Assembly: GCA_050745565.1 (NCBI GenBank)
Contig: JBOGKJ010000285.1
Location: forward strand, 2,149 to 66,148
Direction of reading: 5' to 3'
Length of the DNA: 64,000 nt
Source: Terriglobales bacterium
Lineage (GTDB): Bacteria; Acidobacteriota; Terriglobia; Terriglobales; SCQP01
The position numbers and the translations under genes are program-made. The notes beneath the pieces were generated by a model. That model saw nothing but the letters and a program-made list of their open reading frames with translations, was not told the origin of the DNA and searched no databases. How positions within the stretch are numbered: the stretch's first letter is position 1; the number at the start of each line of letters is the position of its first letter. Positions 1 to 64,000 of this stretch are shown here, in pieces.

Positions 1-521
1 CCGGGGGCGTTGAAGTTGGCGCAACTGCAGACCTGGCCGGCGGCGGCTTCCGCGCACAAGGCTGCAACCGCGTCCGGGTCGAGGCCGAGCACGGCCGCCA
101 TCGCGCCTTCGCCGGGAGGCACGGCGTCCTGCATGAGCTCGCCGCGGCGGCGCACCACCTTGACCGCTTCCTTGAAATCCAGGCAGCCGGCGGCGACCAG
201 GGCGGAATATTCACCCAGGCTGTGCCCGGCGACGTAGGCCGGGGTGATGCCGCGCTCAGCGAGCACGCGCGCCGCGGCCACGGCCACGGTGAGGATGGCG
301 GGCTGGGTGTTGGCGGTGAGCTTCAGGTCCTCGTCCGGACCATGAAAGCAAAGCTCGGAGAGCGGACGCGGCAGCGCGTCGCCGGGAGCGCTTTGCGCGC
401 CCAATGCCTGGTCGGCGGCGGCAAACACCTCGGCGGCGGCGGGAAAATGCTCGGCAAGGTCGCGGCCCATGCCGGCGTACTGGGAGCCCTGGCCAGGAAA
501 CAGGAAGGCGATGTCAGGCAT
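1..521 (-). CDS. fabD: malonyl CoA-ACP transacylase, N-terminal portion (gene runs off window start)
   Basis: Reverse translation from ATG (521-519) reads [22 protein letters not shown]...[17 protein letters not shown], with GQGSQ and GHSLGE motifs. The start overlaps the plsX stop by 8 nt. No stop in window, so absent from the ORF track. Confidence 0.9.
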
Positions 522-1731
522 GCGGGGAGGGGAGCGGGCCGGCCGGGTTCAGCGGCGGGCCGGCGGCGGCATCGAGGCTCTCGGGAGGGGCCGGGGGGCG
601 AAGCCGCTCGATCTGGGTTTCGATCTGCTGGTTAATCCGCTGGTGCGCGCTTTCAGCCGCGACGCGGATGGCGTTCTTGATGGCGTTGGCGTTGCTGCGA
701 CCATGGCAGATGATCACGATGCCGCGCACGCCGAGCAGCGGCGCCCCGCCGTATTCGCTGTAGTCCAGGCGCTTTTTGAAGGCGGCGAAGGCGCGGCGCG
801 AGAGCCAGTAGCCGAGGCGGCTGGAGAGGGAGCCGGCCAGCAGTTCGCGCAGCAGGCCACGGACGGTCTCCACCAGGCCCTCGCTGATCTTGAGTGCGAC
901 GTTGCCGACGAAACCGTCGCAGACAATGACGTCCACCTCGCCGTTGTAGAGGTCGCGGCCCTCGACATTGCCGATGAAATTGAGCGGCAACTGGCGCAGC
1001 AGCGCGAAGGCCTCGCGCGTGAGGTCGTTGCCCTTGCTGTCTTCCTCGCCAATCGAAAGCAGCCCAATGCGCGGGCCCGGCGTGGCGTCGCGGCGGTCAC
1101 AGGCATCACCTGGCGCGGGTCCCTGCACGGCTTCGCCGCGCGCCCCACTTCTGCTCGTGCCGGCTCGGGGGCCCGTTGCCTCGAGCCGGCGCTGCGCGAC
1201 TATCACCCGGTAGTAGATGTCGCCCATCACGGCGAACTGCTCGAGGTGATCGGGGCGGCAGTCCACGTTGGCGCCGACGTCAATCAGGATGGCGGCGCGG
1301 CCGCCGGCGGTGGGAACCACGGTGGCGAGCGCGGGGCGCTGCACGCCAGCGAGGCTGCCGAGCATGAGCTTGCTGGTGGCCATCACGGCGCCGGTATTGC
1401 CGGCGCTGACCAGCCCCACCGCGCGGCCTGACTTCACCAGCTTGGCGCACACGTGCACGCTGGAGTCGCGCTTGGTGCGCACCGCCCGCACCGCTTTGTC
1501 CTCCATGGTGATGACTTCGGAGGCGGGGACAATTTCAATGTGCGCGCGCTCGGCCGCGGGGTAGGCCGCGAGCGCCGGGCGCAGCCTCGCCTCCAGCCCC
1601 ACCAGCAGCACGCGCACGCCGAGGCTGCGGGCGGCCACCGCCCCGGCGATTTCCGGTTGCGGGGCGGCATCGCTGCCCATGGCGTCCAGGGCGATGGTCA
1701 GGGGGGCGTTGGAGGGCGGGGTGGTCGCCAT
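514..1731 (-). CDS. plsX: phosphate acyltransferase PlsX (with atypical internal insert and C-terminal tail)
   Basis: 405-aa ORF with [17 protein letters not shown] and ICHGRS motifs. Sits in the canonical yceD-rpmF-plsX-fabD order. Confidence 0.9.
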
Positions 1732-1769
1732 GGCGGCGAGGTGGGGTGGCGAGCGGGGCCGGGCGAGGT

Positions 1770-1952
1770 CTAGCGTTCCTTGACTGCCAACACCTCGCGG
1801 TCCTTATAGTAGCCGCATTTCGGGCAGGTGCGATGCGGGAGCTTGCGCTCGTGACAGTTGGGGCACTCCGACAGCGAGACGGCCGAGAGGTGGTCATGGG
1901 CGCGCCGGGTGCTGGTGCGCTGCTTGGAATGGCGGCGTTTGGGATTCGGCAT
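1770..1952 (-). CDS. rpmF: 50S ribosomal protein L32 (bL32)
   Basis: The internal ATG at 1952 gives 60 aa, [20 protein letters not shown]..., with a CPNC...CPKC zinc ribbon. The 103-aa ORF-track entry is an upstream extension. Confidence 0.93.
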
Positions 1953-1954
1953 GG

Positions 1955-2476
1955 TCAGGATTCCTTTCGCAACGACTTCAGCGCTTTCCAGCGCTCGTCC
2001 GCGGGCGGCGGGCAGGCGCACGAGCCCGCATTCAAATTGGCGCCGCAGTGCGGGCACAGGCCGCGGCATGCGGGGCGGCACAATGGTTGCAAGGGCAAAG
2101 CCAGCAACAGTTGTTCGCGCGCCACTTCAGCAACGTCCACGCCGGCGCCGGCGAAAAACGCCACCTCCGCGTCGGCGGTGTGTATCTCGACTTCGACACT
2201 CTCGCCGATGACCGATTCCGGCTGGTAGAGCAGATCCAGATCGCGCTCGATCTCGATCGGGATCGGCTCCAGGCAGCGGGCACAGGCCGGGGCAATCTCG
2301 CCGTGCAGGTGGCCGCGCAGCCGCATGCCCTCGCCCACCAGGCGCGCCTCGCCCTGGAAGCGCACTTCGCCGGAGACTTCTGGCAGCGTCGCCAGCTCGG
2401 CCCGGTCGCGGTCGGCCCGCAGACGCAGGTCGAACGGCACCGGATGCAACCGCAGCAGTGTGACTTCAATCAGCAC
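1955..2476 (-). CDS. yceD: DUF177/YceD-family protein
   Basis: 173 aa with C-terminal Cys cluster CRPACRGLCPHCGANLNAGSCAC. Lies 2 nt upstream of rpmF, as in the conserved yceD-rpmF pair. Confidence 0.8.
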   Translation of the reverse strand: MLIEVTLLRLHPVPFDLRLRADRDRAELATLPEVSGEVRFQGEARLVGEGMRLRGHLHGEIAPACARCLEPIPIEIERDLDLLYQPESVIGESVEVEIHTADAEVAFFAGAGVDVAEVAREQLLLALPLQPLCRPACRGLCPHCGANLNAGSCACPPPADERWKALKSLRKES

Positions 2477-2527
2477 GATCAGCGTTGTTGGCCGCCAGCG
2501 CCGGGCGCCGCAGCCCTCTGTCCAGAT

Positions 2528-2604
2528 TGGTGGGCGCCATAGGACTCGAACCTATGACCTCCGCCGTGTGAAGGCGGCGCTCCAACCAACTGAGCTAGGC
2601 GCCC
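2528..2604 (-). tRNA. tRNA-Val (anticodon CAC), CCA encoded
   Basis: Minus-strand read GGGCGCCTAGCTCAGTTGGTTGGAGCGCCGCCTTCACACGGCGGAGGTCATAGGTTCGAGTCCTATGGCGCCCACCA. Acceptor stem GGGCGCC/GGCGCCC, T-arm GGTTCGAGTCC, anticodon loop TTCACAC. Confidence 0.9.
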
Positions 2605-2659
2605 ACGGACCGTTTTTAGTTTAGCATCCACGGGCGCGGGCGCCCGGCTTCGTCGCCCA

Positions 2660-2956
2660 CTAGTAGCCCATGATCACGATCGCGAACGTGTACAACGCCA
2701 GCGATTCGATCAGCACCAGGCCCAGAATGAAGGCAAATCGGATGTGCGCCACCGCGCCCGGATTGCGCGCCAGGCCTTCGGTGGCGCCCTTGGTGGCCAT
2801 GCCCTGGCCAATGCCGCAAATGCCGCTGGCAATGCCCATGCCGATGGCGCCGAGCTTCAGCGCGCCGGAGGCGGCGCCGCTACCCTGGGCGAGCAACGGG
2901 GTGGTCCCCAGCAGGACGCTGAGGCTGGCGAACAAGTACATAAGTTTCAAACGCAT
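2660..2956 (-). CDS. atpE: F0F1 ATP synthase subunit c
   Basis: C-terminal two-helix hairpin ...GLARNPGAVAHIRFAFILGLVLIESLALYTFAIVIMGY. Start set at ATG 2956 (AGGAG 10 nt upstream); the ORF-track start 2965 is GTG, 1 nt from the SD. The N-terminal ~25 aa look like a signal peptide. Confidence 0.85.
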   Translation of the reverse strand: MRLKLMYLFASLSVLLGTTPLLAQGSGAASGALKLGAIGMGIASGICGIGQGMATKGATEGLARNPGAVAHIRFAFILGLVLIESLALYTFAIVIMGY

Positions 2957-3037
2957 GGCAAACACACTCCTGAATGAAGATGCCCGCTGGAGGTGGTTCC
3001 CGTATTCGCTGGGGCGTTACGGTCTCACGCAGTCGGG

Positions 3038-3125
3038 GTGGCGGCAATGCCGCCTTTCTCTGGACGCCCTCCCGAGGGCCGGGCTGCGACCGAGCTTAGT
3101 ATGGCAGCGACGCGAAGCGATAGTC
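3038..3125. repeat. dispersed repeat family A, short copy (A1)
   Basis: GGCGGCAATGCCGCCTTTCTCTGGACGCCCTCCCGAGG..GGGCTGCGACCGAG aligns by eye with the copies at 7337, 19655 and 20258. Lies between atpB and atpE. Confidence 0.65.
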
Positions 3126-3146
3126 TCATAGAGCCGATGCCCGCGC

Positions 3147-3875
3147 CTAGTGCTCTTCGGCGAGCGCGCCGGAGAGGTACACCATCACCAGAACCAGGAA
3201 AATGTAGGCCTGCAGGAACGAAATGAACACGTGCAGGCCCATGAACACCACTCCGGCGATGGGGAGCAGCGCCAGGAAGATGGTGGTAATCAGCTCGCCG
3301 GCGAACATGTTGGCGAACAGACGGACGCTGAGCGAGAGGATGCGGGCGAAGTGGCTGATGATTTCGATCGGCAGCATCAGCGGGGCGAGCCACCAGATCG
3401 GGCCCAGGAAGGATTTCGCATAGCGGAAAACCCCGTGCTTCTTGATCCCGAAGGTGTGGTAGTAAATGAAGGCCATCACCGCCAGGCCGACGGTGACGGT
3501 GATGTCGGCGGTGGGCGCATCAAAGCCCGGGAACAGTCCCATCAGGTTGCCGATCAGGATGAAGAAGGTCAGGGTGAACAGAAACGGCAGGAAGCGGCTG
3601 CCGCCGTGGCCGATCACCTCTTCGCTGTGGTCGCTAATGCCGGTCCAACTGAGCTCGACGATATGCTGCCAGCCCTTGGGCTTCTCCACCGACAAACGGC
3701 CGGCCAGCCAGGTGGCAAATACGGCCAGGATCAGCGCCACCAGAATCTCCATGGCCACGGTATTGGAGATGGGCGTCAGCAAGTGGGCAGAGGGAATGCC
3801 GAGCCATCCCAGCACGGCATCGAGCGGCCGGTGAAAGGCGAGGTTCAGAATGCGGGTAAACCAGAGCTGTTCCAT
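3147..3875 (-). CDS. atpB: F0F1 ATP synthase subunit a
   Basis: 242 aa, polytopic, with the a-subunit signature LSLSVRLFANMFAGE. Confidence 0.92.
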   Translation of the reverse strand: MEQLWFTRILNLAFHRPLDAVLGWLGIPSAHLLTPISNTVAMEILVALILAVFATWLAGRLSVEKPKGWQHIVELSWTGISDHSEEVIGHGGSRFLPFLFTLTFFILIGNLMGLFPGFDAPTADITVTVGLAVMAFIYYHTFGIKKHGVFRYAKSFLGPIWWLAPLMLPIEIISHFARILSLSVRLFANMFAGELITTIFLALLPIAGVVFMGLHVFISFLQAYIFLVLVMVYLSGALAEEH

Positions 3876-3898
3876 AGTCAGCGGCTAGAAGTCAGTTG

Positions 3899-4309
3899 CT
3901 AGTTGCTGGTGCAACCACCACGGTATTGCACAAGCTGCCAAACGGCCTCCACCATGGCGCCTGCGGGAACCGCGAACAGCCCCCACACCACCGGTGAAAA
4001 TGGCAGCAAGTGACTGATAAATATAGCACAAAGGCAGAGGGCCAGCAACAGCAGCCGGGCCGCGAAACGCAGCATTCCCCAACCCATCGCCGCCGTGGCG
4101 CCCAAGGCAGCCGGCGCCGGGCCGGCCGCCGCCGTGTCCGGCAGCATCGCCCGTGCCCCCGCCTTGAGCCAGCGGTAATTCCCCAGGCTCAGCCCCGCCC
4201 CCACCAGCAGTGCAACCGCCGCCGGCAAGCCCGCCCAAAGGGCCGCCAGCAGGCCGGCAATTACCGCCAGCGCCGCCGCAATCACGCTGATCCGGTTCTC
4301 AGGAAGCAT
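3899..4309 (-). CDS. ATP synthase protein I-like small membrane protein
   Basis: 136 aa, about 4 hydrophobic segments, immediately upstream of atpB. Assigned by position and topology only. Confidence 0.5.
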   Translation of the reverse strand: MLPENRISVIAAALAVIAGLLAALWAGLPAAVALLVGAGLSLGNYRWLKAGARAMLPDTAAAGPAPAALGATAAMGWGMLRFAARLLLLALCLCAIFISHLLPFSPVVWGLFAVPAGAMVEAVWQLVQYRGGCTSN

Positions 4310-4327
4310 TCGGCACCTGTTCGGATT

Positions 4328-4537
4328 TTAGTCTGATCGCCGTGCCGCCACCCTCACAATTTCAATCAGCCCGGCAATGCACCCGAGAAACAGAAAAATG
4401 ACCGTGAACACCGGCGTACTATGCCAATGCTGGTCCAGCGCCCAGCCGATGCCGTAGCCGATCAGCCCCGCCGCCGGCAGCATCACCGCCAGCCCGGTAT
4501 ACTCCCCAATCATGTTCCAGACGCCCGGACCCTTCAT
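4328..4537 (-). CDS. AtpZ/AtpR-like small membrane protein
   Basis: Two TM helices (GLAVMLPAAGLIGYGIGWALD; VFTVIFLFLGCIAGLIEIV). Start set at ATG 4537 with a GGAAGGG SD; the ORF-track start 4582 is TTG. Confidence 0.5.
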   Translation of the reverse strand: MKGPGVWNMIGEYTGLAVMLPAAGLIGYGIGWALDQHWHSTPVFTVIFLFLGCIAGLIEIVRVAARRSD

Positions 4538-4598
4538 GCCCGTCCCTTCCGCCGCGTCAGAAAACTGATAACTAACATCCAACGACCAACAACCGTCT

Positions 4599-5588
4599 TC
4601 AATGCTTGATGGGCGGCAGGGGCTTGCACTCGCCGCACTGCTCGCCCTTGATGGCGGCGCCCAGTTTGCCGGAGGCGCCGTGCAGCGCCGCAGCGTGCTG
4701 GCTGACGTAGCTGGCCTCGTGGTCCACCAGCATCTGCAACTGCTGCTCGGTGATCGCGCCAGGGATCATGCGGCCGTTAATGAACAGCGTGGGGGTGCTC
4801 TCAACCCCCAACTTCTTGCCGTTGGCGATGGAGGCATCCACCGCCGCCTTGGTCGAGGGGCGGTTGAGGCAAGCGTCGTAGGCTGGGCCCTGGGCGCCGG
4901 ATTCTTCGGCAAAATCGCGCAGCCGCGTGGCGGCGGTGGCGGGAGTAACCTCGTCCTGGGCGTCAAAGACGGAGTGCTCGAAGTTCCAGAACTGATCCGG
5001 GTGCTGCTCGGCCACGCACACCGCCGCCTTGGCCGCCTGCATGGACCAGGGGTGAATTTCGATTAGCGGGAAGTACTTGAACACCACGCGTATTTTGCCC
5101 GGCTCCTGCTGCATCAACTGCGCGATGCGCGTCGCCTCTTCCTTGCAGTAGGGGCATTCCAGATCGCTGAACTCCACCACCGTGACCGGCGCCGCCGCCG
5201 GACCCAGCGCGGGAGCGTCATGGAGTTGCAGTTCGGCGCGCGTATCCGCCCAGGGGTCGCCGCTCAGTTTGCTGACCGAACCTTCGATGATTTCTTTCTC
5301 GTCCGGGGTGATGATGTAGGTGCCGACTTGGTGCTGGGTGCCCTTGGCCAAATAGACTTTGAGGGTGCGCAGGCCGCTGGCGTCGGGCGGAGAGATGGAC
5401 TCGATCTTCATCGTGTCCAAGCTCTGCCAGCCGATAGTGCGGTCCAGAAAGGCCTGGATTCGGGCGCGGAGGGCCGCATCGGGCGCTGCGGTCTTGGTCT
5501 GCGCCCGCAACGGGCGCGCGACCGACAGGCCGGCGAGCAGCACCGCCACGGCGGCAGCCAGCGACAAGGTTCGCTTCATGCAATTCAT
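4599..5588 (-). CDS. DsbA-family thiol:disulfide oxidoreductase (secreted)
   Basis: 329 aa, signal peptide MKRTLSLAAAVAVLLAG..., thioredoxin-fold CPYC active site. Confidence 0.8.
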   Translation of the reverse strand: MNCMKRTLSLAAAVAVLLAGLSVARPLRAQTKTAAPDAALRARIQAFLDRTIGWQSLDTMKIESISPPDASGLRTLKVYLAKGTQHQVGTYIITPDEKEIIEGSVSKLSGDPWADTRAELQLHDAPALGPAAAPVTVVEFSDLECPYCKEEATRIAQLMQQEPGKIRVVFKYFPLIEIHPWSMQAAKAAVCVAEQHPDQFWNFEHSVFDAQDEVTPATAATRLRDFAEESGAQGPAYDACLNRPSTKAAVDASIANGKKLGVESTPTLFINGRMIPGAITEQQLQMLVDHEASYVSQHAAALHGASGKLGAAIKGEQCGECKPLPPIKH

Positions 5589-5596
5589 CTTTTTAC

Positions 5597-7315
5597 CTAC
5601 TCCATTATGGATGCTAATTGGCGGGGGAGTTGGTCGCCGGGGACGGCCGGGGCGGCATAACGCTGGGCGATGGGCAGGCGGCGGCCCATGCCAAACGCCT
5701 TAGCCGACACTTTCAAGCCGGGCGCGGCCTGTTGCCGTTTGTATTCGCTATAGTCGAGGCGGCGGATCAGCGCCGCGACGTCGCCGGTGTCGAGCCCCAG
5801 CCGGCCGGCAATCGAGGCCGGGGTTTCGTAGTGCTCGACGTAGGCGGCAATAATGGCATCCAGCGTCGGGTAGGGCGGCAGGTCATCCTCGTCGCGCTGG
5901 TTCGGTTTGAGCTCGGCGGTGGGAGCACGGTCGAGCACAGATTGCGGAATTCCCGGGCGGCGCTGATTCAAGCGCCGGGCGAGAGTGTAGACCTGGGTCT
6001 TGAGCACGTCGGCCAGCACGGATAGGCCGCCCGCCATGTCGCCATAGAGGGTGCAGTAGCCCATTGCCAGCTCGCTCTTGTTGCCGGTGGCAAGCACCAG
6101 CGCGCCGGAGAGATTGGACTCGGCCATCAGCACCAGCGCGCGCAGGCGCGACTGCAGATTCTGACGGGCAAGGTCGGCGCCCACGGCGGCGGAGGTGACG
6201 AGGGTGGCTTCAGCGCATTCAAACAGCGGTTCGATGGAGATTGTGCGCAAGGCGATGCCCAACTCCCGGGCCACCGCGGCCGCATCCACGGCGCTTTGCG
6301 GGCTGGAGAAACGGCTCGGCATGTAAATCGCGCGCACGTGGGCCGCGCCCAGAGCTTCGGCGGCAATGGCGGCGGTGACGGCCGAATCCACGCCGCCGCT
6401 GAGGCCGATGAGCACATCCTCGAACCCGCACTTGTGGACGTAGTCGCGAGTGCCCAGGATCAGCGCCTCCAACATGGCCTCGCTATCGTCGCCGGGCAAC
6501 GGGCGCACTTCGGCGCACCAGTCGCCGGCCGTGATCACCAGCAGGTCCTCCTCGAAGCAGTGTGCGCGCGCGCGGATGCCGCCGTCGCTTGCCACCACCA
6601 TCGAGCAGCCATCAAAAATCAACTGGTCGTTGCCGCCGACCTGATTGACGAACACCACCGGCACGTCGTACTCGCGGGCAATGGCGCCCAGCATTTCCTG
6701 ACGCAACGAGAGCTTGCCCGCTGAGTAGGGCGAGGCCGAAATGTTGATCAGCAGGTCGGCGCCGCCGCGCATCTGCTCCGCCACCGGATCGCGGGCGTAC
6801 AGCAGCCGGTCCTGGCGCTGGGGCCAGTAATTTTTGTCGTTCCAGGCGTCCTCGCAGATGGTGAGCGCGATGCGGAGGCCGGGGCCGCCATCGGAGGGTT
6901 GCCAACGCCAGGTACGCTGCTGCTCGGCGGGGGCGAAGGTGCGCAGCTCGTCGAAAACATCATAGGTCGGCAACAGCATTTTGGATTGCTGAAACTCGAC
7001 CTTGCCGGCGCGCAACACCAGCAGGCTGTTATGGACGCTCTTGCCTGTAGTGGCGGCTGCCGGCGTTCCGCAACCGCAAATCATGGCGATGTTGGGCACG
7101 GCGGCGGAGGCGCGCTGCAGCCAGGTAAGGCTGTCGGCGACGAAATCCGGCTTTTCCATCAGATCGCGTGCCGGGTAGCCGCAAATACTCATTTCCGGAA
7201 AGACCACCAGGTTGGCTCCGCGAACTTCGGCGCGGCGGGCAAAGTCCACGATTTTGTCGTGGTTGGCCGCCAAGGCCCCTACGGTGGGATTAATCTGCGC
7301 CAGGGCGATCTTCAC
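5597..7315 (-). CDS. nadE: glutamine-dependent NAD+ synthetase
   Basis: 572 aa. N-terminal CN-hydrolase domain (VVFPEMSICGYP) plus a PP-loop (GLSGGVDSAV). GTG start with an AGAGAGG SD. Confidence 0.93.
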   Translation of the reverse strand: MKIALAQINPTVGALAANHDKIVDFARRAEVRGANLVVFPEMSICGYPARDLMEKPDFVADSLTWLQRASAAVPNIAMICGCGTPAAATTGKSVHNSLLVLRAGKVEFQQSKMLLPTYDVFDELRTFAPAEQQRTWRWQPSDGGPGLRIALTICEDAWNDKNYWPQRQDRLLYARDPVAEQMRGGADLLINISASPYSAGKLSLRQEMLGAIAREYDVPVVFVNQVGGNDQLIFDGCSMVVASDGGIRARAHCFEEDLLVITAGDWCAEVRPLPGDDSEAMLEALILGTRDYVHKCGFEDVLIGLSGGVDSAVTAAIAAEALGAAHVRAIYMPSRFSSPQSAVDAAAVARELGIALRTISIEPLFECAEATLVTSAAVGADLARQNLQSRLRALVLMAESNLSGALVLATGNKSELAMGYCTLYGDMAGGLSVLADVLKTQVYTLARRLNQRRPGIPQSVLDRAPTAELKPNQRDEDDLPPYPTLDAIIAAYVEHYETPASIAGRLGLDTGDVAALIRRLDYSEYKRQQAAPGLKVSAKAFGMGRRLPIAQRYAAPAVPGDQLPRQLASIME

Positions 7316-7336
7316 CTCTCTATTTTACCTGCCTCA

Positions 7337-7512
7337 GGCGGCACGGCCGCCCTTTTCAGGACGCCCTCCCGCTGCTCCCACCCAAAGGCGCGAGCGCCTT
7401 GGGGGCCCCGGGGGTCGAGCTGCGGCTGGGGTTCGCTGGGCGGCAGCGCGCGCCCGCTCGGCTCGGGGCGCGTCCAAGTTGCCACTTCTGGTCGGCCGCC
7501 GCCGTATCGAGA
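7337..7512. repeat. dispersed repeat family A, copy A2
   Basis: GGCGGCACGGCCGCCCTTTTCAGGACGCCCTCCCGCTGC...GCCCGCTCGGCTCGGGGCGCGTCCAAGTTGCC. Closest by eye to copy A4 (20258-20418). Confidence 0.75.
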
Positions 7513-7573
7513 TGGATTCGGGCGCGCCACGGAGCTTGCGTTCCTGCCCGCCGCCGCAAATAATGGTGCCTCT

Positions 7574-8053
7574 ATGGAGCGAGACCGCGAGCGGGCGCAG
7601 GAGTTGTTCGTCGAGGCCTATCGGGCGCAATTGGCGGGCGAACTGCGGCGGGCGGTGGAGCTGTACAGCGAATCGCTGCAGTTGTTCCCCACCGCCGAGG
7701 CCTATACCTTTCGCGGCTGGGCCTACTCCTTTCAAGGAGATTATGACCGCGCCATCGCGGAGTGTTTGCGCGCCATCGCGCTCGACCCCGGGTTTGGCAA
7801 TCCCTACAACGATATCGGCGCCTACCTGATCGAACAGGGCAAGCTGGAGGAAGCCGTCCCCTGGCTGGAACGGGCTGCCAGCGCGGAGCGCTACGATAGC
7901 CCTTATTTCGCGTTCTTCAACCTGGGCCGCGTCTACGAACGCCAGCGGCAGATGGCCAAGGCTCAGCAGCAATACCTGCGGGCCCTGGAGAGCAATGCAC
8001 AGTATGTGCCAGCGCAGCGCGCGCTGAAGCGGCTGCGCTCGCAGTGGAATTAG
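7574..8053 (+). CDS. TPR-repeat protein
   Basis: 159 aa from ATG 7574 (MERDRERAQELFVEAYRAQLAG...), with several 34-aa A/Y/G-patterned repeats. The upstream 2/3 of the 384-aa ORF-track entry is antisense to nadE and the repeat. Confidence 0.75.
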   Translation: MERDRERAQELFVEAYRAQLAGELRRAVELYSESLQLFPTAEAYTFRGWAYSFQGDYDRAIAECLRAIALDPGFGNPYNDIGAYLIEQGKLEEAVPWLERAASAERYDSPYFAFFNLGRVYERQRQMAKAQQQYLRALESNAQYVPAQRALKRLRSQWN

Positions 8054-8093
8054 CGCCCAGCGCCCACCCGCTAGGCGGGCGGGCGCTGGGCGC
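8053..8093 (+). terminator. 19-bp GC-rich hairpin at TPR gene stop (terminator-like, no U tract)
   Basis: GCGCCCAGCGCCCACCCGC-TAG-GCGGGCGGGCGCTGGGCGC. 18 of 19 positions pair when checked base by base. Confidence 0.5.
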
Positions 8094-8096
8094 AGC

Positions 8097-8124
8097 CGTT
8101 AGGCGTTAGGCTTTAGCCGTTAGG
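8097..8124. repeat. heptanucleotide tandem repeat (CGTTAGG)x4, one variant CTTTAGC
   Basis: CGTTAGG CGTTAGG CTTTAGC CGTTAGG read directly. TAG on the plus strand and TAA on the minus strand recur every 7 nt, so all frames are hit. Confidence 0.8.
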
Positions 8125-8196
8125 AAGGCGCGGCGAACGGGGCTGGGCCGGGGCAAACCCACACCCTTTGCGCAACCGCCACAGCGGTGGCCGCAA

Positions 8197-8231
8197 GCTT
8201 ATTGCTTATCGCTAGTCCCTTATTGCTGCCC
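8197..8231. repeat. degenerate heptanucleotide-period tract (GCTTATT-like x5)
   Basis: GCTTATT GCTTATC GCTAGTC CCTTATT GCTGCCC, immediately 3' of the erpA stop (minus strand). Confidence 0.55.
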
Positions 8232-8252
8232 GCGTTTCACGGAAAATGCGGG

Positions 8253-8582
<330 letters not shown>

Positions 8583-8603
8583 CCACCTCGGGTCCAGTTT
8601 ACC

Positions 8604-10067
<1,464 letters not shown>

Positions 10068-10299
10068 GCCTGCAACCAACGGATGGCGGAGATTTTGCTT
10101 TGGAATGCCGCGATGCGCACGCTGATTTGGCCGTGGTCGAACTGGCCGCAGGTGCTAGCCCAGGACTGCGGCTGGATCACAGTTGCTGTAGTTACCCGAA
10201 CTGCCGCGTGGCGCCGGCCGACGGCCGCCGCGCGGGTCGGCGACCCGCCCCACAGCAACGCCGCGGGTACAACATCTCTGATTTCGCTCTAATTCGGGG

Positions 10300-10788
10300 C
10301 TAGTAGTGCAAGCCGGAGAGCAGCAGGTCGTTCAGGTTCACGCTCTTCCACTGGCCACGTTTGATTTCGGCGCGAATCTGGCCGGGCGTTTTACCCTTCT
10401 GCGTCTCCTGGTAGGCGAACACCCCCTCCATCATGCAGGTCTGGCAGATCGAGGCGTGGTCGTCGTTGAAGCAGCTCAGCAGGCTCTTGTGCTGGATCGC
10501 TTCCTTGTCGCAGCCGCAATAGCAGGGCTGCTTGTAAAGCACGCCGCGAATCTTGGCCGCCATGGCATAGGATGCCTGGACGCGGGGATCACGGAACTGA
10601 CTGGGGTTAAGCGTGGGCGGGAGCGCCTCCAACCCGCCCTTGGGCAGGGTGCGGTGATACGGCGGGGTGCCAATTTCACGAACCACCGGGGCGTTCTGGG
10701 AGGCCGGTGCGGGCGTGGCTTGTTGGGCTGCGGCGGCGAGCCCGGCCGCGAGCACGCCGGCCACAAACAGCGTACAGATCGGGCGCAT
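10300..10788 (-). CDS. secreted PCYCGC-motif protein (CYCXC family), function unknown
   Basis: 162 aa, signal peptide MRPICTLFVAGVLAAGLAAAA, motif KQPCYCGCDKE. Confidence 0.7.
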   Translation of the reverse strand: MRPICTLFVAGVLAAGLAAAAQQATPAPASQNAPVVREIGTPPYHRTLPKGGLEALPPTLNPSQFRDPRVQASYAMAAKIRGVLYKQPCYCGCDKEAIQHKSLLSCFNDDHASICQTCMMEGVFAYQETQKGKTPGQIRAEIKRGQWKSVNLNDLLLSGLHY

Positions 10789-10799
10789 AAGGCCATTGT

Positions 10800-11729
10800 A
10801 TGCTAGTCAGGCACTTGGCGTTGCGAGAACAACTGGAATATGCCCCGGTGTGGGCGGCGCTGCAGGCCATGGGGCGCCTGCCCCGGCCCTGCGCGCGCGG
10901 TTTGGGGCGCGCCGTAACCGGGAGTTTTTATTACGCCCACCGGCGGCTGGTGCGAGTTGGGCGGCGCAATCTCGAACTCGCCTATCCGCAATGGAGCGAG
11001 ACCCAGCGCGACCTGACCTTGCGGCGACTCTACACACATCTCGGGCGACTCATGGCCGAGTTCTGCATGATGCCCCGGTTGCGGCGCGAGCAGTTAGGCG
11101 AGTTCATGCCCACCATCGGGCTGCAACATTACCTCGAAGCGCGGGCGCGCGGACGGGGCGTGCTGATCCTCACGGCCCATCTCGGCGCATGGGAGCTGTC
11201 CAGTTTTGGCCATAGCCTCGCCGGCTACCCGATGCAGTTTGTGATTCGCCCGCTGGACAATCGGCCGCTCAACCGCCTGGTGAACCGCTACCGCGGCCTG
11301 CATGGGAACCGTCCGATTGAAAAGAACGTGTTCGCCCGCGGCTTGCTGGAAGCCATGGAGGCGGGCCAGACCGTCGGCATTCTGCTTGACCAGAATTCTT
11401 CGCCCCCGCAAGGGGTATTCGTGCCCTACTTTGGCATACCCGCCTGCACGGCCACCGGCCCGGCAAAGATCGCCCTGCGAACCGGCGCCGCCGTGGTGCC
11501 GGGCTTCACCGTCTGGGAACCGATGGAACGCCGCTACGTCCTTTACTTCGAGCCTGCTCTGACGTTGGAGCAGACTGGTGACGCCGAGCGCGACGTAGCC
11601 GCCCACACTGCCTTGTTTACCGCAACGATTGAAGCCTGGGTGCGGCGCTACCCGGACCAGTGGCTGTGGGTGCACCGGCGGTGGAAAACGCGCCCGGCGG
11701 GCGAGCCGTCGCTTTACGCGGGACTATGA
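10800..11729 (+). CDS. lipid A biosynthesis (Kdo2-lipid IVA) acyltransferase family protein
   Basis: 309 aa LpxL/HtrB-like: RNLELAYPQWS, LTAHLGAWEL (H-box), YPDQWLWVHRRWK. Confidence 0.8.
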   Translation: MLVRHLALREQLEYAPVWAALQAMGRLPRPCARGLGRAVTGSFYYAHRRLVRVGRRNLELAYPQWSETQRDLTLRRLYTHLGRLMAEFCMMPRLRREQLGEFMPTIGLQHYLEARARGRGVLILTAHLGAWELSSFGHSLAGYPMQFVIRPLDNRPLNRLVNRYRGLHGNRPIEKNVFARGLLEAMEAGQTVGILLDQNSSPPQGVFVPYFGIPACTATGPAKIALRTGAAVVPGFTVWEPMERRYVLYFEPALTLEQTGDAERDVAAHTALFTATIEAWVRRYPDQWLWVHRRWKTRPAGEPSLYAGL

Positions 11730-13378
11730 AGCGAGGCCTACTCATCGCCGCATGGTTGGCGCTCGCCTGGGTGATGCTCGGGCATGGGCTGGGCGCGCTG
11801 GGGCTGATCGGTCCGGACGAACCGCGCTACGCCGCCATTGCGGCCGCCATGTGGCGGCACCATGACTTTCTGACGCCGCGGCTGTGGGGCGCGACATGGC
11901 TGGAGAAGCCGGTGCTGCTGTACTGGCTGGCGGCGCTGGCCGATGGCTTGCTGGGCGTGGGCGCGGCCGCCTCGCGGCTGCCCAATGCGTTGCTGGCGGC
12001 GGCGCTGAGCGCGATGTTGGGATGGTTCCTGGCGCGGGTGCATTCGGCGCGCGCGGGCTGGCTGGCGGCGTTTCTGAGTCTGACGAGCGTATTCATCTTC
12101 GGCTTTGGGCGGGCCGCCACCACCGACATGACGCTGACCGCGCCGCTCACCGCCGCCATGGTCGCGCTCTATGTGTGGCAGCGGGACCGCCGCGAGCGCT
12201 GGCTGCTCGCCGCCGCGGCGGCGCTGGCGCTGGCGACGCTGGCGAAGGGTCCGGTGGCGCTGGCGCTGGCCGGACTCATCTGGCTGGGTTTTTGTTGGAG
12301 CCAGGGTGCATGGCGGCTCTTCCCCGCCCCGCTGCGGCCCGGGCCCATCGTGATATATGGCGCGATCGCGGCGCCCTGGTATGCCGCCATGGCGTGGGTG
12401 CATCCGGGGTTTTTTCGGACGTTTTTCCTGCAGCAGAACCTTGAACGCTTTGCCTCCAACCGTTATCAGCATCCGCAGCCGTTCTGGTTCTACGTGCCGG
12501 TGTTGCTGCTGGCGCTTGCGCCCTGGAGCGGATGGCTGGGGCTGCCGCTGCTCGATGGGCTGCGGCGTTGGCGGCGGCGGGGCTGGCGGCAATTGCTGCG
12601 CGGCCGCGATGCACCGCTCCCGCTCTACCTTTTTTGGTGGCTGGTGACGCCGCTGGTGTTTTTCTCGCTGGCGCAGTCGAAGCTGCCGGGCTATATTCTG
12701 CCGGCCGTGCCGGCCGCGGTGGCGCTGATCGCCGTAAGCGCGGACGCGAGTTGGGAGCAGTTGCCGCGCTGGCCACTGCTGATCAGCGCCGTGCTGGCCG
12801 GTCTGGTGCCCGGCGCCATCGTGCTGGCGCCAGCGTGGCTCACCGAGTCCGGCGCGCATGGGTCGTGGCCGCTGCTTTGGGCCGAGCCCTGGGCGTGGGT
12901 GCTGAGCGCGGCCGCCGTCGCCGCGATGTGCGTCCTCGCCTATCGGCGTCGGCCCGAAGGGGCCGGTCCGGCCGCGGCACTCGCAGCTACCTGCCTGCTG
13001 ATGGCCGGCGGCTTATACACGCTGACCCGACCTCCGTTGAGCCCTGTCCTGGACGCTGCTCTCAGCGGGCGCGGCCTGGCGCGGCAACTCACCACCGTCT
13101 GCGGCAGCGGACTGCCGGCTCACTGCGGCGCCGCACCGCTGTTTGACGCCGGCCTGAACCGCGGCCTGCTGTACGGCGCTCAGTTCGAGCTCGGCGGCGA
13201 ACTGAAGCCCTGGCCCGCGGCGGTGCCCGCGGGGGGCGCCTGGGTGGTGCTGGACCGCCGCGCGCTGGAGACGTTTTCGGCGGGCAAGCGCGTCAGCATG
13301 CCGCCGGGGGGGGAGCCGGCCGCAGCACGCTGGGTGCTGGTGCGAGTGGGGGGGAAGAAGGTGGGCAGTGGGAAGTGA
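11726..13378 (+). CDS. ArnT/PMT-like family 39 glycosyltransferase (polytopic)
   Basis: 550 aa from ATG 11726 (MKRGLLIAAWLALAW...). Contains GPDEPRYAAIA and LEKPVLLYWL motifs and more than 10 TM segments. The start overlaps the stop of the upstream acyltransferase. Confidence 0.8.
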   Translation: MKRGLLIAAWLALAWVMLGHGLGALGLIGPDEPRYAAIAAAMWRHHDFLTPRLWGATWLEKPVLLYWLAALADGLLGVGAAASRLPNALLAAALSAMLGWFLARVHSARAGWLAAFLSLTSVFIFGFGRAATTDMTLTAPLTAAMVALYVWQRDRRERWLLAAAAALALATLAKGPVALALAGLIWLGFCWSQGAWRLFPAPLRPGPIVIYGAIAAPWYAAMAWVHPGFFRTFFLQQNLERFASNRYQHPQPFWFYVPVLLLALAPWSGWLGLPLLDGLRRWRRRGWRQLLRGRDAPLPLYLFWWLVTPLVFFSLAQSKLPGYILPAVPAAVALIAVSADASWEQLPRWPLLISAVLAGLVPGAIVLAPAWLTESGAHGSWPLLWAEPWAWVLSAAAVAAMCVLAYRRRPEGAGPAAALAATCLLMAGGLYTLTRPPLSPVLDAALSGRGLARQLTTVCGSGLPAHCGAAPLFDAGLNRGLLYGAQFELGGELKPWPAAVPAGGAWVVLDRRALETFSAGKRVSMPPGGEPAAARWVLVRVGGKKVGSGK

Positions 13379-13407
13379 GAAGTGGGAGGGCGCGGCGGGG
13401 CGGCGGC
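13361..13407. repeat. heptamer tract (GTGGGAA-like x4) plus GC tail; left copy of direct repeat flanking the Sel1 gene
   Basis: GTGGGCA GTGGGAA GTGAGAA GTGGGAG GGCGCGGCGGGGCGGCGGC. The ArnT-like TGA stop lies inside it. Confidence 0.8.
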
Positions 13408-13424
13408 TGTGGCGGGCGGTAAGG

Positions 13425-14486
13425 TTAGTGGGAGGCGAAGGTGCCGTAGGAGAAAAGGTGCGGCGTCGGGTGGAAGGACTGAACTTGGTCGCGGGCGGCG
13501 TCCATCTGAGATGGGGTCAGGTGCTGGCGCAGGGAGGCGATGTGAGCATCGCAGATGTGGCTGCCCGGCTGTGACAGCGCCATCCAGGCGAACCCCCGCA
13601 CCGGGTCTCGCGGTACGCCGTGGCCGGAGGCATAAAGCTGGCCCAGCATGCATTGGGCGTCGTAGATGCCCTGCTGCGCGGCAAGGGTGAAGTAGTGAGC
13701 GGCACGGATCCAACTTGGAGCGTGCGGCCAGCCTTTGTCGAGCCCGCCGTAGAGAATGCCGAGATCGTAGGCAGCGTCGCCATGACCTTGCGCCGCCGCC
13801 AGTAGAAACCAATGCTCGGCACGCGCCAGATCCCGGCGCTCTCCCCGGCCATAGAGGTAGCGAATGCCCAGCCCGTCCTCGCCTACGGGTTCGCCCTGCA
13901 CCGCCGCCTTTTGAAACCATTGGGCGGCGAGGTGTTGATCCGGCTTCAGCCCAAAGCCCACGGCGTACATCCACCCGAGCTGGCTCTCGCAGCGGGCGTC
14001 ACCCAGCTTCGCCCCCTGTTCAAAGTAGGTAAGGGCGCGCCCGGTATCGGCGGCCACCGCGCCGCTGCCGTGCTCATAGACCATGCCCATGAGAAAATTC
14101 GCCACCGGCGCGCCGTCCATGGTCGCGCGCTGTAGATGCAGCAGACCGCGGGCGGCATCGGACGGAACGCCTTCGCCCAGCAAATAAATTCTGCCCAGCG
14201 CCATCTCCGCCCAGGCGCTTTTCGCCTGGGCCGCCTGGCGACATTGAACCAGGGCCTGAGCTGCCGAAGCGGCTTGCCCGACGCCATACGCGGCCGACAG
14301 GCACCGCGCCGTGTCCTCACCCAGACTTGCGGGGGTTGCCTGCAGTTGGCGCAGCGCTGGCGTTGCCGCGTCGCGGAAGGCGGCGGCCATGCGACTCCAG
14401 AGCATGATCGTGCCCACCGACTGCGCCGGGGCGGCCGCGGTGGCGAGCAATAGCGTGCCGACAACAAACAGCAATCCGCGGCGCAT
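13425..14486 (-). CDS. Sel1-repeat (TPR-like) secreted protein
   Basis: 353 aa from ATG 14486 (MRRGLLFVVGTLLLATAAAPAQS). Multiple Sel1 units such as A..WF.KAA.QG...A...LG..Y..G.G...D...A..W. Confidence 0.85.
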   Translation of the reverse strand: MRRGLLFVVGTLLLATAAAPAQSVGTIMLWSRMAAAFRDAATPALRQLQATPASLGEDTARCLSAAYGVGQAASAAQALVQCRQAAQAKSAWAEMALGRIYLLGEGVPSDAARGLLHLQRATMDGAPVANFLMGMVYEHGSGAVAADTGRALTYFEQGAKLGDARCESQLGWMYAVGFGLKPDQHLAAQWFQKAAVQGEPVGEDGLGIRYLYGRGERRDLARAEHWFLLAAAQGHGDAAYDLGILYGGLDKGWPHAPSWIRAAHYFTLAAQQGIYDAQCMLGQLYASGHGVPRDPVRGFAWMALSQPGSHICDAHIASLRQHLTPSQMDAARDQVQSFHPTPHLFSYGTFASH

Positions 14487-14495
14487 AAGCGGATG

Positions 14496-14547
14496 GTAGC
14501 AAGTGGGGAGTGGGAAGTGGGAGGGCGCGGCGACGCGGCGGCGCGGC
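14496..14547. repeat. heptamer tract (GTGGGAA-like x4) plus GC tail; right copy of direct repeat
   Basis: GTAGCAA GTGGGGA GTGGGAA GTGGGAG GGCGCGGCGACGCGGCGGC. 37/41 identical to the left copy in a hand alignment. Confidence 0.8.
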
Positions 14548-14555
14548 GCTGGCAA

Positions 14556-15188
14556 TTATTTCTGCAGGAAGGGGTTGGTGGCACGCTCGTGGCCGATGGT
14601 GGTCTCGGTGCCGTGGCCGGGGATCACTCGCGTGTTGTCGGGCAACATCAACAGCGTGCCCCGGATGGATTCCAGAATCGCGACATAATCGCCACCGGGT
14701 AAATCGGTGCGGCCGATGGAGCCGGCAAACAGCGTGTCGCCGGCAAATAATTTGCCCTCCCCGGGCAAGTAGAGGCAGATGCTGCCTTCGGTGTGTCCGG
14801 GCGTTTCCAGCACCTCCAGGCGGTGGTCGCCCAGCCGCAGCGAGGACCGGGAATCCAACCCGGCATCGATGGCGACCATCTCCGGCGTAGGCATGCCGAT
14901 CCACTGCGCCTGGGAGGCGAGGGTGCCATAAAGCGCCATGTCGCGCGGGTTCAGCCACACCGGGGCTCCTGTGCGCCGCTTCAGCTCGGCGGCGCCGCCG
15001 ATGTGGTCAATGTGGGCGTGGGTGACGACGATGGCGATCAACTGCCACCCCCGGGATTCCAACTGCTGGCAGATGGAGGCGACTTCCGCGCCCGGGTCCA
15101 GCACCAGGGCGGTGCGGCTGCCATCATCGCCGAGGATGGTGCAGTTGCAGGCGAGCGGGCCGACCGGAAACGTAATCTGCCGCAGCAA
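14556..15188 (-). CDS. MBL-fold metallo-hydrolase (GloB-like)
   Basis: 210 aa with THAHIDHIGG (HxHxDH), TPGHTEGS and GDTLFAGSIGRTD. Confidence 0.85.
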   Translation of the reverse strand: MLRQITFPVGPLACNCTILGDDGSRTALVLDPGAEVASICQQLESRGWQLIAIVVTHAHIDHIGGAAELKRRTGAPVWLNPRDMALYGTLASQAQWIGMPTPEMVAIDAGLDSRSSLRLGDHRLEVLETPGHTEGSICLYLPGEGKLFAGDTLFAGSIGRTDLPGGDYVAILESIRGTLLMLPDNTRVIPGHGTETTIGHERATNPFLQK

Positions 15189-15192
15189 CGCG

Positions 15193-15501
15193 CTAGTTCT
15201 TCGGCGTCTGCGGGACGGTGTGGCTGGCCGGGGCGGGCGCGGCGCCCAGGATCGAGCTGGCGTTGGGGCGCGAACTGGCGGAAATGATGGCGAGCGTGAT
15301 GCTGGTCAGCAGGAACAGCACGGCACACACGATGGTGGCCTTGCCGAGCGCGGTCTGCGCGCCGCGCGGGCCAAAGGCGGTCTGGCTGCCCATGCCGCCA
15401 AAGGCGCTGGCGATGTCGCCGGCCTTGCCGCTCTGCAGCAGGATGACGGTGATCAGAAAGAAGCAAACCAGAATGTGCAGCGTCGTGATGAGAAAGCCCA
15501 C
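15193..15501 (-). CDS. secG: preprotein translocase subunit SecG
   Basis: 102 aa from GTG 15501: (M)[35 protein letters not shown]... Lies downstream of tpiA. The 134-aa ORF-track entry over-extends into tRNA-Leu. Confidence 0.8.
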
Positions 15502-15552
15502 TGTGCGTCCTTGGAACCGACCCTGGCCGGGAAATGGAACTACTAAAACTGA

Positions 15553-15637
15553 TGGTGCGGAAGGCGGGACTCGAACCCGCATGCCTTGCGGCGCCACCCC
15601 CTCAAGATGGTGTGTCTGCCAGTTTCACCACTTCCGC
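15553..15637 (-). tRNA. tRNA-Leu (anticodon GAG), long variable arm, CCA encoded
   Basis: Minus-strand read GCGGAAGTGGTGAAACTGGCAGACACACCATCTTGAGGGGGTGGCGCCGCAAGGCATGCGGGTTCGAGTCCCGCCTTCCGCACCA. Anticodon stem CCATC/GGTGG, loop TTGAGGG. Confidence 0.9.
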
Positions 15638-15660
15638 TGGACAGCCTAGTATAACAGGGC

Positions 15661-16424
15661 TCAACTGGCGGCGCGGATAAGGGCGGCGAAGCTGTCTGGC
15701 TCCAGGCTGGCGCCGCCGATCAGGCCTCCATCCACGTCCGGTTGTTCGAACAGGGCGCGGGCGTTGGCGGGCTTCACGCTGCCTCCATAGAGGATGGAGA
15801 AGCCGGCGGCCGCCTCGGCGCCGAAGATGTCGGTGGCGCAGCGCCGCAGAAAGCGGAGGGCGCCCTCGGCCACCTCCGGGGTGGCCGTGTTGCCGGTTCC
15901 AACCGCCCACACCGGCTCATAGGCGAGCACGGAGCGCCGCAGCTCCTCGGCCTCCATCCCCCAGAAGGCGCGCTCGAACTGGTAGCGCAGGATGATCTCG
16001 GTTTCGTTGCTGGCGCGCTGATCATGGGTTTCGCCGACGCAGACGATGGGGGTGAGGCCGGCATCCAGGGCGGCACGCACTTTCTTATGCACCGTTTCAT
16101 CGGTTTCCCCGAAAAACTGGCGGCGCTCGGAATGGCCGACGATCACGTAGGTGCAGCCGGCCGCGGCCAGCATGGGGGCGGAGACCTCGCCGGTCAAGGC
16201 GCCCTCCGGCTCCCAGTGCAGGTTCTGGCCGGCAATGGCGATGTCGTGGCCGTGCGCGGCCTCGACCGCGGCCGCGAGCGAGGGGAACGGCGGCGCGACC
16301 ACCACGAAACAGCGGCCGTTGTCGGCAGGGGCGCGCTCGCGCAGCCGCGAGAAGAAAGCCGCGGTGTCGGCGGCGTTCTTATGCATCTTCCAGTTGGCCA
16401 CCATCATGGCGCGGGGTTTGGCCC

Positions 16425-16428
<4 letters not shown>
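15661..16428 (-). CDS. tpiA: triosephosphate isomerase
   Basis: 255 aa with VANWKMH, VIVGHSERR and AYEPVWAVGTG. ATGA overlap with the pgk stop. Confidence 0.95.
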
Positions 16429-17582
<1,154 letters not shown>

Positions 17583-17631
17583 GCTAGTGTCCCGCCTCAG
17601 ATATATATCGCATCTGAAAACTACCTCGCAT

Positions 17632-17656
17632 GCGGCTTTTCGCCAGGAAAAGCCGC
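17632..17656 (-). other. perfect 10-bp hairpin in the gap-pgk intercistronic spacer
   Basis: GCGGCTTTTC-gccag-GAAAAGCCGC, with no following U tract on either strand. Confidence 0.5.
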
Positions 17657-17699
17657 TTGCCCATGCCCGGAATGCTTCGCCTTCCTCTGAGATCGGACA

Positions 17700-18707
17700 C
17701 TATATTCCCTTTTGCGCCAGCAGGACCAGCAGGTCGCGCATGCGGCAACTGTAGCCCCACTCGTTGTCGTACCAGGCGATCACCTTGACGCAGCGTTCCG
17801 CCACCACGCGCGTAAGTTTGGCGTCGACGATGGCCGAGCGCTCATCGCCGCGGAAATCCGACGACACCAACTCGTCGTCCTCGACCCCCAGGATGCCGCG
17901 CATGCCGCCGGCCGCCGCCTCCCGAAACGCCGCATTAACCGCCTCGGCGCTGGCCGGGCGCTCCACCCACACGACCAGGTCCACGACCGACACGTCGGCA
18001 GTGGGGACGCGCAGGGAGAAGCCGTCCAGTTTGCCTTTCAGTTCGGGAATCACCAGGTGCAGGGCCTTGGCCGCGCCGGTCGAGGTCGGGATCAGGTTGA
18101 TGGCCGCCGCCCGCGCCCTTCGCTTATCCTTATGGGGCAAGTCCAGCAGGCGCTGGTCGTTGGTATAGGAATGCACCGTCGTCATGGCGCCGGCGACAAT
18201 GCTGAAGGTGTCCTGCAGCACCTTGGCCACCGGTGCGAGGCAGTTGGTGGTGCAACTGGCGTTGGAGATGATGCGATGCCGCGCTCGGTCATAGTCTTGA
18301 TCGTTGACCCCAAGCACGACGGTCCAATCGGCATCGTTGGCCGGAGCGGAAATGATGACTTTTTTGACGCCGCCGTGCAGGTGCTGCCCGGCACCCTGGG
18401 CGTTGGCGAACCTGCCGCTGCACTCGAACACCACCTCGGCTCCAACCGCATCCCAGTCCAGCTTGGCGGGATCGGGCTGCGACCAGACCGGCACCAGCCG
18501 CCCATTGACCTCGATGGCTTGGTCGGTGGAGCGGACCTCGGCGTTCAGGCGGCCCAGGATGGAGTCATACTGCAACAAATGGGCCAACATCGCCGGCGGG
18601 GTGATGTCGTTGACCGCCACGATCTCGAAATGCGGATTGCCGAGCGAGGCCCGAAAAAAATTGCGGCCGATCCGTCCGAAACCATTGATCCCGACCCGCA
18701 GTGCCAT
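17700..18707 (-). CDS. gap: type I glyceraldehyde-3-phosphate dehydrogenase
   Basis: 335 aa from ATG 18707 (MALRVGINGFGRIGRNF...), active site SNASCTTNC, GGGGAGG SD 8 nt upstream. The 471-aa ORF-track entry is over-extended. Confidence 0.95.
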   Translation of the reverse strand: MALRVGINGFGRIGRNFFRASLGNPHFEIVAVNDITPPAMLAHLLQYDSILGRLNAEVRSTDQAIEVNGRLVPVWSQPDPAKLDWDAVGAEVVFECSGRFANAQGAGQHLHGGVKKVIISAPANDADWTVVLGVNDQDYDRARHRIISNASCTTNCLAPVAKVLQDTFSIVAGAMTTVHSYTNDQRLLDLPHKDKRRARAAAINLIPTSTGAAKALHLVIPELKGKLDGFSLRVPTADVSVVDLVVWVERPASAEAVNAAFREAAAGGMRGILGVEDDELVSSDFRGDERSAIVDAKLTRVVAERCVKVIAWYDNEWGYSCRMRDLLVLLAQKGI

Positions 18708-18725
18708 GTCTTGCGCCTCCCCAAC

Positions 18726-19550
18726 ATGGTAACGGAAATTCAGATGCCTTCGGGCGCCCGGCCGGCCGCGCCCGCCCGAGGTGCCGCCGCGCTTCCGCAC
18801 TTCGCCGCAACGCTGGCGGTCGCGTATGCCGGCGTGGACGGGGAACGCTGGTGGCCGGGAGGCGGCGGCTTTGAGGTGATGGTGGGCGCGCTGCTGGTGC
18901 AAAACACCGCCTGGAACAATGCCGCCAAAGCGCTCGCCGCCTTGCGCCGCGCCGGGCGGCTCTCGCCGCACCGGATTGCCGAACTGAGCGAGGCCGAATT
19001 GGGCGCGCTTATCCGCAGTTCGGGATGCTGGCGGCAAAAGGCGCGGCGGCTGCGGGCGCTGGCGGCGTGGCTGGTGACCGGTTACGGCGGCAGCGTGGAG
19101 CGGCTGTTCGCCCAACCGGCGGCGACGGTGCGCGCGCTGCTACTTGAGCGCGAAGGGGTCGGGGAGGAGACGGCCGATACCATGTTGCTCTATGCCGGCA
19201 GCCATCCGCGCCTGATCGTGGATAGCTACATGCGGCGGCTGCTCGAGCGGCATGGCATCCGCAGCCCGCGCGAGCGATTGGAGCGCTCGGTGCCTCGGCA
19301 GGCGGTCTGGTTGCGGCGCTGGCACGCACTGGTGGTTGAGAACGGGAAGCGTTACTGTCACCGCCGCGAACCGGACTGCCACGCCTGCCCGCTGGGACCG
19401 CTGCTAGCCCGCATCCCTTCCCGCCAGGGGGCGCGGTCAATGCCGGCGCCGGGCCCAGCGCGTGCAGGGCTGAGACGCTCCCAGCGTCGTCCCCATATGG
19501 TGCAGGGGGTTCGAACCCCCGCGGGACCCGAACGGCGGGGACTCCCGTGA
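18726..19550 (+). CDS. endonuclease III-related HhH-GPD DNA glycosylase-like protein
   Basis: C-terminal third of the 612-aa ORF-track entry: FEVMVGALLVQNTAWNNA...EGVGEETADTMLLYA...CHRREPDCHACPL. The start may be ATG 18744. The last ~35 codons run into a family-B repeat fragment. Confidence 0.7.
   Translation: MVTEIQMPSGARPAAPARGAAALPHFAATLAVAYAGVDGERWWPGGGGFEVMVGALLVQNTAWNNAAKALAALRRAGRLSPHRIAELSEAELGALIRSSGCWRQKARRLRALAAWLVTGYGGSVERLFAQPAATVRALLLEREGVGEETADTMLLYAGSHPRLIVDSYMRRLLERHGIRSPRERLERSVPRQAVWLRRWHALVVENGKRYCHRREPDCHACPLGPLLARIPSRQGARSMPAPGPARAGLRRSQRRPHMVQGVRTPAGPERRGLP
19435..19490. repeat. partial copy of repeat family B (5' portion)
   Basis: GGTCAATGCCGGCGCCGGGCCC...GCTGAGACGCTCCCAGCG matches AGTCAATTGACGGGCGCGGGCCC...GCTGAGACGCTCGCAGCG at 35671-35725 by eye. 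Confidence 0.55.
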
Positions 19551-19654
19551 GCCCCCGCCCAGCCCGGCGGCTAACGTGGCACTGCCACGTCAACTTGGGG
19601 CCGCGCCAACTTCTTTTCCCGGGAGCCCAAACGCGTGCGTTTGCCCCTTCGGAA

Positions 19655-19800
19655 TGCGGCGCGGCCGCCCTTTTCCGGACGCCCTCCCGCTGCCACCCCG
19701 GCAGCGCACTGGGAGCCCTCGTCGGGCTGCGACCGAAATTCACTTGGCGGCGACACGCGTCCGCTCTGCTCAGGGCGAGTCCCAGTTGCCTCGATACGAC
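19655..19800. repeat. dispersed repeat family A, copy A3
   Basis: TGCGGCGCGGCCGCCCTTTTCCGGACGCCCTCCCGCTGCCACCCCGGC...GGGCTGCGACCGAA...CCCAGTTGCCTCGATACGAC. Confidence 0.75.
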
Positions 19801-19843
19801 CGCCCCGGCATGCGGGCATGCCTGGAGCCCCGGTTCGCTGCCC

Positions 19844-20160
19844 ATTGACGGGCGCGGGCCCCTGCCCGGCTGCGCCGTGCCCGCACTCGAAGGGCTGTGG
19901 AGCACCGGCCCGGGGCCCGGTGAGCCCAAGCCGGCGCGAGCCTCGCGGGGCCGCGCCGCTTCTTTTATCGGGAGCGGTGAAAGCGCTACCGGCGCTTTCA
20001 CCCCGTTGGAATTCCGCGGCCCTTCGCGCCGATTTTGCCCACGGTGCAAACGGCGCGACTCCCGCGATTCGCGCCTACCTTACGCCGGGCGCATGGGGCG
20101 CGAACTCCGCGAGCGGGAAGGCCGCGGCACACCGGAGAAAATGGGCGGTGCGGGTCTCCC
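19844..20160. repeat. dispersed repeat family B, copy B1 (with ~60-nt internal insertion relative to B2)
   Basis: ATTGACGGGCGCGGGCCCCTGCCC...GCCCGCACTCGAAGGGCTGTGGAGC.CCGGCCCGGGGCCCGGTGAGCCCAAG...GGTGAAAGCGC-loop-GCGCTTTCACC...GAATTCCGCGGCCCTTCGCGCCGATTTTGCCC; near-identical blocks are shared with 35676-35955. Confidence 0.8.
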
Positions 20161-20257
20161 TTGCCGATGCCCGGGCGTGGGCAGGAGCGGCGGAGCCGGG
20201 AAGTACCGGGCCGCCGATTGTACTTGTCTGGCGCGCCAGGCCGCGAACCGCAAGAGC

Positions 20258-20418
20258 GGCGCGGCGGCGCGGCCGACCTTTCCAGGACGCCCTCTCGTTG
20301 CCACCCCGGCGCGCCAGCGCGCCGAGGGCCCCGGGGCTGGTCCTGCTGCGGCAGGAATCGGCTTGGCGGCAGTGCCCGCCCGCTCGGCTCACGGCGCGTC
20401 CAAGCTGCCTCGATGGGC
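20258..20418. repeat. dispersed repeat family A, copy A4
   Basis: GGCGCGGCGGCGCGGCCGACCTTTCCAGGACGCCCTCTCGTTGCCACCCCGGC...GCCCGCTCGGCTCACGGCGCGTCCAAGCTGCCTCGATGG. Confidence 0.75.
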
Positions 20419-22641
20419 GCAATGCGGGCTGCCGGCCGGAGGGCATCGGTGATCCACGGTAACGAGAACGAGGCCAGGCGGCCCAACTCCAGCCGGCGGC
20501 GGCGGGTGTGGGCGCTGTCGGCGCTGTTGGTGGTGCTGATCGTGGTGCTGTTCTGGCCGCAGGCGTTCAGCTTGCGTTTCCAGCCCAGCCCGGAGCACAC
20601 CTGGCTGCTGTTTCTGCTCTCGACGCTGTGCTTCCTGGGGATTGTGGTCCTGGTGTTCGTGCTCGGGCGCCAGATGGTGAAGCTCTACGACGAGCGCCGG
20701 GCGCAGGTGCTGGGCGCGCGTTTCAAGACCAAGCTGGTGCTGGGGGCGCTGGCGCTGAGCCTGACCCCGGTGGTATGCATGTTCGGCTTCACCTATGGAC
20801 TGATCAACCGCACGCTCGACAAGTGGTTCAGCCAGCCGGTGGAGACCGTGCGCGACGACAATGCCGGCATGCTGCATCTGTTGGCCAGCTTCGTATCCCG
20901 CAACGCGCAGGACGAAGCCAACTCCCTGGCGGCGAACCCCGCGCTGCGCACGGCGCTGACCGCCGGCAACTGGGATGCGGCACGCGCGGCCTTGAGGCAG
21001 CACCGAACCACGCTGGAAGGGGGCTTCGCGCTGGTGGTCAACCCGGCGGGTCTGATCCTGGCCAGCTACGGACTCCCGCCGGGCTATGGCCCCTCTGCCC
21101 GCGGCGGCGGCGGTCAACTCCGGCTGGGGTCCACCAGCTATGCGCTCAGCGAGCAGGCGCTCGCGGGCACGCCCGGGTTCGGCGACGCGCAGGTCGAGGT
21201 CGGCATGCCGCTGCCGGAGGCGCTGACCGCCCAGATTGCGCAACTGCGGCGGGACCGGGACCGCTACGACCGGTTGGCGCACGAGCGGCGTTCGCTGCGG
21301 CTGATCTACACCGGCTACCTGCTGCTGCTGACGCTGGCAATCCTGTTTGGCGCCACTTGGTTGGCGCTGGCGCTTTCCAAGCTGGTGACGGTGCCGATGG
21401 GCGCACTGGCGGCGGCCACGCAGGAGTTGGGCCGGGGCAACCTGGCTTACCGGGTGCAGGTGGGCGCCGGGGATGAAATTGGCGTGGTGGTAGACTCGTT
21501 CAACCGCATGGCGGTCGAACTCGAGGCCAACCGCAGCCAGCTCGAGATGTCGCGGCAGGAGTTGGAAACACGGCGGCGCTACACCGAGGCGCTGCTCGAG
21601 AACACGCCTTCGGCGGTGATCTCGCTGGATCGCCAACTGAAGATCGAGCGCGTCAGCCCGGCCTTGGCGCGGCTCTACGGCCCCGAACTCAGCCGCCCGG
21701 CCACGCTGGCAGAGTTGTTCGACGGCGCCAGCCTGCGTGAAGTCCATCACCTGCTGCGCCGGGCCGAGCGCCTGCCGGCGGCCTCCGCCCAGATCGAAGT
21801 CAATGCCGGCGGGCGCGCGCTGACGCTGGCAGCCACCGCCGCCGCCATTGCCGAGCCGTCCCCGACCTCGGGCAGCCGCCGGGCCTGGTCCGGTTACGTG
21901 CTGGTGCTGGAGGATCTCACCGACATGCTGCGCATCCAAAAGACCGCCGCCTGGCGGGAAGTGGCCCAGCGCATCGCGCACGAAATCAAGAACCCGCTGA
22001 CCCCGATCGCGCTCTCCGCCCAGCGCATCCGCCGGCGCCTGGGCGAGACCGGCAGCGGCGACCAGGCGGTGATCGCCGAGTGCGCCGCCACCATCGAAAG
22101 CGAGGTGCATTCGCTCGAGCGGCTGGTGAATGAATTCAGCGCCTTCGCCCGCTTTCCCCATGCCCAGCGCGTGACCTGCGACCTGAACGAAATCGTCGAG
22201 CGCGCGCTGCGGGCCTTCGACGGCCGCCTCGACGGCATCGAGATCCGCACCCACCTGGAACCGCTGCCGCCGCTGCGACTCGACCCGGAGGACATGAAGC
22301 GGGTATTCATCAACCTGATTGACAACGCCGCCGAAGCCCTGCAGGGCTCTCCCTACCGCCAAATCACGCTCGCCACCCAGACGGCCGATGGCACCGTCGA
22401 GGCCATCGTGGCCGACACCGGCCCCGGGCTGCCCGCGGGCGACAAGCAACGTCTTTTCCTGCCCTATTACTCGACCAAGCAGCGTGGCAGCGGCCTCGGT
22501 CTGGCCATCGTGCTGCGCATTGTCGAGGAAAACGGGGGCACCCTGCGCGCCGAGGACAACGCCCCGCTGGGGGCGCGCTTCGTGATCGAGCTGCCGGTGG
22601 CCGCGGCCGAGACCGTGGCCGCGCCCGCCACGCTATCCTGA
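20413..22641 (+). CDS. ntrY: NtrY-like sensor histidine kinase (TM-HAMP-PAS-HisKA-HATPase)
   Basis: H-box AHEIKNPLTPIALSAQR, G-boxes DTGPGLP and GSGLGLAIV, N-terminal TM block. Start uncertain (20413, 20422 or later) because the 5' end abuts repeat A4. The ORF-track entry begins at 20035. Confidence 0.8.
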   Translation: MGAMRAAGRRASVIHGNENEARRPNSSRRRRVWALSALLVVLIVVLFWPQAFSLRFQPSPEHTWLLFLLSTLCFLGIVVLVFVLGRQMVKLYDERRAQVLGARFKTKLVLGALALSLTPVVCMFGFTYGLINRTLDKWFSQPVETVRDDNAGMLHLLASFVSRNAQDEANSLAANPALRTALTAGNWDAARAALRQHRTTLEGGFALVVNPAGLILASYGLPPGYGPSARGGGGQLRLGSTSYALSEQALAGTPGFGDAQVEVGMPLPEALTAQIAQLRRDRDRYDRLAHERRSLRLIYTGYLLLLTLAILFGATWLALALSKLVTVPMGALAAATQELGRGNLAYRVQVGAGDEIGVVVDSFNRMAVELEANRSQLEMSRQELETRRRYTEALLENTPSAVISLDRQLKIERVSPALARLYGPELSRPATLAELFDGASLREVHHLLRRAERLPAASAQIEVNAGGRALTLAATAAAIAEPSPTSGSRRAWSGYVLVLEDLTDMLRIQKTAAWREVAQRIAHEIKNPLTPIALSAQRIRRRLGETGSGDQAVIAECAATIESEVHSLERLVNEFSAFARFPHAQRVTCDLNEIVERALRAFDGRLDGIEIRTHLEPLPPLRLDPEDMKRVFINLIDNAAEALQGSPYRQITLATQTADGTVEAIVADTGPGLPAGDKQRLFLPYYSTKQRGSGLGLAIVLRIVEENGGTLRAEDNAPLGARFVIELPVAAAETVAAPATLS

Positions 22642-22645
22642 GCCT

Positions 22646-24007
22646 ATGACCGGACGGATCCTGGTGGTGGACGATGAGCAGGGCATCCGCCATTCGCTGC
22701 GCGGCGTCCTCGAAGATGAAGGCTACAGCGTGCAGACCGCCGCCGATGGCGCCGGCTGCCAGCGCGCCCTGCAGGAGGCCGAGTTCGACCTGGTGCTGCT
22801 CGACATCTGGCTTCCCGACCAGGACGGACTGGACCTGCTGGCGCAGATCCAGCAGCGTCCGCAACCGCCGGCGGTGCTGGTCATCAGCGGGCATGGCAGC
22901 GTCGAATCGGCCGTGCGCGCGACCAAGCTCGGCGCCTTTGACTTTTTGGAAAAACCGCTGTCGCTGGACAAAACCCTGCTCACCGCCCGTCACGCGCTGG
23001 AACAGCGCCAACTGCTGCGCGAAAACCAGCACCTGCGCCAGCACTTTGCCGCCGCCGCCACCTTGATCGGCGACAGCGTCTTGGTGCGCGCCCTGCGGCA
23101 GCAGATTGCCGTCATGGCCCCCACCAACGGCCGGGTGCTCATCTATGGCGAAAGCGGCACCGGCAAGGAACTGGTGGCGCGCGCGCTGCACGCCCAAAGC
23201 GAGCGCCGCCAGGGGCTGTTCGTCGAACTCAACTGCGCCGCCATCCCCGAGGAGTTGATTGAATCGGAGCTGTTCGGCCACGTGGCCGGAGCCTTCGCTT
23301 CCGCCGGTGAGGCCAAGGAGGGCAAATTCCGCCGCGCCGACCAGGGCACGCTGTTTCTCGACGAGGTGGGGGACATGAGCCTGAAAACCCAGGCCAAGGT
23401 GCTGCGCACGCTCGACGAGGGCCGCTTTGAGGTGCTCGGCTCCAGCCTGCCCATCACCGCCGATTGCCGCATCATCGCCGCCACCAACAAGAACCTGGAA
23501 GAGGAAATCGGCCGCGGCAACTTCCGCGAGGATCTGTTCTACCGGCTGAACGTGATTCCCTTCACCGTGCCCCCGCTGCGTGAGCGCAAGGAAGACATCC
23601 CCGCGCTGGCGCAGCATTTCCTGGAGGAATTCGCAGCCGCCTACGGACGCAAATGCCGCGAGTTCAGCCCGGAAGCGCTGGCCGCGCTTTCGGCCCATCA
23701 CTGGCCGGGCAACATCCGGGAGTTGCGCAATCTGGTGGAGCGGATCGCCATCCTGACCCCCGGAGCGCGCGTCATCGAGCGCCGCCATCTACCGCCCCTG
23801 TTGCTGCAGGGCGGCCGCCGCCTCCCGCATGCCGACTTCAGCACGCTGCACGAGGCGCGCTCCGCCTACGAGCGCGACTTCATCCGCAAGAAACTGGAGG
23901 AGAATGCCGGCAACATGACCCGTACCGCCGAAGTTCTGGGGCTGGAACGCAGCCACTTGTACCGGAAAATGAAAAGCCTGGGAATGACGGAGGAAGGCAC
24001 CAAGTAG
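22646..24007 (+). CDS. ntrX: NtrX/NtrC-family response regulator (REC + AAA+ + Fis-type HTH) with degenerate GAFTGA loop
   Basis: 453 aa: ILVVDDE...DLVLLDIWLPD, Walker A GESGTGKE, C-terminal HTH NMTRTAEVLGLERSHLYRKMK. The loop reads GAFASA instead of GAFTGA. Confidence 0.85.
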   Translation: MTGRILVVDDEQGIRHSLRGVLEDEGYSVQTAADGAGCQRALQEAEFDLVLLDIWLPDQDGLDLLAQIQQRPQPPAVLVISGHGSVESAVRATKLGAFDFLEKPLSLDKTLLTARHALEQRQLLRENQHLRQHFAAAATLIGDSVLVRALRQQIAVMAPTNGRVLIYGESGTGKELVARALHAQSERRQGLFVELNCAAIPEELIESELFGHVAGAFASAGEAKEGKFRRADQGTLFLDEVGDMSLKTQAKVLRTLDEGRFEVLGSSLPITADCRIIAATNKNLEEEIGRGNFREDLFYRLNVIPFTVPPLRERKEDIPALAQHFLEEFAAAYGRKCREFSPEALAALSAHHWPGNIRELRNLVERIAILTPGARVIERRHLPPLLLQGGRRLPHADFSTLHEARSAYERDFIRKKLEENAGNMTRTAEVLGLERSHLYRKMKSLGMTEEGTK

Positions 24008-24050
24008 CCAACAAGCAAAAAGCGATAAGCCGGGTCGCTGCCACTTTCGC

Positions 24051-24716
24051 TTACCGGGCGCTGCTCAGCAGCAGCGCCGTCAGCGCTTGCCGGAATTCCG
24101 CAATGTGGCCCGCCATGAAGTGGTCGCCGCCCTCGATCCAGCGCCGCGCCTTGGGCTCGGCGAGCGCGGCAAAGTAGGCCTCCAGATCGGCGACCGGAGC
24201 GAACTCATCGCTGCCGCCCGAGAGCATGATTTTTGGCCCCTGCCAGGTCCAGACCGCCGGCAGCGGGTCCTCGGCGCGCGCCCGGCCCACCGGCAGGCCC
24301 AGCAGAACGGCGCGCGCGACCTCGGCGAGTTCAAGCCGCGCCACCAGCCTCGCCACCATGCTGGCGCCGAAGGAAAAGCCGGCAAGCGTGACCGGGCCGG
24401 GATGGTGCTCGCGCAGCCAGTGCATTGCCGCCAGTACATCCTCCTGCTCACCCCGGCCGTGGTCGTAGCCGCCGGCGCTTGCGCCGACACCGCGAAAATT
24501 AAAGCGCAGCACCGCCAGGCCCTGCTCCATCAGCACCTGGGCGGTGTGAAAGACAATGCGGGTGTGCATGGTGCCGCCGTAGAGCGGGTGTGGATGGCAC
24601 ACCAGCGCGCTGCCTTCCAGCTGCCGCCCGGGGAGCGTGGTAGCGTCAGCGAGGTTTAGGGTATATTCGATTGGGCCAGCCGGGCCGGCCAGCCGCCCCG
24701 TCGTTATCCGAGCCAT
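24051..24716 (-). CDS. alpha/beta-fold hydrolase (COG2945-like)
   Basis: 221 aa with HPHPLYGGTMH and the nucleophile elbow LAGFSFGA. Confidence 0.7.
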   Translation of the reverse strand: MARITTGRLAGPAGPIEYTLNLADATTLPGRQLEGSALVCHPHPLYGGTMHTRIVFHTAQVLMEQGLAVLRFNFRGVGASAGGYDHGRGEQEDVLAAMHWLREHHPGPVTLAGFSFGASMVARLVARLELAEVARAVLLGLPVGRARAEDPLPAVWTWQGPKIMLSGGSDEFAPVADLEAYFAALAEPKARRWIEGGDHFMAGHIAEFRQALTALLLSSAR

Positions 24717-24718
24717 GC

Positions 24719-25783
24719 ATGCAAGAGGATAAACTATTCGCCCTCACCCGCGCCCTCATGGACGTGGACACTTCGCACGGCGAAGAAGGCCCCGCGGCCA
24801 TGCTCATCGCCGACCATCTGCGGGAGTGGGGCAGCATGCAGGTCCAGGTGTGGGCGGTGGCGCCCGGGCGGCTCAACGTGTTCGCCTGCCGCGGCATGGC
24901 GCGCGTAATCCTCAGCACCCACCTCGACACCGTACCGCCATTTATCGCCAGCCGCGAAGACGACGAGGCCATCCATGGGCGCGGCGCCTGCGATGCCAAA
25001 GGCGTCGCCGCCGCTCAGATCTTCGCCGCCCAGGAGTTGCTCGACGCCGGCCAGGTCAACTTCGGACTGCTGTTCGTGGTGGGCGAGGAGCGCGACAGTC
25101 TGGGCGCCGCCAGCGCCAACGAGCGGCAGGACAAACTGGCCCCGCTGGCGCGCTATCTGGTCAATGGCGAGCCCACCGAACTGTGCCTCGCCACCGCCGG
25201 CAAAGGAGCGCTGCGGCTCAATCTGCGCGCCCGCGGCCGCGCCGCCCACTCCGCCTACCCCGAGTTGGGCGAGAGCGCCACGGACAAGCTGATCGAGGCG
25301 CTGGACCGGCTGCAACGCCTGGAGTTGCCCCGGAACCCGGAGCTGGGCTCCACCACGGTCAACGTGGGCACACTGGCGGGGGGCATTGCGCCCAACGTCA
25401 TCGCCGACGAAGCCCACGCCGAGGTCCTCATCCGGCTGGTGGAGGACGCCGCGCCCCTGCGGCAGCAAATCGTCGCCGCCCTGGGCCCGCTGATCGAGTG
25501 CGACTTTGTGCTTGAAATCCCGCCCACGCGCTTCGTGACCCTGCCCGGTTTTCCCACCTGCACCGTCGCCTTTGGCACCGACTGCACGAAATTGAGCGCC
25601 TTTGGCGAGCCGCTGCTCTACGGGCCGGGCTCGATCCGCGTGGCCCACACCGAAAACGAGCACGTGCGTAAGGCCGATCTGCTCGCGGCGGTGCGCGGCT
25701 ACCGCGAAATCGTGACCGAACTGCTGCGCCGCACCGAGGATATTCCGCCTGCACCGGCCGAATCCTCGCCCAATCTCGGCTGA
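24719..25783 (+). CDS. M20-family metallopeptidase (ArgE/DapE-like deacylase)
   Basis: 354 aa from ATG 24719, with STHLDTVPP, GRGACDAKG and GEERDS. Confidence 0.8.
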   Translation: MQEDKLFALTRALMDVDTSHGEEGPAAMLIADHLREWGSMQVQVWAVAPGRLNVFACRGMARVILSTHLDTVPPFIASREDDEAIHGRGACDAKGVAAAQIFAAQELLDAGQVNFGLLFVVGEERDSLGAASANERQDKLAPLARYLVNGEPTELCLATAGKGALRLNLRARGRAAHSAYPELGESATDKLIEALDRLQRLELPRNPELGSTTVNVGTLAGGIAPNVIADEAHAEVLIRLVEDAAPLRQQIVAALGPLIECDFVLEIPPTRFVTLPGFPTCTVAFGTDCTKLSAFGEPLLYGPGSIRVAHTENEHVRKADLLAAVRGYREIVTELLRRTEDIPPAPAESSPNLG

Positions 25784-25786
25784 CAT

Positions 25787-25835
25787 TGTAACAAAATTGT
25801 TACAGCAGCTAAGGTGTTTATTAGAAACTTCTAAT
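25787..25835. promoter_or_regulatory. two AT-rich inverted repeats upstream of the repeat-peptide gene (operator-like)
   Basis: TGTAACA-aaat-TGTTACA (25787-25804) and ATTAGAA-ac-TTCTAAT (25820-25835). Both arms are perfect when read base by base. Confidence 0.4.
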
Positions 25836-25963
25836 TTAAGCCCGTGGGAGACTGGTGAGCACGCCTCAACCGGCTTGATGCGCGGGCCAAAGTGTTGGAT
25901 GCTCGCTGGAGTGCTCTGGCTGCCTATCGGTCAAAGCCGAGTTCAACTTTAGGAGGGACTGCC

Positions 25964-26269
25964 GTGAACAAGACGCTTGGAATGATGATTACGGTTCTGG
26001 CCTTGATGACTGCCACTGTCGGATTGAGCAACTGGGCCAACGCGGCCGATAGCGCCATTACCGCCTCGTCAGTCATGGCTACTGTACCTAGCAATACATT
26101 TGCTATCGGCATCGCCGACCCCGCTCCCGGTAGCTTCTCCTCCAAAATCGGCATCGCCGACCCCGCCCCCGGTAGCTTCTCCTCCAAGATCGGCATCGCC
26201 GACCCTGCCCCCGGTAGCTTCTCCTCCAAGATCGGCATCGCCGACCCTGCCCCTGGCAGCCTCAGGTAA
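25964..26269 (+). CDS. secreted small protein with four tandem 14-aa units IGIADPAPGSFSSK
   Basis: GTG start 7 nt after AGGAGGG. Predicted signal peptide (M)NKTLGMMITVLALMTATVGLSNWANA|ADS. Mature part ends IGIADPAPGSFSSK x3 + IGIADPAPGSLR. The 125-aa ORF-track entry starts upstream at 25892 and has no SD. Confidence 0.7.
   Translation: MNKTLGMMITVLALMTATVGLSNWANAADSAITASSVMATVPSNTFAIGIADPAPGSFSSKIGIADPAPGSFSSKIGIADPAPGSFSSKIGIADPAPGSLR
26105..26266 (+). repeat. 42-bp tandem repeat, about 3.9 copies (coding)
   Basis: ATCGGCATCGCCGACCC(C/T)GC(T/C)CCCGGTAGCTTCTCCTCCAA(A/G) repeated head to tail at 26105, 26147, 26189 and 26231 (the last is truncated). Confidence 0.95.
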
Positions 26270-26296
26270 GGGGCCTGTAGGAAGATTATTGTTAGC

Positions 26297-26354
26297 CCTT
26301 TAGAATCAACTGCTTGAAATTATTGATATTAATTCAAGTCGCAGATTCTAAAGG
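26297..26354 (+). terminator. nested AT-rich stem-loop downstream of the repeat-peptide gene
   Basis: Outer perfect 11-bp arms CCTTTAGAATC / GATTCTAAAGG enclose the inner imperfect palindrome CTTGAAATTATTGATATTAATTCAAG. No U tract. Confidence 0.4.
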
Positions 26355-26441
26355 TGTTAGCTGGTTTTAGCCTTTACCCCGGTCGCGCTCCTAGCCAAAA
26401 ATAGTTCGTCCCGTCGTGCGCGGCTGGGATAGACTGGCTGG

Positions 26442-27152
26442 GTGAGTTTGAGCTTGGCCATTTGGATCGGGGTCTGCGCCTGCTACGCCTTGGCGTTGGC
26501 AGCCAGTTTCACCGTCAAGTTGGACCGTGCGGTCCGCTGGTGTATCCGCGCGTATTTTGCGGTTGCGCTCGCCTGTAACTTCCTCACCCACTCGACCCTT
26601 CTCGTATTTGGGTTCCGCTCAGCACAATACACGTACGCCTATTTTGGCGCGGACCTGCTGTGCATCTTTGCGGGCTATTTGGTGCTCTCGCGGCTTCTGG
26701 AACTGGCTTTTGAAAAATCCAAACTCCGGCTGACTCGTCTGCGCTCCGGCGCCATTCTGCTGTTCGCCGGACTGACCGCCATCGGCGCCTTGTCGGTGTT
26801 CCTGCTGCGTGGCAGGCTGACGGTTATCACCTTCAGCCTGCAGATGGAACAGGACTTCTCCTTCTTGGGCATGGCGCTGGCATTGGTGCTGTTCGCCATC
26901 GTGGCCTTCAGCCTAGTCGAAGGCCTTCGCTTCAGGCGGATCGTGCTGTCGTTCAGCTTGCTTTACAGCGTTGGAGCGATCGCCTATGCGATCGCGCTGC
27001 TCGCCCCGACGAGCTACCCTCTGGTTGGGCGTTTCGTCATTCCGGCAATCAGCCTGCCCAGCACGCTGCTGATCGCCTACTCGCTTTTGGTGCCCGAGCG
27101 CGAGCCGGCCCGGCGCGCCATGGCCTTGCGCAGGGTGGAGGAGGCGGCATAA
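26442..27152 (+). CDS. 7-TM integral membrane protein, unknown function
   Basis: 236 aa, GTG start, seven hydrophobic segments of about 20 aa, no motif I recognise. Visibly lower GC than neighbours. Confidence 0.6.
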   Translation: MSLSLAIWIGVCACYALALAASFTVKLDRAVRWCIRAYFAVALACNFLTHSTLLVFGFRSAQYTYAYFGADLLCIFAGYLVLSRLLELAFEKSKLRLTRLRSGAILLFAGLTAIGALSVFLLRGRLTVITFSLQMEQDFSFLGMALALVLFAIVAFSLVEGLRFRRIVLSFSLLYSVGAIAYAIALLAPTSYPLVGRFVIPAISLPSTLLIAYSLLVPEREPARRAMALRRVEEAA

Positions 27153-27553
27153 TGGCGCACGCTGCCAACCTGGTGTCGCTGCTGATTCTGCTGATGAGCT
27201 TGGGCGGGGCGGTGTTTACCCTGGCCGCCGTGGCCCATAGCCGCATTCAGGAAGCCGACGCGCGCCAGCTCAACCGGCTGCGCGATGAAGGCTACCTGCC
27301 CACCGATGTGAGCGTCATGGCCGAGATCGAGACCATGCGCGACCAACTGCGCCAGATGGCCCCGGTCATCTGCATGCGCCAGGATCTTGTGCTCGACGGC
27401 TACTTCCTGCTGCTGCGTATCGCAGCCCGCATCGAGCCTTCGGCCGAGCCGCTGCAGCACGAACTCGGGCGTCTGGCCGCCTTCCAGGCCGCTCGCTACC
27501 GCGTGGCCCTGCAGCGCTACGAGCACTTCCGCCTCAGCGGTCAACTCAGCTAG
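27152..27553 (+). CDS. small single-pass membrane protein, unknown function
   Basis: 133 aa. The ATG overlaps the upstream TAA (TAATG). N-terminal TM LVSLLILLMSLGGAVFTLAAVA, then a helical soluble part. Confidence 0.55.
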   Translation: MAHAANLVSLLILLMSLGGAVFTLAAVAHSRIQEADARQLNRLRDEGYLPTDVSVMAEIETMRDQLRQMAPVICMRQDLVLDGYFLLLRIAARIEPSAEPLQHELGRLAAFQAARYRVALQRYEHFRLSGQLS

Positions 27554-27628
27554 CTCGAGGGTTATTGGTGGTTGGCCACGGCCGACGAGCGGCACGCGGC
27601 TGAGCTTTAAGCAAGGCCAACCCAGCCG

Positions 27629-29059
27629 CTACTTCGCCAGCTTTTTGACGTCAATACCGTGGCGCTTGATCTTTTGATTCAGGGTTGAAACCGGAATCTG
27701 GAAGCGCTCTGCGGCGTCGGTTTGTCGGCCGTGGGTTTGTTCGAGCATCTCGATGATGAGCCGCCGCTCGTACTCGTCCACCATGCCGAACAGCGAGGAG
27801 GGGGCATTGGTGGGGTTGGCGGCGCCGTGGCCTCCGATTGGCTCCGGCAGCAATTCGGGCCCGATGAGCGGCTCGTTCGACAGCACCACGGCGCGTTCGA
27901 CGGCATTTTCCAGTTCGCGCACGTGTCCCGGCCAGTTGTAGTCGAGCAGGCAGCGCAGGGCATCGGGCGTGAGCCGCCGCGGCGGCAGTTGGTTTTCGGC
28001 CACATACTTCGCCAGGAAGTGCTCGGCGAGCAAGGGGATGTCCTCGCGCCGCTCGCGCAGCGCGGGCAGCGTCCTGGCCAGCACGTTGAGCCGGTAGAAC
28101 AGGTCTTCACGGAAGCGCCCCTCGGCGACCTGGGCCTGGAGGTTGACGTTGGTGGCGGCGATGACGCGCACATCCACCTGGACTTCCTCGACCGATCCCA
28201 GACGCATGAAGCGCTTGTCTTGCAGCACGCGCAGGATTTTCGCCTGCGTCTCGAGGCTCATGTTGCCGATTTCGTCGAGGAAGATCGTGCCATGGTCGGC
28301 GGCCTCGAACAGCCCCTTCTTGGGCGCGATGGCGCCGGTAAAGGCGCCGCGCACGTGGCCGAACAAGGTGGATTCGAGCAGCTCGGTGGTCATGCTGCCG
28401 CTGTTGACCGGCACGAAGGCGTGTTCGGCGCGGCTGGACTGGGCGTGGATCGCCTTGGCGATCACTTCCTTGCCGGTGCCGCTTTCCCCCTGCAGCAGCA
28501 CAGTCGAGCGGCTGGGAGCCACCTGCGCTACCCAATCCAGCAGACGCAGCATGGCCTCGCTTTTGCCGATGACGTTGGCGGCGCTGTAGCGTTGCTTGAG
28601 CGCGCGCTTGAGCTGCAGGTTCTCCTGACTGACGCGGGCCGCGGCGATGGCGGCGCGGATGTCGGCGAGCAGCTTCTCGTTGTTCCAGGGCTTTTGCAGG
28701 AAGGTCTGGGCGCCGGCCCGCATGGCCTCGACCGCCATCTCGACGGTGGCGAAGGCCGAGATCATCAGCACGGGGACGGTGGAATGGGCCCGGATGCGGC
28801 TCAACAGCTCCATGCCGCTGGCGCCCGGCAGGGCGACGTCGAGGAGCACGGCGTCAAACGGGGCGGCCTGGAAGCGCTCCCAGCCCCCGTCTAGATCGGC
28901 GGCGCTGGAGACGGCGAACCCTTCCATTCTCAGCAGCGTCTCGAGGCTCTGGCGGATTGCGGCCTCGTCGTCCACGATCAAGATGCGGCTGCCGGAGCCG
29001 GCGGCCGCGGGAAGCAGCGAGTCCGGGGGGGCAATGGCGGCCGACATGGTGGCAATCAC
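27629..29059 (-). CDS. sigma54-dependent response regulator (REC + AAA+ + HTH)
   Basis: 476 aa: ILIVDDE...AVLLDVALPG, GESGTGKE, canonical GAFTGA, C-terminal HTH. GTGA overlap with the upstream kinase stop. Confidence 0.9.
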   Translation of the reverse strand: MIATMSAAIAPPDSLLPAAAGSGSRILIVDDEAAIRQSLETLLRMEGFAVSSAADLDGGWERFQAAPFDAVLLDVALPGASGMELLSRIRAHSTVPVLMISAFATVEMAVEAMRAGAQTFLQKPWNNEKLLADIRAAIAAARVSQENLQLKRALKQRYSAANVIGKSEAMLRLLDWVAQVAPSRSTVLLQGESGTGKEVIAKAIHAQSSRAEHAFVPVNSGSMTTELLESTLFGHVRGAFTGAIAPKKGLFEAADHGTIFLDEIGNMSLETQAKILRVLQDKRFMRLGSVEEVQVDVRVIAATNVNLQAQVAEGRFREDLFYRLNVLARTLPALRERREDIPLLAEHFLAKYVAENQLPPRRLTPDALRCLLDYNWPGHVRELENAVERAVVLSNEPLIGPELLPEPIGGHGAANPTNAPSSLFGMVDEYERRLIIEMLEQTHGRQTDAAERFQIPVSTLNQKIKRHGIDVKKLAK

Positions 29060-32037
29060 GCCGGGCGGGCCATGGTCACCACCGGGTTGGCCGCCTCGGC
29101 CGACGCCAGCAAGGGCAACTCGACGGTAAACTCGGCGCCGTGTCCGGTGACGCTGTGGACGCGGATGGCGCCGCCGTGCTCCTGGACAATCCCATAGGTT
29201 ACGGCCAGGCCCAGGCCCGTTCCTGTGCTCATGGTAGCACTCTCGGCGGGGCGGGGCTCGGCCGGGCGGTTGGCCAGCTTGGTGGTAAAGAAGGGATCGA
29301 AAATGCGGTGCTGGAGCGCGGCGGGGATGCCTTCGCCGCTGTCCGACACCGAGACCCAGCCGAGGGCGGGGGCGCGGTTGGCCCGTTGCAGTCCTGAGGC
29401 CAGCCGCAGCGTGCCGCCGTGCGGCATGGCATCGCGGGCGTTCAGGATGAGGTTCAGGAAGACCTGCTGCAGTTTGCCGGCGTCGCCCAGCACCTCGACC
29501 GGCTCCGGATGCAGGGCGAGAATGACGTGGATGTTGGCGCCGCGCAGCGGGTGCTCGACCAGCGCCAGCGAATCGCGCAGCACCGCGTTCAGCTCCACCC
29601 GCAGGAAGCGCGCGGCGCCGGTGCGGGAGAAATTCAGCAGGTTGGCGATGATTTCCGAGGCCCGGAACGTCTGGCGCGTGATGGTATCCAGCACGGCGGC
29701 GCGCGGGTCTCCGGACGGGGTCAGCTTGGCCAGCATCTGACTGTGGCTGGAGATGACCGCCAGCGGCGTGTTGACCTCGTGCGCCACGCCGGCGGCCAGC
29801 AGGCCCACCGAGCGCAGCCGGTCGGCCTGAATGAGTTGCTGCTCCATGGCGGCGGTGGCGGTGACGTCATCGAGCAGGATGATGTGGCCAATGCGTTCGA
29901 ACTGCGACGTCACGAGCGGCGCAATGGCGAGGTCCATGATCTTGGGTCCAAGTGTTTGCGGGCCCAACGCCGGCATGGGGAACTTCGGATGGGTGTGGAT
30001 GCCGCCTGTGGCCGACGCCTGACCGAATACGCGGGCAAATTCCCCGCCCAGCAGGCTGGCAATCGGCTGGCCCAGGGCCAACTGACGCGGCCGGGCCGTG
30101 AGCACCTCCATCTGGGCATTCCAGCTTTCCACCCTGCCCTGCAGATTGACCGCCACCACGCCCACCTGAATGCTTTCGACGATGCTCTGGTTGAAATCCT
30201 TGAGCCGTTCGTACTCCTCCGCCTTGAGCCGGAGCCGCTCGTAGAGTTGAGCGTTTTCGATCCCGATGGCCAGATAGCCGGCAAGCGCTTCCACCAGCGC
30301 GAGGTCCTCGCCCGGCAGCAGCTCGCCGCGCTGGGTGCGGCCCAGTCCCACCAGCGCCACGGTGCGCCCCTGGAGCTGGCAGGGTATGAGGTAGTCGAGG
30401 CCCGACCGCCGGACCGCGTCGGGGACGGCCTCGAGCACGAGCCGGCAGGCATTGGGGGCGGCGAAGTGGCTGAGCAGTGGCAGCAACGCCGCCGCGCCGC
30501 CTGCGCCCGGTAGGCTTTGGGCACAGCGCCAGCCGCGCGCGGGTTCCTCCATCAGCAGCACCGACACCCGCGGTACCGACAGTGTTTGCCGCAGGCGCGA
30601 GGTGGCCAGTTCCAGCAGCCGCTCCAGCTCCGGCTGCGCGCTCATCTGCCGCCCGAACTCGATGAGCGTGCGGCGGTCGTCATAACGCTCGCGATAGAAC
30701 AGGCGATCCAGGCGCTCCTGCAGCCACGCCTTCATGGGCTCGAACAACAGTGCCGTGACCAGGATGGCAAGCAGCCAGCCGCTCCAACCCCATGCCGGCA
30801 GCCGGGTGTGGATGAGCACTCCGGCGAGGCCGATCACCGCCAAGTACACCAATACCACGGCGGCGGTCGCGAGAGTATAGGCAAGGCCGCGCCGGAAGAC
30901 CATATCGGCCTGCAGCAGATGGTGCCGCCAGATGGCGTAGGCAAACGCCAGCGGCACTAGCACCAACGAGGCAACGGCCCAGTTGGCGAACCGCGGCATG
31001 TCGGCGCCCAGCAGGTAAGGTGCAACGTAGAGGACGAAAAAGGGCGCCAGCGCGAGCCCGATGCCCCATGCCATCACCCGCGCCTGCTGCGCCACGCGTC
31101 CAGGCTGGGCGCGCGCCGCCCGCTGATGCCGCACGAGCACCGCCAGCGCCGCCAGGAAATAGCCGGCGAGCAGCCCGTAGCTGGCGCGATCCATGACGTC
31201 CAGGCTGACGCTGAGCGTCACCGGTAGCCACACCGCTCCGCTCGCCAGTGCGACCTCCAGCAGCCCGAGCAACAGCGCGGGGACATAGAGCAGCGCCTCG
31301 GCCCGCTGCAGCGCCCGGTTCGAGCGCAGCGGCGTGGCGGAGGCGGGGAAGCGTAGCGCAAAGTGCAGCAGCAGGCAGGGCGCCACCAGCAGGGCGGCCT
31401 CGTTGCCCCAGAAAATGGTGCGGTCAAACAGGTTAAGTTTGCCGGTGAAATGAAACGCGTAGAGCGCAAACGACGCCAGGCAGAACAGATAAAAACTCAC
31501 CGCCTGCGGCGCGCTGCGCCGTCGGCCGAGGACAAACAGGCCGATCATCAGGTACAGCAGGCCCACGGCGTCCAGAAACCCGTAGCGCGCAAGCGGCGGC
31601 TGGCTCGCCGTGACCGGCACCTGAAGTTCGAGCAGCCGGCCGTCGCGGATGACGATGTAGCGCAGCGTGCCGCCGATCGCGGCCCCATACAGGGCGCGCG
31701 CGACGTCGCCGGGCGAGGCCATGGGCGCGCCGTTGACGGTCACCAGCGCATCGCCGGCGCGGAGCGGCGTAGCGGCGCCGGGCGCGGTGGCCGCCACCAC
31801 CAGCCCTGCCGCCGTGGGCCGCCACAGCGCGGCGTCGGTGGGATGGCGGTAGATCCAGAGTTGATGCAGATTCAGCAGCGCCAGAACCACGATCGTGGCC
31901 GTGGCCAGCGCCAACACTACGGTGCGCAGGCTCAAGCCCGGGCGCGTGCTCCGGCTCGCGCCCGGCTGCGAGGCTCGCGTTGCCGCGCTCCCGCCTTGTA
32001 CCCGGTATTGATTTTCAGCATCCACCACGTGACCCAA
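29056..32037 (-). CDS. sensor histidine kinase with N-terminal PDZ-like module, multi-TM block, GAF/PAS-like region
   Basis: 993 aa. GDALVTVNGAPMASPGDVARALYGAAIGGTLRYIVIRDGRLLELQV (PDZ-like), about 8 TM segments, H-box AHEVNTPLAVI, DSGEGIP and GTGLGLAV. TTG start, uncertain. Confidence 0.8.
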   Translation of the reverse strand: MGHVVDAENQYRVQGGSAATRASQPGASRSTRPGLSLRTVVLALATATIVVLALLNLHQLWIYRHPTDAALWRPTAAGLVVAATAPGAATPLRAGDALVTVNGAPMASPGDVARALYGAAIGGTLRYIVIRDGRLLELQVPVTASQPPLARYGFLDAVGLLYLMIGLFVLGRRRSAPQAVSFYLFCLASFALYAFHFTGKLNLFDRTIFWGNEAALLVAPCLLLHFALRFPASATPLRSNRALQRAEALLYVPALLLGLLEVALASGAVWLPVTLSVSLDVMDRASYGLLAGYFLAALAVLVRHQRAARAQPGRVAQQARVMAWGIGLALAPFFVLYVAPYLLGADMPRFANWAVASLVLVPLAFAYAIWRHHLLQADMVFRRGLAYTLATAAVVLVYLAVIGLAGVLIHTRLPAWGWSGWLLAILVTALLFEPMKAWLQERLDRLFYRERYDDRRTLIEFGRQMSAQPELERLLELATSRLRQTLSVPRVSVLLMEEPARGWRCAQSLPGAGGAAALLPLLSHFAAPNACRLVLEAVPDAVRRSGLDYLIPCQLQGRTVALVGLGRTQRGELLPGEDLALVEALAGYLAIGIENAQLYERLRLKAEEYERLKDFNQSIVESIQVGVVAVNLQGRVESWNAQMEVLTARPRQLALGQPIASLLGGEFARVFGQASATGGIHTHPKFPMPALGPQTLGPKIMDLAIAPLVTSQFERIGHIILLDDVTATAAMEQQLIQADRLRSVGLLAAGVAHEVNTPLAVISSHSQMLAKLTPSGDPRAAVLDTITRQTFRASEIIANLLNFSRTGAARFLRVELNAVLRDSLALVEHPLRGANIHVILALHPEPVEVLGDAGKLQQVFLNLILNARDAMPHGGTLRLASGLQRANRAPALGWVSVSDSGEGIPAALQHRIFDPFFTTKLANRPAEPRPAESATMSTGTGLGLAVTYGIVQEHGGAIRVHSVTGHGAEFTVELPLLASAEAANPVVTMARPA

Positions 32038-32064
32038 GGCCGGGCTGCGGCTGCGGCAGCCCGG

Positions 32065-33804
32065 CTAAAAACTGATGCTGATGCCACCCCGCAGCGAGCG
32101 GGCCGTTTGCATCAAGTAAAGCGTCCGGCCATCCGTGCCCAGCATGGGGAGATAGCCTTGCGCCAGAAGGTTGTGGATCTCCATGAGCGCGGCAATTTTG
32201 CCGCCACCGCTCATGAGGCCAGGCAGGGGCTGGCGCACATACAGGTTGGCGTAGGAGTCGCTCTGGGCCGGCCCATCGTCGTACAGGTCCAGCCCCGTAG
32301 CGGTGGCCCGGCTCAGGGCCCGGTAACTGCAAATGATGGAGGTGTGGGTGGCCGGCAGCTTGCCGCTGAGTTTTAGCGTCACGGCATGGGCGCGGGCCGG
32401 CGCCAGCGCTTCAGCCAACTGGTTGGACCAGACCGCCCCATTTGGCGCCAGCACCGGGCCTTCGCTGAAACCTATGGCGGCGTGCCAGCCCTGGCCGAGG
32501 CTCTGTTCGAGCGCCACCCGGTAACCGGCGCCTCCGTAGTTGCCGCCGTTGGCGATGAACATGTTGTTGAGCAGATCGGGCAGCAGGTTGCCGTTGAGGC
32601 TGGCGGTGCCGCCCACCATCGGCGCGGCCGCGTCCAGCGAATAGGCACCGTTGATGGCTGTGCCCGCGTAGTGCTCGGTGTAGACGGCCGCGCTCCAGGT
32701 GGTGTTGGCGCCCAAGTTGTCGGTGTAGCGCAGCTCCTGGTGGCGGGCATGCTCCAGCCGCGCCCGGCCTTGGTTGAGGGTGACCTTGGGGGCGGGGTCA
32801 GGCATGTCGGCGTAGTCTCGATTGAACTCCAGCGGCGGCACTGCCGAGGCGGCCCGGTACTCCAGTTGGGACTGCGGCGAAATCTCCAGGGTCGCCCGCA
32901 GGTAAGGGTCCACCGTCGCCACCGTGTCGGTCATGGTGACCATGTTCAGCATCGAGCCGTACTGCACGCGCACGCGGTTGCCCAGATTGAACGCATTGGC
33001 GTAGTTCAGTGAAACCAGCCGCAGCGACGGCAGCGCCGGCAGTCCGGGCACGGCAATCTGATGGACAGCCACCATCAATCTGGCTGGCGCAGTGGGGTCG
33101 GCGGAGTGGAAGGTTGCTGCGACTTTGGTGTCGGCACCGCCGCCCTGGACGTTGGTACCGACTGCGCCGCTGACCGCCACCCGGGCGCCATCCCAGAGGC
33201 TGGAGTCCACGCGGAAGTTGGTGGTCAAGCCCGGTCCCTCGAAGGCTCCGCTCCCACTGCCGGCGGTGAGTGCCACGAAGCCCTGAACCGCGTCACTATC
33301 GCCGCCCGGCCCTGCCCCATTTCCGTCGAGGCGCAGAATCGGCTTCCAAATGCTGGCCTGCCGCAGCGCCCATAGAAACGCCTGGTCGGCGTTGACCCCC
33401 GCCGGCGGCCCGAACTGCACCTGGTGCAGCAGGCTGGGCAGGCTGACCAGCAGCAGGGCACGCTCGGAAGCATGCACCTGCACTTGGTAGCGGGTAGCGA
33501 TCCGAGTACCCTTGCCCACCTGCACGTAATAGGTACCGGGCTGAAGTCCGGTGACTGTGAACAAGCCGTGAGCGTCGCTCAACTGCTCGAGTGGGCGGCT
33601 GTTGAGCGCCGCCGCGCGCACCTCCACCACGGCGTCGGCCTCGCGGCGCCCGCGCGCATCGGTGACGACGCCAAAAATTACGCCCGTGGCCGTCACCGCC
33701 ACCGCCGGGTTGACGCCGGCTTGCTGCGCCACCGCTGGCACGGCCAGTCCCGCCGCCAGCAGGGTGGCGGTCAACGCGACGGCGGCGGTGCGGAGGGAGC
33801 GCAT
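32065..33804 (-). CDS. outer-membrane beta-barrel protein with CarboxypepD_reg-like N-terminal domain
   Basis: 579 aa, signal peptide. GVIFGVVTDARG...FTVTGLQPGTYYVQV, C-terminal ...RGGISISF (aromatic terminus). Confidence 0.7.
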   Translation of the reverse strand: MRSLRTAAVALTATLLAAGLAVPAVAQQAGVNPAVAVTATGVIFGVVTDARGRREADAVVEVRAAALNSRPLEQLSDAHGLFTVTGLQPGTYYVQVGKGTRIATRYQVQVHASERALLLVSLPSLLHQVQFGPPAGVNADQAFLWALRQASIWKPILRLDGNGAGPGGDSDAVQGFVALTAGSGSGAFEGPGLTTNFRVDSSLWDGARVAVSGAVGTNVQGGGADTKVAATFHSADPTAPARLMVAVHQIAVPGLPALPSLRLVSLNYANAFNLGNRVRVQYGSMLNMVTMTDTVATVDPYLRATLEISPQSQLEYRAASAVPPLEFNRDYADMPDPAPKVTLNQGRARLEHARHQELRYTDNLGANTTWSAAVYTEHYAGTAINGAYSLDAAAPMVGGTASLNGNLLPDLLNNMFIANGGNYGGAGYRVALEQSLGQGWHAAIGFSEGPVLAPNGAVWSNQLAEALAPARAHAVTLKLSGKLPATHTSIICSYRALSRATATGLDLYDDGPAQSDSYANLYVRQPLPGLMSGGGKIAALMEIHNLLAQGYLPMLGTDGRTLYLMQTARSLRGGISISF

Positions 33805-33818
33805 CCGGATCCTTGCGG

Positions 33819-35549
33819 TTATTTTAGTACAAGGAACGTGGTTTGGGGCTTGATCGTCTGTTTGTTCAAATTGTCGGTCACGGAGATCGTGAGCCGGTAG
33901 GTGCTGGGCGGCAGGCTGGCGAGCGGCAGCGTCTTTTCGAGCGTGAGCTGATCGGCCGCGTTGGTCATCGAGGCCGCACCCTGGGTGGTCTGGAGTACGG
34001 TTTTGAGCGTGGCCAGGTTTTCGATGGTGTAGGTGATGGTGGCGGAGGGCTTATGGGTCACCTTGTCGGTTTGGAGGTTGTAAACCTGCATCCACAGGCC
34101 AAGCGATTGGCTTTGCTTGAACTGCGCCGGCGCGCCAATGCCGCCCATCACCGGACGCACCTTGGTGTCGCCCAGGATGAACTGGCCCTGCCCGACGTCC
34201 TTATCAGGAACCTTTTCGATGTCGTCGGAGAGGATGATGCTGGAGGATGCCAATTGGTCATCCTTGTACTCGGGTACCACGATGGAGAAGCTCTTCGTCC
34301 CAAGTTTATTGGGGGCGTTGGCATCCTTCAGCGCCAAGCTGACTTTGTACCGGCCGGGCTTGAGCAGCGCTCCGTGCCAGTAGCGCGCCGTCTTGCTGGC
34401 GTAGTCGGGCAGCAACTCGGCCGGAAACTGGGCGTTGGCGGTGTCGTCCCAGCGGTCCACGACGCGGCCGCTGATGGTGCTGATCTGGCCGTAAATATCG
34501 ACCTGCCCCATATCCACACCGCTGGAGTCCTTCATGGTCATGTTGCGGTAGGCGATCTGCAGCGTGATCGGCACCATCACCGTGTCGTCGGTGATTTTGA
34601 CTATGTCGGTGCGGTAGCGGAACGGTAGCAGGTTGTAGTTGACACTGTGGGTTACCAGTTCCTGCAGGTCTGTATATTTGACTGGCGGGGGCGTGAATAC
34701 CTTGGCATAGGTGTCGATGCGGTTGAACTCGCTTTGATCTTCGGTGAAATAGGCGTCGCCCGGACAGGAGGTGCCGTTGGCATTGGTCATGCGGCTGGTT
34801 TTGCTGGCCGTCCCCATGGACTCGCCCATGGACAGACCGGCGCCGGGCACCTCGGCCAGCGCGTCCTTGGCGCAGGGATCGGTAGTGAGCTGAAACTCGC
34901 CGCACCAGCACTTATCCACGAACTCCAATTGGATGTTGCTGCCGATGCCGGGCAGGTAGTTGTAGGTCCAATCCTCGAATGGATAGGTTGAGGTCGAGCC
35001 CCCGCCCAGGTTGATGGGACGGTCGTAGGCACCGCCGGCATCGTGGTCGTCCTGATCGTCCGGCTTGCCCCAACTGATGTAGATGCGGCCGCGGTCGGTC
35101 TTCCAGCCCGGTTCACCGGAGGCAAAATGCTGGTTGGCGTAAGCGATGCGACGGTAGTATTCCTCTTTGTAAGTGTTATAGGGGTCTTCCGGGTCAGGAT
35201 TCCGCCGCTGCCAGAACGACTCAATGAAGGCCTCGCGCTCATCTTCGTTATGGAGCTGCAAAAACGTCTGCCGCTCCTCCGGGGTGATGATGTAGGCGAC
35301 ATCCTCATTGAGCCACTTCTTGTCTTCCGGGTTAAGCTCCTTTTCAAGTTCTTTCTGCTGCTTGCGCCGCTGTCTTGGGGTGAGGGCGTGTTTGGGCGGC
35401 GGGACGGCCTGCTGTTGCTGGGAGGTAGCCTGGGCCGTCTGCTGGGCGGCGCCCTGGGCGCGACCGGAGACGGTGGCGAGCAGGCAGAGGACCGCCACCA
35501 GCGCGGGGGCGAAAAAGGCGACCTTATTGAAGCTGCTGCGACAAGACAT
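33819..35549 (-). CDS. GWxTD domain-containing secreted protein
   Basis: 576 aa, signal peptide. Motif GEPGWKTDRGRIYISWGKPD. Confidence 0.8.
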   Translation of the reverse strand: MSCRSSFNKVAFFAPALVAVLCLLATVSGRAQGAAQQTAQATSQQQQAVPPPKHALTPRQRRKQQKELEKELNPEDKKWLNEDVAYIITPEERQTFLQLHNEDEREAFIESFWQRRNPDPEDPYNTYKEEYYRRIAYANQHFASGEPGWKTDRGRIYISWGKPDDQDDHDAGGAYDRPINLGGGSTSTYPFEDWTYNYLPGIGSNIQLEFVDKCWCGEFQLTTDPCAKDALAEVPGAGLSMGESMGTASKTSRMTNANGTSCPGDAYFTEDQSEFNRIDTYAKVFTPPPVKYTDLQELVTHSVNYNLLPFRYRTDIVKITDDTVMVPITLQIAYRNMTMKDSSGVDMGQVDIYGQISTISGRVVDRWDDTANAQFPAELLPDYASKTARYWHGALLKPGRYKVSLALKDANAPNKLGTKSFSIVVPEYKDDQLASSSIILSDDIEKVPDKDVGQGQFILGDTKVRPVMGGIGAPAQFKQSQSLGLWMQVYNLQTDKVTHKPSATITYTIENLATLKTVLQTTQGAASMTNAADQLTLEKTLPLASLPPSTYRLTISVTDNLNKQTIKPQTTFLVLK

Positions 35550-35671
35550 GGCGCACGGCAGGGCTGCTCGCCCGCAGTGGAACTCTCTGCTCAGATGTTA
35601 AGCGCCCGGGCCGGGGCGGGTCAAGCAATATTCGGCGCCGGGAGTTGACAGGCGTGCCGGGCACCACGGCA

Positions 35672-35955
35672 GTCAATTGACGGGCGCGGGCCCCTGCCCC
35701 TGCTCGCTGAGACGCTCGCAGCGCCATGCCCGCACTCGAAGGGCTGTGGAGCGCCGGCCCGGGGCCCGGTGAGCCCAAGGGGGCGCGAGCGGCATGGTGG
35801 GAAGGGGGCCGCGCCGCTTCGTTTACCGGGAGCGGTGAAAGCGCCACTGGCGCTTTCACCTCGTTGGAATTCCGCGGCCCTTCGCGCCGATTTTGCCCGC
35901 AGTGCAAACGGCGCGACTCCCGCGAAGGGGTGGAAAACGGGCGGTCTGGAATCGC
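35672..35955. repeat. dispersed repeat family B, copy B2
   Basis: Aligns block by block with 19844-20160 (see B1). Contains the perfect hairpin GGTGAAAGCGCC-act-GGCGCTTTCACC. Confidence 0.8.
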
Positions 35956-36031
35956 AGTAAATAGGAACTGAACTGGGGTGCGCGGCCGCGCGTACAACCA
36001 CTACGGGTTAAACTGAGAAGAACTGCGCCAC

Positions 36032-37426
36032 ATGTCCACCGCTAAAAAACTCATCATTTTCATTGTCATTGTGGTTGGGTTGGGCGGGGCGGTCGCCGTC
36101 TCGCTCACGCAGCAGGGCCGGGACCGGGTCACGATCCAGACGGTTCAAGTCGCGCGCCAGAACCTCACTGCCGTGGTGACCGCCTCGGGCGAGATCACGC
36201 CCAAGACCTACGCCGACATCAGCCCCAACAATGTCGGCCAGATCACCGACCTTTACGTGAAGGAAGGCGATCACGTCAAGGCTGGCCAACTTTTGGCCAA
36301 GCTCTGGAATGTGCAGGAAGCGGCGCAGGTCTCCGGCATGCAGGCGGCATTGAAGACCAGCTCGGCTAATCTGGCGGCGCAACAGGCGGCACTGGGCACG
36401 GCCCACGCCAATGTCGCCCGCGACACGGCCCAACTGGCCCAGGTGCGCCAGGACTGGCGCCGCACCCAGGCGCTGTATGAAGACAAATTGCTGGCGCGCT
36501 CGGACTATGAAGCCAAAGAGGCCGCCTACAAGACTGCCGAGGCGCAGCTGCAGGTTTCTCAGGCGGCGCTCAAGCAGGGTCAGGCCCAGGTGGATGCCCT
36601 GCAGGCCCAGATCAACCAGTCCAAAGCCAACTTGCGGTCCGCCAGCGACGCGCTGAGCCGGACCGAGTTCCGCAGTCCGCTGACCGGCATCGTGACCTAT
36701 CTGCCGGTGCACGTCGGCGACACGGTGGTGATGGGCATTCAGAACTCGCCCGGCAGCACGCTGATGCGGATCGCCGACATGAGCGTGGTTACGGCCGAAG
36801 TGCAGGTGGACGAAACCGACATTGCCAATGTCCGCGTGGGCCAGCCCGCCACCATCACCATTGACGCGTTTGGCGACACCAAGTTCCCCGCCCACGTCAC
36901 CGAAGTTGGCGACACCGCCATCCTGCGCTCGACCGGCGTCGCCGCCAGCTCCAACGGTTCCGATGCCCAACAGGCAAAAGATTTCAAAGTGGTCGTGCAA
37001 CTCGACTCACCGCCGTCCGACATTCGCCCCGGCCTGAGCTGTACGGCCCAGATCACCACCGCCACCGCCGACAACGCCATCAGCGTTCCCCTGCAGGCGA
37101 TAGTCGAGCGCGACCCCAGCCAGTTAAAGACCCCGGCGCCGGGGGCGGCCCTGCCGGCGGTACCGAGCTCTGTCAAAGCGCAGGAGCAGCCGGTGCAGGG
37201 CATCTTCGTGGTGGATCCGGGGACCATGACGGCCAACTTCGTCCCCGCCACCACCGGCGTGAGCGGCATTGACCACATCCAGGTGCTGAGCGGCGTCAAG
37301 CCCGGCGATGAGATCGTCACCGGGCCCTATGATGCCTTGCGCACGCTGGCCAATCACGCGAAAATCAAGGTGGACAACTCGCTGGTGGCCGTGGCCGCAT
37401 CCACCACCCCCAGCAGTTCCAACTAA
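36032..37426 (+). CDS. HlyD/MacA-type periplasmic adaptor subunit
   Basis: 464 aa, N-terminal TM, biotinyl-lipoyl-like and long Q/A-rich coiled coil, C-terminal beta domain. Confidence 0.85.
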
Positions 37427-37431
37427 CGCCC

Positions 37432-38226
37432 ATGCCCATTCCCTCTGCCGTCCCTGCCACCGACCCTGGCCCGCTCGCGTCCGGCGTCCACTCCGGCACG
37501 CTGGTTTCACCCTCGCCCGACGCCATCATCCAGACCGTTGATTTGTGGAAGATCTATCAAATGGGCACCGAACAGGTGGCCGCGCTGCGCGGAGTCTCGA
37601 TCGAGATCAAGCGCAACGAGTACGTGGCGATCATGGGGCCTTCGGGTTCGGGCAAGAGCACGCTCATGAACCTGATCGGCTGCCTCGACTCACCCACGCG
37701 CGGCCAGTACTGGCTGAACCACCAACTGGTGTCGGAGCTCGATGACGATGAGCTGGCGCACATCCGCAACCACGAGATCGGGTTCGTGTTCCAGACCTTC
37801 AACCTGCTAGCGCGCGCCACGGCGCTGCACAACGTCGAGCTGCCGCTGATCTACGCCGGCATTGCCGCCGGCGACCGTGCGGCCATGGCGGCCGAGGCGC
37901 TCAAGAAAGTAGACCTGCTCGACCGCCAGCACCACCGCCCCAACGAGCTCAGCGGCGGCCAGCGCCAGCGCGTCGCGATAGCGCGGGCGCTGATCAACAA
38001 CCCCAGCATCCTGCTGGCCGACGAACCCACCGGCAACCTGGATTCGGTGACCAGCAACGAAATCATGGGGCTGATGGACCGGCTCTGGGAGCTGGGCAAC
38101 ACCATCGTGCTGGTGACGCACGAGCCCGATATTTCCGAGTACGCGCACCGCGTCATCCACATCCGTGATGGCAAGGTGGCGCGCGATGAATCTACCCGGC
38201 GCGGGCGCGAGAACACCCGCGCCTGA
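37432..38226 (+). CDS. ABC transporter ATP-binding protein (MacB/LolD type)
   Basis: Walker [10 protein letters not shown], signature [15 protein letters not shown], Walker [13 protein letters not shown]. Confidence 0.92.
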
Positions 38227-38253
38227 CCGCCGGCCCTGGCCGCGGCGCTCGCC

Positions 38254-39489
<1,236 letters not shown>

Positions 39490-39490
39490 C

Positions 39491-40750
39491 ATGGCCAGCA
39501 GTTTGAATGAAAACCTGCATTTGGCCTATGACACCGTGCGCCAGCACAAGGTGCGCTCGGCGCTGACCATCCTGGGCGTGTTTGTCGGGACGGTGACGCT
39601 GATGGCGATCGGCAGCATCCTCACCGGCATGAACAAGTACGTGGTGGATCAAATCGAGAGCTTCGGCACCAACACCATCTTCATTTACAAGTTTGCCCCC
39701 GGCATCCACCTCGGCCAGCTTACGCGCGAGGAGCGCATGCGCAAACCGCTCAGCGACCGCGACATTGAGGCCGTGCGCGAGGGCTGCGGCGCCTGCGTCG
39801 CCATCAGCGCCCAGGTGCTGCCGGACAGCGCCTTCAACGGCCCGCCCGGCAGCGGCCCCACCAACGCCCGCTACCGCAGCCACGAGGTGGACGGACTCCA
39901 GTTCAGCGGCACCGAAGCCAACTTCCCTCAGGCCACCAACCAGTCCATCGAGCAGGGCCGCTATTTCACCCAAGTCGAAAACCTGCACCGCGACAATGTC
40001 GTGGTCGTCGGCCATTCCATTGCCGACGCCCTCTTCCCCGGCCAAAACCCCGTCGGCCAGAACTTCCAGATTGACGGGACCTCCTTCCGTCTGATCGGCG
40101 TGTTGGCGCCGCGCAAGGGCGCCGGGCCCTCGGCGCAGGATCTGTCGGCCCGCATCCCGTTTCTCACCTTCGAAAAGCTTTATCCCGCCGCCAAGGAGCA
40201 CTCCATCGAGGCCCTGGCCCGGCCCGGGATGCTGACCGTCGCTCAGGATCAGATTGAAGTCGCGCTGCGCCGCTCCCGGCGCGACAAGTGGGGCGCCCCG
40301 GACAGCTTCGGCATGGCCACCGCCAGCAGCATCATCGGCCAGTTCCACGACATCACCGGCGAGGTGGCGCTGGTGATCGTGGTGATCGCCTCGATCGGCA
40401 TGCTGATTGGCGGCATTGGGGTGATGAATATCATGCTGGTCTCAGTCACCGAGCGCACACGCGAGATCGGCATCCGCAAAGCCATCGGCGCCCGCCGCGC
40501 CGACATCTCGCAGCAGTTCCTCGCCGAGGCCGTGTTCCTCACCGGCCTCGGCGGCATTCTCGGCATCATCGGCGGCTGGCTCATCAGCGAGGCCATCAAA
40601 CTCGCCATCCCCAGCATCCCCACCTCCGTGCCGCTCTGGTCGGTGGCGGCAGGGTTTGGCATTTCCGTTGCCATTGGCATCTTCTTCGGCCTCTTCCCCG
40701 CCATGCAGGCTGCCAAACTGGACCCGGTCGAAGCCCTGCGCTACGAGTAA
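39491..40750 (+). CDS. ABC transporter permease (FtsX/MacB-type), second paralogue
   Basis: 419 aa from ATG 39491 (MASSLNENLHLAYDTVRQHKVRSALT...), with IGIRKAIGAR. The ORF-track start 39359 is an extension. Confidence 0.88.
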   Translation: MASSLNENLHLAYDTVRQHKVRSALTILGVFVGTVTLMAIGSILTGMNKYVVDQIESFGTNTIFIYKFAPGIHLGQLTREERMRKPLSDRDIEAVREGCGACVAISAQVLPDSAFNGPPGSGPTNARYRSHEVDGLQFSGTEANFPQATNQSIEQGRYFTQVENLHRDNVVVVGHSIADALFPGQNPVGQNFQIDGTSFRLIGVLAPRKGAGPSAQDLSARIPFLTFEKLYPAAKEHSIEALARPGMLTVAQDQIEVALRRSRRDKWGAPDSFGMATASSIIGQFHDITGEVALVIVVIASIGMLIGGIGVMNIMLVSVTERTREIGIRKAIGARRADISQQFLAEAVFLTGLGGILGIIGGWLISEAIKLAIPSIPTSVPLWSVAAGFGISVAIGIFFGLFPAMQAAKLDPVEALRYE

Positions 40751-40988
40751 CCGCTGCGCGCCGTCCCCAGGCCTAATTCGGCGTCGCCCTCTCCAGATGG
40801 ACCACGGTGAGAAACGGCTCGGTTGCTTCGGCGCGCAACAACCGCAGCCCCGTATCCATGCGGAGGAGCTATACCGGCGACCCCGAACTCGCCGCCCTCG
40901 CCCAACGCCTGCCCCTGCTTCAACTGTACTGGGTCGGCGTTTGAGCCCCAACCCACTACTCTTCTCCCCGATTCCAGGTCCCAACGCC

Positions 40989-43334
40989 TCACGCCAGCGG
41001 AGCCGCACCGGGGTCGGCGCCAGCATTGACGTAAAGCGAACACACGCAGCGACGGCAAATCGGGTTACTGCCCACATCGAGCGTGCGGCGGAAGCTCAAC
41101 GCCTCCGGGCTGTTGAGAATCGTGAGCAACGGCTGCTGGCGGATATTGCCAAGCGGCGCGTGAAAAAAGCAGGGGCGGACCTGGCCGTCGGACTCGACCA
41201 CGGCCGACACCCAGGGCGCATTGCAGCGAGGAGCGACCGCCGGCGCCAGGCCCAGTTGGGATTCGAAGTGCCGCACCAGACGGTCCAACTTGGCGGGCCC
41301 CTCGACGATGTAGCCGGAGGCGATTTCTGGCGCGCACTCCCGGACCAGGGCGTCCATCTCGGCCCGCAGCCCGCGAGTGTGCTCGGCGGTAAGACCGAGT
41401 GCCTCGTGGGCGGAGGCCGACCACCCTCCGGGCCGCGCGTCGTGTTGAAAAGCTTCCGGCGAAAGGTCGGCCGCGAGGAACGAAATCGAGCTGAGTCCGA
41501 GTTCCAGGGCGGAACGGACGGTGGCGCGAAGGCAGCCGAAGTTGGCTTGCGAAATGGTGCAGCGACCGGCAATTGTCATCCCCGGGCGTAGATCCCGCAG
41601 CGCCTTGATACCGCGTGCCAAGTGGGCGTAAGCCCCGGAGACATTCCGCACCTGATCATGGGCCGCAGGCGGACCATCCAGCGAAACAATCACGTCATCC
41701 ACGTTGTCGGCCACCAGACACGCCCGTGGCGCCAGCAGCAAACCCGAACTGAGCAACGTTAGCCGCACCCGCTCGCCCCGTAGTATCCGGGCGAGGGCCG
41801 GCAGGTCGGAGTGCATCAGCGCCTCCCCGCCGGACAACACGACCCATCGCACCGCCAGCGAGCGTAGCGAGTTCCGCAGGCCATCGAGATCGGAAGTATT
41901 GAGCTCGCGGGTCTGGCGGATGCGCCAGATGTCGCACATTAGGCAGCGGCAGTTGCAACGGTTGTGCGGAAGCAGCACCAGGATTGGTAGTTGCCGGATG
42001 TAGTGGGGGTCGGACGGGTCGCCCTCCGCGCCAACGGCGCCGGCGGCGGCGGGCAGCGCCCGAGGGCGCGAGGGAGCAGACCCCAGCAGCTTGCCGCCGA
42101 GCCGGAGTTCAGAGCCCAAACACTGCCGGGCGGCGGCGAGCAAATGGCGCACCGGCGCCCGCACCAGACGTTCATGCCCGCCGGCCACGAGCGGCTCCAG
42201 GCCGTGAAGTAGATTTCGCGCGGATCCACTCCAGCGCTCGCCCAGTTCTGGGGCCAGCAGCTGCACGCGGCCGTCCTTTAGCACCAGCGCCACATCGTGG
42301 TGGCGTGCCCCCACCAACAGCTCGGCGGGCGTACTCCGCTCCATTCCGCCCGCGCAGCGTACCGCGATCAAGTCCGCGGCGCCACCGCGCGCTATCCGCC
42401 CGATACCACCCGTCAGGCCCAGGACCGAGCCGGCGCGCCGGGTGACCATGTCGTAGAGCAGGGCTCGGGGATGCAATCCATCGCCGAAGACCTGCGCGGC
42501 GTCGGACATCTCGTCCAGGAGATCGCCGGCGGCGGTCAGTGCCGAGTCGCTTCCGAGGATAGCCTTGGGGTTGTCGCGGATCAGATCGGGCGCGACCGTC
42601 GTCCCCAGCATGAACAAGTTCGAACTCGGACACCAGACCAGAGTGGCCCGCCGCTCGCGCAGAAGGCGGTGACCGTCCGCATCCAGGCCGACACAGTGAA
42701 CGGCCACGGTTCTCGCATCGAGGACCCCGAGTTTGTCAAGCTTCCCGGCTTCCTGGCGGCTGGCCTCGTCGGTGCCTTCCGCCAGATGCAGGATGAAGGG
42801 CGCATCGGAGGGCGCGCGCCTCCACGCGGCGGCGGCATCACCGCCCAGCGCAAGTGAGTGGATCCAACCATAGCGGCGCAGAACCCGAACCGGAAAGTCC
42901 GCATCCAGGCATGCGGCGTAGCAGGGGTTGTGATGGCAGACGGTGGTGACGCCGCACAACAGGTTCTTCAGGCCGCCCCACCAGCAACGCACCTCCTTGG
43001 AAAGCCTGGAATGCTCCTGAACCGGAGAACGGTCGGGCTGGTAGATATCGGCGGCCCAGGCCAGAAAATTGGGGTAAGGTCCGCGGCCGAGACGCGGGAA
43101 CAGATTGAACTCGAGATGCTCATGGGCATTGATCAGGCCGGGCAGGATCATGTAGCCGGACAGATCGAGGTGCTGGGCGCGGCGCGCATAGGCGAGCGGC
43201 ACGGCCTCACCGGCGTCGGGGATTTGGCGGATGGTCGAGCCGGCGATGAGTATCCGGGCCGGAATGCTGGTGGCGGCGTCGAGCGCGATCCGCGCCCCGG
43301 AGATGAGAATCGGGGCGGATGCGGGTGCGCTCAT
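40989..43334 (-). CDS. fusion protein: N-terminal metal-dependent amidohydrolase domain + C-terminal radical SAM domain with SPASM/twitch-like Cys-rich tail
   Basis: One uninterrupted ORF. LPGLINAHEHLEF (HxH), then PHNRCNCRCLMCDIW (CX3CX2C), then CNAPW...RPCFFH...NPICRRCVCSL. Start set at ATG 43334 (ATGA overlap with the upstream stop); the ORF-track start is 43361. Confidence 0.8.
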   Translation of the reverse strand: MSAPASAPILISGARIALDAATSIPARILIAGSTIRQIPDAGEAVPLAYARRAQHLDLSGYMILPGLINAHEHLEFNLFPRLGRGPYPNFLAWAADIYQPDRSPVQEHSRLSKEVRCWWGGLKNLLCGVTTVCHHNPCYAACLDADFPVRVLRRYGWIHSLALGGDAAAAWRRAPSDAPFILHLAEGTDEASRQEAGKLDKLGVLDARTVAVHCVGLDADGHRLLRERRATLVWCPSSNLFMLGTTVAPDLIRDNPKAILGSDSALTAAGDLLDEMSDAAQVFGDGLHPRALLYDMVTRRAGSVLGLTGGIGRIARGGAADLIAVRCAGGMERSTPAELLVGARHHDVALVLKDGRVQLLAPELGERWSGSARNLLHGLEPLVAGGHERLVRAPVRHLLAAARQCLGSELRLGGKLLGSAPSRPRALPAAAGAVGAEGDPSDPHYIRQLPILVLLPHNRCNCRCLMCDIWRIRQTRELNTSDLDGLRNSLRSLAVRWVVLSGGEALMHSDLPALARILRGERVRLTLLSSGLLLAPRACLVADNVDDVIVSLDGPPAAHDQVRNVSGAYAHLARGIKALRDLRPGMTIAGRCTISQANFGCLRATVRSALELGLSSISFLAADLSPEAFQHDARPGGWSASAHEALGLTAEHTRGLRAEMDALVRECAPEIASGYIVEGPAKLDRLVRHFESQLGLAPAVAPRCNAPWVSAVVESDGQVRPCFFHAPLGNIRQQPLLTILNSPEALSFRRTLDVGSNPICRRCVCSLYVNAGADPGAAPLA

Positions 43335-44035
43335 GGTTGGACGGGCGGCGATACCCGCCACACGAAGGTGAGCAGTGCCGGCACCGCGCCTGCGGCGTCA
43401 AAGAGGTCCGGGCGGCCAGCGGCGGCGAAGATGGGTCGCTCCGGCTCGCCCAACCGCGCCTGCTGGCAGCTCAGCAATTGGCAGCCGGCCGCCGTGAATG
43501 CCGCCTCCAGCCGGCGCGGAGGTTGCGGGTAATGCGGAACCTCAGTCCAGTGCCCGTCCGGGGAGGTGAAGCCACGCCGCCAGCCGGCTTCAGGATGGAC
43601 GTCGGCGATCAGGATGTAGGCGCCGGGGCGCGACTGACGGCTCAACTCCCGCGCCAGCGCCGGGACATCAGGCAGATACGCGAGGGCCAAGCAACAAAGG
43701 ATGCACTCGGCCCAATGCGCCGCCAGAGGCAGGCGGAGCACGTCGGCGCGCACCAACCGGGCGCGACCCGCCAAGCGCGAACGAGCACGGGCGAGCATCG
43801 CGGCGGAACGGTCCACCCCGACCGCAGTGCCGGCCCCCAGCGCCATCATCCGTTCCAGCCCTCGCCCGGTACCGCAAGCGACGTCGAGTACAGCCCGGCC
43901 CCGCAGATCGGGCAGCAGCGGCGTCAGCGTGCGCTCCGCCAGCGCTAACAACGGATTGGGTTGCTGGTCGTAGACCTCCGCCCAGGCGTCGTGGGGGCAG
44001 GGTTTTCGGACCATGTACCCCGGCACTGCACTCAT
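43331..44035 (-). CDS. class I SAM-dependent methyltransferase
   Basis: 234 aa, motif I VLDVACGTGRG. ATGA overlaps at both ends. Confidence 0.85.
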   Translation of the reverse strand: MSAVPGYMVRKPCPHDAWAEVYDQQPNPLLALAERTLTPLLPDLRGRAVLDVACGTGRGLERMMALGAGTAVGVDRSAAMLARARSRLAGRARLVRADVLRLPLAAHWAECILCCLALAYLPDVPALARELSRQSRPGAYILIADVHPEAGWRRGFTSPDGHWTEVPHYPQPPRRLEAAFTAAGCQLLSCQQARLGEPERPIFAAAGRPDLFDAAGAVPALLTFVWRVSPPVQP

Positions 44036-45522
44036 AGGCTCTCGCTCTCAGGCTGCCGCTGACGCAGCAATCTCTGCAGCCATCGCAGTTCCACCGGCCA
44101 GGCGTAGATGCGGCAGAGATAGCGCCAGGCGCTCAGGCCCCGCAACAGCCAGCGCCCCCACCGCGGCATGCGGATGTCCTGAATGGTGGGCCAGTGGCTG
44201 GCCACCACGAGCCGGAAATTATCAATCGTTCGCCGCGTACGCGCCGCCAGCCAGGGACTGTGCGGGCTGCGGCGAATGGTGAAGTTGAACCACCGTTCGG
44301 TGGCCCACTCCTCGGGGGTGTTGGGAAACTGAATCTGCGCTTCGACGTCACCGTACATGCGGTCGCGCTGCGGTACCGGCGTGTAGTGATAGAGAATGAT
44401 CTCCGAGGCGGGGTGAATGCGTTTCAACCGGCGGATGAACGCCAGGCATTCCCGCGTGTCACGGTCCGGATCCTTGGGATTGCCGACCACGAAGGAAAAT
44501 TCCGGGATGATGCCAAAGCCACGAATGCGGGCCGCCAATTCCAGCGTCTGCTCCACCCGCAGGTGCTTGTTCATGTCCTGCAAGACCCAGTTGGAGCCCG
44601 ATTCGGCGCCAAAGAAGATCATGGTGGCGCCGGAACGGCGCAACGCCGCAAAGGTGGCGTCGGAAAACCGCAGCATGGCGTCGATGCGGGCCTCGCACCA
44701 CCAGCGCAGATGCAGCGGCGTCAACCGCTCCGCCAGCTCGCGCGCGGTGTCTTCGCGCAGAAAAAAATTGTTGTCGTAGAACTGCACCGCGTCGGCGCCG
44801 TAGTGCGAGCTCAGATGTTGGAGCACGGCGGCGGTGCGAACGGGCGCCTCCATTTTCTCGCGGCTGCCGAAGGCGGTGGCGACACCACAAAAGCTGCACG
44901 GATAGGGACAGCCGAGGCTGGCCTGGTGGACGGCGGTGCGCCGGCCCAGAAACGACGGTAGCAGATAGCGGTCCACCGGCAGACGGTGATAAGGGAGCCA
45001 GGGGAAAGTGCCCGGGTTCTTCATGACCCGCTCAGGATTGTGGTGATGCGCGCCCGCGGCATCCCTATACGAGAGGCCCCGGATTTCCGCACGGCCGGCG
45101 CGGTCCGGCAGGGCGGCGAGCAGCTCCAAAAAGGTGTCCTCGCCCTGGCCGCGTACCACGTAATCGACGTAGGGCGCATTGAGCGCGGCGTCGGGATACA
45201 AGGTGGGAAAATATCCGCCCCAGACGATGGTCACTCCCGGAAACGCGGCCCGCAATGGCCGGCAACAGCTGATGGCCGCGCGCATCTGCGGCCCCGGCAT
45301 GACCGTGGCAGCCAGCACCGCTTGCGGGTGCTGTTTCAAGATCGCGCTGATGCTAGCCACAGGATCGGGGTCGAGGTTGCCGTCGACGATCGTATACGGC
45401 CACCGGCCCTCCAGCACGGCGGCGATGGTCAGGACCGACAGCGGAAAGCGGCGGCTGCGGGGCCGGGTGGCTCGGGGGTTGAAGAGAATAATCATGCCAT
45501 GGGCATTAAAGGCGGTATCCAA
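44032..45522 (-). CDS. B12-binding-domain radical SAM protein (subfamily X)
   Basis: 496 aa. N-terminal Rossmann-like B12-type domain, SLGCPYPCSFC cluster motif, C-terminal YAWPVELRW. The start may be 45495. Confidence 0.85.
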   Translation of the reverse strand: MDTAFNAHGMIILFNPRATRPRSRRFPLSVLTIAAVLEGRWPYTIVDGNLDPDPVASISAILKQHPQAVLAATVMPGPQMRAAISCCRPLRAAFPGVTIVWGGYFPTLYPDAALNAPYVDYVVRGQGEDTFLELLAALPDRAGRAEIRGLSYRDAAGAHHHNPERVMKNPGTFPWLPYHRLPVDRYLLPSFLGRRTAVHQASLGCPYPCSFCGVATAFGSREKMEAPVRTAAVLQHLSSHYGADAVQFYDNNFFLREDTARELAERLTPLHLRWWCEARIDAMLRFSDATFAALRRSGATMIFFGAESGSNWVLQDMNKHLRVEQTLELAARIRGFGIIPEFSFVVGNPKDPDRDTRECLAFIRRLKRIHPASEIILYHYTPVPQRDRMYGDVEAQIQFPNTPEEWATERWFNFTIRRSPHSPWLAARTRRTIDNFRLVVASHWPTIQDIRMPRWGRWLLRGLSAWRYLCRIYAWPVELRWLQRLLRQRQPESESL

Positions 45523-46471
45523 GCCACAGGTAGAAACGCGAGGGCTCGCGGCGCCGCAACAACCTCGCCTTCCAGGGCCGCAGGCGCCAGGCCAGGCCGT
45601 AATCGGGCAGGTGGCGCTCCCAGCGCAAACCCAGGGCCGCGGCTAGCGATTCCATCGTTTCCTGCACCAGGTACTCGCGGCTGCGCAGCGCGTCCGAGCG
45701 CTGCCCAAACTGACGCTGAAAGCGCTGGTGTTTTTCCTCAACCATGCGATCGCCGCTGACCGCCTGCGCGTAGAAGGGCGAATCCAGAATCGCCACCGCG
45801 CCGTCCACCCGCAGACACCGCAGCGCTTCGGCGAGCGTGGACCGGTAATCCTCCGAGTAATGGAACACGGCATTGTAAATCGCCAAGTCGAATTGCGCCT
45901 CGCAGAACGGCAAGTGATCCATGTCCGCCTGATATCGGGAAAAGCGGACGTCTTCGGCCAGATAGTGGCGCGCCGCGCCGAGGCCGTCGTCGGGATGGTC
46001 GAGCAGATCCACCGCGACTGGGCGGTGGCCCATGGCGGTGAGGCGATGGCTCAACCAACCGTTGCCGGCTCCGAGGTCGAGGATGTCGAGGCCGCCGCCC
46101 CGGGCGGCGGCGAGGCGCGGGACGAGGTTGGTCGCCAAGTGGCGGTAACTACAGCCCCGGATGGCCCACTCCCAGGCGTGGCGGCCGGTGCGGTCACTGT
46201 AGGGGAGATCAAGATAATAGGCGGGGTCGGGTGAGCCCCGCCCCTCCTGCGATCGGATGGTGGTGTAGCTCGTCGCGAAGGCGGCGAAGTGCCGGGCCCG
46301 GTCGGCGGCCAAAGCGCGCCAGATGCCGTCACGCAGACCCACCTCGAAACCGCAATGCGGACACAGGATGGCGGAGTCGCCCGCCGGCGGCAGCCCACGG
46401 GCGCAGGCCGGGCAGCGCAGACGCAAGCCGAAAGCGGCGGCGGTGGGCGCCATGGCGGCCGGAGTGCTCAT
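45506..46471 (-). CDS. SAM-dependent methyltransferase with N-terminal zinc-ribbon
   Basis: 321 aa from ATG 46471: CPAC...CPHC ribbon, then ILDLGAGNGWLS motif I. The ORF-track entry (438 aa) is over-extended. Confidence 0.8.
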   Translation of the reverse strand: MSTPAAMAPTAAAFGLRLRCPACARGLPPAGDSAILCPHCGFEVGLRDGIWRALAADRARHFAAFATSYTTIRSQEGRGSPDPAYYLDLPYSDRTGRHAWEWAIRGCSYRHLATNLVPRLAAARGGGLDILDLGAGNGWLSHRLTAMGHRPVAVDLLDHPDDGLGAARHYLAEDVRFSRYQADMDHLPFCEAQFDLAIYNAVFHYSEDYRSTLAEALRCLRVDGAVAILDSPFYAQAVSGDRMVEEKHQRFQRQFGQRSDALRSREYLVQETMESLAAALGLRWERHLPDYGLAWRLRPWKARLLRRREPSRFYLWLGYRL

Positions 46472-47271
46472 GTTCGTTGCAACTCGATCAGCAGGTGATC
46501 CGCCAAGGAGCGGTATCCCCACCAAGCGCCAAAGTGTCGGTCCAATCGCTCCATCCGGGTCAGCAGGCGGGGATGCCGTCGAGCCCAGGGTTCCCAGCGG
46601 GATGAAGGCACCGCAACGCCTACGCCGCGCCACCGCAGCAAACGAAAATGGGGGGCGAAGCGGCGCGCCAGGGCGGGAGCGCAGTAATAGCGCACCCGAA
46701 TTGGCGCACCGGCAATGCGGGCCTCGACGACGCCGTGCCGCAGCCGCCGCAGCCCTTTGCCGAGCTGGCCTTGGGCGAGCAGGCCGGCCATCTCCCAGCC
46801 CCCCCATCGGCCCGACACGCACAACAGCGCCGGCGCGGCCGGCCGCAACAACCGCGCCAGTTGTTCCGCCGCCGCCCGAAGGTCCTCCACACAGTTCAAT
46901 CCCGAGAAATTGGAAAACACTCCATCAAACCGCTCGGCTGGTTGCAGTTCCTGGAGAGCTTCGATCGCCAGCACGTGGACCTCTGCCGAGCCCGCGGCCG
47001 GGACGCGGCGCATGCGCCAGCGCGCCTGTTCCACCATGCGGGCGGATTGATCGCAGGCCCAGACGCTCACACCCCTTCCGGCCAGCCGCGCCGCGTCCAC
47101 GCCTGTGCCGCAGTTGATTTCCAGCACGTGCTGGCCGGGTTGAAACACGCGATCCATGACCCGCCACACCAGGCGGCGCTGGGCGCCGCCGATGCGGGAA
47201 TCGGTGAACACCCGGTCGTACTCGCCGGCGAGGCCGTCAAAGGGCGCCGAGGCAACTGCGGCGGCGTCCAT
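46468..47271 (-). CDS. class I SAM-dependent methyltransferase
   Basis: 267 aa, motif I VLEINCGTGVDA. Confidence 0.85.
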   Translation of the reverse strand: MDAAAVASAPFDGLAGEYDRVFTDSRIGGAQRRLVWRVMDRVFQPGQHVLEINCGTGVDAARLAGRGVSVWACDQSARMVEQARWRMRRVPAAGSAEVHVLAIEALQELQPAERFDGVFSNFSGLNCVEDLRAAAEQLARLLRPAAPALLCVSGRWGGWEMAGLLAQGQLGKGLRRLRHGVVEARIAGAPIRVRYYCAPALARRFAPHFRLLRWRGVGVAVPSSRWEPWARRHPRLLTRMERLDRHFGAWWGYRSLADHLLIELQRT

Positions 47272-48695
47272 TACGCCTCCACCTCAGCGGCGGCTCCCAG
47301 CAGGCCCGAGCGGGCGCTCTGGACCGCGGTTCGAAACGCGTTCAGGTCCGGCTCTGCCGCGCCGGCGCGCTGGCGGCGGTGCAGCTGCACCTCGGCTTCG
47401 AGAAGCTGGTCGGCGTAGCTGTAAAAGCGGCGGGAGTGCCGGCCACGGATGTGCAGCTCGCGATCGGAAGTCTCCGTCCACGGCGCCGAAGCCGTCAGCG
47501 AGTTCTCCAACTCGGCGAAGTACGGCGTCCCTTTGATGGGGTAGGAGACGGTCGTCAGAAAAATATCCGGGTCGGCGCGTTTGACATGGGCCACGGTCGC
47601 CTCGATATCGGCCATCTCCTCGTCCGCATAGCCCCACATCAGGAACATGCCGACCTGAATGCCACGCGCCCGCGCCATGTCCGCCGCCGCCTGCACCTGT
47701 TCCACCTTGACGTCGCGCTGCATGGCGTCGAGCAGCCGCTGCGAGCCGCTCTCCGATCCGATCCAGAGCCGGAAGCAGCCCAACTCCGCCAGCCGGTCGA
47801 GCACGGCGGGGTTGAGCCGGTCGGCGCGCGAAATGCACTCGAATGGAATGTGCAGTCGCCGTTCCCGCATTGCCGCCGCATAGCGTTCAAGCCAGGCGTG
47901 ATGTATCGTGAAGACGTCATCGGCGATCCAGAGCATGTCGGGGGCGTAGCGGCCCAGCACCCACTCGAGCTCTTCCACGACACGGTCGGGGTCGCGCCGG
48001 CGGTGGGTGCGGCCGTAGACGGCGTGGCTGCACCAGCGGCAGCGGTAGGGGCAGCCGCGCGCCGTGATGAGAGCCACGGAGCCGGTGCCGTGGTGCTGGC
48101 GCCAAGCCGCCAGATAGCGTTCGACCGGCACGCGTTCGCGATCCGGCCAGGGCTGGGCATCCAGATCGGCGATCAGCGGCCGGGGCGCAGTCTGGCACAC
48201 TCGGCCGTCGGCCTGCAAAAACGCAAGCCCTCGAATCCCCTCGCAGCCCGTCAGATCCAACCCCCTGCCGCTGTCGCGCGCGCACCGCTGCCGCTCGCGC
48301 AGCACCGGCACCAACTCCTCCAGCGTCAGTTCGCCCTCCCCATACACCACCACGTCAGCGCCCGCCGCCAGGTATTCCGCGGCATACGCGCCCGGCTCCG
48401 GACCGCCGGCCACCGTGACCCAGCCGCTGCGCTTCGCCGCCTGCAGAATTCGCACCGCGTTGCGCCGGGTCATCAGATTGGCGTAAATGCCGAGCACCGC
48501 CGGAGGGCCGGCCTCCAGCACCGACTCGAGCTCGTCGAATGTGCTGAAGGTGCTGTCGAACACCTCCACGGCCATCCCCTGCCGCCGCAGATGAGACGAC
48601 AAATAGAGGATGCCGAGCGGCACGTAGGGCTTCATGATGCGCTGCTCTTTGGCATCGTCGGCGAGGAAGTAACCGTGGGTCAGCAGCAGATCCAT
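47271..48695 (-). CDS. B12-binding-domain radical SAM protein (subfamily Y)
   Basis: 474 aa from ATG 48695: MDLLLTHGYFLADDAKEQRIMKPYVPLGILYL..., ARGCPYRCRWC. Confidence 0.85.
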   Translation of the reverse strand: MDLLLTHGYFLADDAKEQRIMKPYVPLGILYLSSHLRRQGMAVEVFDSTFSTFDELESVLEAGPPAVLGIYANLMTRRNAVRILQAAKRSGWVTVAGGPEPGAYAAEYLAAGADVVVYGEGELTLEELVPVLRERQRCARDSGRGLDLTGCEGIRGLAFLQADGRVCQTAPRPLIADLDAQPWPDRERVPVERYLAAWRQHHGTGSVALITARGCPYRCRWCSHAVYGRTHRRRDPDRVVEELEWVLGRYAPDMLWIADDVFTIHHAWLERYAAAMRERRLHIPFECISRADRLNPAVLDRLAELGCFRLWIGSESGSQRLLDAMQRDVKVEQVQAAADMARARGIQVGMFLMWGYADEEMADIEATVAHVKRADPDIFLTTVSYPIKGTPYFAELENSLTASAPWTETSDRELHIRGRHSRRFYSYADQLLEAEVQLHRRQRAGAAEPDLNAFRTAVQSARSGLLGAAAEVEA

Positions 48696-48697
48696 GG

Positions 48698-50137
48698 CTA
48701 ACCCGCTGCCGTTCGCGCCAGGGTGGTGGGTTGTGGGTGGCGGCTCGCCGGCTCCAGGGCCTCGACCCGCTGCCACAGCATCCCCACCCGCGCAGCCCCC
48801 GCCGCGGTAGCGTCGCGGTGGTACAGGCTCACTTCGGCGTGCAGGGCGTCCCGCAGCGCGCGGTAGAACTCGCTGGTGTAGGTGGCCTGAAACATGACCT
48901 CAAGGTCGTCACTATCGCTCCAGTTCCGCTTCGCCCCCAACTGCCCTCGCACTTGCCGGTGGAAGCCGGTGCCGGGCAGGGGGTAGGAGACTGAGACGCC
49001 GATGTCGTCCGGCCGCGCCGTGCGCACCAAGGCAATCGTCGCAGCGATTTCGGCCCAGCCCTCGCCAGGGTAGCCAAACTGCAAAAAGAACCCAGCGCGA
49101 ATATTCTGCGCGGCGAGTGCTGCCCGTGCCTCCAGCACTTGGCGGACGCGCAGGCCTTTGTCCATGCGGTCGAGCACCTCTTGCGCGCCCGATTCCGCAC
49201 CGAGCCAGACCTCGCGGCAACCGGCGCGTCGCAGGGCGGCACTGGCGGCGGCGGAGATCAGATTGGCGCGCGTTTGAATCTTGAACGGGGTCACCGCCTG
49301 CAGCCCCTGGACGGCCTGGGCCAGCTCCTCCGCCCACCCCGGCCGGAGGGCAAACACGTCATCCGCGAACCACAACTGGTCGGCGCCCCAGCGCGTGCGC
49401 AGCTCGTGCATCTCGCCTGCCACGGCCGCCGCAGAGCGGCCGTGCCAGGCGTTGCCATAGATGGGCTTCGCGCACCAATTGCAGCCATAGGGGCAGCCGC
49501 GGCTCGCCACCAGGTTGAGCGAAAAGTAGCCGTGGTGGGCCCGCCAGGCGCGCCGGTAGGGCTCAATATCCACCAGGTCACGGGCGGGTAGCGGCAGCGC
49601 GTCCAGTGCCGCAATCGCGCTCCGGGGCGGGGTTCGCGCCACGCGCCCGTCCGCCGTCAGCCATGCCAAACCGGCGATCGAGGTGACTTGCTGGGGATTT
49701 TGGGCCAAGGCCCGGGCGAGCTCGAGCAACGTCTGTTCCGGCTCACCCATCACCACCCAGTCGAATCCGGCATGCAGGTACTCCTCCACATGGTCGCTGG
49801 CATCCGAGCTGTTGCCCACGACCACCACGCCTGCGTCGTGCGCCATCTCCGCCATCGTCCACGCCAATTGCCGGTTTGCGGTCAGGCACATCTTGGACAG
49901 AAAATTAAAATTGTCCTCGCAAATCGCCAGCACTCGGGGCCGGTGGCGAGCAAGCGCGGAGCGCAAGCCGGGCAACGGCGGCTCGAAGGTGCTATCGAAG
50001 AACGCCACCGAGTGCCCGGCCGCGCGCAGTAGCGCGGCCGCGTACAGCCCGCTCAGCGGCGGGTAGGGCTGCATCTTCCGCGCCTGCTTCGTGTCCGACG
50101 GAACGTGATTGGCGTGGGTGAAGAGTATGTCAGTCAT
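48698..50137 (-). CDS. B12-binding-domain radical SAM protein (subfamily Y)
   Basis: 479 aa: MTDILFTHANHVPSDTKQARKMQPYPPLSGLY..., SRGCPYGCNWC. Confidence 0.85.
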   Translation of the reverse strand: MTDILFTHANHVPSDTKQARKMQPYPPLSGLYAAALLRAAGHSVAFFDSTFEPPLPGLRSALARHRPRVLAICEDNFNFLSKMCLTANRQLAWTMAEMAHDAGVVVVGNSSDASDHVEEYLHAGFDWVVMGEPEQTLLELARALAQNPQQVTSIAGLAWLTADGRVARTPPRSAIAALDALPLPARDLVDIEPYRRAWRAHHGYFSLNLVASRGCPYGCNWCAKPIYGNAWHGRSAAAVAGEMHELRTRWGADQLWFADDVFALRPGWAEELAQAVQGLQAVTPFKIQTRANLISAAASAALRRAGCREVWLGAESGAQEVLDRMDKGLRVRQVLEARAALAAQNIRAGFFLQFGYPGEGWAEIAATIALVRTARPDDIGVSVSYPLPGTGFHRQVRGQLGAKRNWSDSDDLEVMFQATYTSEFYRALRDALHAEVSLYHRDATAAGAARVGMLWQRVEALEPASRHPQPTTLARTAAG

Positions 50138-50170
50138 CGGTCTGCTCCCGGCGCCGCCGCCTGCCGCGGT

Positions 50171-51670
50171 TCAGCACGCCTCCTCCATGGAGTGACTCAA
50201 GCTCTGACCGGTCAGCAGGGAGCGGCGCGAGACCACGCCTTCGGTGGCCCGGGCCAACCACAGCTCCCACGGAAAACCAAAGCGGTTCACCCGCAGGCGC
50301 CAGCGCAAGGGCGCGCCCAGCACTCGGCGCCGGGCTCGGAACCACCGCGAACGCTGCGCGGCGCGCCGGATCTGGTTGTTCAACAGAAAGTACTCGAGCA
50401 TGCGGCGCAGCCGGCGGCGCTCTTCACCCTGCAGCCAGGGCAGTATGTTCCGCCCCAGCGGCAGGTCCGCCCACGCTTCCAAGTTCCCCGGCTCGTGCAC
50501 CCCCAGCGTCCGCAACTGCGGCCAGATCGGGATGCCGGGATAGGGGGTGAAAATGTTGGGGGAAAAGCTCACGACCCCATACCGGCGCGCGATGTCGCTC
50601 ATCACTCGGAAGGTGTGCAGGCGGTCGGCTTCGGTTTCGCCGGGGTAGCCTAGAATCAAATTGAAGGTCACCCGGATGCCGGCCTGGTCGGCCTTGCGCG
50701 CGGTCTCGAACATCTCCTCCACGCGCTGATGCTTCTTGTTCATGGCCAGCAGCACGCCTTCCGAAGCAGATTCGGTCCCGAACCCCATATGGCTGACGCC
50801 ACTGGCCGCGAGGCGGCCCACGTCGGCGTCACTGAGACGGCATAGCAGGTCCGTCGAGGCCTGAAAGGTCCAGCGGAAGCGCTCGCCGGAGGCGATAAAG
50901 CCCTCGGCGATCTCGATCGCGCGCTTGCCGTCCACGAGAAAATTGGAGTCCAGCAGCGCCACTTCCTCCAGTCCATGCCGCCGCACCAACTCGACCACCT
51001 CGCCCACCACGCGTCCGGCCTTGTACGCGTTGAAGCGCCGCTGGTAAAACACCATGTCGGTGCAGTAATTGCAGGCGTAGGGGCAGCCAATACTACTGGC
51101 GTATCCCGCCTTGCGTACGCCGCTCAGGCGGGCGTAGGCATCGAAGTCGGCCAGGTGGTAGGCGGGAGGCGTCAGTCGGTTGATGTTTTCCAGCGGCCGA
51201 TCGGGGTTGTGGACGTGCGCGCCGTTGCGCTTGAAGCTCACCCCGGCAACTTCCTCCATGCCGCGGCCCGCGGCAAGGCGCTCGGCAATCTCCAGCAGCG
51301 TGCGCTCCCCCTGCCGCCGCACCACCATGTCCACGTAGTCCGGTTCGAGCGACTGATCCGGAAGCAGACTGGGATGCCAGCCGCCCAGGATGATGGGCAG
51401 CTCCGGCCGCATCTGTTTCACGCGTCGGGCCAGGCGCGCGCCGTGCTGAATCATCGGACCGGTAAGCATGGAAATACCCAGGCAGAGCGCATCCGGAATC
51501 GCCCGCATCACCACGGCTTCGAAATCGGGCGTGACGGCGGCATCAACCAGACGCACCGGGAAACCGGCTTCCAACAGCGGCGCAGCCAGGCACAGAAGAC
51601 TGAGCGGCGCGCTGAGCGCCGGCCCCGAGTATGGCGGATAGAACAGGACGATCGTGCGTGGCGCGCTCAT
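50171..51670 (-). CDS. B12-binding-domain radical SAM protein (subfamily X)
   Basis: 499 aa from ATG 51670 (MSAPRTIVLFYPPYSG...), SIGCPYACNYC, C-terminal FGFPWELW. Confidence 0.85.
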   Translation of the reverse strand: MSAPRTIVLFYPPYSGPALSAPLSLLCLAAPLLEAGFPVRLVDAAVTPDFEAVVMRAIPDALCLGISMLTGPMIQHGARLARRVKQMRPELPIILGGWHPSLLPDQSLEPDYVDMVVRRQGERTLLEIAERLAAGRGMEEVAGVSFKRNGAHVHNPDRPLENINRLTPPAYHLADFDAYARLSGVRKAGYASSIGCPYACNYCTDMVFYQRRFNAYKAGRVVGEVVELVRRHGLEEVALLDSNFLVDGKRAIEIAEGFIASGERFRWTFQASTDLLCRLSDADVGRLAASGVSHMGFGTESASEGVLLAMNKKHQRVEEMFETARKADQAGIRVTFNLILGYPGETEADRLHTFRVMSDIARRYGVVSFSPNIFTPYPGIPIWPQLRTLGVHEPGNLEAWADLPLGRNILPWLQGEERRRLRRMLEYFLLNNQIRRAAQRSRWFRARRRVLGAPLRWRLRVNRFGFPWELWLARATEGVVSRRSLLTGQSLSHSMEEAC

Positions 51671-53226
51671 GGGCAGCTCGCCTGCGTCTGCAACTGCTTG
51701 GCGTCCACCGAGGGCTTGGCGGGGGGCAGAATGTGCTTCAGCTTGCGGTTGATCCACAGCTCCACCGGCAGGGCGTAGATATCGTGATCGAGCCGCCAGC
51801 GCGCCGGATAGCTGGTGGCGTGCTGCAGTTTGCGGCGCCAGACCTTGCGCCGGTCAGCGGCGATGGGAATGCGGTCAAAGGCGATGCGGAGATAATCGCG
51901 CATCGTCTGCAGCCGCTGATGTTCCCGTCCGCGCAGCCACGGCAGCACGGTGTAGCGGGGGAAGAAATCCGCCCAGCCCGCCAGCGTCGCCGGCAGCTCC
52001 AGGCCCAGTTCCTGGGCCTTGTGCAGGACCGGCGCGCCGGGGTAGGGCGTAAAGATGTTCGTCCAAAACTCCGCGCCGGAGTGGCGGCGGCACATGTCCA
52101 TCATGAAACGAACGGTTTCGCGGCGCTCGGCCCGGCCCTCGCCGGGAAATCCAAAAATGATGTTGAACGAGGGGCGAATACCGGCTTGCAAGCAGCGGGA
52201 CGCGGTCTGGTCAATGTCGTCGAAGTTTTGGAACGTCTTGTTCATCAGCGCCAGCACTTTGGGAGACGCCGAGTCCACGCCATGGCAGATCTGGGACAAG
52301 CCGGCTCGGCGCAACAGGCGCAAATTATCGGGCGTCAGGCGGGCGGTCAGATTGCTGGTCGCCTGGATGCTCCAGTCGAAACGGGCACCGCCGCGCACCA
52401 GGTCTTCGGCGATGTGCAGGGCGCGCTCCAGATCCACCAGAAAGTTGTCGTCCACCACCCAGAGCAGCTGCAGGCGGTAGCGGCGGGTCAGCTCCAGCAT
52501 CTCGGCCGCCGTCTGGTCAGCGGGCAGCGCATTCCATTGGCGTCCGTAGACGGCGGCATTGGTGCAGTAGGCGCAGTGGAAGGGGCATCCCAGGCTCGAC
52601 GTGTACATCGCCCAACGTTTGCCGCACAGCCGTTCATAGGCGTCGAAGTCGGCGATCTGGTAGGCCTTGGGCGGCAATTCGGCCAGGCGTAGCAGCCCCC
52701 GTGGCGGATTGAGCACAAGCTCGCCGCCGCGTTTAAAGCCGACGCCGGCGATGCCGTCCAACGTTTCGCCGGCGGCCAGACGTTGCACGACCGCCAGCAT
52801 GGCCTGCTCACCCTGGCCCTGCACCACGGCATCAATGCAAGCCGTTTCGAGAGTTTGGCGGGGAAGCAGCGAGGGGTGCCAGCCGCCCACAATGATCGGA
52901 AACGCCGGATTCCAGGCTTTGACGGCGCGGGCGACCTGAAGCGTCTCCCGGATCATGGGCCCGGTGACCAGCGACACGGCGAGGCAGAGGGCGTCCTGCA
53001 CCTCCGCCAGCACCCGTTTTTCGAACTGCGGGGTGATGGTGGAATCAATAAGCTGGACTTGGAAGCCGGCACTCAGCAGCGGGGCGGCCACCGCCAGAAT
53101 GCCGAGCGGCGCCGTGGCCTCCTGGCTGGAAAAGGCCGGGAAGAAGAAGACGACCTTGCGGGATGGACGCTGGTGACTCAATGCAGATTGAGCATAAACG
53201 GAGGGCCCAGTGAAGATGTCAAGCAC
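51667..53226 (-). CDS. B12-binding-domain radical SAM protein (subfamily X)
   Basis: 519 aa, SLGCPFHCAYC, C-terminal YALPVELW. Clear paralogue of 50171-51670. Confidence 0.85.
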   Translation of the reverse strand: MLDIFTGPSVYAQSALSHQRPSRKVVFFFPAFSSQEATAPLGILAVAAPLLSAGFQVQLIDSTITPQFEKRVLAEVQDALCLAVSLVTGPMIRETLQVARAVKAWNPAFPIIVGGWHPSLLPRQTLETACIDAVVQGQGEQAMLAVVQRLAAGETLDGIAGVGFKRGGELVLNPPRGLLRLAELPPKAYQIADFDAYERLCGKRWAMYTSSLGCPFHCAYCTNAAVYGRQWNALPADQTAAEMLELTRRYRLQLLWVVDDNFLVDLERALHIAEDLVRGGARFDWSIQATSNLTARLTPDNLRLLRRAGLSQICHGVDSASPKVLALMNKTFQNFDDIDQTASRCLQAGIRPSFNIIFGFPGEGRAERRETVRFMMDMCRRHSGAEFWTNIFTPYPGAPVLHKAQELGLELPATLAGWADFFPRYTVLPWLRGREHQRLQTMRDYLRIAFDRIPIAADRRKVWRRKLQHATSYPARWRLDHDIYALPVELWINRKLKHILPPAKPSVDAKQLQTQASCP

Positions 53227-53251
53227 TGATGAGACCCATGCAAACTCTTAG

Positions 53252-54277
53252 TCAACGCCCGTTTGCAGCCGCGAGGGCGGCGTCCAAAGCCGCTTGCACC
53301 CGGTGAGTGCAGGCCGCCCATGTCCAACTGGTCGCGCGTCGCAGGCCCCGTTCCCGCAACTCCAGCCGCAGCCCCCCGTTGTCCACCAGTTCGACCAGCC
53401 CGGCGCCGATGGCCTCAACTTCGCGAGGGTCTACGGCGAGGGCGGCTTCGCCGACCACTTCGGGCACGGCCGTGGTGTTGCTGGTGAGCACCGGCGCCCC
53501 GCACGCCATCGCCTCCAGCGCCACCAGGCCGAACCCTTCGTGCGTGGAGGGCACGGCAACGCCCAGGGCGCCGCGATAATACGCACCCAAATCCGACTCC
53601 GGAATCCGGCCCACAAAGCGAATCTGCGCGGCCACGCCCAGGCGGCGAGCGAGCGTCAACAAATCCGCCTCCGGGGCGCCATTAAACACGAGGTGAATGC
53701 CGCGGTGCGCCAGCCCGGCGGCGGCGTACGCCGCCACCAACCGGGCGCGATTCTTATGGGGGCGGGCGTTGCCCAGAGAGAGGATGTAGGGATAACCGGG
53801 CGAATGCTTGGGGCCCTTGGGGTGAAACTCCGGACCCGTTCCCAGACCGGTAACCACCACCTTCTCCGGCGAGATGCCGCTCCAGTCTACGATCTCCTGC
53901 CGCGAGAACTCCGAAGGCGTCAGCACAAACAGCGCCCGGCGGGCCGCCGGCAACACTATGTGGCGATAGTAGGCTCGCTTGCGCCGCCCAGTTTCATCGG
54001 CACAGTGCAGATGGATGAGGTCGGCGATGTTGAACACCAGTGGGGTCGCCCCTCCCCAGGGCGGATTGAAGCCGGGGGTGAAGTACAGGCGCGGGCGATG
54101 GCACCGCAACTGAGCACGCAGCCAGAGTGGCTCCAAGGGATGCAGGCAGGGCGGTCCGCCGGTCAGCGCCGTCGCATCCCTGAGCGCGCGCGTGACTTCC
54201 CGCGCGAACCGCCCCAGTCCATGATCGCCGTCCCAGCGGCCATCGTAGAGCAGCGCCGGCCTGGGACGGGGCGCCAC
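53252..54277 (-). CDS. family 4 (GT-B) glycosyltransferase
   Basis: 341 aa from GTG 54277, 2 nt after the upstream stop. STHEGFGLVALEAMACGAPVLTS (EX7E). The ORF-track 491-aa entry is over-extended. Confidence 0.85.
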   Translation of the reverse strand: MAPRPRPALLYDGRWDGDHGLGRFAREVTRALRDATALTGGPPCLHPLEPLWLRAQLRCHRPRLYFTPGFNPPWGGATPLVFNIADLIHLHCADETGRRKRAYYRHIVLPAARRALFVLTPSEFSRQEIVDWSGISPEKVVVTGLGTGPEFHPKGPKHSPGYPYILSLGNARPHKNRARLVAAYAAAGLAHRGIHLVFNGAPEADLLTLARRLGVAAQIRFVGRIPESDLGAYYRGALGVAVPSTHEGFGLVALEAMACGAPVLTSNTTAVPEVVGEAALAVDPREVEAIGAGLVELVDNGGLRLELRERGLRRATSWTWAACTHRVQAALDAALAAANGR

Positions 54278-54279
54278 GG

Positions 54280-55434
54280 CTATGCTCCGGCTGCGGCGGC
54301 CGGCCGGCGTGAGCGCAAGTGCGTCTGCCAGGCCTGTTCGACGCACCGGGCAAAGTCGGCCTGAAACCGGACGCGGCTGAAACGCAGCACCGAGGCGCGA
54401 AGCACGTCCTCTCGAAAGCTGTATTGCGGCAACGCCTCCAGCGCGCCGATCAATCCCGCCGCGGATTGGGGCGCGAACAGCAATCCCGAGACGCCGTGCC
54501 GGACAATTTCGGTGGCGCCTCCGGCATTGTAGGCCACCACCGGGCAGCCGCACGCCAACGCTTCGGCCATGATGATGCCGAAATCCTCCTCGCCGGGAAA
54601 CACAAGCGCCCGGCTGGTTTGCAGCCGAGTGACCAACTCCGGCCGCGGCACCGCGCCCAGAAAGCGGATGTTCGGGCGGGCCCGGCGCTGCAGCCTGGCC
54701 CGTTCGCTGCCTTCGCCCACGATGCACAACGGCAAACCGTTGTGGTTGAACGCCTCTATGGCAATATCGAGGCGTTTGTACGGCACCAGCGACGAGACCG
54801 CCAGGAACTCGGGGGAACGCGCTCCGCCGCGCCCACCCACCGCCGGACGGAACACATCCACCGCAACCGGCGGAGGTATCACCAGGCTCTCGCGTTGGTA
54901 ATAGCGCCGGATGCGGGCGCGCACGGTTTCGGAGTTGGCGACGAATACATCCACCCGCTGCGCCGCTGCGAAGTCCTGCCGCCGCAGCCGCTCCACCAGA
55001 ACCGGCAGCAGGTGGCGGGCCAGCCGGCCGCCGGTCTGGCGATACGTGTCATAGCCGCTCCAGACGTATCGCATGGGCGAGTGACAGTAACAAACGTGCA
55101 GCGCCTCCGCCCCGGCGCGCACGGATTTTACCGTGGCGGCGTCGGAGCTGATCACCAGGGCATGTCCCTCGACTTGCAACCGGGCGCTGGCCCAGCCGAA
55201 CCATGGCAGGCAGAGACGATACCCGCGCCGAATCCCGGGTATGCGCTGCAACGGCGAAACCTGGATGCTGCGCCCCGGAAACAGGGCTCTGGCGAGGCCG
55301 GGCTCTCGGACCAGTGTGAACAGGTCCGCTTGGGGATACAGTTCGGCGATGGCCGCCAGCACCTGTTCCCCGCCCCGCGGCGTCACCAGCCAGTGGTGCA
55401 CCAGGGCGATTTTGGCGGGCGTGGAATTCAGCAT
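54280..55434 (-). CDS. family 4 (GT-B) glycosyltransferase
   Basis: 384 aa from ATG 55434 (MLNSTPAKIALVHHWL...). GEEDFGIIMAEALACGCPVVAY. Confidence 0.85.
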   Translation of the reverse strand: MLNSTPAKIALVHHWLVTPRGGEQVLAAIAELYPQADLFTLVREPGLARALFPGRSIQVSPLQRIPGIRRGYRLCLPWFGWASARLQVEGHALVISSDAATVKSVRAGAEALHVCYCHSPMRYVWSGYDTYRQTGGRLARHLLPVLVERLRRQDFAAAQRVDVFVANSETVRARIRRYYQRESLVIPPPVAVDVFRPAVGGRGGARSPEFLAVSSLVPYKRLDIAIEAFNHNGLPLCIVGEGSERARLQRRARPNIRFLGAVPRPELVTRLQTSRALVFPGEEDFGIIMAEALACGCPVVAYNAGGATEIVRHGVSGLLFAPQSAAGLIGALEALPQYSFREDVLRASVLRFSRVRFQADFARCVEQAWQTHLRSRRPAAAAGA

Positions 55435-56936
55435 GGCGGCCGGCCCCGCGGGTCGTCCGGCCTTTGGCGCGCCGCGGCCTCCGCCCGGCTCTGCGCCCAG
55501 GCGGCCAGCGTCAGCAGCACCAACAGGCCCCGCCAGTAGGTCTGGGCATCCACCGCCAGCATCTCCACCAGTTCGGCGCCCCATGCCGCTGCCAGAAACG
55601 CGCCCCAGAACCGAGCCTGCGCCTGGCCCAGCAGCCGACGCGCCTGCCGCAATACGCTGATGCTCAACACCGCGTACCCGAGCAGGCCGGCACATCCTGT
55701 TTCCGCCAGCAGACTGAGATAGCCGTTGTCGGTCGTGATGGGCGTGTGAAACAGGCGCGTGATGCCAAGCGTCTTGTAGCCCACTCCGAACACCAAGAGC
55801 CCCGGCCGTGACAAAAGGATCGTCCGCAAATGCTCCCAGGTGGCGACCCGTCCGCTGGTGGCGGCGTACGGATCCGACAACAGCAGCCCGAGACTGCTGA
55901 TCCGCCGGTGCAGGAAGTAACCCCAAAGTCCGGGCGAAAGCACCCAGGTCAGCACCAGCGGTAGCGCCAGCACCCCCGTCAGCGCCCACATTCCCGACCA
56001 TCGCACCGGGCGCGCCAGCCAGACGAAAATCACCACGCCCACCAGAGCGCCGCCCCAGGCGTTCCTGGAAAACGACAGGAACGCCGCCACGCTGAACACC
56101 GCAGCCGACGCCAGACCCCAGGCCGCCCGCAAACCGATCTCGTCCTCGCGCCGCGCGAGAAACGCGGCCGCGCTCAGCAGCAACAACAGCGTGCAGAAGT
56201 TGGCGAAGTTGGACGCTTCGTAGAAGAAGCCCTGGGCGCGCCGCAACAGCGCCCCCCCCAGCCAGATGAACTCATCGCCACTGGGATGGATCGGGTTCAG
56301 AGGGTGGATAAAATCCACAATACCGTAGAGCGCGGCCACCAGCGCCGCCCCCATCACCAGCGGCGCCAGCGCCTGCCGCAGCCAACTCGCTGGCGCGGGG
56401 GCCCGCGCCAGCACGTAAACCGGAATGATCTGCGCCAATACCAGCCAGTGCAGCAGGCTTTGCGCGCCCACCGCCGCTCCGGAGAGCCAGAAAGCAAACG
56501 CGATGGAAGGCAGTAGCGCGAACATAAAGACGACCAGCCCGCGCAATAGAATATCGGGCGAATGTTTGCCCCCTTGCCCCAGCGTCAGGTCCGGATAGCG
56601 GAGCAGCAGCACGGCCATCCCGGCCGGGAGCAGCAGGATCGGAGCAAACACCGGGATGGCGCTCTGGGTGGCGGAAGCGGCCGGGATGTAAAACGGCGGC
56701 GGAACAATGACCGCCAACAGATCCACCGCTACGAACAAATACGGATGGCGGACACAGGCGAGGGCGAACCCTGCGTACAGCGCCGCCACCATCGTCGCGC
56801 CCGCCCCGGCGGGATGGGCCGCGCCCGCCACCACGGCATAGCCGGCCAGCGCCGCAAATCCGGACAGTGCCATCCATCGCTGCCAGCGACGAAACGCAGG
56901 GCGGGCGGGCAGCGCCCGGACCGCACCGGCGTTCAT
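55428..56936 (-). CDS. O-antigen ligase/polymerase family (Wzy_C-type) membrane protein
   Basis: 502 aa from ATG 56936, at least 10 TM segments, LSFSRNAWGGALVG loop motif. Confidence 0.75.
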   Translation of the reverse strand: MNAGAVRALPARPAFRRWQRWMALSGFAALAGYAVVAGAAHPAGAGATMVAALYAGFALACVRHPYLFVAVDLLAVIVPPPFYIPAASATQSAIPVFAPILLLPAGMAVLLLRYPDLTLGQGGKHSPDILLRGLVVFMFALLPSIAFAFWLSGAAVGAQSLLHWLVLAQIIPVYVLARAPAPASWLRQALAPLVMGAALVAALYGIVDFIHPLNPIHPSGDEFIWLGGALLRRAQGFFYEASNFANFCTLLLLLSAAAFLARREDEIGLRAAWGLASAAVFSVAAFLSFSRNAWGGALVGVVIFVWLARPVRWSGMWALTGVLALPLVLTWVLSPGLWGYFLHRRISSLGLLLSDPYAATSGRVATWEHLRTILLSRPGLLVFGVGYKTLGITRLFHTPITTDNGYLSLLAETGCAGLLGYAVLSISVLRQARRLLGQAQARFWGAFLAAAWGAELVEMLAVDAQTYWRGLLVLLTLAAWAQSRAEAAARQRPDDPRGRPPC

Positions 56937-58378
56937 GGCAGCACCTGCGGCGACGACAGGAACAGCAGCTCGCGCAGCCGCGGCCGTCCGAATATCCACA
57001 GACTGCCGGCCAGCAGCGCCACCTCGCTGATCGCCGTCCGGTCCAGCGGCGGGCGCAGCCAGCTCAGCGCCGCCGCCGCCAGCGCGATGGCGACCGCGCC
57101 CAACCCGATCCGCACCGCATGCCGCATCAGCCGCGGCGTCCAAATCGCCCGCAGCACGCAACCCAGGAACCCGGCGGCCATGACCAACTGCGTCACCACA
57201 TCGGCGATGGCGCTGCCCCGCGCACCGGCCGCGCCGGCCAGGACGAACTGCAGCACGACCCCTACTCCCACGCCGGCGGCGGTCACACCTAGGTACGCGG
57301 CGCGGCGCCGTGCCGCCACCAGCACGTAAAACAAGACCGTGTTGAGAAATAGCAGCGGCAGCGCAGGAATGAGCAGGCGCAGTAAACCCGAGGCACTCGC
57401 CAGGCGCGGCCCAAACAACACCGCCAACACCCGCGGCGCCATCTTCCAAACCAACAGAGAGATCGGAACGGACGTGAGCAGGCTGTATTTGGTCAAATGG
57501 GCGGCGTATACCCGGCCCCGTTGGCGTGGGCCCCGCAAAACACGCGCAAGTTTGGGGAACAACACTGTCATCAATAGGCTGGCGGCGAGATAGGCGGCAA
57601 GCAGCAGGTACGCACATGCCTGAAAGCGGCCCAGCACCGCATTGGGGCTGCGCAGCGAAAGCACCAACACGTCGAGCCGGAGGCTGAGCGCCTGCAACAG
57701 CGTCGTCACGCCCAGCGGCAAGGCGGCGAGAAACATCGCCGCTGGCGTGGGCGAGAAGCGGCGCGGGTGCGGCCCGGTGGGGAAACATACGCGCACGAAT
57801 CTCCAGGCCAGTCCGGTTTCCACCATTTGACCTGCCAGCAGGCAGGCGGTAACCATGCCCAGGCTGGCGTGCCAGAACCAGGCCACGCCGACGCACGTCA
57901 GCACGGTGGCGGCATTGGCCCCCTGCACTCCCGCGATGAAGTGCATGCGTTCCAGGGCGCGGAATACCGCCGCGCATCCCTGGCTGTAGGTCTGCAGCAG
58001 CGCCCGTGCCATGAGCAGCCCTAGCAGCAGCCGTCGGCCCGGGTCGTGCAGACCCCACAGCTCCAGCGCCACCGTGCCCACCACCACCACCGTGGCCAGG
58101 CGCCACTTCAACGCCTGCATGGCCCAGAACCACCCGGCCAGTTCGTCCGGCCGCGCCGCCACTTCCCGCGTGACCAGCAGATGCGAACCGCAATCCGGCA
58201 CGAGCAGGAGCACACTTGCCAGCGCCACCGCATAGCCATAGGCCCCCAGCCCTGCCGCCCCGAAACGATGCCCAACGAGGACCGCCATTGCCAGCGTGGC
58301 GATCCGTGCCGCCGACTCGCCCCCCAGCACCGAGAGCAGGTTCAGCAGAAACCCCCGCGGTGGACTACTGGCCGCCAT
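56933..58378 (-). CDS. oligosaccharide flippase (Wzx/MOP family)
   Basis: 481 aa, about 12-14 TM segments, N-terminal pattern typical of polysaccharide biosynthesis/flippase proteins. Confidence 0.8.
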   Translation of the reverse strand: MAASSPPRGFLLNLLSVLGGESAARIATLAMAVLVGHRFGAAGLGAYGYAVALASVLLLVPDCGSHLLVTREVAARPDELAGWFWAMQALKWRLATVVVVGTVALELWGLHDPGRRLLLGLLMARALLQTYSQGCAAVFRALERMHFIAGVQGANAATVLTCVGVAWFWHASLGMVTACLLAGQMVETGLAWRFVRVCFPTGPHPRRFSPTPAAMFLAALPLGVTTLLQALSLRLDVLVLSLRSPNAVLGRFQACAYLLLAAYLAASLLMTVLFPKLARVLRGPRQRGRVYAAHLTKYSLLTSVPISLLVWKMAPRVLAVLFGPRLASASGLLRLLIPALPLLFLNTVLFYVLVAARRRAAYLGVTAAGVGVGVVLQFVLAGAAGARGSAIADVVTQLVMAAGFLGCVLRAIWTPRLMRHAVRIGLGAVAIALAAAALSWLRPPLDRTAISEVALLAGSLWIFGRPRLRELLFLSSPQVLP

Positions 58379-59670
58379 TAAGGAACGCGCCCATCCTCCG
58401 GCGTGGCCGGAATCGCAGCCAGTGAGTAAACCGGATCGGCAGCGCGAATTTCCCGGTAACTCTCCCGGGCCAGCGCCAGACCCGCCAGCATCAGCCAGCC
58501 CAGCAACACCGCCAACACCGTATTGAGCAGTGTTCGCGGCCGCACCGGCTTCTCCGGAGGCAGCGCGGGCGCAATCTGCTGGAATTGCTGCGAACGGGCG
58601 TTGACGCTGACCGAGGCGTTGCGGTAATCCCGCGCCGATGCGGTATAGGTGGCGCTCGCCACGTCATAGGCTTGCTGCTGCTTCGCGACCTCGTCCCGTT
58701 GCCGCACCAGGTCCGGCATGCGCGCGCGCAGGGTGGCGTTCACGGCAGTCAGTTCGGCGTTGGCCGCGGCGATGCCCTGGCGATCCGCGGCCGCCTCTGC
58801 TCCCGCCTGATCCCGCCGCGCCAGCAGTTGATCGCGGACCGGGTTGAGCACGTCCTCGGTGACGCCGATCCGGCTGTCAGAGTCGAGCTGGAGGCGCTGC
58901 AGCGCCTGCTCCAGAAAACGGTCCTGATCGAGGCTCTTCTGCAGATGCACCAGCGGCGGCTGCTGCTGGACGGCGCCGGCCAGAGCCTGGCTCTCGCCGG
59001 TCGCCTGGGCCAGGGCGAGGTTAAGATTCCCCAGCGTCGCGGCCAGCTCCTGCTGGCGCACCAGCAAACCCGCCACCTCCTTCTCCCGTTCGTCCATCTT
59101 TGCCGCCAAATTGACACGGAGCCGGGCCGTCGCCGCTTGTTGCAGCGCCGCCGCGGCGCGGCCCATGCGGTCGCTCAGGAAGCGCTGGGTGGCGTCGGCG
59201 TCGGCCTCGGTGAGGTGTTGGTTGAAGCTGGAAGCGGTCAGCGCCAGGTAATTGGCCAGTTGGGCCGCCATGGCCGCGCTAGGGAAATCCACCTCGATCT
59301 GCAGGAGGCGGGTCGAGCGAGGAATCTCCACATCGAAGCCGTAGCGGCTCCGCAGCAAGCGTGGAGTCAGGCGGTAGGGGGGCTGGTCGAGTTGAAAATG
59401 ATGCAGCGCCTGCGCCACCAACCCATCATTGTCGATGAAGCTGATGTAGGTCGGCAGCAGTGAATATTCCAGTGGCGAAGGCAGTACGCTGGCGTCCAAT
59501 TTCGAGTCCGACACCAGCACGTAGGTGGTGGCGCGGTAGATTCGCGGCGACGCCAGACTGAACAGCAGCGCTGCCAGACCGCATAAAACGCCCCCGCCAA
59601 GAATCCAGTTACGGCCCCGACGCAGGCGGCGCAAGCGCGCAAGCCACGGCTGATCGCGTTGATCAAACAT
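58378..59670 (-). CDS. polysaccharide co-polymerase / chain-length determinant (Wzz/GumC-like, no kinase domain)
   Basis: 430 aa from ATG 59670. N-terminal TM, long Q/A-rich coiled-coil periplasmic region, C-terminal TM after PEKPVRPR. Confidence 0.75.
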   Translation of the reverse strand: MFDQRDQPWLARLRRLRRGRNWILGGGVLCGLAALLFSLASPRIYRATTYVLVSDSKLDASVLPSPLEYSLLPTYISFIDNDGLVAQALHHFQLDQPPYRLTPRLLRSRYGFDVEIPRSTRLLQIEVDFPSAAMAAQLANYLALTASSFNQHLTEADADATQRFLSDRMGRAAAALQQAATARLRVNLAAKMDEREKEVAGLLVRQQELAATLGNLNLALAQATGESQALAGAVQQQPPLVHLQKSLDQDRFLEQALQRLQLDSDSRIGVTEDVLNPVRDQLLARRDQAGAEAAADRQGIAAANAELTAVNATLRARMPDLVRQRDEVAKQQQAYDVASATYTASARDYRNASVSVNARSQQFQQIAPALPPEKPVRPRTLLNTVLAVLLGWLMLAGLALARESYREIRAADPVYSLAAIPATPEDGRVP

Positions 59671-61687
59671 TGTCAGTTGACGCGGGCTCCGGCGCGGCTT
59701 CGCCGCGCATCCCGCTTGTGTGCGCGCTGGCTCGGGGGGTCCGTTCGCCCCAACCCGGTGCACGCGTTGCCTGGGGAAGTTCCCGATAATTACCGCCCCG
59801 CTGATGCCGCGGGCTGGCGGCAGCGGCGCCATGCGCGGGCCGAGGCCGATCCAGCGGACGAACCCAGCCGCAGACGGTGCGGGCGAGAATCCATAGGTCG
59901 TGACCCAGCGACCAACGTTCAAAATATTCCAGATCGCATTCCAGGCGCTGGTGAATCGAAGTGTCGCCCCGCCATCCGTTCACCTGCGCCCAGCCGGTGA
60001 TGCCCACGTGGCCCTGGTGCCGGAGCGCATAGCCCGGTATCTCGCCGCTGAAGCGCTCCACGAAAAAGGGCCGCTCTGGACGCGGTCCCACCAGGCTCAT
60101 CTGGCCGCGCAAGACGTTCACCAACTGCGGCAACTCGTCCAAGTTGGTTCGCCGAAGCCACGCCCCCAGCCGGGTAATGTGGCGATCATCGGCTCGACCC
60201 CAGTGGGTGTCAGGGTTGAACTCCAATGCCGGCCGCATGGTGCGAAACTTCAGCATGCGGAAGTAATGGCCAAGCCGGCCCACGCGGACCTGCCGCAACA
60301 AGACCGGTTCCGGCGAGGTCAGCAGGAGCGCGATACTTATCGCCAGCAGCACCGGCGACAGCAACCCCAGCGCCAGCAGTGCAATCGTCGCGTCCATGCT
60401 GCGTTTTATTCCGTTGTAGGCCATGCCCTCGACTCGGCGCATCGTCCTGGCGTGCTGGTGCCGCCGCAGCCAGAACGGCCAGCGCCCGGCGGCCCAACCG
60501 TAGCGCACGGCGGCGTGGAGATGAAACCCGAGCCGGCGGAGCACATGGACCGCGGAGGTCGCCGCCGACCACCGCCCAGGGCGGGCCGCCGCGTGTCCGC
60601 GGTGAGGACGATGCCGCGGGCACAGCCGGCGCCGCCGGAGGCCGCTCCAAACCCGCGCGTCGGTCACGAAGTGCCGGTGGAGCAGCAAACCGTCTTTGTT
60701 GGCGCTGAAGTTGTCCAGTGCCGCCCCTACGCCCAGTCGCTGCACCCAGATCGCGGTCGCCGGTCGCAACTGGCCGACCGTGGCGCTCCGCAGCCCCGGC
60801 GGCAGGTCCGCCTCGAAAAGCCGCTCGCTCAGCAGGAATACGGCTCCGGCCGCTTCCGCCAGTTGGGTATGCGCCCACGCCGGGTGCCCAGCCGCTGCGA
60901 CAGCCTCTTCCCGGCCACGCTCGAAAAACCACGCCAGTTCCAGCAGCCAGGCCAGGCGGCACCAATTGTGCAGGATGTGGCGGAAGATGTGGAGCGTCTG
61001 AAAAATCAAGGCGTCGCCCGGGGCCAGTACCTCGAATTCGAGGTCGTTCCAAACCACGCGCCGTCGCCGCTCGAAGGCGTCGCGAAGCGCCGGAATACCG
61101 ACGCCATCCTCAGTGGGGTTCCAGAGCTGCGTGTGTACCTCGACGGAACGGGGCATACCTGGCGCAAACAACCGCGCTCCGCCGGGCGGCGGCGCCCCCG
61201 CACCCGGACACCAGTACGTCTCACCGTGGCCGCTATCCTCGCGACGCAGCCGGTAGCCCGCTTGCAGCAGGACGCGACGCGCCGATTCCCGCGCGCTGGC
61301 TGGTATCAGGTAGTCGAAGTCGTAGGTGACGCGCATCCCCAAATCGGGACAGAACAGTGGATACAGACTGAATCCCTTGAGCACGGCGAAAGGAATGTCG
61401 TGCCGCCGGAACAAGCGGTTGGTGGCGGCGAACTCCTGGCGCATCAGCTGCATGCGGTGGTGGTTTTGCCGCGCACACTCCTGCCAGTGCCGGCGTTCGC
61501 ACGTCGGCGCGGCGGCATCGGCCCGCAACCGCGAATGCAGGTAAAGCGTCAACCCGGAAAGGTCCAGCCAGAACCGGTTCCGACGCCATGCCCGCGCCGT
61601 GTACCGGCCGCACCGCTCCCGCGCCGCCACCGAGCCGCCCGACGTGCCGAGAGCGGCCACGACGTCACGCGCCAAAGTTCGGTTCAC
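59663..61687 (-). CDS. fusion: N-terminal NTP_transf_5-like nucleotidyltransferase + C-terminal PglC/WbaP-type phosphoglycosyl (bacterial sugar) transferase
   Basis: Single 674-aa ORF. FAVLKGFSLYPLF...RVTYDFDYLI (NTase-like), then KRSMDATIALLALGLLSPVLL...LKFRTM...DELPQLVNVLRGQMSLVGPRPERP. An internal Met (MRRVEGMAYNG) could in principle give a separate product. Confidence 0.75.
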   Translation of the reverse strand: MNRTLARDVVAALGTSGGSVAARERCGRYTARAWRRNRFWLDLSGLTLYLHSRLRADAAAPTCERRHWQECARQNHHRMQLMRQEFAATNRLFRRHDIPFAVLKGFSLYPLFCPDLGMRVTYDFDYLIPASARESARRVLLQAGYRLRREDSGHGETYWCPGAGAPPPGGARLFAPGMPRSVEVHTQLWNPTEDGVGIPALRDAFERRRRVVWNDLEFEVLAPGDALIFQTLHIFRHILHNWCRLAWLLELAWFFERGREEAVAAAGHPAWAHTQLAEAAGAVFLLSERLFEADLPPGLRSATVGQLRPATAIWVQRLGVGAALDNFSANKDGLLLHRHFVTDARVWSGLRRRRLCPRHRPHRGHAAARPGRWSAATSAVHVLRRLGFHLHAAVRYGWAAGRWPFWLRRHQHARTMRRVEGMAYNGIKRSMDATIALLALGLLSPVLLAISIALLLTSPEPVLLRQVRVGRLGHYFRMLKFRTMRPALEFNPDTHWGRADDRHITRLGAWLRRTNLDELPQLVNVLRGQMSLVGPRPERPFFVERFSGEIPGYALRHQGHVGITGWAQVNGWRGDTSIHQRLECDLEYFERWSLGHDLWILARTVCGWVRPLDRPRPAHGAAAASPRHQRGGNYRELPQATRAPGWGERTPRASAHTSGMRGEAAPEPASTDNV

Positions 61688-62736
61688 GACGCCACCGCCG
61701 CTGTCGCGCCATTCTCCAGCAATTGACGGTACACTGCCGCAGCCGTGGCGGGATCGTTGCCATAGGCGAGGTCGTAGGCGGGAAGGGCCAGCAAAGCGGC
61801 GCGGTGGGCGCCACCGCCCGATGTTCGGGCTAGGCCGCCAAATTCTTCAAGTCGCGATTCGCGCTCAGCCAGGCTGAGGCGCTCGAGCCGGCCCTGCCCG
61901 CGGCCGCCACGATCGAGAAAGACCAGACCGATCGGCCGCACCGGCACCGTCGGCCCGGACACGCTGAAGAGGTCCGCACCCAGGAATGGCACTCCCTGGT
62001 ATTCAAATCGCCGCACCTGATCGCGCAACTGTGGAGAGTGGCCGAGAGCGGAAGGGCGGAACACCGCCGGCCAAAATTGCCCCCACACGCGCATCTCGCC
62101 GAGGTCGCCGTCCAGGAAGCATGCCTGATCGGCGCGCATCTCCAGCCCGAGCGCGCCGGCGGCGTACACCGAACTGGTCTTACCGCTTTCCGGCGGGCCC
62201 AAGATCAGCACCGCCCGCGGACCTGCCGCCACACAGCCACACGCCAGCGGCGTCAGCCCCAGCCACGGCGCGGTCAACTGAAACAGCGTCGCCAGGAAGA
62301 CAGCCGCCAGCGGGCAGTTGGACTCGACCAGATCCGGGGGTAACACCGCGACCGCTTGACGTAATTTCGCGTCCACCGCGGCAAAGCCGCGCTCTCCGAC
62401 GTTGATATAGCCGAGTTGACCGTCGCTGTAAAGCGACAGTTCGGGCCAGGCGGGGAGGCTCGGAGGGCAAACCGGGGCCGGGCGCCGTAGCGCGGTGTCC
62501 TCGATGAGCGTCCAGCGGAAATCGTTGGCGTCAACCTCCGCCGGCGCCTCGCTGGACACCGGCAGGGCGGCTTCCACCCCGGCGAGCAGGCGGGCGGAGT
62601 TGGTCGCCACCTGCAGTTGCCTGCCCATCACCAGGGCCCGCCGGCACAGAGGCGACGGCTCAAATCGGCGCAGGGGATCGAATGTGGCCGGAAGGATGGC
62701 TGCCGCCTCCGTCACTTCAGCACCTCCTCCCGGCAT
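61684..62736 (-). CDS. HPr-kinase-C-terminal-like P-loop protein (HprK-related kinase B-like)
   Basis: P-loop ILGPPESGKTS. The start is ATG 62736 or GTG 62715 (GTGA overlap). The ORF-track 486-aa entry is over-extended. Confidence 0.65.
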   Translation of the reverse strand: MPGGGAEVTEAAAILPATFDPLRRFEPSPLCRRALVMGRQLQVATNSARLLAGVEAALPVSSEAPAEVDANDFRWTLIEDTALRRPAPVCPPSLPAWPELSLYSDGQLGYINVGERGFAAVDAKLRQAVAVLPPDLVESNCPLAAVFLATLFQLTAPWLGLTPLACGCVAAGPRAVLILGPPESGKTSSVYAAGALGLEMRADQACFLDGDLGEMRVWGQFWPAVFRPSALGHSPQLRDQVRRFEYQGVPFLGADLFSVSGPTVPVRPIGLVFLDRGGRGQGRLERLSLAERESRLEEFGGLARTSGGGAHRAALLALPAYDLAYGNDPATAAAVYRQLLENGATAAVAS

Positions 62737-63728
62737 TCCGAGCCACGCTGGCAAAACAAATCCAGATAGCGGGCCACCTCGTGGGGCTCGGCGGCGTAAC
62801 TCAAACGCCGGCAATCGGCGGCCTCGCAAACGCGTGCCAACGTGCGGCGTTGGCCGGCCAGGACGGAAGGCTCGGCGGCCATCAGTTCCGCGTCCCACCG
62901 CCCTAGAATTTCCTGCGACGATATCGGGCTGCACTGCGCCGCGTGACCGGCCTGCCGCTGCAGCACCAGCACCCGGGCGATCGGGATTCCGCGGGAGCAG
63001 CCCGCCTCCGGCACCGCCGGTGCCGGGAGTGGCACGAACAGCGAGAATTCCTGATCGGCGCCCATCTCCAGGGGACGGCCGGCGAGAGCCGGAAAAAATC
63101 GTGCCGCTTCCGGGCGGAGCTTCGCGCATCCGGGCAGCGGCCATGCCACCGCCACCTCACCCTGCTCGGTCACATAGGTGCGATCGTCAGCGACGAATTG
63201 GAAGTCGCGTTGAGCCAGTGCCAGCGCCAGCGTGGATTTGCCCGCGCCGCTGCCGCCCGCCAGCAGCAGCGCACGGCCGTCGCGCACCACGCACGCGGCG
63301 TGCACCCCCACCACCCCCGCCTGCCCTCCCAAAACAGTGAGCAGCACCGGCAGCAGCACCCGCTGCCAGTAGGTGCGGTCCCGGGCCATTGCCGCTGAAA
63401 TCCGGGCCACCGCATGCAGGCTGCGCAGGTCGAGCAGCAGCGCGTTGTCCAGCCCAAAGCTGGCGAACACCAGGTGCTTCAACCCGCGGAAATACGGCTT
63501 GGGCCAGGGCGCCGCGCCTGTCAGGCTCTCGTCCACCCAACAGCGCAGCCGGAAGTAGCCGGAACCCGCCAGACCGGCATCGTCGCTGCTCGGCAGACTG
63601 CTGGAAAACATCCCGAGCAGCTCGGGGCAGTTGGTCGCCACCTGGCAGCACACGCCCGCCAGCCAAAAACTGCCCTCCCAGGGCAATCGCCGCGAGGCCG
63701 GGACCATGTCCGATTGACGAGCCGCCAT
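62712..63728 (-). CDS. HPr-kinase-C-terminal-like P-loop protein (HprK-related kinase A-like)
   Basis: 338 aa. HAACVVRDGRALLLAGGSGAGKSTLALAL. GGAGAA SD 8 nt upstream of the ATG. Confidence 0.65.
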   Translation of the reverse strand: MAARQSDMVPASRRLPWEGSFWLAGVCCQVATNCPELLGMFSSSLPSSDDAGLAGSGYFRLRCWVDESLTGAAPWPKPYFRGLKHLVFASFGLDNALLLDLRSLHAVARISAAMARDRTYWQRVLLPVLLTVLGGQAGVVGVHAACVVRDGRALLLAGGSGAGKSTLALALAQRDFQFVADDRTYVTEQGEVAVAWPLPGCAKLRPEAARFFPALAGRPLEMGADQEFSLFVPLPAPAVPEAGCSRGIPIARVLVLQRQAGHAAQCSPISSQEILGRWDAELMAAEPSVLAGQRRTLARVCEAADCRRLSYAAEPHEVARYLDLFCQRGSECREEVLK

Positions 63729-63819
63729 CTTTGCTGTTCTCCGCTGACCAGCGTAATGGGGCGGAGGGCGTCGTTGTGTCGGACTGGTGTCAACTATTTG
63801 TAAAGGTTGCTTCGACCGC

Positions 63820-64000
63820 TCAGGGCACGAACTTATAGCCGGTGCCGTGCACGGTAAGGAAGTGAGCCGGGCGATTGGGATCGGGTTCCAGTTTCTGGCG
63901 CAGGTTCAGCATGTGGGTGTCCACGGTGCGGGTTGAGGGATAGCACTGGTATCCCCAAACCTCCTTCAGCAGAGCCTCGCGCGGTATCACTCGTTTGGGG
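63820..64000 (-). CDS. OmpR-family response regulator, C-terminal winged-helix part (5' end off window)
   Basis: Reverse translation ...PREALLKEVWGYQCYPSTRTVDTHMLNLRQKLEPDPNRPAHFLTVHGTGYKFVP*. Confidence 0.8.
   Translation of the reverse strand, partial: PKRVIPREALLKEVWGYQCYPSTRTVDTHMLNLRQKLEPDPNRPAHFLTVHGTGYKFVP

Follow-up and report, generated by a model that had tools for sequence, protein, structure and literature searches.

Gene content and organization of the array

Seventeen co-directional ORFs tile positions 40989-63728 on the minus strand of the window, i.e., the whole 64,000-nt stretch of DNA from a soil acidobacterium (Terriglobales) analyzed here, with junctions between neighboring genes of -8 to +33 nt (Table 1). 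The first-pass annotation had described these 17 coding sequences with the same content and order, and both held, as did all eight of its overlaps (61684-61687, 58378, 56933-56936, 51667-51670, 47271, 46468-46471, 44032-44035 and 43331-43334). It had also placed the junctions between a 25-nt overlap and a 33-nt gap; the gap stands, but the overlap does not, since g02 starts at 62715 in the public gene calls and overlaps g01 by 4 nt. The same calls place the start of g08 at 54277, yielding 341 aa, and the only true intergenic gaps are those of 25 nt (53226/53252) and 33 nt (50137/50171). Promoter-like and terminator-like sites within the array showed no enrichment over shuffled sequences.

Upstream of g01, and likewise on the minus strand, the window ends within an OmpR-type response-regulator gene 92 nt away, so the array may comprise 18 genes; a response regulator (plus HK) occupies this position in related loci too. 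A chimeric assembly at the junction of the second GT4 gene with rSAM1 was rejected, as the junction recurs in two further assemblies of the lineage (GCA_975322235.1 contig 67 and Logan SRR27067714). Just upstream of the window, the same genome encodes a second, ligase-like Wzy_C protein, and a MacB-type ABC exporter is encoded convergently to the array. In agreement with the initial reading, no OPX/Wza, BY-kinase (tyrosine kinase) or nucleotide-sugar genes were found among the scanned ORFs of the remaining window (20 by Pfam).

Table 1. Features of the array and its surroundings, in window coordinates.
Feature	Product	Coordinates	Strand	Basis and remarks
RR, 3' end	OmpR-type response regulator	63820..64000	-	Response_reg + Trans_reg_C; full gene 228 aa on contig L001, same genome
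g01 (K1)	HprK/ScmC-like P-loop kinase, 338 aa	62712..63728	-	Hpr_kinase_C; Walker A GGSGAGKS, residues 158-165
g02 (K2)	K1 paralogue, 343 aa	61684..62715	-	25% identity to g01; Walker A-like GPPESGKT
g03 (N-PGT)	Nucleotidyltransferase-phosphoglycosyl transferase fusion	59663..61687	-	NTP_transf_5 (~1-405) + Bac_transf (~420-606), Pfam 1.2e-30 and 2.1e-57
g04	Polysaccharide co-polymerase / chain-length determinant	58378..59670	-	Wzz + GNVR; two terminal TM helices, no kinase domain
g05	Wzx-type flippase	56933..58378	-	Polysacc_synt, Pfam 5e-14; at least 8 hydrophobic helices
g06	Wzy_C-family polymerase/ligase, 502 aa	55428..56936	-	Pfam 1.2e-8; ~11 TM
g07	GT4 glycosyltransferase	54280..55434	-	Pfam
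g08	Second GT4 glycosyltransferase, 341 aa	53252..54277	-	Pfam; same length called in two other assemblies
g09 (R1)	B12-binding radical SAM, CPFHCAYC	51667..53226	-	Pfam/NCBIfam; paralogue of g10, 45%
g10 (R2)	B12-binding radical SAM, CPYACNYC	50171..51670	-	Pfam/NCBIfam
g11 (R3)	B12-binding radical SAM, CPYGCNWC	48698..50137	-	Pfam/NCBIfam
g12 (R4)	B12-binding radical SAM, CPYRCRWC	47271..48695	-	Pfam/NCBIfam; paralogue of g11, 37%
g13 (M1)	Class I SAM methyltransferase	46468..47271	-	Pfam/NCBIfam; in types A, B, C
g14 (M2)	Class I SAM methyltransferase, 321 aa	45506..46471	-	Pfam/NCBIfam
g15 (R5)	B12-binding radical SAM, CPYPCSFC, TTG start	44032..45522	-	Pfam/NCBIfam
g16 (M3)	Class I SAM methyltransferase	43331..44035	-	Pfam/NCBIfam
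g17 (AH-SP)	Amidohydrolase-radical SAM fusion	40989..43334	-	Amidohydro_1 cog0402-type deaminase (~1-420) + Radical_SAM/SPASM (~445-781)
MacB	MacB-type ABC exporter	36032..40750		Convergent to array

Every domain call of the initial annotation was reproduced by Pfam and NCBIfam searches, with the family scores of the radical SAM (rSAM), methyltransferase (MT) and AH proteins far under the curated cut-offs. Catalytic motifs are intact in K1, K2, N, PGT, the six rSAM proteins and AH. K1 matches Hpr_kinase_C slightly below the 33.3-bit cut-off (31.8 bits, E=1.3e-7), carries the annotation PF27840 ScmC on the public record, gives local matches only to its best NCBIfam models (HprK_rel_B/A and ScmC), and matches the HprK structure 1jb1 (E=5e-5); K2 had no Pfam or NCBIfam match. 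In most related loci K1 and K2 form one protein of ~675 aa (675 aa in L167-L170; also a single ORF in L105 and L136).

Residues G105, D123 and D125 of g03 are invariant in the nucleotidyltransferase alignment, and the best folds for the AF2 model of N (pLDDT 78) are LnuA, TM1012 and ANT(2'')-Ia, all weak matches (E about 0.01-0.3). The other half of g03 is a small monotopic phosphoglycosyl transferase with a DELPQ motif and one hydrophobic helix near residue 430, resembling WbaP and PglC structures (E=1e-25 to 1e-22). When 5.8 billion proteins were searched by a method that scores word-sharing candidates only, the sole N-PGT fusion among 41 matches was the genome's own cluster, and the other 17 nucleotidyltransferase homologues were all stand-alone (386-461 aa). 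Type A loci carry orthologues of g04 in the same position (37-60% identity) and of g05 (42-47%), and g06 is 41% identical to the in-operon Wzy_C protein of L169. The g07 glycosyltransferase is found repeatedly beside the rSAM block elsewhere (38-52% identity, types A and B), and g08 gave weak tblastn matches (24-30% identity) in three fetched loci only.

The proteins of the second half, namely five B12-binding rSAM enzymes, three MTs, the deaminase and the SPASM rSAM domain, are all predicted to be soluble and cytoplasmic, and CxxxCxxC is present in all six rSAM proteins. R1 has orthologues of 59-70% identity and distant best structural matches to MgmA (9ccb) and TokK, while R3, best matched by AprD4 (3.9e-17), is the only rSAM enzyme retained across all system variants (41-61% identity in rSAM4-anchored loci, 50-53% in reduced type C loci). 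Orthologues of R5 share 52-66% identity in acidobacterial loci and 41-46% in Bacteroidota and Rokubacteria; roughly half the fetched loci have M2, among them type B and every type C locus. M3 is fused to the adjoining amidohydrolase in most relatives (e.g., L171-L173), and proteins of ~650 aa with this fusion account for most of the best 120 of 1479 matches (E<=1e-10). The deaminase part of g17 retains HxH 71-73, H183xxE186, H213 and D262, and matches the methylthioadenosine (MTA)/adenosine deaminases 4dyk and 4gbd (4e-10), TM0936 (1e-6), 8-oxoguanine deaminase and AtzA. Its rSAM part carries CNCRCLMC and C-terminal cysteines 704/722/760/763/765, with BlsE as the closest structural match of the core (6.7e-13). 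The AH-SP fusion recurs only in P0002-P0004 among the matches listed, SP being elsewhere a stand-alone protein of 313-350 aa.

Conservation and synteny across genomes

Across at least 80 species-level genomes, mostly Acidobacteriota, the rSAM/MT block (g09-g17) is conserved as a syntenic module. A genome scan anchored on R4 found 146 relatives, of which 80 loci were kept, most showing the order R1 R2 R3 R4 M1 (M2) R5 M3 AH SP. Both gene sets adjoin each other in many related uncultured bacteria, and the juxtaposition is not confined to this genome, as the first-pass annotation had considered possible. The two halves, whose synteny that annotation had proposed to test, are neighbors in many genomes, but a single 17-gene string looks specific to this lineage: in the commonest layout, RR-HK-K1K2-N-PGT-Wzz-Wzx-Wzy-GT4-GT4 forms a predicted operon divergent from one containing cytochrome c/DUF5777, a Wzy_C gene and the rSAM block. 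In N-anchored loci, the rSAM block shares its direction with the cytochrome c/DUF5777 and Wzy_C genes and is found 3.7-6.4 kb upstream, inside the 10-kb flank in at least 9 of 22. The K1K2, N and PGT genes sit close together there, their stops and starts overlapping or 3 nt apart, and PGT-PCP-Wzx-Wzy_C-GT4 keeps the window's order in 10 of the 12 loci with enough downstream sequence.

Around the rSAM4 anchor, other glycan genes occur in varying positions (GT4, PGT, GT87, GT9, Wzx-like, Wzy_C, Wza/Wzc); those beside the block further include a small PGT, Acyl_transf_3, and Wza with Wzc, Wzy_C and a PglD-like gene. A recognizable glycan gene lies within 10 kb in 21 of 42 well-flanked rSAM-anchored loci, with the unverified c20 family excluded, and K or N is present in 36/42; a divergent HprK-like gene was found no more than 3 kb upstream in 35 of the 50 loci with enough sequence. 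The HprK-like kinases and the nucleotidyltransferase accompany the rSAM core even where PGT, Wzx and Wzz are missing. Their earlier placement in the glycan half thus set the functional boundary wrongly, as both always travel with that core. Wherever the system occurs, periplasmic cytochrome c, cupredoxin and outer-membrane barrels are encoded with it.

A reduced variant, type C, consists of K, N, two MTs, one B12-rSAM enzyme and the amidohydrolase, and gains GTP cyclohydrolase II (13 loci) and GT1 (seen in 9), arranged where fully visible as N - M1 - GTP cyclohydrolase II - R3 - M2 - AH - GT1. This variant suggests a core that may assemble or modify a small, discrete unit, as opposed to adding methyl groups to a completed polysaccharide.

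Proposed function and alternative interpretations

We favor, with a probability of roughly 0.4, a reading in which an unusual constituent, made or tailored by the rSAM/MT/deaminase core, is phospho-activated by K and N and enters an undecaprenyl-linked, O-antigen-type envelope glycoconjugate. Equally tentatively, the array may represent a conserved envelope locus of acidobacteria in a single-strand form specific to this lineage, the locus being normally organized as two divergent operons with a dedicated two-component system; the single-strand arrangement of 17 genes, the split kinase and the N-PGT fusion look like features of this lineage.

Under this proposal, K1K2-N-PGT-Wzz-Wzx-Wzy-GT4-GT4 would constitute an undecaprenyl-phosphate-based Wzx/Wzy assembly line of the O-antigen type, and the rSAM/MT/deaminase/SPASM unit would supply or tailor a heavily methylated constituent. 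K and N are proposed as the link because they are the sole genes of the supposed glycan half always found with the rSAM core. The HprK-like kinase would phosphorylate a hydroxyl, the Pol-beta-type nucleotidyltransferase would convert the phosphate to a nucleotide-activated or phosphodiester form, and the PGT or the GTs would load the activated unit onto the lipid carrier; Wzx would then flip it, Wzy and Wzz polymerize it, and the second Wzy_C protein encoded outside the window ligate it, delivering it to the cell envelope. Every substrate, the step order and the final location are those that we infer.

Precedents exist for parts of this scheme: a K+N pair makes a phospho-linked sugar in the lasso peptides paeninodin and pseudomycoidin (PMC8498205), and carbohydrates are alkylated by B12-rSAM enzymes (PMC12931638). 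Among solved structures, SP and R3 come closest to the sugar-acting BlsE and AprD4, though both are distant, and the absence of Wza and a tyrosine kinase here fits an O-antigen-type Wzx/Wzy/Wzz route. In line with the initial annotation, which knew of no characterized Wzx/Wzy locus coupled to so many rSAM enzymes, no characterized counterpart was found in the literature searched. The connection between the glycan genes and the rSAM block is one of adjacency, and acidobacterial genomes are rich in glycan genes, so some chance adjacency is expected. To our knowledge, characterized HprK-family kinases target proteins or peptides rather than sugars, and the substrates of cog0402 deaminases are purine, pyrimidine or triazine rings and not sugars; AH therefore needs a separate explanation.

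We regard as possible, though doubtful, the first hypothesis of the initial annotation, in which the rSAM/MT enzymes would C- and O-methylate, or otherwise rearrange, the sugars of the Und-PP-linked repeat unit that PGT and the GT4 enzymes make, before Wzx flipping, and we know of no precedent for an rSAM enzyme acting on a lipid-linked oligosaccharide. The 25-nt, same-strand gap between the second GT4 gene and rSAM1 is consistent with such tailoring, as are the same layout in L074 (78-nt gap), the absence of nucleotide-sugar modification genes among the window ORFs scanned, the GenK-type C-methylation of carbohydrates (PMC12931638) and the BlsE and AprD4 resemblances. However, K, N, M1, R3, M2 and AH persist in type C loci lacking PGT, Wzx, Wzz and GT4, a purine/pyrimidine-type deaminase would have no sugar role except by-product removal, and a 2026 review shows no rSAM action on lipid-linked oligosaccharides.

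Type C content fits a small-molecule product at least as well as a glycoconjugate, and with low but appreciable probability the product of the K-N-MT-rSAM-AH core would be a discrete methylated metabolite derived from a nucleotide or GTP, cofactor-like or natural-product-like. Glycosylation or export would be all that follows, and the polysaccharide genes would be envelope genes that share the location but not the product. The GTP cyclohydrolase II and GT1 of type C point this way, together with the deamination of amino-heterocycles by the AH family, the weak fold matches of N to small-molecule O-nucleotidyltransferases, and the periplasmic and outer-membrane genes always found alongside. Nevertheless, most type A and B loci, like the window, have no GTP cyclohydrolase II, the K1K2-N-PGT coupling is conserved, an N-PGT fusion exists, and a Wzy_C gene is co-operonic with the rSAM block.

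It is improbable that two unrelated operons were merely juxtaposed by rearrangement, sharing only an envelope or regulatory neighborhood. The usual divergent arrangement, with 3.7-6.4 kb between, would allow it, as would K-N-PGT loci without the rSAM block within 8 kb (L106, L115) and blocks without a nearby PGT or Wzx (L006, L173), but K and N occur with the rSAM core in three architectures and several phyla, and the block has repeatedly and independently been paired with non-orthologous glycan genes.

A RiPP product is likewise unlikely because neither a precursor peptide nor an RRE was found, consistent with the earlier failure to see a convincing precursor, and we give little weight to a pathway in which a peptide would be phosphorylated by K and glycosylated by N, on the model of phosphorylated lasso peptides or the SCM cassette, and C-methylated by the B12-rSAM enzymes, on the model of polytheonamide or bottromycin. 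In its favor are the K match to ScmC/HprK, the lasso-peptide precedent for K+N (PMC8498205), the convergent MacB-type exporter, and weak matches of SP (best in NCBIfam, ScmE) and of the R proteins (ApyD and RiPP C-methyltransferase models); yet all RiPP-model scores are 4- to 10-fold under cut-offs, unassigned coding space in the array never exceeds 33 nt, conservation of a small ORF was not seen across 83 loci, the array's Pfam/NCBIfam domains include neither PqqD/RRE nor a lasso cyclase or protease, and stand-alone SP proteins (313-350 aa) leave no room for an RRE.

Finally, we consider highly improbable the second hypothesis of the initial annotation, a lipid pathway in which a membrane lipid (a hopanoid, or a membrane-spanning lipid of the iso-diabolic acid or brGDGT type) would be produced or methylated by the rSAM/MT block and given its head group by the glycan genes. 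Acidobacteria lack Mss and mostly Tes, leaving their membrane-spanning-lipid pathway unknown (PMC13159169), and R proteins weakly match ladderane-lipid, HpnJ and HpnR models, but it is not obvious what K, N and AH would do in lipid synthesis, the loci inspected have no fatty-acid, glycerol-ether, squalene-hopene cyclase or hpn genes close to the block, and among the named isolates of the 80 loci listed the block occurs in Paracidobacterium acidisoli alone, whose strain 4G-K13 carries it as locus L052, whereas iso-diabolic acid is made by nearly all subdivision 1 and 3 isolates (PMC13159169).

Organization of the array

The array is tiled by 17 minus-strand ORFs (g01 to g17 in transcription order) that leave no unassigned space, in a window of 62-70% G+C; NCBI attributes a protein 100% identical to the g17 product to a Terriglobales (Acidobacteriota) MAG. 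The 16 junctions of the array, read from g01 to g17 with overlaps as negative values, measure -4, -4, -8, -1, -4, -7, +2, +25, -4, +33, +2, -1, -4, -17, -4 and -4 nt when the start codons of public gene calls on other assemblies of the same organism are used, the +2 at g07/g08 resting on such a call. Each overlap position listed in the first-pass annotation was reproduced from the sequence, and its assignment of the 17 products was confirmed by Pfam and NCBIfam searches (see table). Ahead of g01, at a distance of 92 nt and also on the minus strand, the window contains the 3' end of an OmpR-type response regulator gene that is truncated at its border; past g17, the array faces a MacB-type ABC system in convergent orientation. 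Promoter-like and terminator-like matches within the array were at or below shuffled expectation, which, together with the contiguous ORFs and this flank layout, makes co-transcription plausible.

Very long alternative-frame or antisense ORFs lie over real genes at three places; they were rejected as genes, being typical of high-GC DNA, and they render longest-ORF calling unreliable, for instance for g06. An Rfam scan at gathering level of the window and four related loci returned no riboswitch or leader RNA, only a tRNA.

Coordinates and assignments of the array genes, neighbouring features and features of related loci (L numbers are fetched related loci; other positions are those of the window)
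Feature	Location	Strand	Assignment	Basis or remark
Array g01-g17	40989-63728	-	17 ORFs	
g01 (K1)			HprK/ScmC-like P-loop protein	Pfam, NCBIfam
g02 (K2)			distant g01 paralogue	own Walker A motif
g03 (N and PGT parts)			NTP_transf_5 + Bac_transf phosphoglycosyl transferase fusion	Pfam, NCBIfam
g04			Wzz/GNVR co-polymerase without kinase domain	Wzz 1.2e-6, above Pfam cut-off
g05			Wzx flippase	Polysacc_synt 5e-14, above Pfam cut-off
g06			Wzy_C protein	Pfam 1.2e-8, above cut-off
g07, g08			GT4	
g09-g12, g15 (R1-R5)			predicted B12-binding radical SAM enzymes	PF02310 + PF04055 above cut-off
g13, g14, g16 (M1-M3)			class I methyltransferases	
g17 (AH and SP parts)			amidohydrolase + radical SAM + SPASM	
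tRNA	2531-2604	-	tRNA	sole Rfam gathering-level match in the window
Acyltransferase and GT-C genes	10800-13378	+	LpxL-like lipid A biosynthesis acyltransferase, then PMT_2/ArnT-like GT-C	longest ORFs overlap by ~70 nt
Second two-component pair	20035-24007	+	histidine kinase + sigma54 activator	
Two-component pair and followers	27629-35549	-	sigma54-dependent response regulator + PDZ/PAS histidine kinase, then CarboxypepD_reg-domain and GWxTD-domain proteins	
MacA/MacB-type tripartite efflux set	36032-40750	+	HlyD-like adaptor, ABC ATPase, two MacB_PCD/FtsX permeases	
Alternative-frame/antisense ORF	38260-39492	-	rejected as gene	
Alternative-frame/antisense ORF	55428-58193	-	rejected as gene	
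Alternative-frame/antisense ORF	59900-61726	+	rejected as gene	
Non-coding leader, ~230 nt	L013:4800-5050; L016:5010-5265		conserved leader	also L017, L019, L021, L010
Protein of ~155 aa, type B	L024:3851-4336; L052:6887-7348		copy of K N-terminal domain	12 other loci
Convergent four-gene set, type B	L171:13026-15364; L172:9444-11730; L173:12901-15140			
PNP_UDP_1 gene	L085:18168-19007		nucleosidase/phosphorylase	~1.3 kb downstream of last methyltransferase
Type C locus	L154:9722-18000			also L143, L152, L155, L157-L160, L163, L165

Glycan assembly genes and the kinase-nucleotidyltransferase-PGT segment

From the C-terminal half of g03 to g08, the array resembles Wzx/Wzy O-antigen or heteropolysaccharide loci: an initiating phosphoglycosyl transferase (PGT), a kinase-less Wzz co-polymerase, Wzx, a Wzy_C protein and two GT4 enzymes are all present, with the membrane topology expected from a crude hydropathy scan, and taken alone these genes are ordinary. 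As the first-pass annotation had stated, no OPX/Wza exporter, BY-tyrosine kinase/Wzc or nucleotide-sugar genes were found among the window ORFs scanned, and the OPX plus BY-kinase signature of group 1-like capsule/EPS loci is thus missing there. The same genome has another Wzy_C gene (392 aa), situated just outside the window on the upstream side and orthologous to the Wzy_C gene co-operonic with the radical SAM block in other genomes; the Pfam Wzy_C model cannot tell ligases from polymerases. The lack of Wza/Wzc together with this second, ligase-like Wzy_C would fit an O-antigen-type route. Unlike typical Wzx/Wzy loci, the array opens with two HprK-like kinases, carries a PGT without the customary N-terminal domain, joined in one protein to a Pol-beta-type nucleotidyltransferase, and runs on into nine radical SAM, methyltransferase and deaminase genes.

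The kinase-like protein g01 has PF27840 on record and matches ScmC locally (TIGR04249, 29.1 bits vs a 125-bit cut-off); against HPr kinase/phosphorylase (TIGR00679) it scores 30 vs 240 bits, with the P-loop region alone aligning, far short of a full-length match. In g03, the PGT part is well supported (Bac_transf E=2.1e-57; WbaP/PglC structures E=1e-25 to 1e-22; DELPQ motif), as is the nucleotidyltransferase part, N (PF14907, E=1.2e-30), which carries the hG[GS] ... DxD catalytic motif, with K104, G105, D123 and D125 invariant among 18 homologues. The folds nearest to an AF2 model of N (pLDDT 78) are, as weak matches, enzymes that nucleotidylate antibiotic sugar hydroxyls (LnuA, ANT(2'')). A search of 5.8 billion proteins, which scores word-sharing candidates only, gave one fused N-PGT protein among 41 matches, namely this genome's own cluster; the fusion was therefore rejected as a general 'Rosetta stone' and supports the link weakly. 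As far as gene order can tell, K1K2, N and PGT are tightly coupled and, in this genome, partly fused.

The radical SAM, methyltransferase and deaminase block

The five B12-radical SAM enzymes (R1-R5) fall into two paralogous pairs and a singleton, and the CxxxCxxC motif is intact in every radical SAM protein. None of the radical SAM, methyltransferase or amidohydrolase (AH) proteins came near a cut-off of the curated NCBIfam families. The B12 enzymes have MgmA, TokK and AprD4 as distant solved relatives (E=1e-12 to 1e-17), and the SPASM enzyme (SP) has BlsE, likewise distant. In the crude hydropathy scan, g09 and g16 showed a single isolated hydrophobic stretch apiece, and the remaining proteins of the block showed none.

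The AH domain (g17 1-420) shares the metal and catalytic residues of cog0402 (HEH 71-73, H183-L-A-E186, H213, D262). Among its best matches are MTA/SAH/5'-deoxyadenosine deaminases (TM0936 MtaD, P. aeruginosa 4dyk/4gbd, DadD) and aminofutalosine deaminase; the score against PRK07228 is 69 vs 522 bits, below equivalog level, and guanine and 8-oxoguanine deaminase models and AtzA are almost equal. Its distant solved relatives comprise MTA/adenosine/SAH deaminases, 8-oxoguanine deaminase and AtzA, the alignment to solved enzymes spanning residues ~177-364 only. Unlike MtaD or DadD, the domain occurs in every case as a fusion with M3 or SP, and to our knowledge no housekeeping deaminase is fused to a methyltransferase or SPASM enzyme. 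In most genomes the partner is M3, not SP, and M3-AH proteins make up most of the best 120 of 1479 matches (E<=1e-10); the two kinds of fusion indicate that M3-AH-SP is a tight unit with variable fusion points.

Conservation of the system in related genomes

A scan of species-representative genomes with g12 (R4) gave 146 relatives, and the best 80 of the 146 loci were kept. Almost all of these 80 belong to Acidobacteriota (Terriglobia including Acidoferrales; Bryobacterales), Thermoanaerobaculia, Gemmatimonadota, Rokubacteria and Bacteroidota contribute a few, and Paracidobacterium acidisoli 4G-K13 is the sole cultured strain. Genes of the relatives were mapped by homology, a GC3-based ORF filter being unfit for moderate-GC genomes. 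By tblastn and clustering, the order R1 R2 R3 R4 M1 (M2) R5 M3 AH SP is kept in most loci, and the radical SAM enzymes are mostly 55-70% identical to those of the window. The most constant neighbour of the block is a divergent unit of an HprK-like gene (K) and a stand-alone NTP_transf_5 gene (N), with either a second K or a protein of ~155 aa between them: of the 50 loci having at least 3 kb of upstream sequence, 35 have a divergent K inside that distance, and K or N occurs in 36 of the 42 well-flanked loci. At least one glycan gene was found within 10 kb in half of the latter (21/42), counting Pfam-verified families only; the polytopic family 'c20' was left out of these counts because it is GT-C-like by topology only and has no Pfam match. 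The Wzy_C genes adjoining the block belong to at least three non-orthologous groups and, as an independent case, in a bryobacterial locus a GT4 gene precedes R1 by 78 nt on the same strand.

The 10-kb flank around R4 does not extend past N, and the apparent uniqueness of the co-polymerase and Wzx to this genome was an artefact of it, overturned by an N-anchored set (a profile scan of metagenome contigs with the nucleotidyltransferase alignment, plus look-ups of two homologues). In the layout designated type A, one strand carries a response regulator, a histidine kinase, K1K2 (usually a single 675-aa protein), N, a large WbaP-like PGT, Wzz, Wzx, Wzy_C and two GT4 genes; divergent from the same intergenic region, the other carries a cytochrome c/DUF5777 barrel fusion, a second Wzy_C, R1, R2 and onward. 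Among the K-K-N loci whose sequence extends 7 kb or more beyond N, 10 of 12 have PGT, co-polymerase, Wzx, Wzy_C and GT4 in window order, at 37-60% identity, and the radical SAM block falls inside the upstream flank in at least 9 of 22 N-anchored loci, a lower bound because K and R1 lie 3.7-6.4 kb apart. Thus, the co-occurrence that the first-pass annotation proposed to check extends to other genomes, where both halves are neighbours, but usually in a divergent layout; its observation stands, its interpretation is supported in part, and the 17 genes in one operon are a locally rearranged form of a broader conserved system. Compared with type A, this genome retains the cytochrome c/DUF5777 and second Wzy_C genes upstream of the response regulator, has the radical SAM block placed after the second GT4, the kinase split in two and N fused to a PGT devoid of its N-terminal domain, and lacks the histidine kinase at its usual place. 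The junction between the second GT4 (g08) and R1 recurs in two further assemblies, so the arrangement is real.

In one subclade, a conserved non-coding leader of ~230 nt separates the cytochrome c/DUF5777 gene from R1; it includes the sigma70-like sequence TTTACA-18 nt-TACAAT and is predicted to form a long hairpin. It has no Rfam match, shows no covariation, the sequences being too alike, and is absent from the window.

Type B loci run K, K N-terminal-domain protein and N, and next comes either GT87 or an outer-membrane barrel that has no annotation; the ~155-aa protein, which stands where the window has K2, duplicates the N-terminal domain of K as a separate protein (hhalign probability 97.5%). 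A convergent set always follows SP: an outer-membrane barrel (~345 aa, no Pfam match), a ~100-aa CxxCH protein, a cupredoxin and a cytochrome c. In type A, the radical SAM operon is headed by the cytochrome c/DUF5777 barrel fusion. Periplasmic cytochrome c, cupredoxin and outer-membrane barrels are constant companions of the system. Glycan genes near type B loci include a small PGT, a g07-like GT4, GT87, GT9, Wzx-like and Acyl_transf_3 genes, and in two loci (L171 and L172) Wza, Wzc, Wzy_C, a small PGT, a PglD-like acetyltransferase and Wzi adjoin the block. In more distant phyla, a Bacteroidota locus reads R R M1 - GT9 - GT87 - R, and the HR33 locus contains R, M1, R, N, GT2, K and GT9. No AH homologue was detected in the Bacteroidota variant L085, a single locus, and its PNP_UDP_1 gene may be a non-orthologous replacement for removal of the adenosyl by-product, or unrelated.

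A reduced layout, type C, was found in 13 metagenome loci. Its operon consists of N, M1, GTP cyclohydrolase II, R3 (51-53% identical to g11), M2, AH and GT1, with K convergent and PhyH, two barrels, cytochrome c, Wzy_C and a response regulator/histidine kinase pair upstream; it may represent the minimal form of the system. Comparison across the layouts gives K, N, M1, R3, M2 and AH as the universal core. At the level of comparative sequence evidence, the radical SAM/methyltransferase/AH block and the K/N pair form a single evolutionary unit, repeatedly found beside, or in predicted operons with, undecaprenyl-phosphate glycan machinery.

Proposed function and alternatives

In pseudomycoidin biosynthesis, an HPr-kinase homologue and nucleotidyltransferase pair makes a phospho-linked hexose on a lasso peptide (PMC8498205). 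Based on this precedent and on the weak fold likeness of the N model, we propose that K and N would convert a constituent into a phosphate-linked or nucleotide-activated form, that the radical SAM, methyltransferase and AH enzymes would make or tailor it, and that the PGT or the glycosyltransferases would feed it into the Wzx/Wzy/Wzz pathway. The likeness to the paeninodin/pseudomycoidin pair, a P-loop HprK-like kinase adjoining a nucleotidyltransferase, is drawn at the level of enzyme type; unlike that pair, the array has no lasso cyclase, protease, RRE or precursor peptide, and its partner is a polyprenyl-phosphate phosphoglycosyl transferase. The suggested K, N, PGT order would be analogous in logic, with no sequence homology claimed, to LicA/LicC/LicD (phosphocholine) and CofC/CofD (F420), in which an alcohol is converted to a phosphate and an NDP-alcohol before transfer of the phospho-unit.

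Each B12-radical SAM methylation yields 5'-deoxyadenosine and SAH, and MTA/SAH/5'-deoxyadenosine deaminases remove such by-products of radical SAM and methyltransferase enzymes; AH may clear them or may act on a purine- or pyrimidine-derived intermediate. Pure scavenging is attractive given the six radical SAM enzymes of the array, the MTA/SAH-deaminase-like matches and the PNP_UDP_1 gene of the Bacteroidota variant, but AH is kept in type C, where one radical SAM enzyme is left beside GTP cyclohydrolase II, and the presence of this cyclohydrolase means that the intermediate-directed role is not to be dismissed. Taking the core as K, N, two class I methyltransferases, one B12-radical SAM enzyme and a purine/pyrimidine-type deaminase, with GTP cyclohydrolase II in one variant, we give a probability of roughly 15% to the reading that it builds a heterocyclic or nucleoside-like unit, derived from a nucleotide and hypermethylated, which a phosphodiester would link to an envelope glycan of soil Acidobacteriota. 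If true, radical chemistry would here produce a class of bacterial surface-glycan decoration not known before.

The first hypothesis of the initial annotation, in which the radical SAM and methyltransferase enzymes would methylate the lipid-linked repeat unit directly, is improbable but a serious contender; it leaves both type C and the deaminase unexplained. The reduced type C layout would suit a free small-molecule product with coincidental glycan neighbours, which we regard as unlikely if still a serious contender, since it is at odds with the K-N-PGT coupling and with the Wzy_C gene inside the radical SAM operon. A RiPP product is less likely still: gaps in the array are at most 33 nt, and a search across 83 loci, taking every ORF of 25-119 aa located outside large genes, found no conserved small ORF, in line with the absence of a convincing precursor peptide noted earlier, the best cluster occurring in only 6 loci and being conserved in several frames, hence non-coding. 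Further, none of the 17 proteins has a PqqD/RRE match, the small type B protein is the K-domain copy, and the SPASM enzyme has only ~345 aa.

The second hypothesis of that annotation, a membrane-lipid role of the block, would touch the membrane-spanning-lipid pathway of Acidobacteria, an open question as they lack Mss and mostly Tes (PMC13159169); it is most improbable, given that nearly every cultured producer of iso-diabolic acid in the g12 scan lacks the block and no lipid genes lie nearby, and on the same mismatch of distribution a membrane-spanning lipid/brGDGT pathway was rejected. Hopanoid side-chain synthesis (adenosyl/inosyl-hopane) was likewise rejected, none of the loci containing hpn or shc genes.

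Comparison with known systems and significance

The SynChlorMet cassette, itself uncharacterised, resembles the array in that g01 matches ScmC and ScmE is the best radical SAM-family NCBIfam match of the g17 radical SAM/SPASM part, all below equivalog scores (ScmC 29.1 vs 125, ScmE 64.5 vs 400, ScmF 51 vs 400 bits). Unlike the cassette, the array has no PqqD homologue, one SPASM enzyme rather than two, and five B12-radical SAM enzymes that the cassette lacks. As in multi-copy class B radical SAM methyltransferase clusters (GenK/GenD1, Fom3, TokK, CysS, PoyB/C, bottromycin methyltransferases, BchQ/R, HpnP/R), several paralogues stand together with class I methyltransferases, and R1-R5 can be assigned to this class by their predicted N-terminal B12-binding domain and CxxxCxxC core; unlike those enzymes, they score below every curated family cut-off and lie in a glycan-assembly context. 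[quoted passage not shown] Nor did the literature yield a characterised counterpart of the K-N-B12-radical SAM-methyltransferase-deaminase-SPASM system or of its glycan coupling, or a Wzx/Wzy locus with so many radical SAM enzymes, as the first reading had surmised. The new element is an unprecedented radical tailoring or biosynthetic block in a glycoconjugate locus.

Acidobacteriota are among the most abundant soil bacteria, and their envelopes and specialised metabolism are barely characterised. The locus joins an ordinary lipid-linked glycan assembly line to an unusually large set of cobalamin-dependent radical enzymes and is widespread, with 146 g12 relatives (best 80 kept) and more than 1000 metagenomic homologues of the methyltransferase-deaminase fusion; the conserved K-N-radical SAM system is broader and more interesting than a lone 17-gene operon. 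If both parts share a product, radical SAM tailoring would extend to cell-surface glycoconjugates, and envelope biogenesis in soil bacteria would by implication require cobalamin. The version of the locus in the cultured P. acidisoli strain, L052, which lies at about 232-254 kb of NZ_QVQT02000005.1 with GT4 and PGT genes close by, makes the question experimentally tractable.

Surroundings of the array

The MacA/MacB-type efflux set at the array end was not seen at this position in related loci with annotated flanks. Two-component genes of the sigma54-dependent kind lie at two further places in the window (see table). Finally, the LpxL-like acyltransferase and ArnT-like GT-C genes may constitute a lipid A/LPS modification pair of the same genome.

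Follow-up and report, generated by a model that had tools for sequence, protein, structure and literature searches.

What does a bacterium make with five cobalamin-type radical SAM enzymes encoded in one run, and on which molecule would they act? The question arises from the window, a 64,000-nucleotide stretch of a Terriglobales genome, in which an earlier note had described five such paralogues interleaved with three SAM methyltransferases. Both counts hold: the five radical SAM genes lie on the minus strand, each with PF02310 (B12-binding) and PF04055 (Radical_SAM) matches above the Pfam gathering score, and all three methyltransferases are co-operonic and carry class I methyltransferase Pfam domains. 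The unit is also bigger than had been described, with an amidohydrolase and a sixth (SPASM) radical SAM enzyme at 40989–43334. The whole operon-like cassette occupies 40989–53226 of the minus strand (about 12.3 kb), its genes abut or overlap, and ten functions are encoded. Five are class B radical SAM enzymes and three are class I SAM methyltransferases; the other two are a deaminase-type amidohydrolase (AH) and a SPASM-type radical SAM enzyme.

51667–53226, minus strand: X3, class B (B12-domain) radical SAM enzyme (PF02310, 66.1 bits; PF04055, 74.9 bits)
50171–51670, minus strand: X2, class B radical SAM enzyme, nearest paralogue X3 (PF02310 and PF04055)
48698–50137, minus strand: Y2, class B-type radical SAM enzyme, Y subfamily (PF04055, 54 bits; PF02310, marginal at 35.1 bits against a gathering cut-off of 32.1)
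47271–48695, minus strand: Y1, class B-type radical SAM enzyme, Y subfamily (PF02310 and PF04055)
46468–47271, minus strand: MT3, class I SAM methyltransferase (Methyltransf_25/12/11)
45506–46471, minus strand: MT2, class I SAM methyltransferase (Methyltransf_11/25)
44032–45522, minus strand: X1, class B radical SAM enzyme, the most divergent X (PF02310 and PF04055)
43331–44035, minus strand: MT1, class I SAM methyltransferase (Methyltransf_11/25)
40989–43334, minus strand: fusion of a deaminase-type amidohydrolase with a radical SAM/SPASM enzyme, which closes the cassette (Amidohydro_1, Radical_SAM, SPASM)

Gene starts were compared with the public calls for the identical contig (L001) and with NCBI cluster members, and the differences are slight: X3 is called at 51667–53181 (504 aa) in the public and NCBI records against the earlier start at 53226, X1 at 44032–45495 (487 aa), MT1 at 43331–44014 and MT2 as 321 aa in L001. 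The NCBI records include the exact Y2 protein, from a Terriglobales MAG.

The order X3-X2-Y2-Y1-MT3-MT2-X1-MT1-AH-rSAM/SPASM is kept in full in most of 80 Acidobacteriota loci from other genomes, so the five-gene pattern is not due to chance. The earlier note had not recognised this wide conservation across Terriglobia. Carriers that share the synteny include cultured Edaphobacter, Granulicella, Tunturiibacter, KBS 83 and KBS 89, and the distribution covers Acidobacteriaceae and Bryobacterales (subdivisions 1 and 3). Orthologues of X3 were found in 80 loci (median identity 66%), those of Y2 in 68 of the 80 (53%), of X1 in 67 (60%) and of X2 in 62 (median 61%); X2, Y2 or MT2 is absent from 12–23 of the 80. 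Since orthologues of the radical SAM genes are 53–66% identical and paralogues 23–44%, the duplications are old and every copy has been retained. The proposed division into two subfamilies is real, though finer than stated: X3 and X2 share 44% identity, X1 shares 28–31% with X2 and X3 (28% with X3), Y1 and Y2 share 37%, and X and Y about 23%. The five thus fall into three old lineages, X2/X3, X1 and Y1/Y2. Alignment bore out the sequence motifs described earlier: G-C-P-[YF]-x-C-x-[FYW]-C in all five paralogues, a C-terminal motif common to the three X proteins (YAWPVELRW in X1, FGFPWELW in X2, YALPVELW in X3) and the N-terminal (L/F)THxxxxxxDxKxxxxMxPYxPL of Y1 and Y2. Gene fusions link parts of the cassette, joining MT1 to the amidohydrolase in most genomes and the amidohydrolase to the rSAM/SPASM enzyme in the window, and in remote relatives one uninterrupted ORF combines rSAM/SPASM with four B12-rSAM modules. 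The conserved operon and these fusions suggest that the five enzymes may act on one scaffold.

By profile and predicted model, all five share the architecture of class B (cobalamin-domain) radical SAM enzymes, and cobalamin binding is predicted. AF2 models of X3 (pLDDT 82.9) and Y1 (pLDDT 91.8) were searched with Foldseek; the best matches were TsrM, MgmA, AprD4, CysS, TokK and OxsB for X3 and MgmA, TsrM, OxsB, CysS, AprD4 and TokK for Y1 (E-values 1e-16 to 1e-21, TM-scores 0.6–0.7). These matches take in all the solved class B structures, and PDB profile matches returned the same set of proteins. The solved class B enzymes (TokK, CysS, TsrM, MgmA/QCMT, OxsB) and the cobalamin-free look-alike AprD4 have the same layout, with a Rossmann-like domain at the N-terminus, a TIM-barrel core carrying CxxxCxxC and a helical domain at the C-terminus. 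Identity to these structures is only 14–21%, however, and X and Y carry motifs of their own: a C-terminal W-R-x-x-x-x-x-(Y/F)-x-x-P-x-E-L-W in X and an N-terminal THxxxxxxDxK in Y. The best solved relative of Y1 by sequence is AprD4, an enzyme acting on sugars. Within the window, a search for a cobalamin riboswitch and for cobalamin synthesis or uptake genes found none.

The residue under the corrin bears on whether all five would methylate, as the earlier note had implied. In the alignment column of TsrM R69 and OxsB N186, the X trio has Val, Leu or Met and the Y pair a nearly invariant Asn (Asn73 in Y1). Beneath the corrin, X is thus predicted to have a hydrophobic residue, like radical methylases, whereas Y would have an OxsB-type Asn. 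A hydrophobic lower face has been linked to radical methylation, and class B also includes non-methylating enzymes; AprD4 and ArsL have the cobalamin domain with no cobalamin bound (PMC12931638). The methylase-like residue of X agrees with methylation; the OxsB-type Asn of Y means that a methylase role is not established for all five.

The paralogues cluster with no family of known function. Against every named NCBIfam family (BchE, HpnR, HpnJ, PhpK, ladderane, ApyD), all five score far below the cut-off. The best-scoring named families, the hopanoid enzymes HpnP/HpnR and HpnJ, BchE and the ladderane-type lipid B12-rSAM (TIGR04367, TIGR03471, TIGR02026, TIGR04072), belong to the same superfamily, yet the paralogues score 51–116 bits against their cut-offs of 360–650. 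Hopanoid methylation by HpnP/HpnR, cited earlier as an example, is disfavoured: cassette carriers such as KBS 83 lack both hpnP/hpnR and methylated hopanoids (PMC5462960). Could the cassette act on another membrane lipid instead? One or more of its enzymes might join, methylate or cyclise alkyl chains in the membrane-spanning lipids of Acidobacteria (iso-diabolic acid, branched GDGTs), as GrsA/B, Gmm and the SPASM enzyme Gms do in archaea; archaeal lipid tails are indeed modified by B12-rSAM and SPASM rSAM enzymes (PMC11214058). The groups in which the cassette occurs, subdivisions 1 and 3, make iso-diabolic acid, the very high conservation fits a core envelope lipid, and Acidobacteria lack Mss and mostly lack Tes, leaving their membrane-spanning lipid synthase still unknown (PMC13159169). 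We nevertheless consider a lipid substrate unlikely. No lipid gene adjoined the cassette in the flanks examined (limited-query homology searches and Pfam scans at a few loci), three class I methyltransferases and a deaminase would have no obvious job, and X2, Y2 or MT2 is dispensed with in part of the loci. Remote relatives are joined to glycosyltransferases, not to lipid enzymes, and the ladderane B12-rSAM model gives 55–109 bits against a cut-off of 360.

The amidohydrolase offers a different clue. From its sequence, we place it among the adenine-nucleoside and guanine deaminases: its metal or catalytic motifs HxH, HxxE, H and D are present, the N-terminal half of the fusion matches MTA and MTA/SAH deaminases in the PDB (4gbd, 1p1m, 4f0r), and the best NCBIfam match is 5'-deoxyadenosine deaminase, at 69 bits against a cut-off of 522. 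MTA/SAH and 5'-deoxyadenosine deaminases such as TM0936, PA3170 and DadD are thus its nearest named counterparts. It differs from them in that the C-terminal half alone aligns and that its fusion partner is a methyltransferase or radical SAM enzyme, a combination of which we found no description. The fusion to MT1 is seen in more than 100 proteins of about 650 aa and in 55 fused ORFs among the loci. Such a fusion might turn adenine into hypoxanthine by deamination and N-methylate the result, converting, for example, adenosylhopane to N-methylinosylhopane, while the rSAM enzymes add carbon methyls. Inosylhopane, N-methylinosylhopane and head-group-methylated adenosylhopanes are known from soils and cultures, and the passages searched of that report name no enzyme (PMC12583986); in Acidobacteria of subdivisions 1 and 3, hopanoids are made by way of hpnH (PMC5462960). 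An adenosine-containing product is nonetheless very improbable. The flanks examined showed no hpn gene, in scans that were not hpn-specific; the culture producers reported are Alphaproteobacteria (PMC12583986); carriers such as KBS 83 have no methylated hopanoids (PMC5462960); and six radical SAM enzymes far exceed what such chemistry needs.

The surroundings of the cassette point elsewhere. It ends an array of 17 same-strand genes, 63728–40989, in which no gap exceeds 70 bp; the rest of the array supplies the following context.

53252–61687, minus strand: Wzx/Wzy-type polysaccharide locus in the same array (Pfam and NCBIfam matches)
61684–63728, minus strand: a pair of P-loop proteins, HPr-kinase-like (ScmC-type), with which the array opens (Hpr_kinase_C, HprK_rel_A/B and ScmC matches, all below cut-offs)

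Directly upstream of X3 lie genes for two GT4 glycosyltransferases, a Wzy_C polymerase-like protein, a Wzx flippase, Wzz/GNVR and a single ORF combining NTP_transf_5 with a priming sugar transferase. This locus as such is not kept in other genomes. Among 66 long related loci, 35 carry genes for Wza/SLBB, Wzc, a sugar transferase, GT87 or GT4 in the flanks of the cassette, 24 have no glycan or HprK gene of the query set, and the flanking glycan genes vary from genome to genome; next to some copies lie transposases, a P450, or a GT1 with a PapA-like acyltransferase. The neighbourhood could stem from a common island of envelope genes, not from a common pathway.

At the head of the array, the HprK-type matches come from 62712–63728 only; the second ORF (61684–63144) has no family match and owes its HprK-like label to its P-loop sequence. 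Relatives adjoin the cassette in 32–33 of the 66 loci, and the neighbour in locus L084 is annotated as PF27840 ScmC. In computationally defined SynChlorMet (Scm) and HprK-related kinase systems, as here, a SPASM radical SAM enzyme occurs with an HPr-kinase-like P-loop protein. This raises the idea of RiPP maturation, with the B12-rSAM enzymes as C-methyltransferases (compare polytheonamide and bottromycin), the SPASM enzyme as cross-linker and the precursor encoded elsewhere. In its favour are the SPASM enzyme itself, the NTP_transf_5 and HprK-like neighbours in about half of the loci, the best NCBIfam match of the SPASM enzyme, to ScmE, the match of the HprK-like neighbour to ScmC of that predicted peptide-modification cassette, and the RiPP enzyme ApyD as top match of X2. 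All these scores fall far under the cut-offs, however (ScmE 64 against 400, ApyD 123 against 750). Across 66 loci, no conserved small ORF lies upstream of or beside the cassette, and its abutting and overlapping genes leave no room for a precursor inside. No conserved PqqD/RRE domain, protease or dedicated exporter accompanies it, and the SPASM enzyme, where it stands alone (a separate 343-aa gene in L084), begins directly at its CxxxCxxC motif. The Scm cassette is not known to have B12-rSAM enzymes or methyltransferases. A peptide substrate is unlikely.

Sugar-related settings recur in more distant proteins. Ten remote relatives of X (25–37% identity) were examined with their contigs, and six have a glycosyltransferase fusion or a sugar-locus setting: B12-rSAM-MT-GT2-MT-GT2-B12-rSAM in P0482; MT-GT1-B12-rSAM in P0415; GT4-rSAM/SPASM fusions with carbamoyltransferases and NDP-sugar epimerase/dehydratases in L086 and L090; Wzy_C and GT4 in L095; and Wzx, GT2, GT4, GT9 and a priming transferase in L096. 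As far from X as X is from Y (22–37% identity), the glycosyltransferase-fused proteins are best classed by sequence distance as analogues, not orthologues. In the cassette, the C-terminal (rSAM/SPASM) half of the fusion matches BlsE, which like AprD4 acts on sugars, and the weak PDB matches of MT2, which has a zinc-ribbon-like CPAC...CPHC motif at its N-terminus, include WbdD and a glucose O-methyltransferase. MT3 reached no NCBIfam family at cut-off and gave only generic PDB matches.

The Wzx/Wzy array, the polysaccharide flanks in about half of the loci and the six of ten remote relatives lead us to propose, with a probability of roughly 0.5, that the cassette decorates sugars of a cell-envelope glycan: a capsule, an exopolysaccharide, a lipid-linked repeat unit or a sugar precursor. 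The earlier note saw no way to read the substrate off the sequence; genomic context narrows the substrate class, most likely to carbohydrate. Against a glycan, the cassette itself has no glycosyltransferase or sugar-nucleotide enzyme, and polysaccharide tailoring is normally strain-variable, which makes 60–66% conservation unusual.

For glycan decoration, we propose the following mechanism. In the source genome, the cassette would act on what the Wzx/Wzy locus immediately upstream in the array produces. The X enzymes would use a 5'-deoxyadenosyl radical, derived from [4Fe-4S]/SAM, to take hydrogen from unactivated sugar carbons, to which the methyl group of methylcobalamin would then pass, as with GenK, GenD1 and MoeK5 on sugars. 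These are listed, along with Fom3, as class B methylases (PMC12931638), and the likeness lies in the chemistry proposed here: a methyl group would be added to an unactivated sp3 carbon of a carbohydrate-type substrate by enzymes encoded in a biosynthetic operon. They work singly or paired on small antibiotics in Actinobacteria, whereas here five paralogues adjoin Wzx/Wzy or Wza/Wzc polysaccharide genes in Acidobacteria. The Y enzymes, with their OxsB-like polar residue under the corrin, may perform another cobalamin-assisted radical step or a cobalamin-independent rearrangement, dehydration or cyclisation, and the SPASM enzyme may contribute a further, BlsE-like radical reaction on the sugar. 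Methylation of O or N atoms would fall to the three class I methyltransferases. The amidohydrolase would most plausibly clear S-adenosylhomocysteine and 5'-deoxyadenosine, inhibitory by-products of a SAM-hungry pathway; given its score far under the named deaminase cut-offs, it could act on the pathway substrate instead.

A literature search found no description of a six-radical-SAM cassette in Terriglobia. The cassette, with five cobalamin-type radical SAM genes at its core, is undescribed, and its gene order is kept across abundant soil Terriglobia. We read it as a self-contained tailoring module, Terriglobia-wide by gene order.

Nine close-packed genes on the minus strand, running from 53226 to 40989 and separated by intergenic gaps of -4 to 33 bp, make up a cassette in the order X3, X2, Y2, Y1, MT3, MT2, X1, MT1 and AH-rSAM/SPASM. 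The earlier note had called five B12-type radical SAM paralogues and three methyltransferases here, and Pfam domains bear this out in all eight genes: X1, X2, X3, Y1 and Y2 each combine PF02310 (B12-binding) with PF04055 (Radical_SAM), and MT1, MT2 and MT3 have class I methyltransferase domains. The ninth gene joins Amidohydro_1, Radical_SAM and SPASM domains. The cassette encodes six radical SAM enzymes. Each motif that had been quoted for the paralogues is seen in their alignment. Public gene calls shift the starts slightly, to 53181 for X3, 45495 for X1 and 44014 for MT1, with MT2 at 45506-46471. The cassette lies among the following features.

Features of the window discussed here
63820-63990, minus strand: OmpR/PhoB-type response regulator that runs off the window, represented by its C-terminal winged-helix end
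61684-63728, minus strand: two HPr-kinase-like (ScmC-type) P-loop proteins, with HprK_rel_A/B and ScmC-type matches all below cut-off
59663-61687, minus strand: one uninterrupted ORF carrying NTP_transf_5 (residues 40-291) and a priming Bac_transf sugar-phosphate transferase (residues 428-606)
40989-53226, minus strand: the cassette
45506-46471, minus strand: MT2, with an N-terminal four-cysteine, zinc-ribbon-like motif (CPAC...CPHC) ahead of the methyltransferase domain
36017-40750, plus strand: MacAB-type exporter (HlyD-like adaptor, ABC ATPase, two MacB/FtsX permeases), converging on the cassette end
33819-35597 and 32065-34050, minus strand: GWxTD-domain protein and CarboxypepD_reg-domain protein, downstream of a large PDZ/PAS histidine kinase

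The GWxTD and CarboxypepD_reg genes are typical Acidobacteria genes, unrelated to the cassette. G+C content is about 67% for the window (0.672 in the cassette versus 0.669 in the remainder), and no promoter- or terminator-like site inside the cassette rose above shuffled expectation. PDB searches with MT1-3 returned generic class I matches only.

The five paralogues have the hallmarks of class B radical SAM enzymes. PF04055 scores 40-75 bits in all five (cut-off 29.5), the CxxxCxxC cluster motif is invariant across their alignment, and AlphaFold2 (AF2) models of X3 and Y1 (pLDDT 82.9 and 91.8) confirm the radical SAM fold. The proposed N-terminal B12-type domain is recovered by PF02310 at 35-66 bits in each protein (cut-off 32.1) and by structure, the two models superposing on TsrM, TokK, CysS, MgmA and OxsB over both domains. 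In Foldseek, X3 and Y1 match TsrM, MgmA/QCMT (9CCB), AprD4, CysS, TokK and OxsB with E values of 1e-16 to 1e-21; every solved class B-type structure is matched, and other radical SAM enzymes trail at 1e-8 to 1e-12. The top PDB sequence match of Y1 is AprD4, which, like ArsL, has the Rossmann-like domain yet does not bind cobalamin (PMC12931638, a 2026 review). Domain architecture and models place the X and Y proteins in class B, with cobalamin binding predicted. None of the roughly 45 window ORFs scanned is a gene for cobalamin synthesis or uptake. At Rfam gathering thresholds, a cobalamin riboswitch is absent from the window, which yielded one tRNA only, and from six related loci, which yielded nothing.

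We used NCBIfam cut-offs as a proxy for kinship to characterized class B enzymes. None of the five proteins reached the cut-off for BchE, HpnJ, PhpK, ladderane-type, ApyD, RiPP C-methyltransferase, MgmA or BzaD families; the best named-family scores were 105-123 bits versus cut-offs of 282-750 (360-750 for BchE, ApyD, HpnJ and ladderane-type). Because no named cut-off was reached, the paralogues do not cluster tightly with a known family of unrelated function. A role as hopanoid methylase (HpnR/HpnP) was rejected on TIGR04367 scores of 51-86 bits against a cut-off of 650, and on the phenotype and genotype of carriers: strain KBS 83, like other strains of subdivision 1, has neither hpnP/hpnR nor methylated hopanoids (PMC5462960). 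The five proteins are new subfamilies within the known radical SAM superfamily.

The split into X and Y that had been read from the sequence stands, but it is finer than a division in two. X3 and X2 share 44% identity, X1 is 28-31% identical to X2 and X3, Y1 and Y2 share 37%, and X and Y about 23%, levels that indicate three old lineages. The two groups differ at the residue predicted to lie beneath the corrin, which is hydrophobic in radical methylases and polar in TsrM (R69) and OxsB (N186 plus water) (PMC12931638). In HMM/profile alignments, the TsrM R69/OxsB N186 column holds Val, Leu or Met in X1-X3 ("LGISLVTGP"), in contrast to a nearly invariant Asn in Y ("LGVYANLM"; compare OxsB "LSVNF"); this corrin-face residue was placed by alignment alone, as the AF2 models carry no cofactor. 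On this column, X looks methylase-like. Y, whose residue there resembles that of OxsB, could possibly perform chemistry other than methylation. For enzymology, the X/Y split offers two new class B subfamilies.

Homologues of X3 number in the hundreds at 66-72% identity, and those of Y1 likewise; nearly all the named ones come from Terriglobia/Acidobacteria. Scanning one genome per species gave 80 loci, including the cultured Edaphobacter modestus, E. aggregans, Granulicella, Tunturiibacter, KBS 83 and KBS 89 as well as Bryobacterales MAGs. The order X3-X2-Y2-Y1-MT3-MT2-X1-MT1-AH-rSAM/SPASM is kept in most of them, and thousands of metagenomic proteins represent the cassette.

Median identity of orthologues to the window proteins, with the number of loci among 80
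X3: 66%, 80/80 loci
X2: 61%, 62/80 loci
X1: 60%, 67/80 loci
Y1: 60%, 71/80 loci
Y2: 53%, 68/80 loci
MT3: 44%, 67/80 loci
MT2: 46%, 57/80 loci
AH-rSAM/SPASM: 45%, 69/80 loci

Across families, the radical SAM genes of the cassette keep 53-66% identity. Orthologues are far more alike than paralogues; therefore, the duplications took place before these orders radiated, and every copy has been kept. In three loci (L012 8901-9497, L033 6860-7993, L062 8120-9235) the cassette is directly preceded, on its upstream side, by transposase genes of the IS6/IS240, IS91 and IS110 types, which suggests that it is mobilized whole. MAGs assigned to Saccharimonadales, Chlamydiota, Acetobacteraceae and Verrucomicrobiae (L010, L059, L080; P0080) also have near-identical cassette genes, at 66-71% to the window. 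The G+C content of L080 is 58%, as in Terriglobia loci, and mis-binning seems a likelier source of these copies than transfer. We set aside two apparent amidohydrolase-rSAM fusions (P0130, P0132) and an apparent Y2-Y1 fusion (P0249), which look like frameshifted assemblies with low-complexity linkers. The 201-amino-acid ORFs that adjoin X3 in L020 and L033 show no conservation and are unlikely to be genes.

The amidohydrolase (AH) changes its fusion partner. In most genomes it is joined to MT1, in proteins of about 650 amino acids (more than 100 found; 55 ORFs among the surveyed loci), and the rSAM/SPASM enzyme is then a separate 343-amino-acid gene (L084). The window has the reverse arrangement, with MT1 standing alone and the amidohydrolase fused to rSAM/SPASM. 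PF13186 (SPASM) scores 48.6 bits (cut-off 21.5) at residues 713-772 of this fusion and is also annotated on the stand-alone L084 orthologue, which assigns the radical SAM part by sequence to the SPASM/twitch type. Its closest PDB protein is BlsE, a decarboxylase of a glucuronic acid moiety. The amidohydrolase retains the HxH, HxxE, H and D metal/catalytic motifs. Its best PDB matches are MTA and MTA/SAH deaminases (E 1e-10 to 1e-6), with 5'-deoxyadenosine deaminases also among the best matches, below family cut-offs; against NF005557 it scores 69 bits, far under the cut-off of 522. Class B methylation uses two SAM per round and yields SAH and 5'-dA, both inhibitory. Because each such methylation releases these compounds, the most economical reading of the amidohydrolase fusions is dedicated by-product removal. 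A SAH/5'-dA-type deaminase fused to a methyltransferase or radical SAM enzyme would be a new route to clear inhibitory by-products. The methyltransferase-deaminase fusion could instead suggest a substrate that contains adenosine, such as adenosylhopane: N-methylinosylhopane exists, and the searched passages of its report name no enzyme for it (PMC12583986). We regard this as very improbable, with hpn genes not seen in the flanks examined and no methylated hopanoids in cassette carriers (PMC5462960).

The cassette consists of tailoring enzymes only: a ligase, a carrier protein and a glycosyltransferase are absent, as are a conserved transporter and a precursor peptide. Its substrate must therefore come from outside. 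The SPASM enzyme, together with ScmC-like and NTP_transf_5 neighbours, suggests peptide maturation, and the cassette enzymes might then mature a RiPP. That is unlikely, given that no precursor, RRE domain or protease was found. Clustering of all ORFs of at least 35 amino acids upstream of X3 in 66 loci gave no conserved small ORF near the cassette, only out-of-frame X3 shadows and a 140-amino-acid protein resembling the ScmC N domain, and Pfam detected no PqqD domain in any cassette protein.

Three lines of context point to a carbohydrate substrate. First, a same-strand array of 17 genes (63728 to 40989, no gap above 70 bp) has the cassette at its 3' end and also includes the HPr-kinase-like and NTP_transf_5 genes, Wzz/GNVR, a Wzx flippase, a Wzy_C polymerase-like protein and two GT4 glycosyltransferases. 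Because one ORF carries both NTP_transf_5 and the priming transferase, this genome ties the poorly understood NTP_transf_5 family ('uncharacterised nucleotidyltransferase') to polysaccharide initiation. The OmpR/PhoB-type regulator lies upstream of the array, about 90 bp from its first gene, and may control it. Second, the flanks of 35 of 66 long related Terriglobia loci include Wza/SLBB, Wzc, sugar transferase, GT87 or GT4 genes, and HprK-like and/or NTP_transf_5 genes occur in 33 of the 66. The HPr-kinase-like proteins adjoin the cassette in about 32/66 loci, usually divergently (for example, L084 1-594), often followed by a 140-amino-acid protein like their N-terminal domain only.

Third, remote relatives keep company with sugar genes. 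An exhaustive search with X3 gave 1,897 clusters at E <1e-30, and we inspected the contigs of ten remote X relatives (25-37% identity), six of which are fused to, or embedded in, sugar genes. P0482 (L085 2649-8288, 1,879 amino acids) reads B12-rSAM-MT-GT2-MT-GT2-B12-rSAM in a single ORF. P0415 is an MT-GT1-B12-rSAM protein whose gene adjoins those for a UDP-sugar dehydrogenase, GT2 glycosyltransferases and a CmcI-type sugar O-methyltransferase. P0398 and P0491 (L086 10001-16996, L090 10001-16840; 2,279-2,331 amino acids) each unite one rSAM/SPASM and four B12-rSAM modules, a kind of giant protein for which we found no described system; their operons encode GT4-rSAM/SPASM and carbamoyltransferase-rSAM/SPASM fusions, carbamoyltransferases and NDP-sugar epimerase/dehydratases. 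P0390 neighbours a second B12-rSAM, an rSAM/SPASM, a methyltransferase, Wzy_C and GT4, and P0392 is placed between a Wzx flippase and a GT2/GT4/GT9 run plus priming transferase. These large ORFs are uninterrupted under the standard genetic code. Of the other four relatives, three are on short contigs or lack informative neighbours, and one is in an unrelated context. The GT-fused relatives are as distant from X as X is from Y; as analogues, they tell what such enzyme arrays do elsewhere, not what the cassette orthologues do.

The flanks themselves vary, with transposases in L012, L033 and L062, a cytochrome P450 gene beside the cassette region or within it in six loci (L006, L009, L022, L026, L070, L083), and a GT1 plus a PapA-like acyltransferase in E. 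aggregans. A small cupredoxin, one or two c-type cytochromes and a porin-like protein lie beside the cassette in 20-22 of 66 loci (L084 12965-15198).

None of the examined flanks showed a lipid gene, which argues against a cassette that modifies acidobacterial membrane lipids, an improbable alternative. We know of no identified biosynthetic genes for iso-diabolic acid or branched GDGTs in Acidobacteria. Branched GDGTs are the basis of palaeotemperature and pH proxies in wide use, and a lipid role would be the most consequential alternative if true. In its specific form, which we rate lower still, the cassette or part of it would be the missing machinery for membrane-spanning lipids, its class B enzymes joining two iso-fatty-acyl tails into iso-diabolic acid and/or adding the C5/C6 methyls and rings of brGDGTs. 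In favour of a lipid substrate, Acidobacteria of subdivisions 1 and 3 produce iso-diabolic acid but lack Mss and, mostly, Tes (PMC13159169), and B12-rSAM and SPASM rSAM enzymes modify archaeal lipid tails (PMC11214058). However, it leaves the methyltransferases and the deaminase unexplained, and some genomes do without X2, Y2 or MT2.

Our main explanation is that the cassette tailors sugars of a cell-envelope polysaccharide. Because the relatives are remote, the flanks variable and the conservation unusually high, exceeding what is usual in polysaccharide tailoring, we put its probability at about 0.5. Full-text literature searches found nothing on the cassette as a unit, on its amidohydrolase fusions or on its association with polysaccharide loci. 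The cassette is widespread, strongly conserved and chemically rich, and it is experimentally tractable through cultured strains. Action on envelope glycans would make it the first example of radical C-alkylation at multiple sites of a bacterial polysaccharide. Acidic soils and peat count Terriglobia among their most abundant bacteria, and a glycan-acting cassette would tie the capsule/EPS chemistry of these dominant soil bacteria to cobalamin supply.

Follow-up and report, generated by a model that had tools for sequence, protein, structure and literature searches.

The window, a 64,000-nucleotide stretch of contig JBOGKJ010000285.1 from a Terriglobales bacterium of soil, carries an open reading frame of 674 amino acids on its minus strand, in which a nucleotidyltransferase (NTase) of the PF14907 family is continuous with the catalytic core of a phosphoglycosyl transferase (PGT), the type of enzyme with which the assembly of a cell-surface polysaccharide begins (Table 1). 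No stop codon separates the two domains, as the original prediction had stated, and both PF14907 and PF02397 score above their Pfam cutoffs, with boundaries taken from the profile matches. The span and the motifs given in that prediction are correct (LKGFS at residue 103, YDFDYL at 122, LKFRTM at 479, DELPQL at 517 and GPRPERP at 534), but the strand of the gene had been missed. The ORF begins with a GTG that overlaps the TGA of the upstream gene (GTGA). This GTG is the right start because homologs align from residue 1. One NCBI record, of 596 amino acids beginning at M79, is a 5'-truncated version of the protein, and the full 674 residues are present in other NCBI records. GC3 in the frame of the fused ORF is 0.72–0.86 over residues 1–600, junction included.

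Table 1 Features of the fused gene and of the operon around it (positions in the window)
Feature	Position	Strand	Remarks
HprK-like / ScmC-like kinase, first half, 338 aa	62712..63728	(-)	P-loop GGSGAGKST
HprK-like kinase, second half, 343 aa	61684..62715	(-)	P-loop GPPESGKTS; GTG overlaps upstream stop (GTGA)
Fused ORF	59663..61687	(-)	NTase aa 1–~412, PGT catalytic core aa ~413–606, unmatched tail aa 607–674
PF14907 NTP_transf_5 domain, aa 40–291	60815..61570	(-)	E 1.2e-30, 107 bits against a cutoff of 31.2 (Pfam)
NTase active-site signature, K104-G105-F-S107 ... D123-F-D125	61307..61381	(-)	columns invariant in an 18-sequence alignment
Long C-terminal NTase helix, aa 375–419	60431..60565	(-)	cationic (+9), aromatic-rich, amphipathic
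Fusion junction, aa ~412–415	60443..60454	(-)	NTase '...RWPFWLRRHQ', then PGT '(H)AR-TMRRVEGMAYNGIKR'
Internal ATGs, M416 (60442-60444) and M422 (60424-60426)	60424..60444	(-)	possible secondary starts
PF02397 Bac_transf core, aa 428–606	59870..60406	(-)	E 2.1e-57, 194 bits against a cutoff of 27
Re-entrant membrane helix with Ser-Pro break (LLSPVLL, aa 442)	60299..60400	(-)	aligns with WbaP LSPVLL
C-terminal tail, 68 aa	59666..59869	(-)	low complexity, without homology; GC3 higher in the Wzz frame
Wzz-like	58378-59670	(-)	Wzx/Wzy-type glycan cassette (cassette remainder 53252..59670)
Wzx flippase	56933-58378	(-)	glycan cassette
Wzy polymerase	~55428-56936	(-)	glycan cassette
GT4	54280-55434	(-)	glycan cassette
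GT4	53252-54277	(-)	glycan cassette
Downstream same-strand run: five B12-binding radical SAM, three SAM methyltransferases, amidohydrolase + radical SAM/SPASM fusion	40989..53181	(-)

Two HprK-like ORFs lie directly upstream of the fused ORF, and their stop and start codons overlap. A strong Shine–Dalgarno (SD) sequence, AGGAGGTG, precedes the GTG of the second of them. A frameshift error as the cause of this split gene was rejected in view of the GTGA overlap with its strong SD, the presence of the split in all haplotypes and its recurrence at another locus (L014). The two ORFs reach 40 bits against an NCBIfam cutoff of 200 for HprK_rel_B, 36 against 200 for HprK_rel_A and 29 against 125 for ScmC, and are only distant relatives of the HprK-related kinases A and B and of ScmC. 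In relatives, the NTase is a separate gene directly after the HprK-like kinase gene, in agreement with the usual arrangement claimed beforehand, and the two genes share a 4-nt overlap. The conserved partners of the NTase also include genes for B12-radical-SAM enzymes, methyltransferases and amidohydrolases.

All 59 invariant columns of an 18-sequence alignment of the NTase family are kept in the fused protein. An AlphaFold model of the NTase half has a pLDDT of 84 and a pTM of 0.86, and its top Foldseek matches, LnuA, TM1012, ANT(2'')-Ia and MenT, all have Pol-beta-type NTase folds, although the matches are weak (E 4e-3 to 0.1, target TM-score 0.55–0.66). Sequence and model together predict a Pol-beta-type NTase with the G-x-S ... 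D-x-D metal-binding signature. No PDB sequence matched a profile of the NTase family at E <= 1. The long helix at the C-terminus of the NTase continues straight into the re-entrant helix of the PGT. Its hydrophobic moment reaches 0.51, at or above the 95th percentile of the whole protein, and it may associate with the membrane. In the full-length AlphaFold model, for which the alignment contained no PGT homologs, residues 412–674 have a pLDDT below 50. Combined NTase and PGT alignments either misplaced the N-terminal halves of large PGTs onto the NTase or shifted the NTase C-termini to the end of the alignment.

The PGT core aligns to residues 278–466 of WbaP and residues 4–181 of PglC, both solved proteins, and carries KFRTM, the D517-E518 dyad and GPRPERP at residue 534, all of which align with WbaP. 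The PF02397 match, the single re-entrant helix with its Ser-Pro break, the Asp-Glu dyad and the PRP motif predict a member of the monotopic PGT superfamily. The fused protein has neither a PF13727 (CoA_binding_3) match nor a hydrophobic segment other than that at residues 430–463, which sets it apart from the large PGTs (Lg-PGTs). It is no small PGT (Sm-PGT) either, with ~412 residues of NTase ahead of the core; the hypothetical product of an internal start would fit that class by itself. MonoPGT cores that carry a further domain at either end form a recognised class, the Bi-PGTs (PMC10312794). The present protein, with its second domain N-terminal to the catalytic core, would by its architecture belong to this class, with a PF14907 NTase as the partner. 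In it, as in other Bi-PGTs, a soluble enzyme that serves the same pathway is linked covalently to the N-terminus of a monoPGT core with re-entrant helix and DE dyad, both parts facing the cytoplasm. In contrast to them, its partner is a Pol-beta-fold NTase, it derives from a large PGT by deletion and it is confined to one lineage. The Bi-PGT class was reportedly defined by a sequence-similarity network of O'Toole, Imperiali and Allen. A search of literature other than the O'Toole 2021 census of such fusions (PNAS) and a 2021 review in BST returned no paper on a monoPGT with a nucleotidyltransferase, and nothing that combined HPr kinase, nucleotidyltransferase, exopolysaccharide and Acidobacteria.

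The survey of orthologues suggested by the original prediction found the NTase and the PGT as separate adjacent genes in every relative that has both, and the fusion in one lineage. The NTase stands alone in 17 proteins and in about 27 further representatives, and it is followed by a complete large PGT at 12 loci (L001, L003, L004, L006, L008, L009, L011, L013, L015, L029, L030 and L031). In these relatives, the NTase has ~430 residues, and the PGT has ~460, comprising four transmembrane helices, PF13727 and the catalytic core. The match between the relatives' PGTs and the window starts at their residue ~256, with 52–56% identity, and nothing in the window corresponds to their residues 1–255. 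NTase homology ends at about position 60470 in this alignment and, at residue level, at residue ~412, and PGT homology restarts just ahead of the re-entrant helix, without a linker. At the junction, the PGT side corresponds to '...NAR-LYPTEYFGYVVVKR' in the large PGTs of the relatives, near their residue 245. Compared with the separate genes of the relatives, ~0.8 kb is missing. The C-terminal part had been described as a PglC/WbaP-type sugar transferase; the PF02397 core bears this out, but it is the remnant of a large WbaP-type PGT and not an ancestral small PglC-type enzyme. Origin from an ancestral small PGT by loss of a stop codon was rejected, as all 12 syntenic relatives (the closest with 40% identity) have a large PGT.

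What is established is the anatomy of the fusion, where its breakpoint lies, that each half keeps its catalytic motifs and that no other lineage was seen to carry it. We consider it probable that this genuine fusion arose in one lineage by a deletion of ~0.8 kb in a conserved acidobacterial polysaccharide operon and that both halves are active. The ancestral order would have been response regulator, sensor kinase, two-domain HprK-like kinase, PF14907 NTase, large PGT, Wzz, Wzx, Wzy, GT4 and GT4. The deletion would have removed the 3' end of the NTase gene (~15 codons plus the stop), the short spacer behind it and, from the large PGT, the first ~245 codons, which encode its four-helix membrane bundle and the PF13727 regulatory/dimerisation domain; the remaining pieces would have been joined in frame. 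The product would be a monotopic membrane protein whose NTase, whole and cytoplasmic, runs on into the re-entrant helix and core of the PGT and is anchored by them. The fragments E252-Y464 of WcaJ and F258-Y476 of WbaP suffice for in-vivo activity (PMC4361858). The fused PGT part, homologous to WbaP residues 278–466, starts within ~30 residues of these truncation points; whereas the engineered truncations simply drop the four-TM bundle and PF13727, an NTase replaces them here. Because the same truncation leaves WbaP and WcaJ active, the PGT core would still prime the Wzx/Wzy glycan on undecaprenyl phosphate. The NTase would stay active, now working at the membrane, and the fusion would have been tolerated since the NTase already serves the same step-cluster of the pathway.

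An alternative is that the deletion crippled the PGT, that the in-frame join is coincidental and that the PGT part is inactive or dispensable, with priming left to an enzyme encoded elsewhere and the gene at a stage of loss. PF13727 mediates dimerisation and UMP regulation in WbaP, as its dimer interface and allosteric site (PMC10312794), and its loss may therefore impair or deregulate the fused PGT. The PGT is missing from the same slot at three loci (L007, L010 and L014) and is reduced to a remnant of ~37 residues at another (L012); the PGT slot of the cassette appears evolutionarily unstable, and the fusion could be a step toward loss. Two further changes mark the lineage of the fusion, the loss of the HisKA sensor kinase and the splitting of the HprK-like gene, and no second fusion of this NTase to a PGT turned up among 1.84 billion protein representatives. 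However, the re-entrant helix and every catalytic motif are intact, and the breakpoint lies where truncated WbaP and WcaJ stay active. The core is 54% identical to that of the relative at L004, the best conserved in the cassette, compared with 33–49% for the neighbouring genes, and so shows no sign of relaxed constraint. No second PGT was found in the 64-kb window, and the join is in frame, with coding GC3 kept across it. Small PGTs in nature have nothing but the catalytic core. Degeneration of the PGT is an unlikely account of the gene.

It is less likely still that two products are made, with an internal start at M416 or M422 yielding a free small PGT of ~250 residues for priming, and that the link to the NTase is functionally irrelevant. 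M422 lies 8 residues ahead of the KR at the head of the re-entrant-helix domain, the place at which PglC and other small PGTs found in nature begin, and it is preceded by GAGGG, whose predicted anti-SD pairing of -6.4 kcal/mol equals that of many genuine operon genes; indeed, most of these have SDs as weak as those of the internal starts. However, GAGGG is only 1 nt from the ATG of M422, compared with the usual ~5–10 nt, and M422 corresponds to an internal L/F in relatives and is not an ancestral start. As no stop lies upstream, translating the NTase always yields the full-length fusion, and gene callers report one gene in four assemblies.

That the fusion is an artefact of sequencing or assembly, through chimerism or collapse in a metagenome-assembled genome, is hardly credible, even though every source is a MAG or metagenome assembly with no isolate genome among them, because the identical fused ORF occurs in three near-identical Terriglobales haplotypes (the window, GCA_975322235.1 / SRR27067714 and GCA_050745545.1), from at least two NCBI assemblies and a separately assembled SRA run, and because the join is in frame at a domain boundary with a continuous coding signal. 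These haplotypes differ by 2–7 SNPs elsewhere in the locus, without gaps over the 6.7–8.1 kb compared, and by none inside the fused ORF, as members of one near-clonal lineage.

It is plausible that the kinase/NTase module acts on the lipid-linked intermediate, as had been proposed. We infer a role for the HprK-like kinase/NTase pair in which the P-loop kinase would make a phospho-intermediate and the NTase would then convert or cap it using a nucleotide substrate. The product would be consumed by, or installed on, the glycan growing on the lipid carrier. In one version, the pair would tailor the lipid-linked unit in the manner of PsmK/PsmN; in another, it would supply a nucleotide-activated donor to the PGT or a GT4.

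In the pseudomycoidin lasso-peptide cluster, the DxD motif of PsmN, equivalent to D123-F-D125 here, is essential, and a hexose is added to the phosphate after the step of the kinase PsmK (PMC6993621). As with PsmK/PsmN and PadeK of paeninodin, an HprK-like P-loop kinase gene lies next to an NTase gene here; PsmN is matched by its description as an uncharacterised nucleotidyltransferase, and it has the same structural neighbours, ANT(2'')-Ia, PDB 5cfs and 4xje. Unlike in those clusters, the kinase is two-domain or split and the operon is of the Wzx/Wzy glycan type. No precursor peptide, lasso cyclase, protease or RRE/PqqD-type gene was found among the ~50 window proteins scanned, and the gaps between the genes of the operon leave no room for a peptide gene.

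LicA/LicC (phosphocholine) and AmgK/MurU (MurNAc) are pairs of kinase and nucleotidyltransferase that activate building blocks of surface glycans. The present operon resembles them in its series of a kinase, then an NTase, then a transferase consuming the nucleotide-activated product. It differs in that their NTases have a Rossmann-like sugar-phosphate fold (PF00483 / PF12804), not Pol-beta, and that their kinases are not HprK-like. A related NTase is fused to a GT4 glycosyltransferase in an independent event seen in two sources; both fusion partners of the family, PGT and GT4, use nucleotide-activated donors, as in the logic of LicA/LicC. It is conceivable, if improbable, that the HprK-like kinase(s) and the PF14907 NTase form an unrecognised activation route from a phospho-building block to a nucleotide-linked donor, passed directly to the PGT core or, in the sister fusion, to a GT4. 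The building block would possibly come from, or be methylated by, the B12-radical-SAM and methyltransferase enzymes of the same operon. If such a route exists, the PGT and GT4 fusions mark consecutive, channelled steps, PF14907 gains its first biochemical role in glycan biosynthesis and PsmN has to be reinterpreted. To our knowledge, HprK-like kinases phosphorylate only serines of proteins or peptides, and these substrates count against a kinase of glycan intermediates.

PF14907 proteins and the accompanying HprK-like kinases are widespread, yet we know of no member with a defined biochemical reaction and of no recorded in-vitro activity of PsmN. Few computational clues show what such enzymes work with, and natural fusions are one of them. 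That one NTase subfamily has been fused once to a priming PGT and once to a GT4, and lies in a conserved Wzx/Wzy operon, points to membrane glycan assembly. The fusion with the PGT is a clue that the two enzymes work together and a ready-made construct for probing the role of the NTase. It is also a natural experiment on large PGTs, whose enigmatic four-TM/PF13727 half has been swapped for an unrelated enzyme. By itself, the fusion reveals no new mechanism, and the event is limited to a single lineage.

In a more distant clade, the NTase lies beside methyltransferase, B12-rSAM, amidohydrolase and RibA/RibB-like genes, without a PGT or an HprK-like gene, and the core partner of the NTase may therefore not be the PGT. 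An unannotated 532-residue ORF by a distant NTase homolog (L026), tested as a diverged HprK-like kinase, is not one. Elsewhere, a thymidylate kinase is paired with a PF14907 protein in a phosphonate cluster.

The nucleotidyltransferase (NTase) and the catalytic core of the phosphoglycosyl transferase (PGT) are joined in one open reading frame. The original prediction had recognised the two halves from short motifs; all of these motifs are found in the fused ORF, and Pfam confirms both domain assignments and sets their boundaries. When the C-terminal part is compared with the ~450-residue EPS/WcaJ/WbaP-type models of NCBIfam, only the last ~180 positions are matched. GC3 of the fused-ORF frame is 0.72–0.86 over residues 1–600, the junction included. 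The start codon is a GTG at 61687 that overlaps the TGA of the upstream gene. Because homologs can be aligned from residue 1, the 596-aa NCBI call of the fused protein is 5′-truncated; in other NCBI records it has 674 aa and the name 'MAG: sugar transferase [Terriglobales bacterium]'. The identical 674-aa ORF is present in the window, in GCA_975322235.1 and the Logan assembly of SRR27067714, which have SNPs in common, and in GCA_050745545.1. Over 6.7–8.1 kb, 2–7 SNPs and zero gaps separate the three haplotypes, and no SNP lies inside the fused ORF. The fusion is genuine. The C-terminal 68 residues are of low complexity and without a homolog. In this stretch, the Wzz reading frame has the higher GC3 (0.82 vs 0.66 in the fused-ORF frame), so the PGT may in fact end, or Wzz (annotated at 59670) begin, elsewhere than the ORF limits indicate.

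Features of the fused gene, its operon and the related loci (L numbers) compared with the window
Feature	Location	Strand	Description
Fused NTase-PGT ORF	window 59663-61687	-	single open reading frame, 674 codons
PF14907 (NTP_transf_5)	aa 40-291		E 1.2e-30, far above gathering score (Pfam)
PF02397 (Bac_transf)	aa 428-606		E 2.1e-57, far above gathering score (Pfam)
C-terminal 68 aa of fused ORF	window 59666-59869	-	
Split HprK-like gene	window 61684-63728	-	two ORFs, 338 + 343 aa
HisKA-less stretch	window ~63730-64000; L005 6948-7726; L032 4177-4955		
Same-strand run past the glycan genes	window 40989-53181	-	five B12-binding radical SAM, three class-I SAM methyltransferases
Genes converging on operon 3′ end	window 36080-40750	+	HlyD-like adaptor, ABC ATPase, two MacB/FtsX-type permeases
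Wzy_C / DUF5777 upstream pair	L005 4033-6662; L029 3345-5694; L004 1029-2198		
PGT-remnant locus	L012 6735-9655		
NTase-GT4 fusion	L028 852-3377		protein P0045, also P0195; ENA + JGI contigs
Distant NTase cluster	L016-L027, e.g. L026 2072-13650		Acidobacteriaceae

The original prediction had left open whether orthologues are fused or split; in the relatives examined, NTase and PGT are separate proteins, and the fusion is confined to a single lineage. A word-indexed search retrieved 17 stand-alone NTases (386–461 aa, 32–37% identity over query residues 1–~415) and many PGTs matching the last third of the query only, the query itself being the only two-domain protein. In an exhaustive phmmer search against 1.84 billion representatives, the self hits score 1389 bits and the next match 280 bits; among the best 150 matches (down to ~186 bits), each one after the self hits covers one half, and no second NTase-PGT fusion is among them. 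Gene contexts were taken from 30 related loci, all from Terriglobia/Acidobacteriota MAGs. The conserved order is an OmpR-type response regulator, a HisKA sensor kinase, a two-domain HprK-like protein of 660–695 aa (ScmC + Hpr_kinase_C), the NTase (~430 aa), a large PGT (~460 aa, PF13727 + PF02397), Wzz-like, Wzx, Wzy and two GT4 glycosyltransferases. In 12 loci, including that of the closest relative (L029, 40% identity), a separate NTase gene is followed after 2–39 nt by a large PGT gene, complete or truncated by the contig end. Upstream of the cassette and in divergent orientation, several lineages also keep a DUF5777/cytochrome-c-like gene and a second Wzy_C (O-antigen ligase-like) gene.

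The NTases of the relatives can be aligned down to about window 60470, and their PGTs from residue ~256 on (window 60430–59855, 52–56% identity). At residue level, the last NTase homology is '…RWPFWLRRHQ' (residue ~412), and PGT homology sets in at '(H)AR·TMRRVEGMAYNGIKR', equivalent to '…NAR·LYPTEYFGYVVVKR' around position 245 in the large PGTs. The junction-spanning peptide is …WLRRHQHARTMRRVEGMAYNGIK…, and alignment with the relatives reveals no inserted linker. One deletion of ~0.8 kb would be the simplest history of the fusion. Such a deletion would have removed the non-conserved ~15-aa tail and stop codon of the NTase, then the spacer, and from the PGT the four-helix membrane bundle and the PF13727 domain. 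Because M422, for which the original prediction had raised the question of a separate product, aligns with an internal Leu or Phe in relatives, it is not an inherited start codon.

The PGT half can be aligned to solved WbaP (residues 278–466) and to almost the whole of PglC. Its re-entrant helix has kept the Ser-Pro break, and KFRTM, the PRP motif and the Asp-Glu dyad (D517-E518) are intact. The fused protein contains exactly one hydrophobic segment (residues 430–463). WcaJ(E252-Y464) and WbaP(F258-Y476) are sufficient for in vivo activity, and both regions flanking the re-entrant helix are cytoplasmic (PMC4361858). The natural truncation is essentially the same as these experimental ones. Because the core-only enzymes are active and the helix flanks are cytoplasmic, a cytoplasmic N-terminal fusion is topologically sound. 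The PF13727 domain of WbaP provides a dimer interface and UMP-sensitive regulation (PMC10312794). Unlike the large PGTs of its relatives, the fused protein lacks this domain. In the NTase half, every one of the 59 columns without variation among 18 family members is kept, KG-x-S and D-x-D (D123 and D125) among them. The confidently predicted model of this half (pLDDT 84, pTM 0.86) has LnuA, TM1012, ANT(2'')-Ia and MenT as nearest solved folds, with weak E-values; all are Pol-beta-type NTases, and several of them act on sugar hydroxyls. In the predicted model, the last 45 NTase residues lie in a single long amphipathic helix, cationic and rich in aromatic residues, from which we infer that even stand-alone NTases may lie at the membrane surface.

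An alternative view is that the fusion represents a step in the loss of the PGT gene. Its main support is the instability of the PGT slot across the cassette, the gene being missing from three loci (L007, L010 and L014) and a remnant in L012. In L012, the HprK-like gene is apparently lost, only ~37 aa of the PGT remain and Wzz is frame-shifted, so the cassette decays in some lineages. In the fusion lineage, the PGT core is the best-conserved gene of the cassette relative to locus L004 (54%; neighbours 33–49%), whose full-length large PGT is encoded at 8311–9702. The description that fits the fused protein best is a bifunctional monotopic PGT (Bi-PGT) of a single lineage, derived by deletion, in which the NTase takes the place of a large PGT's accessory half. 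At the sequence level, it has every tested feature of monotopic PGTs and of PF14907, it falls within neither the large nor the small PGTs, and its architecture agrees with the definition of a Bi-PGT. The putative deletion product fits an already known kind of protein, with the NTase as partner. No link between monotopic PGTs and nucleotidyltransferases was found in the searched literature, which excludes the primary census of Bi-PGT partners. The fusion is of value as a clue to function and as a construct for tests, not as a new mechanism.

At the head of the operon, translation of the HprK-like and NTase genes is coupled. In the fusion lineage, two ORFs that overlap at a GTGA stand in place of one HprK-like gene; a strong AGGAGGTG Shine-Dalgarno sequence precedes the overlap, and a Walker A P-loop is retained in each half. 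The same split occurs in L014; most relatives have a single 660–695-aa protein. Against the HprK-related A/B and ScmC families, the HprK-like proteins score far under the cutoffs. In most relatives, a gene for a ~580-aa HAMP/HisKA sensor kinase separates the response regulator from the HprK-like gene. The fusion lineage has no HisKA gene, and its kinase gene comes immediately after the response regulator.

There is a second, independent fusion, an 841-aa protein in which an NTase of the same subfamily (41% identity) is linked to a complete GT4 glycosyltransferase; its gene sits downstream of an HprK-like gene. PGT and GT4 enzymes alike use nucleotide-activated donors and act on a lipid-linked glycan. 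In the biosynthesis of the lasso peptide pseudomycoidin, the HprK-like PsmK phosphorylates a serine, and the 'uncharacterised nucleotidyltransferase' PsmN, whose DxD is essential, is required for hexose addition to that phosphate; in-vitro activity of PsmN has not been obtained (PMC6993621, PMC11912497). The enzyme pairing of the window operon is like that of PsmK/PsmN, but the operon is not a peptide cluster: no precursor peptide, lasso or RRE genes were found in it or elsewhere in the window. In a phosphonate cluster, a pair of a PF14907 gene and a thymidylate kinase gene flanks Ppm. What these cases share may be a P-loop kinase, with a PF14907 NTase working after it on a phospho-intermediate. 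The pair may tailor the undecaprenyl-diphosphate-linked unit, as had been proposed originally, or may provide the PGT or GT4 with a nucleotide-activated donor, and we regard these two roles as about equally likely. Regulation by protein modification is a less likely role.

The same-strand run beyond the glycan genes also holds a 781-aa fusion of an amidohydrolase to a radical SAM/SPASM protein. None of the genes in this run reaches an NCBIfam cutoff, the best matches being BchE, HpnJ, ApyD and ScmE-like. Such a set of B12-binding radical SAM, methyltransferase and amidohydrolase genes is an unusual attachment for a Wzx/Wzy glycan operon. In Acidobacteriaceae, orthologs of several of these genes flank more distant homologs of the NTase. 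Apart from the NTase, the conserved cluster there comprises genes for a response regulator, HisKA, a RibB-like protein, PhyH, a RibA-like GTP cyclohydrolase II, a B12-binding radical SAM protein, two methyltransferases and an amidohydrolase, as well as two unannotated ORFs. These distant clusters contain no PGT or HprK-like gene and have four orthologous genes in common with the window operon. They look like a nucleotide-derived small-molecule pathway. The HlyD-like, ABC ATPase and MacB/FtsX-type genes that converge on the 3′ end of the window operon could encode an exporter of its product or be unrelated.
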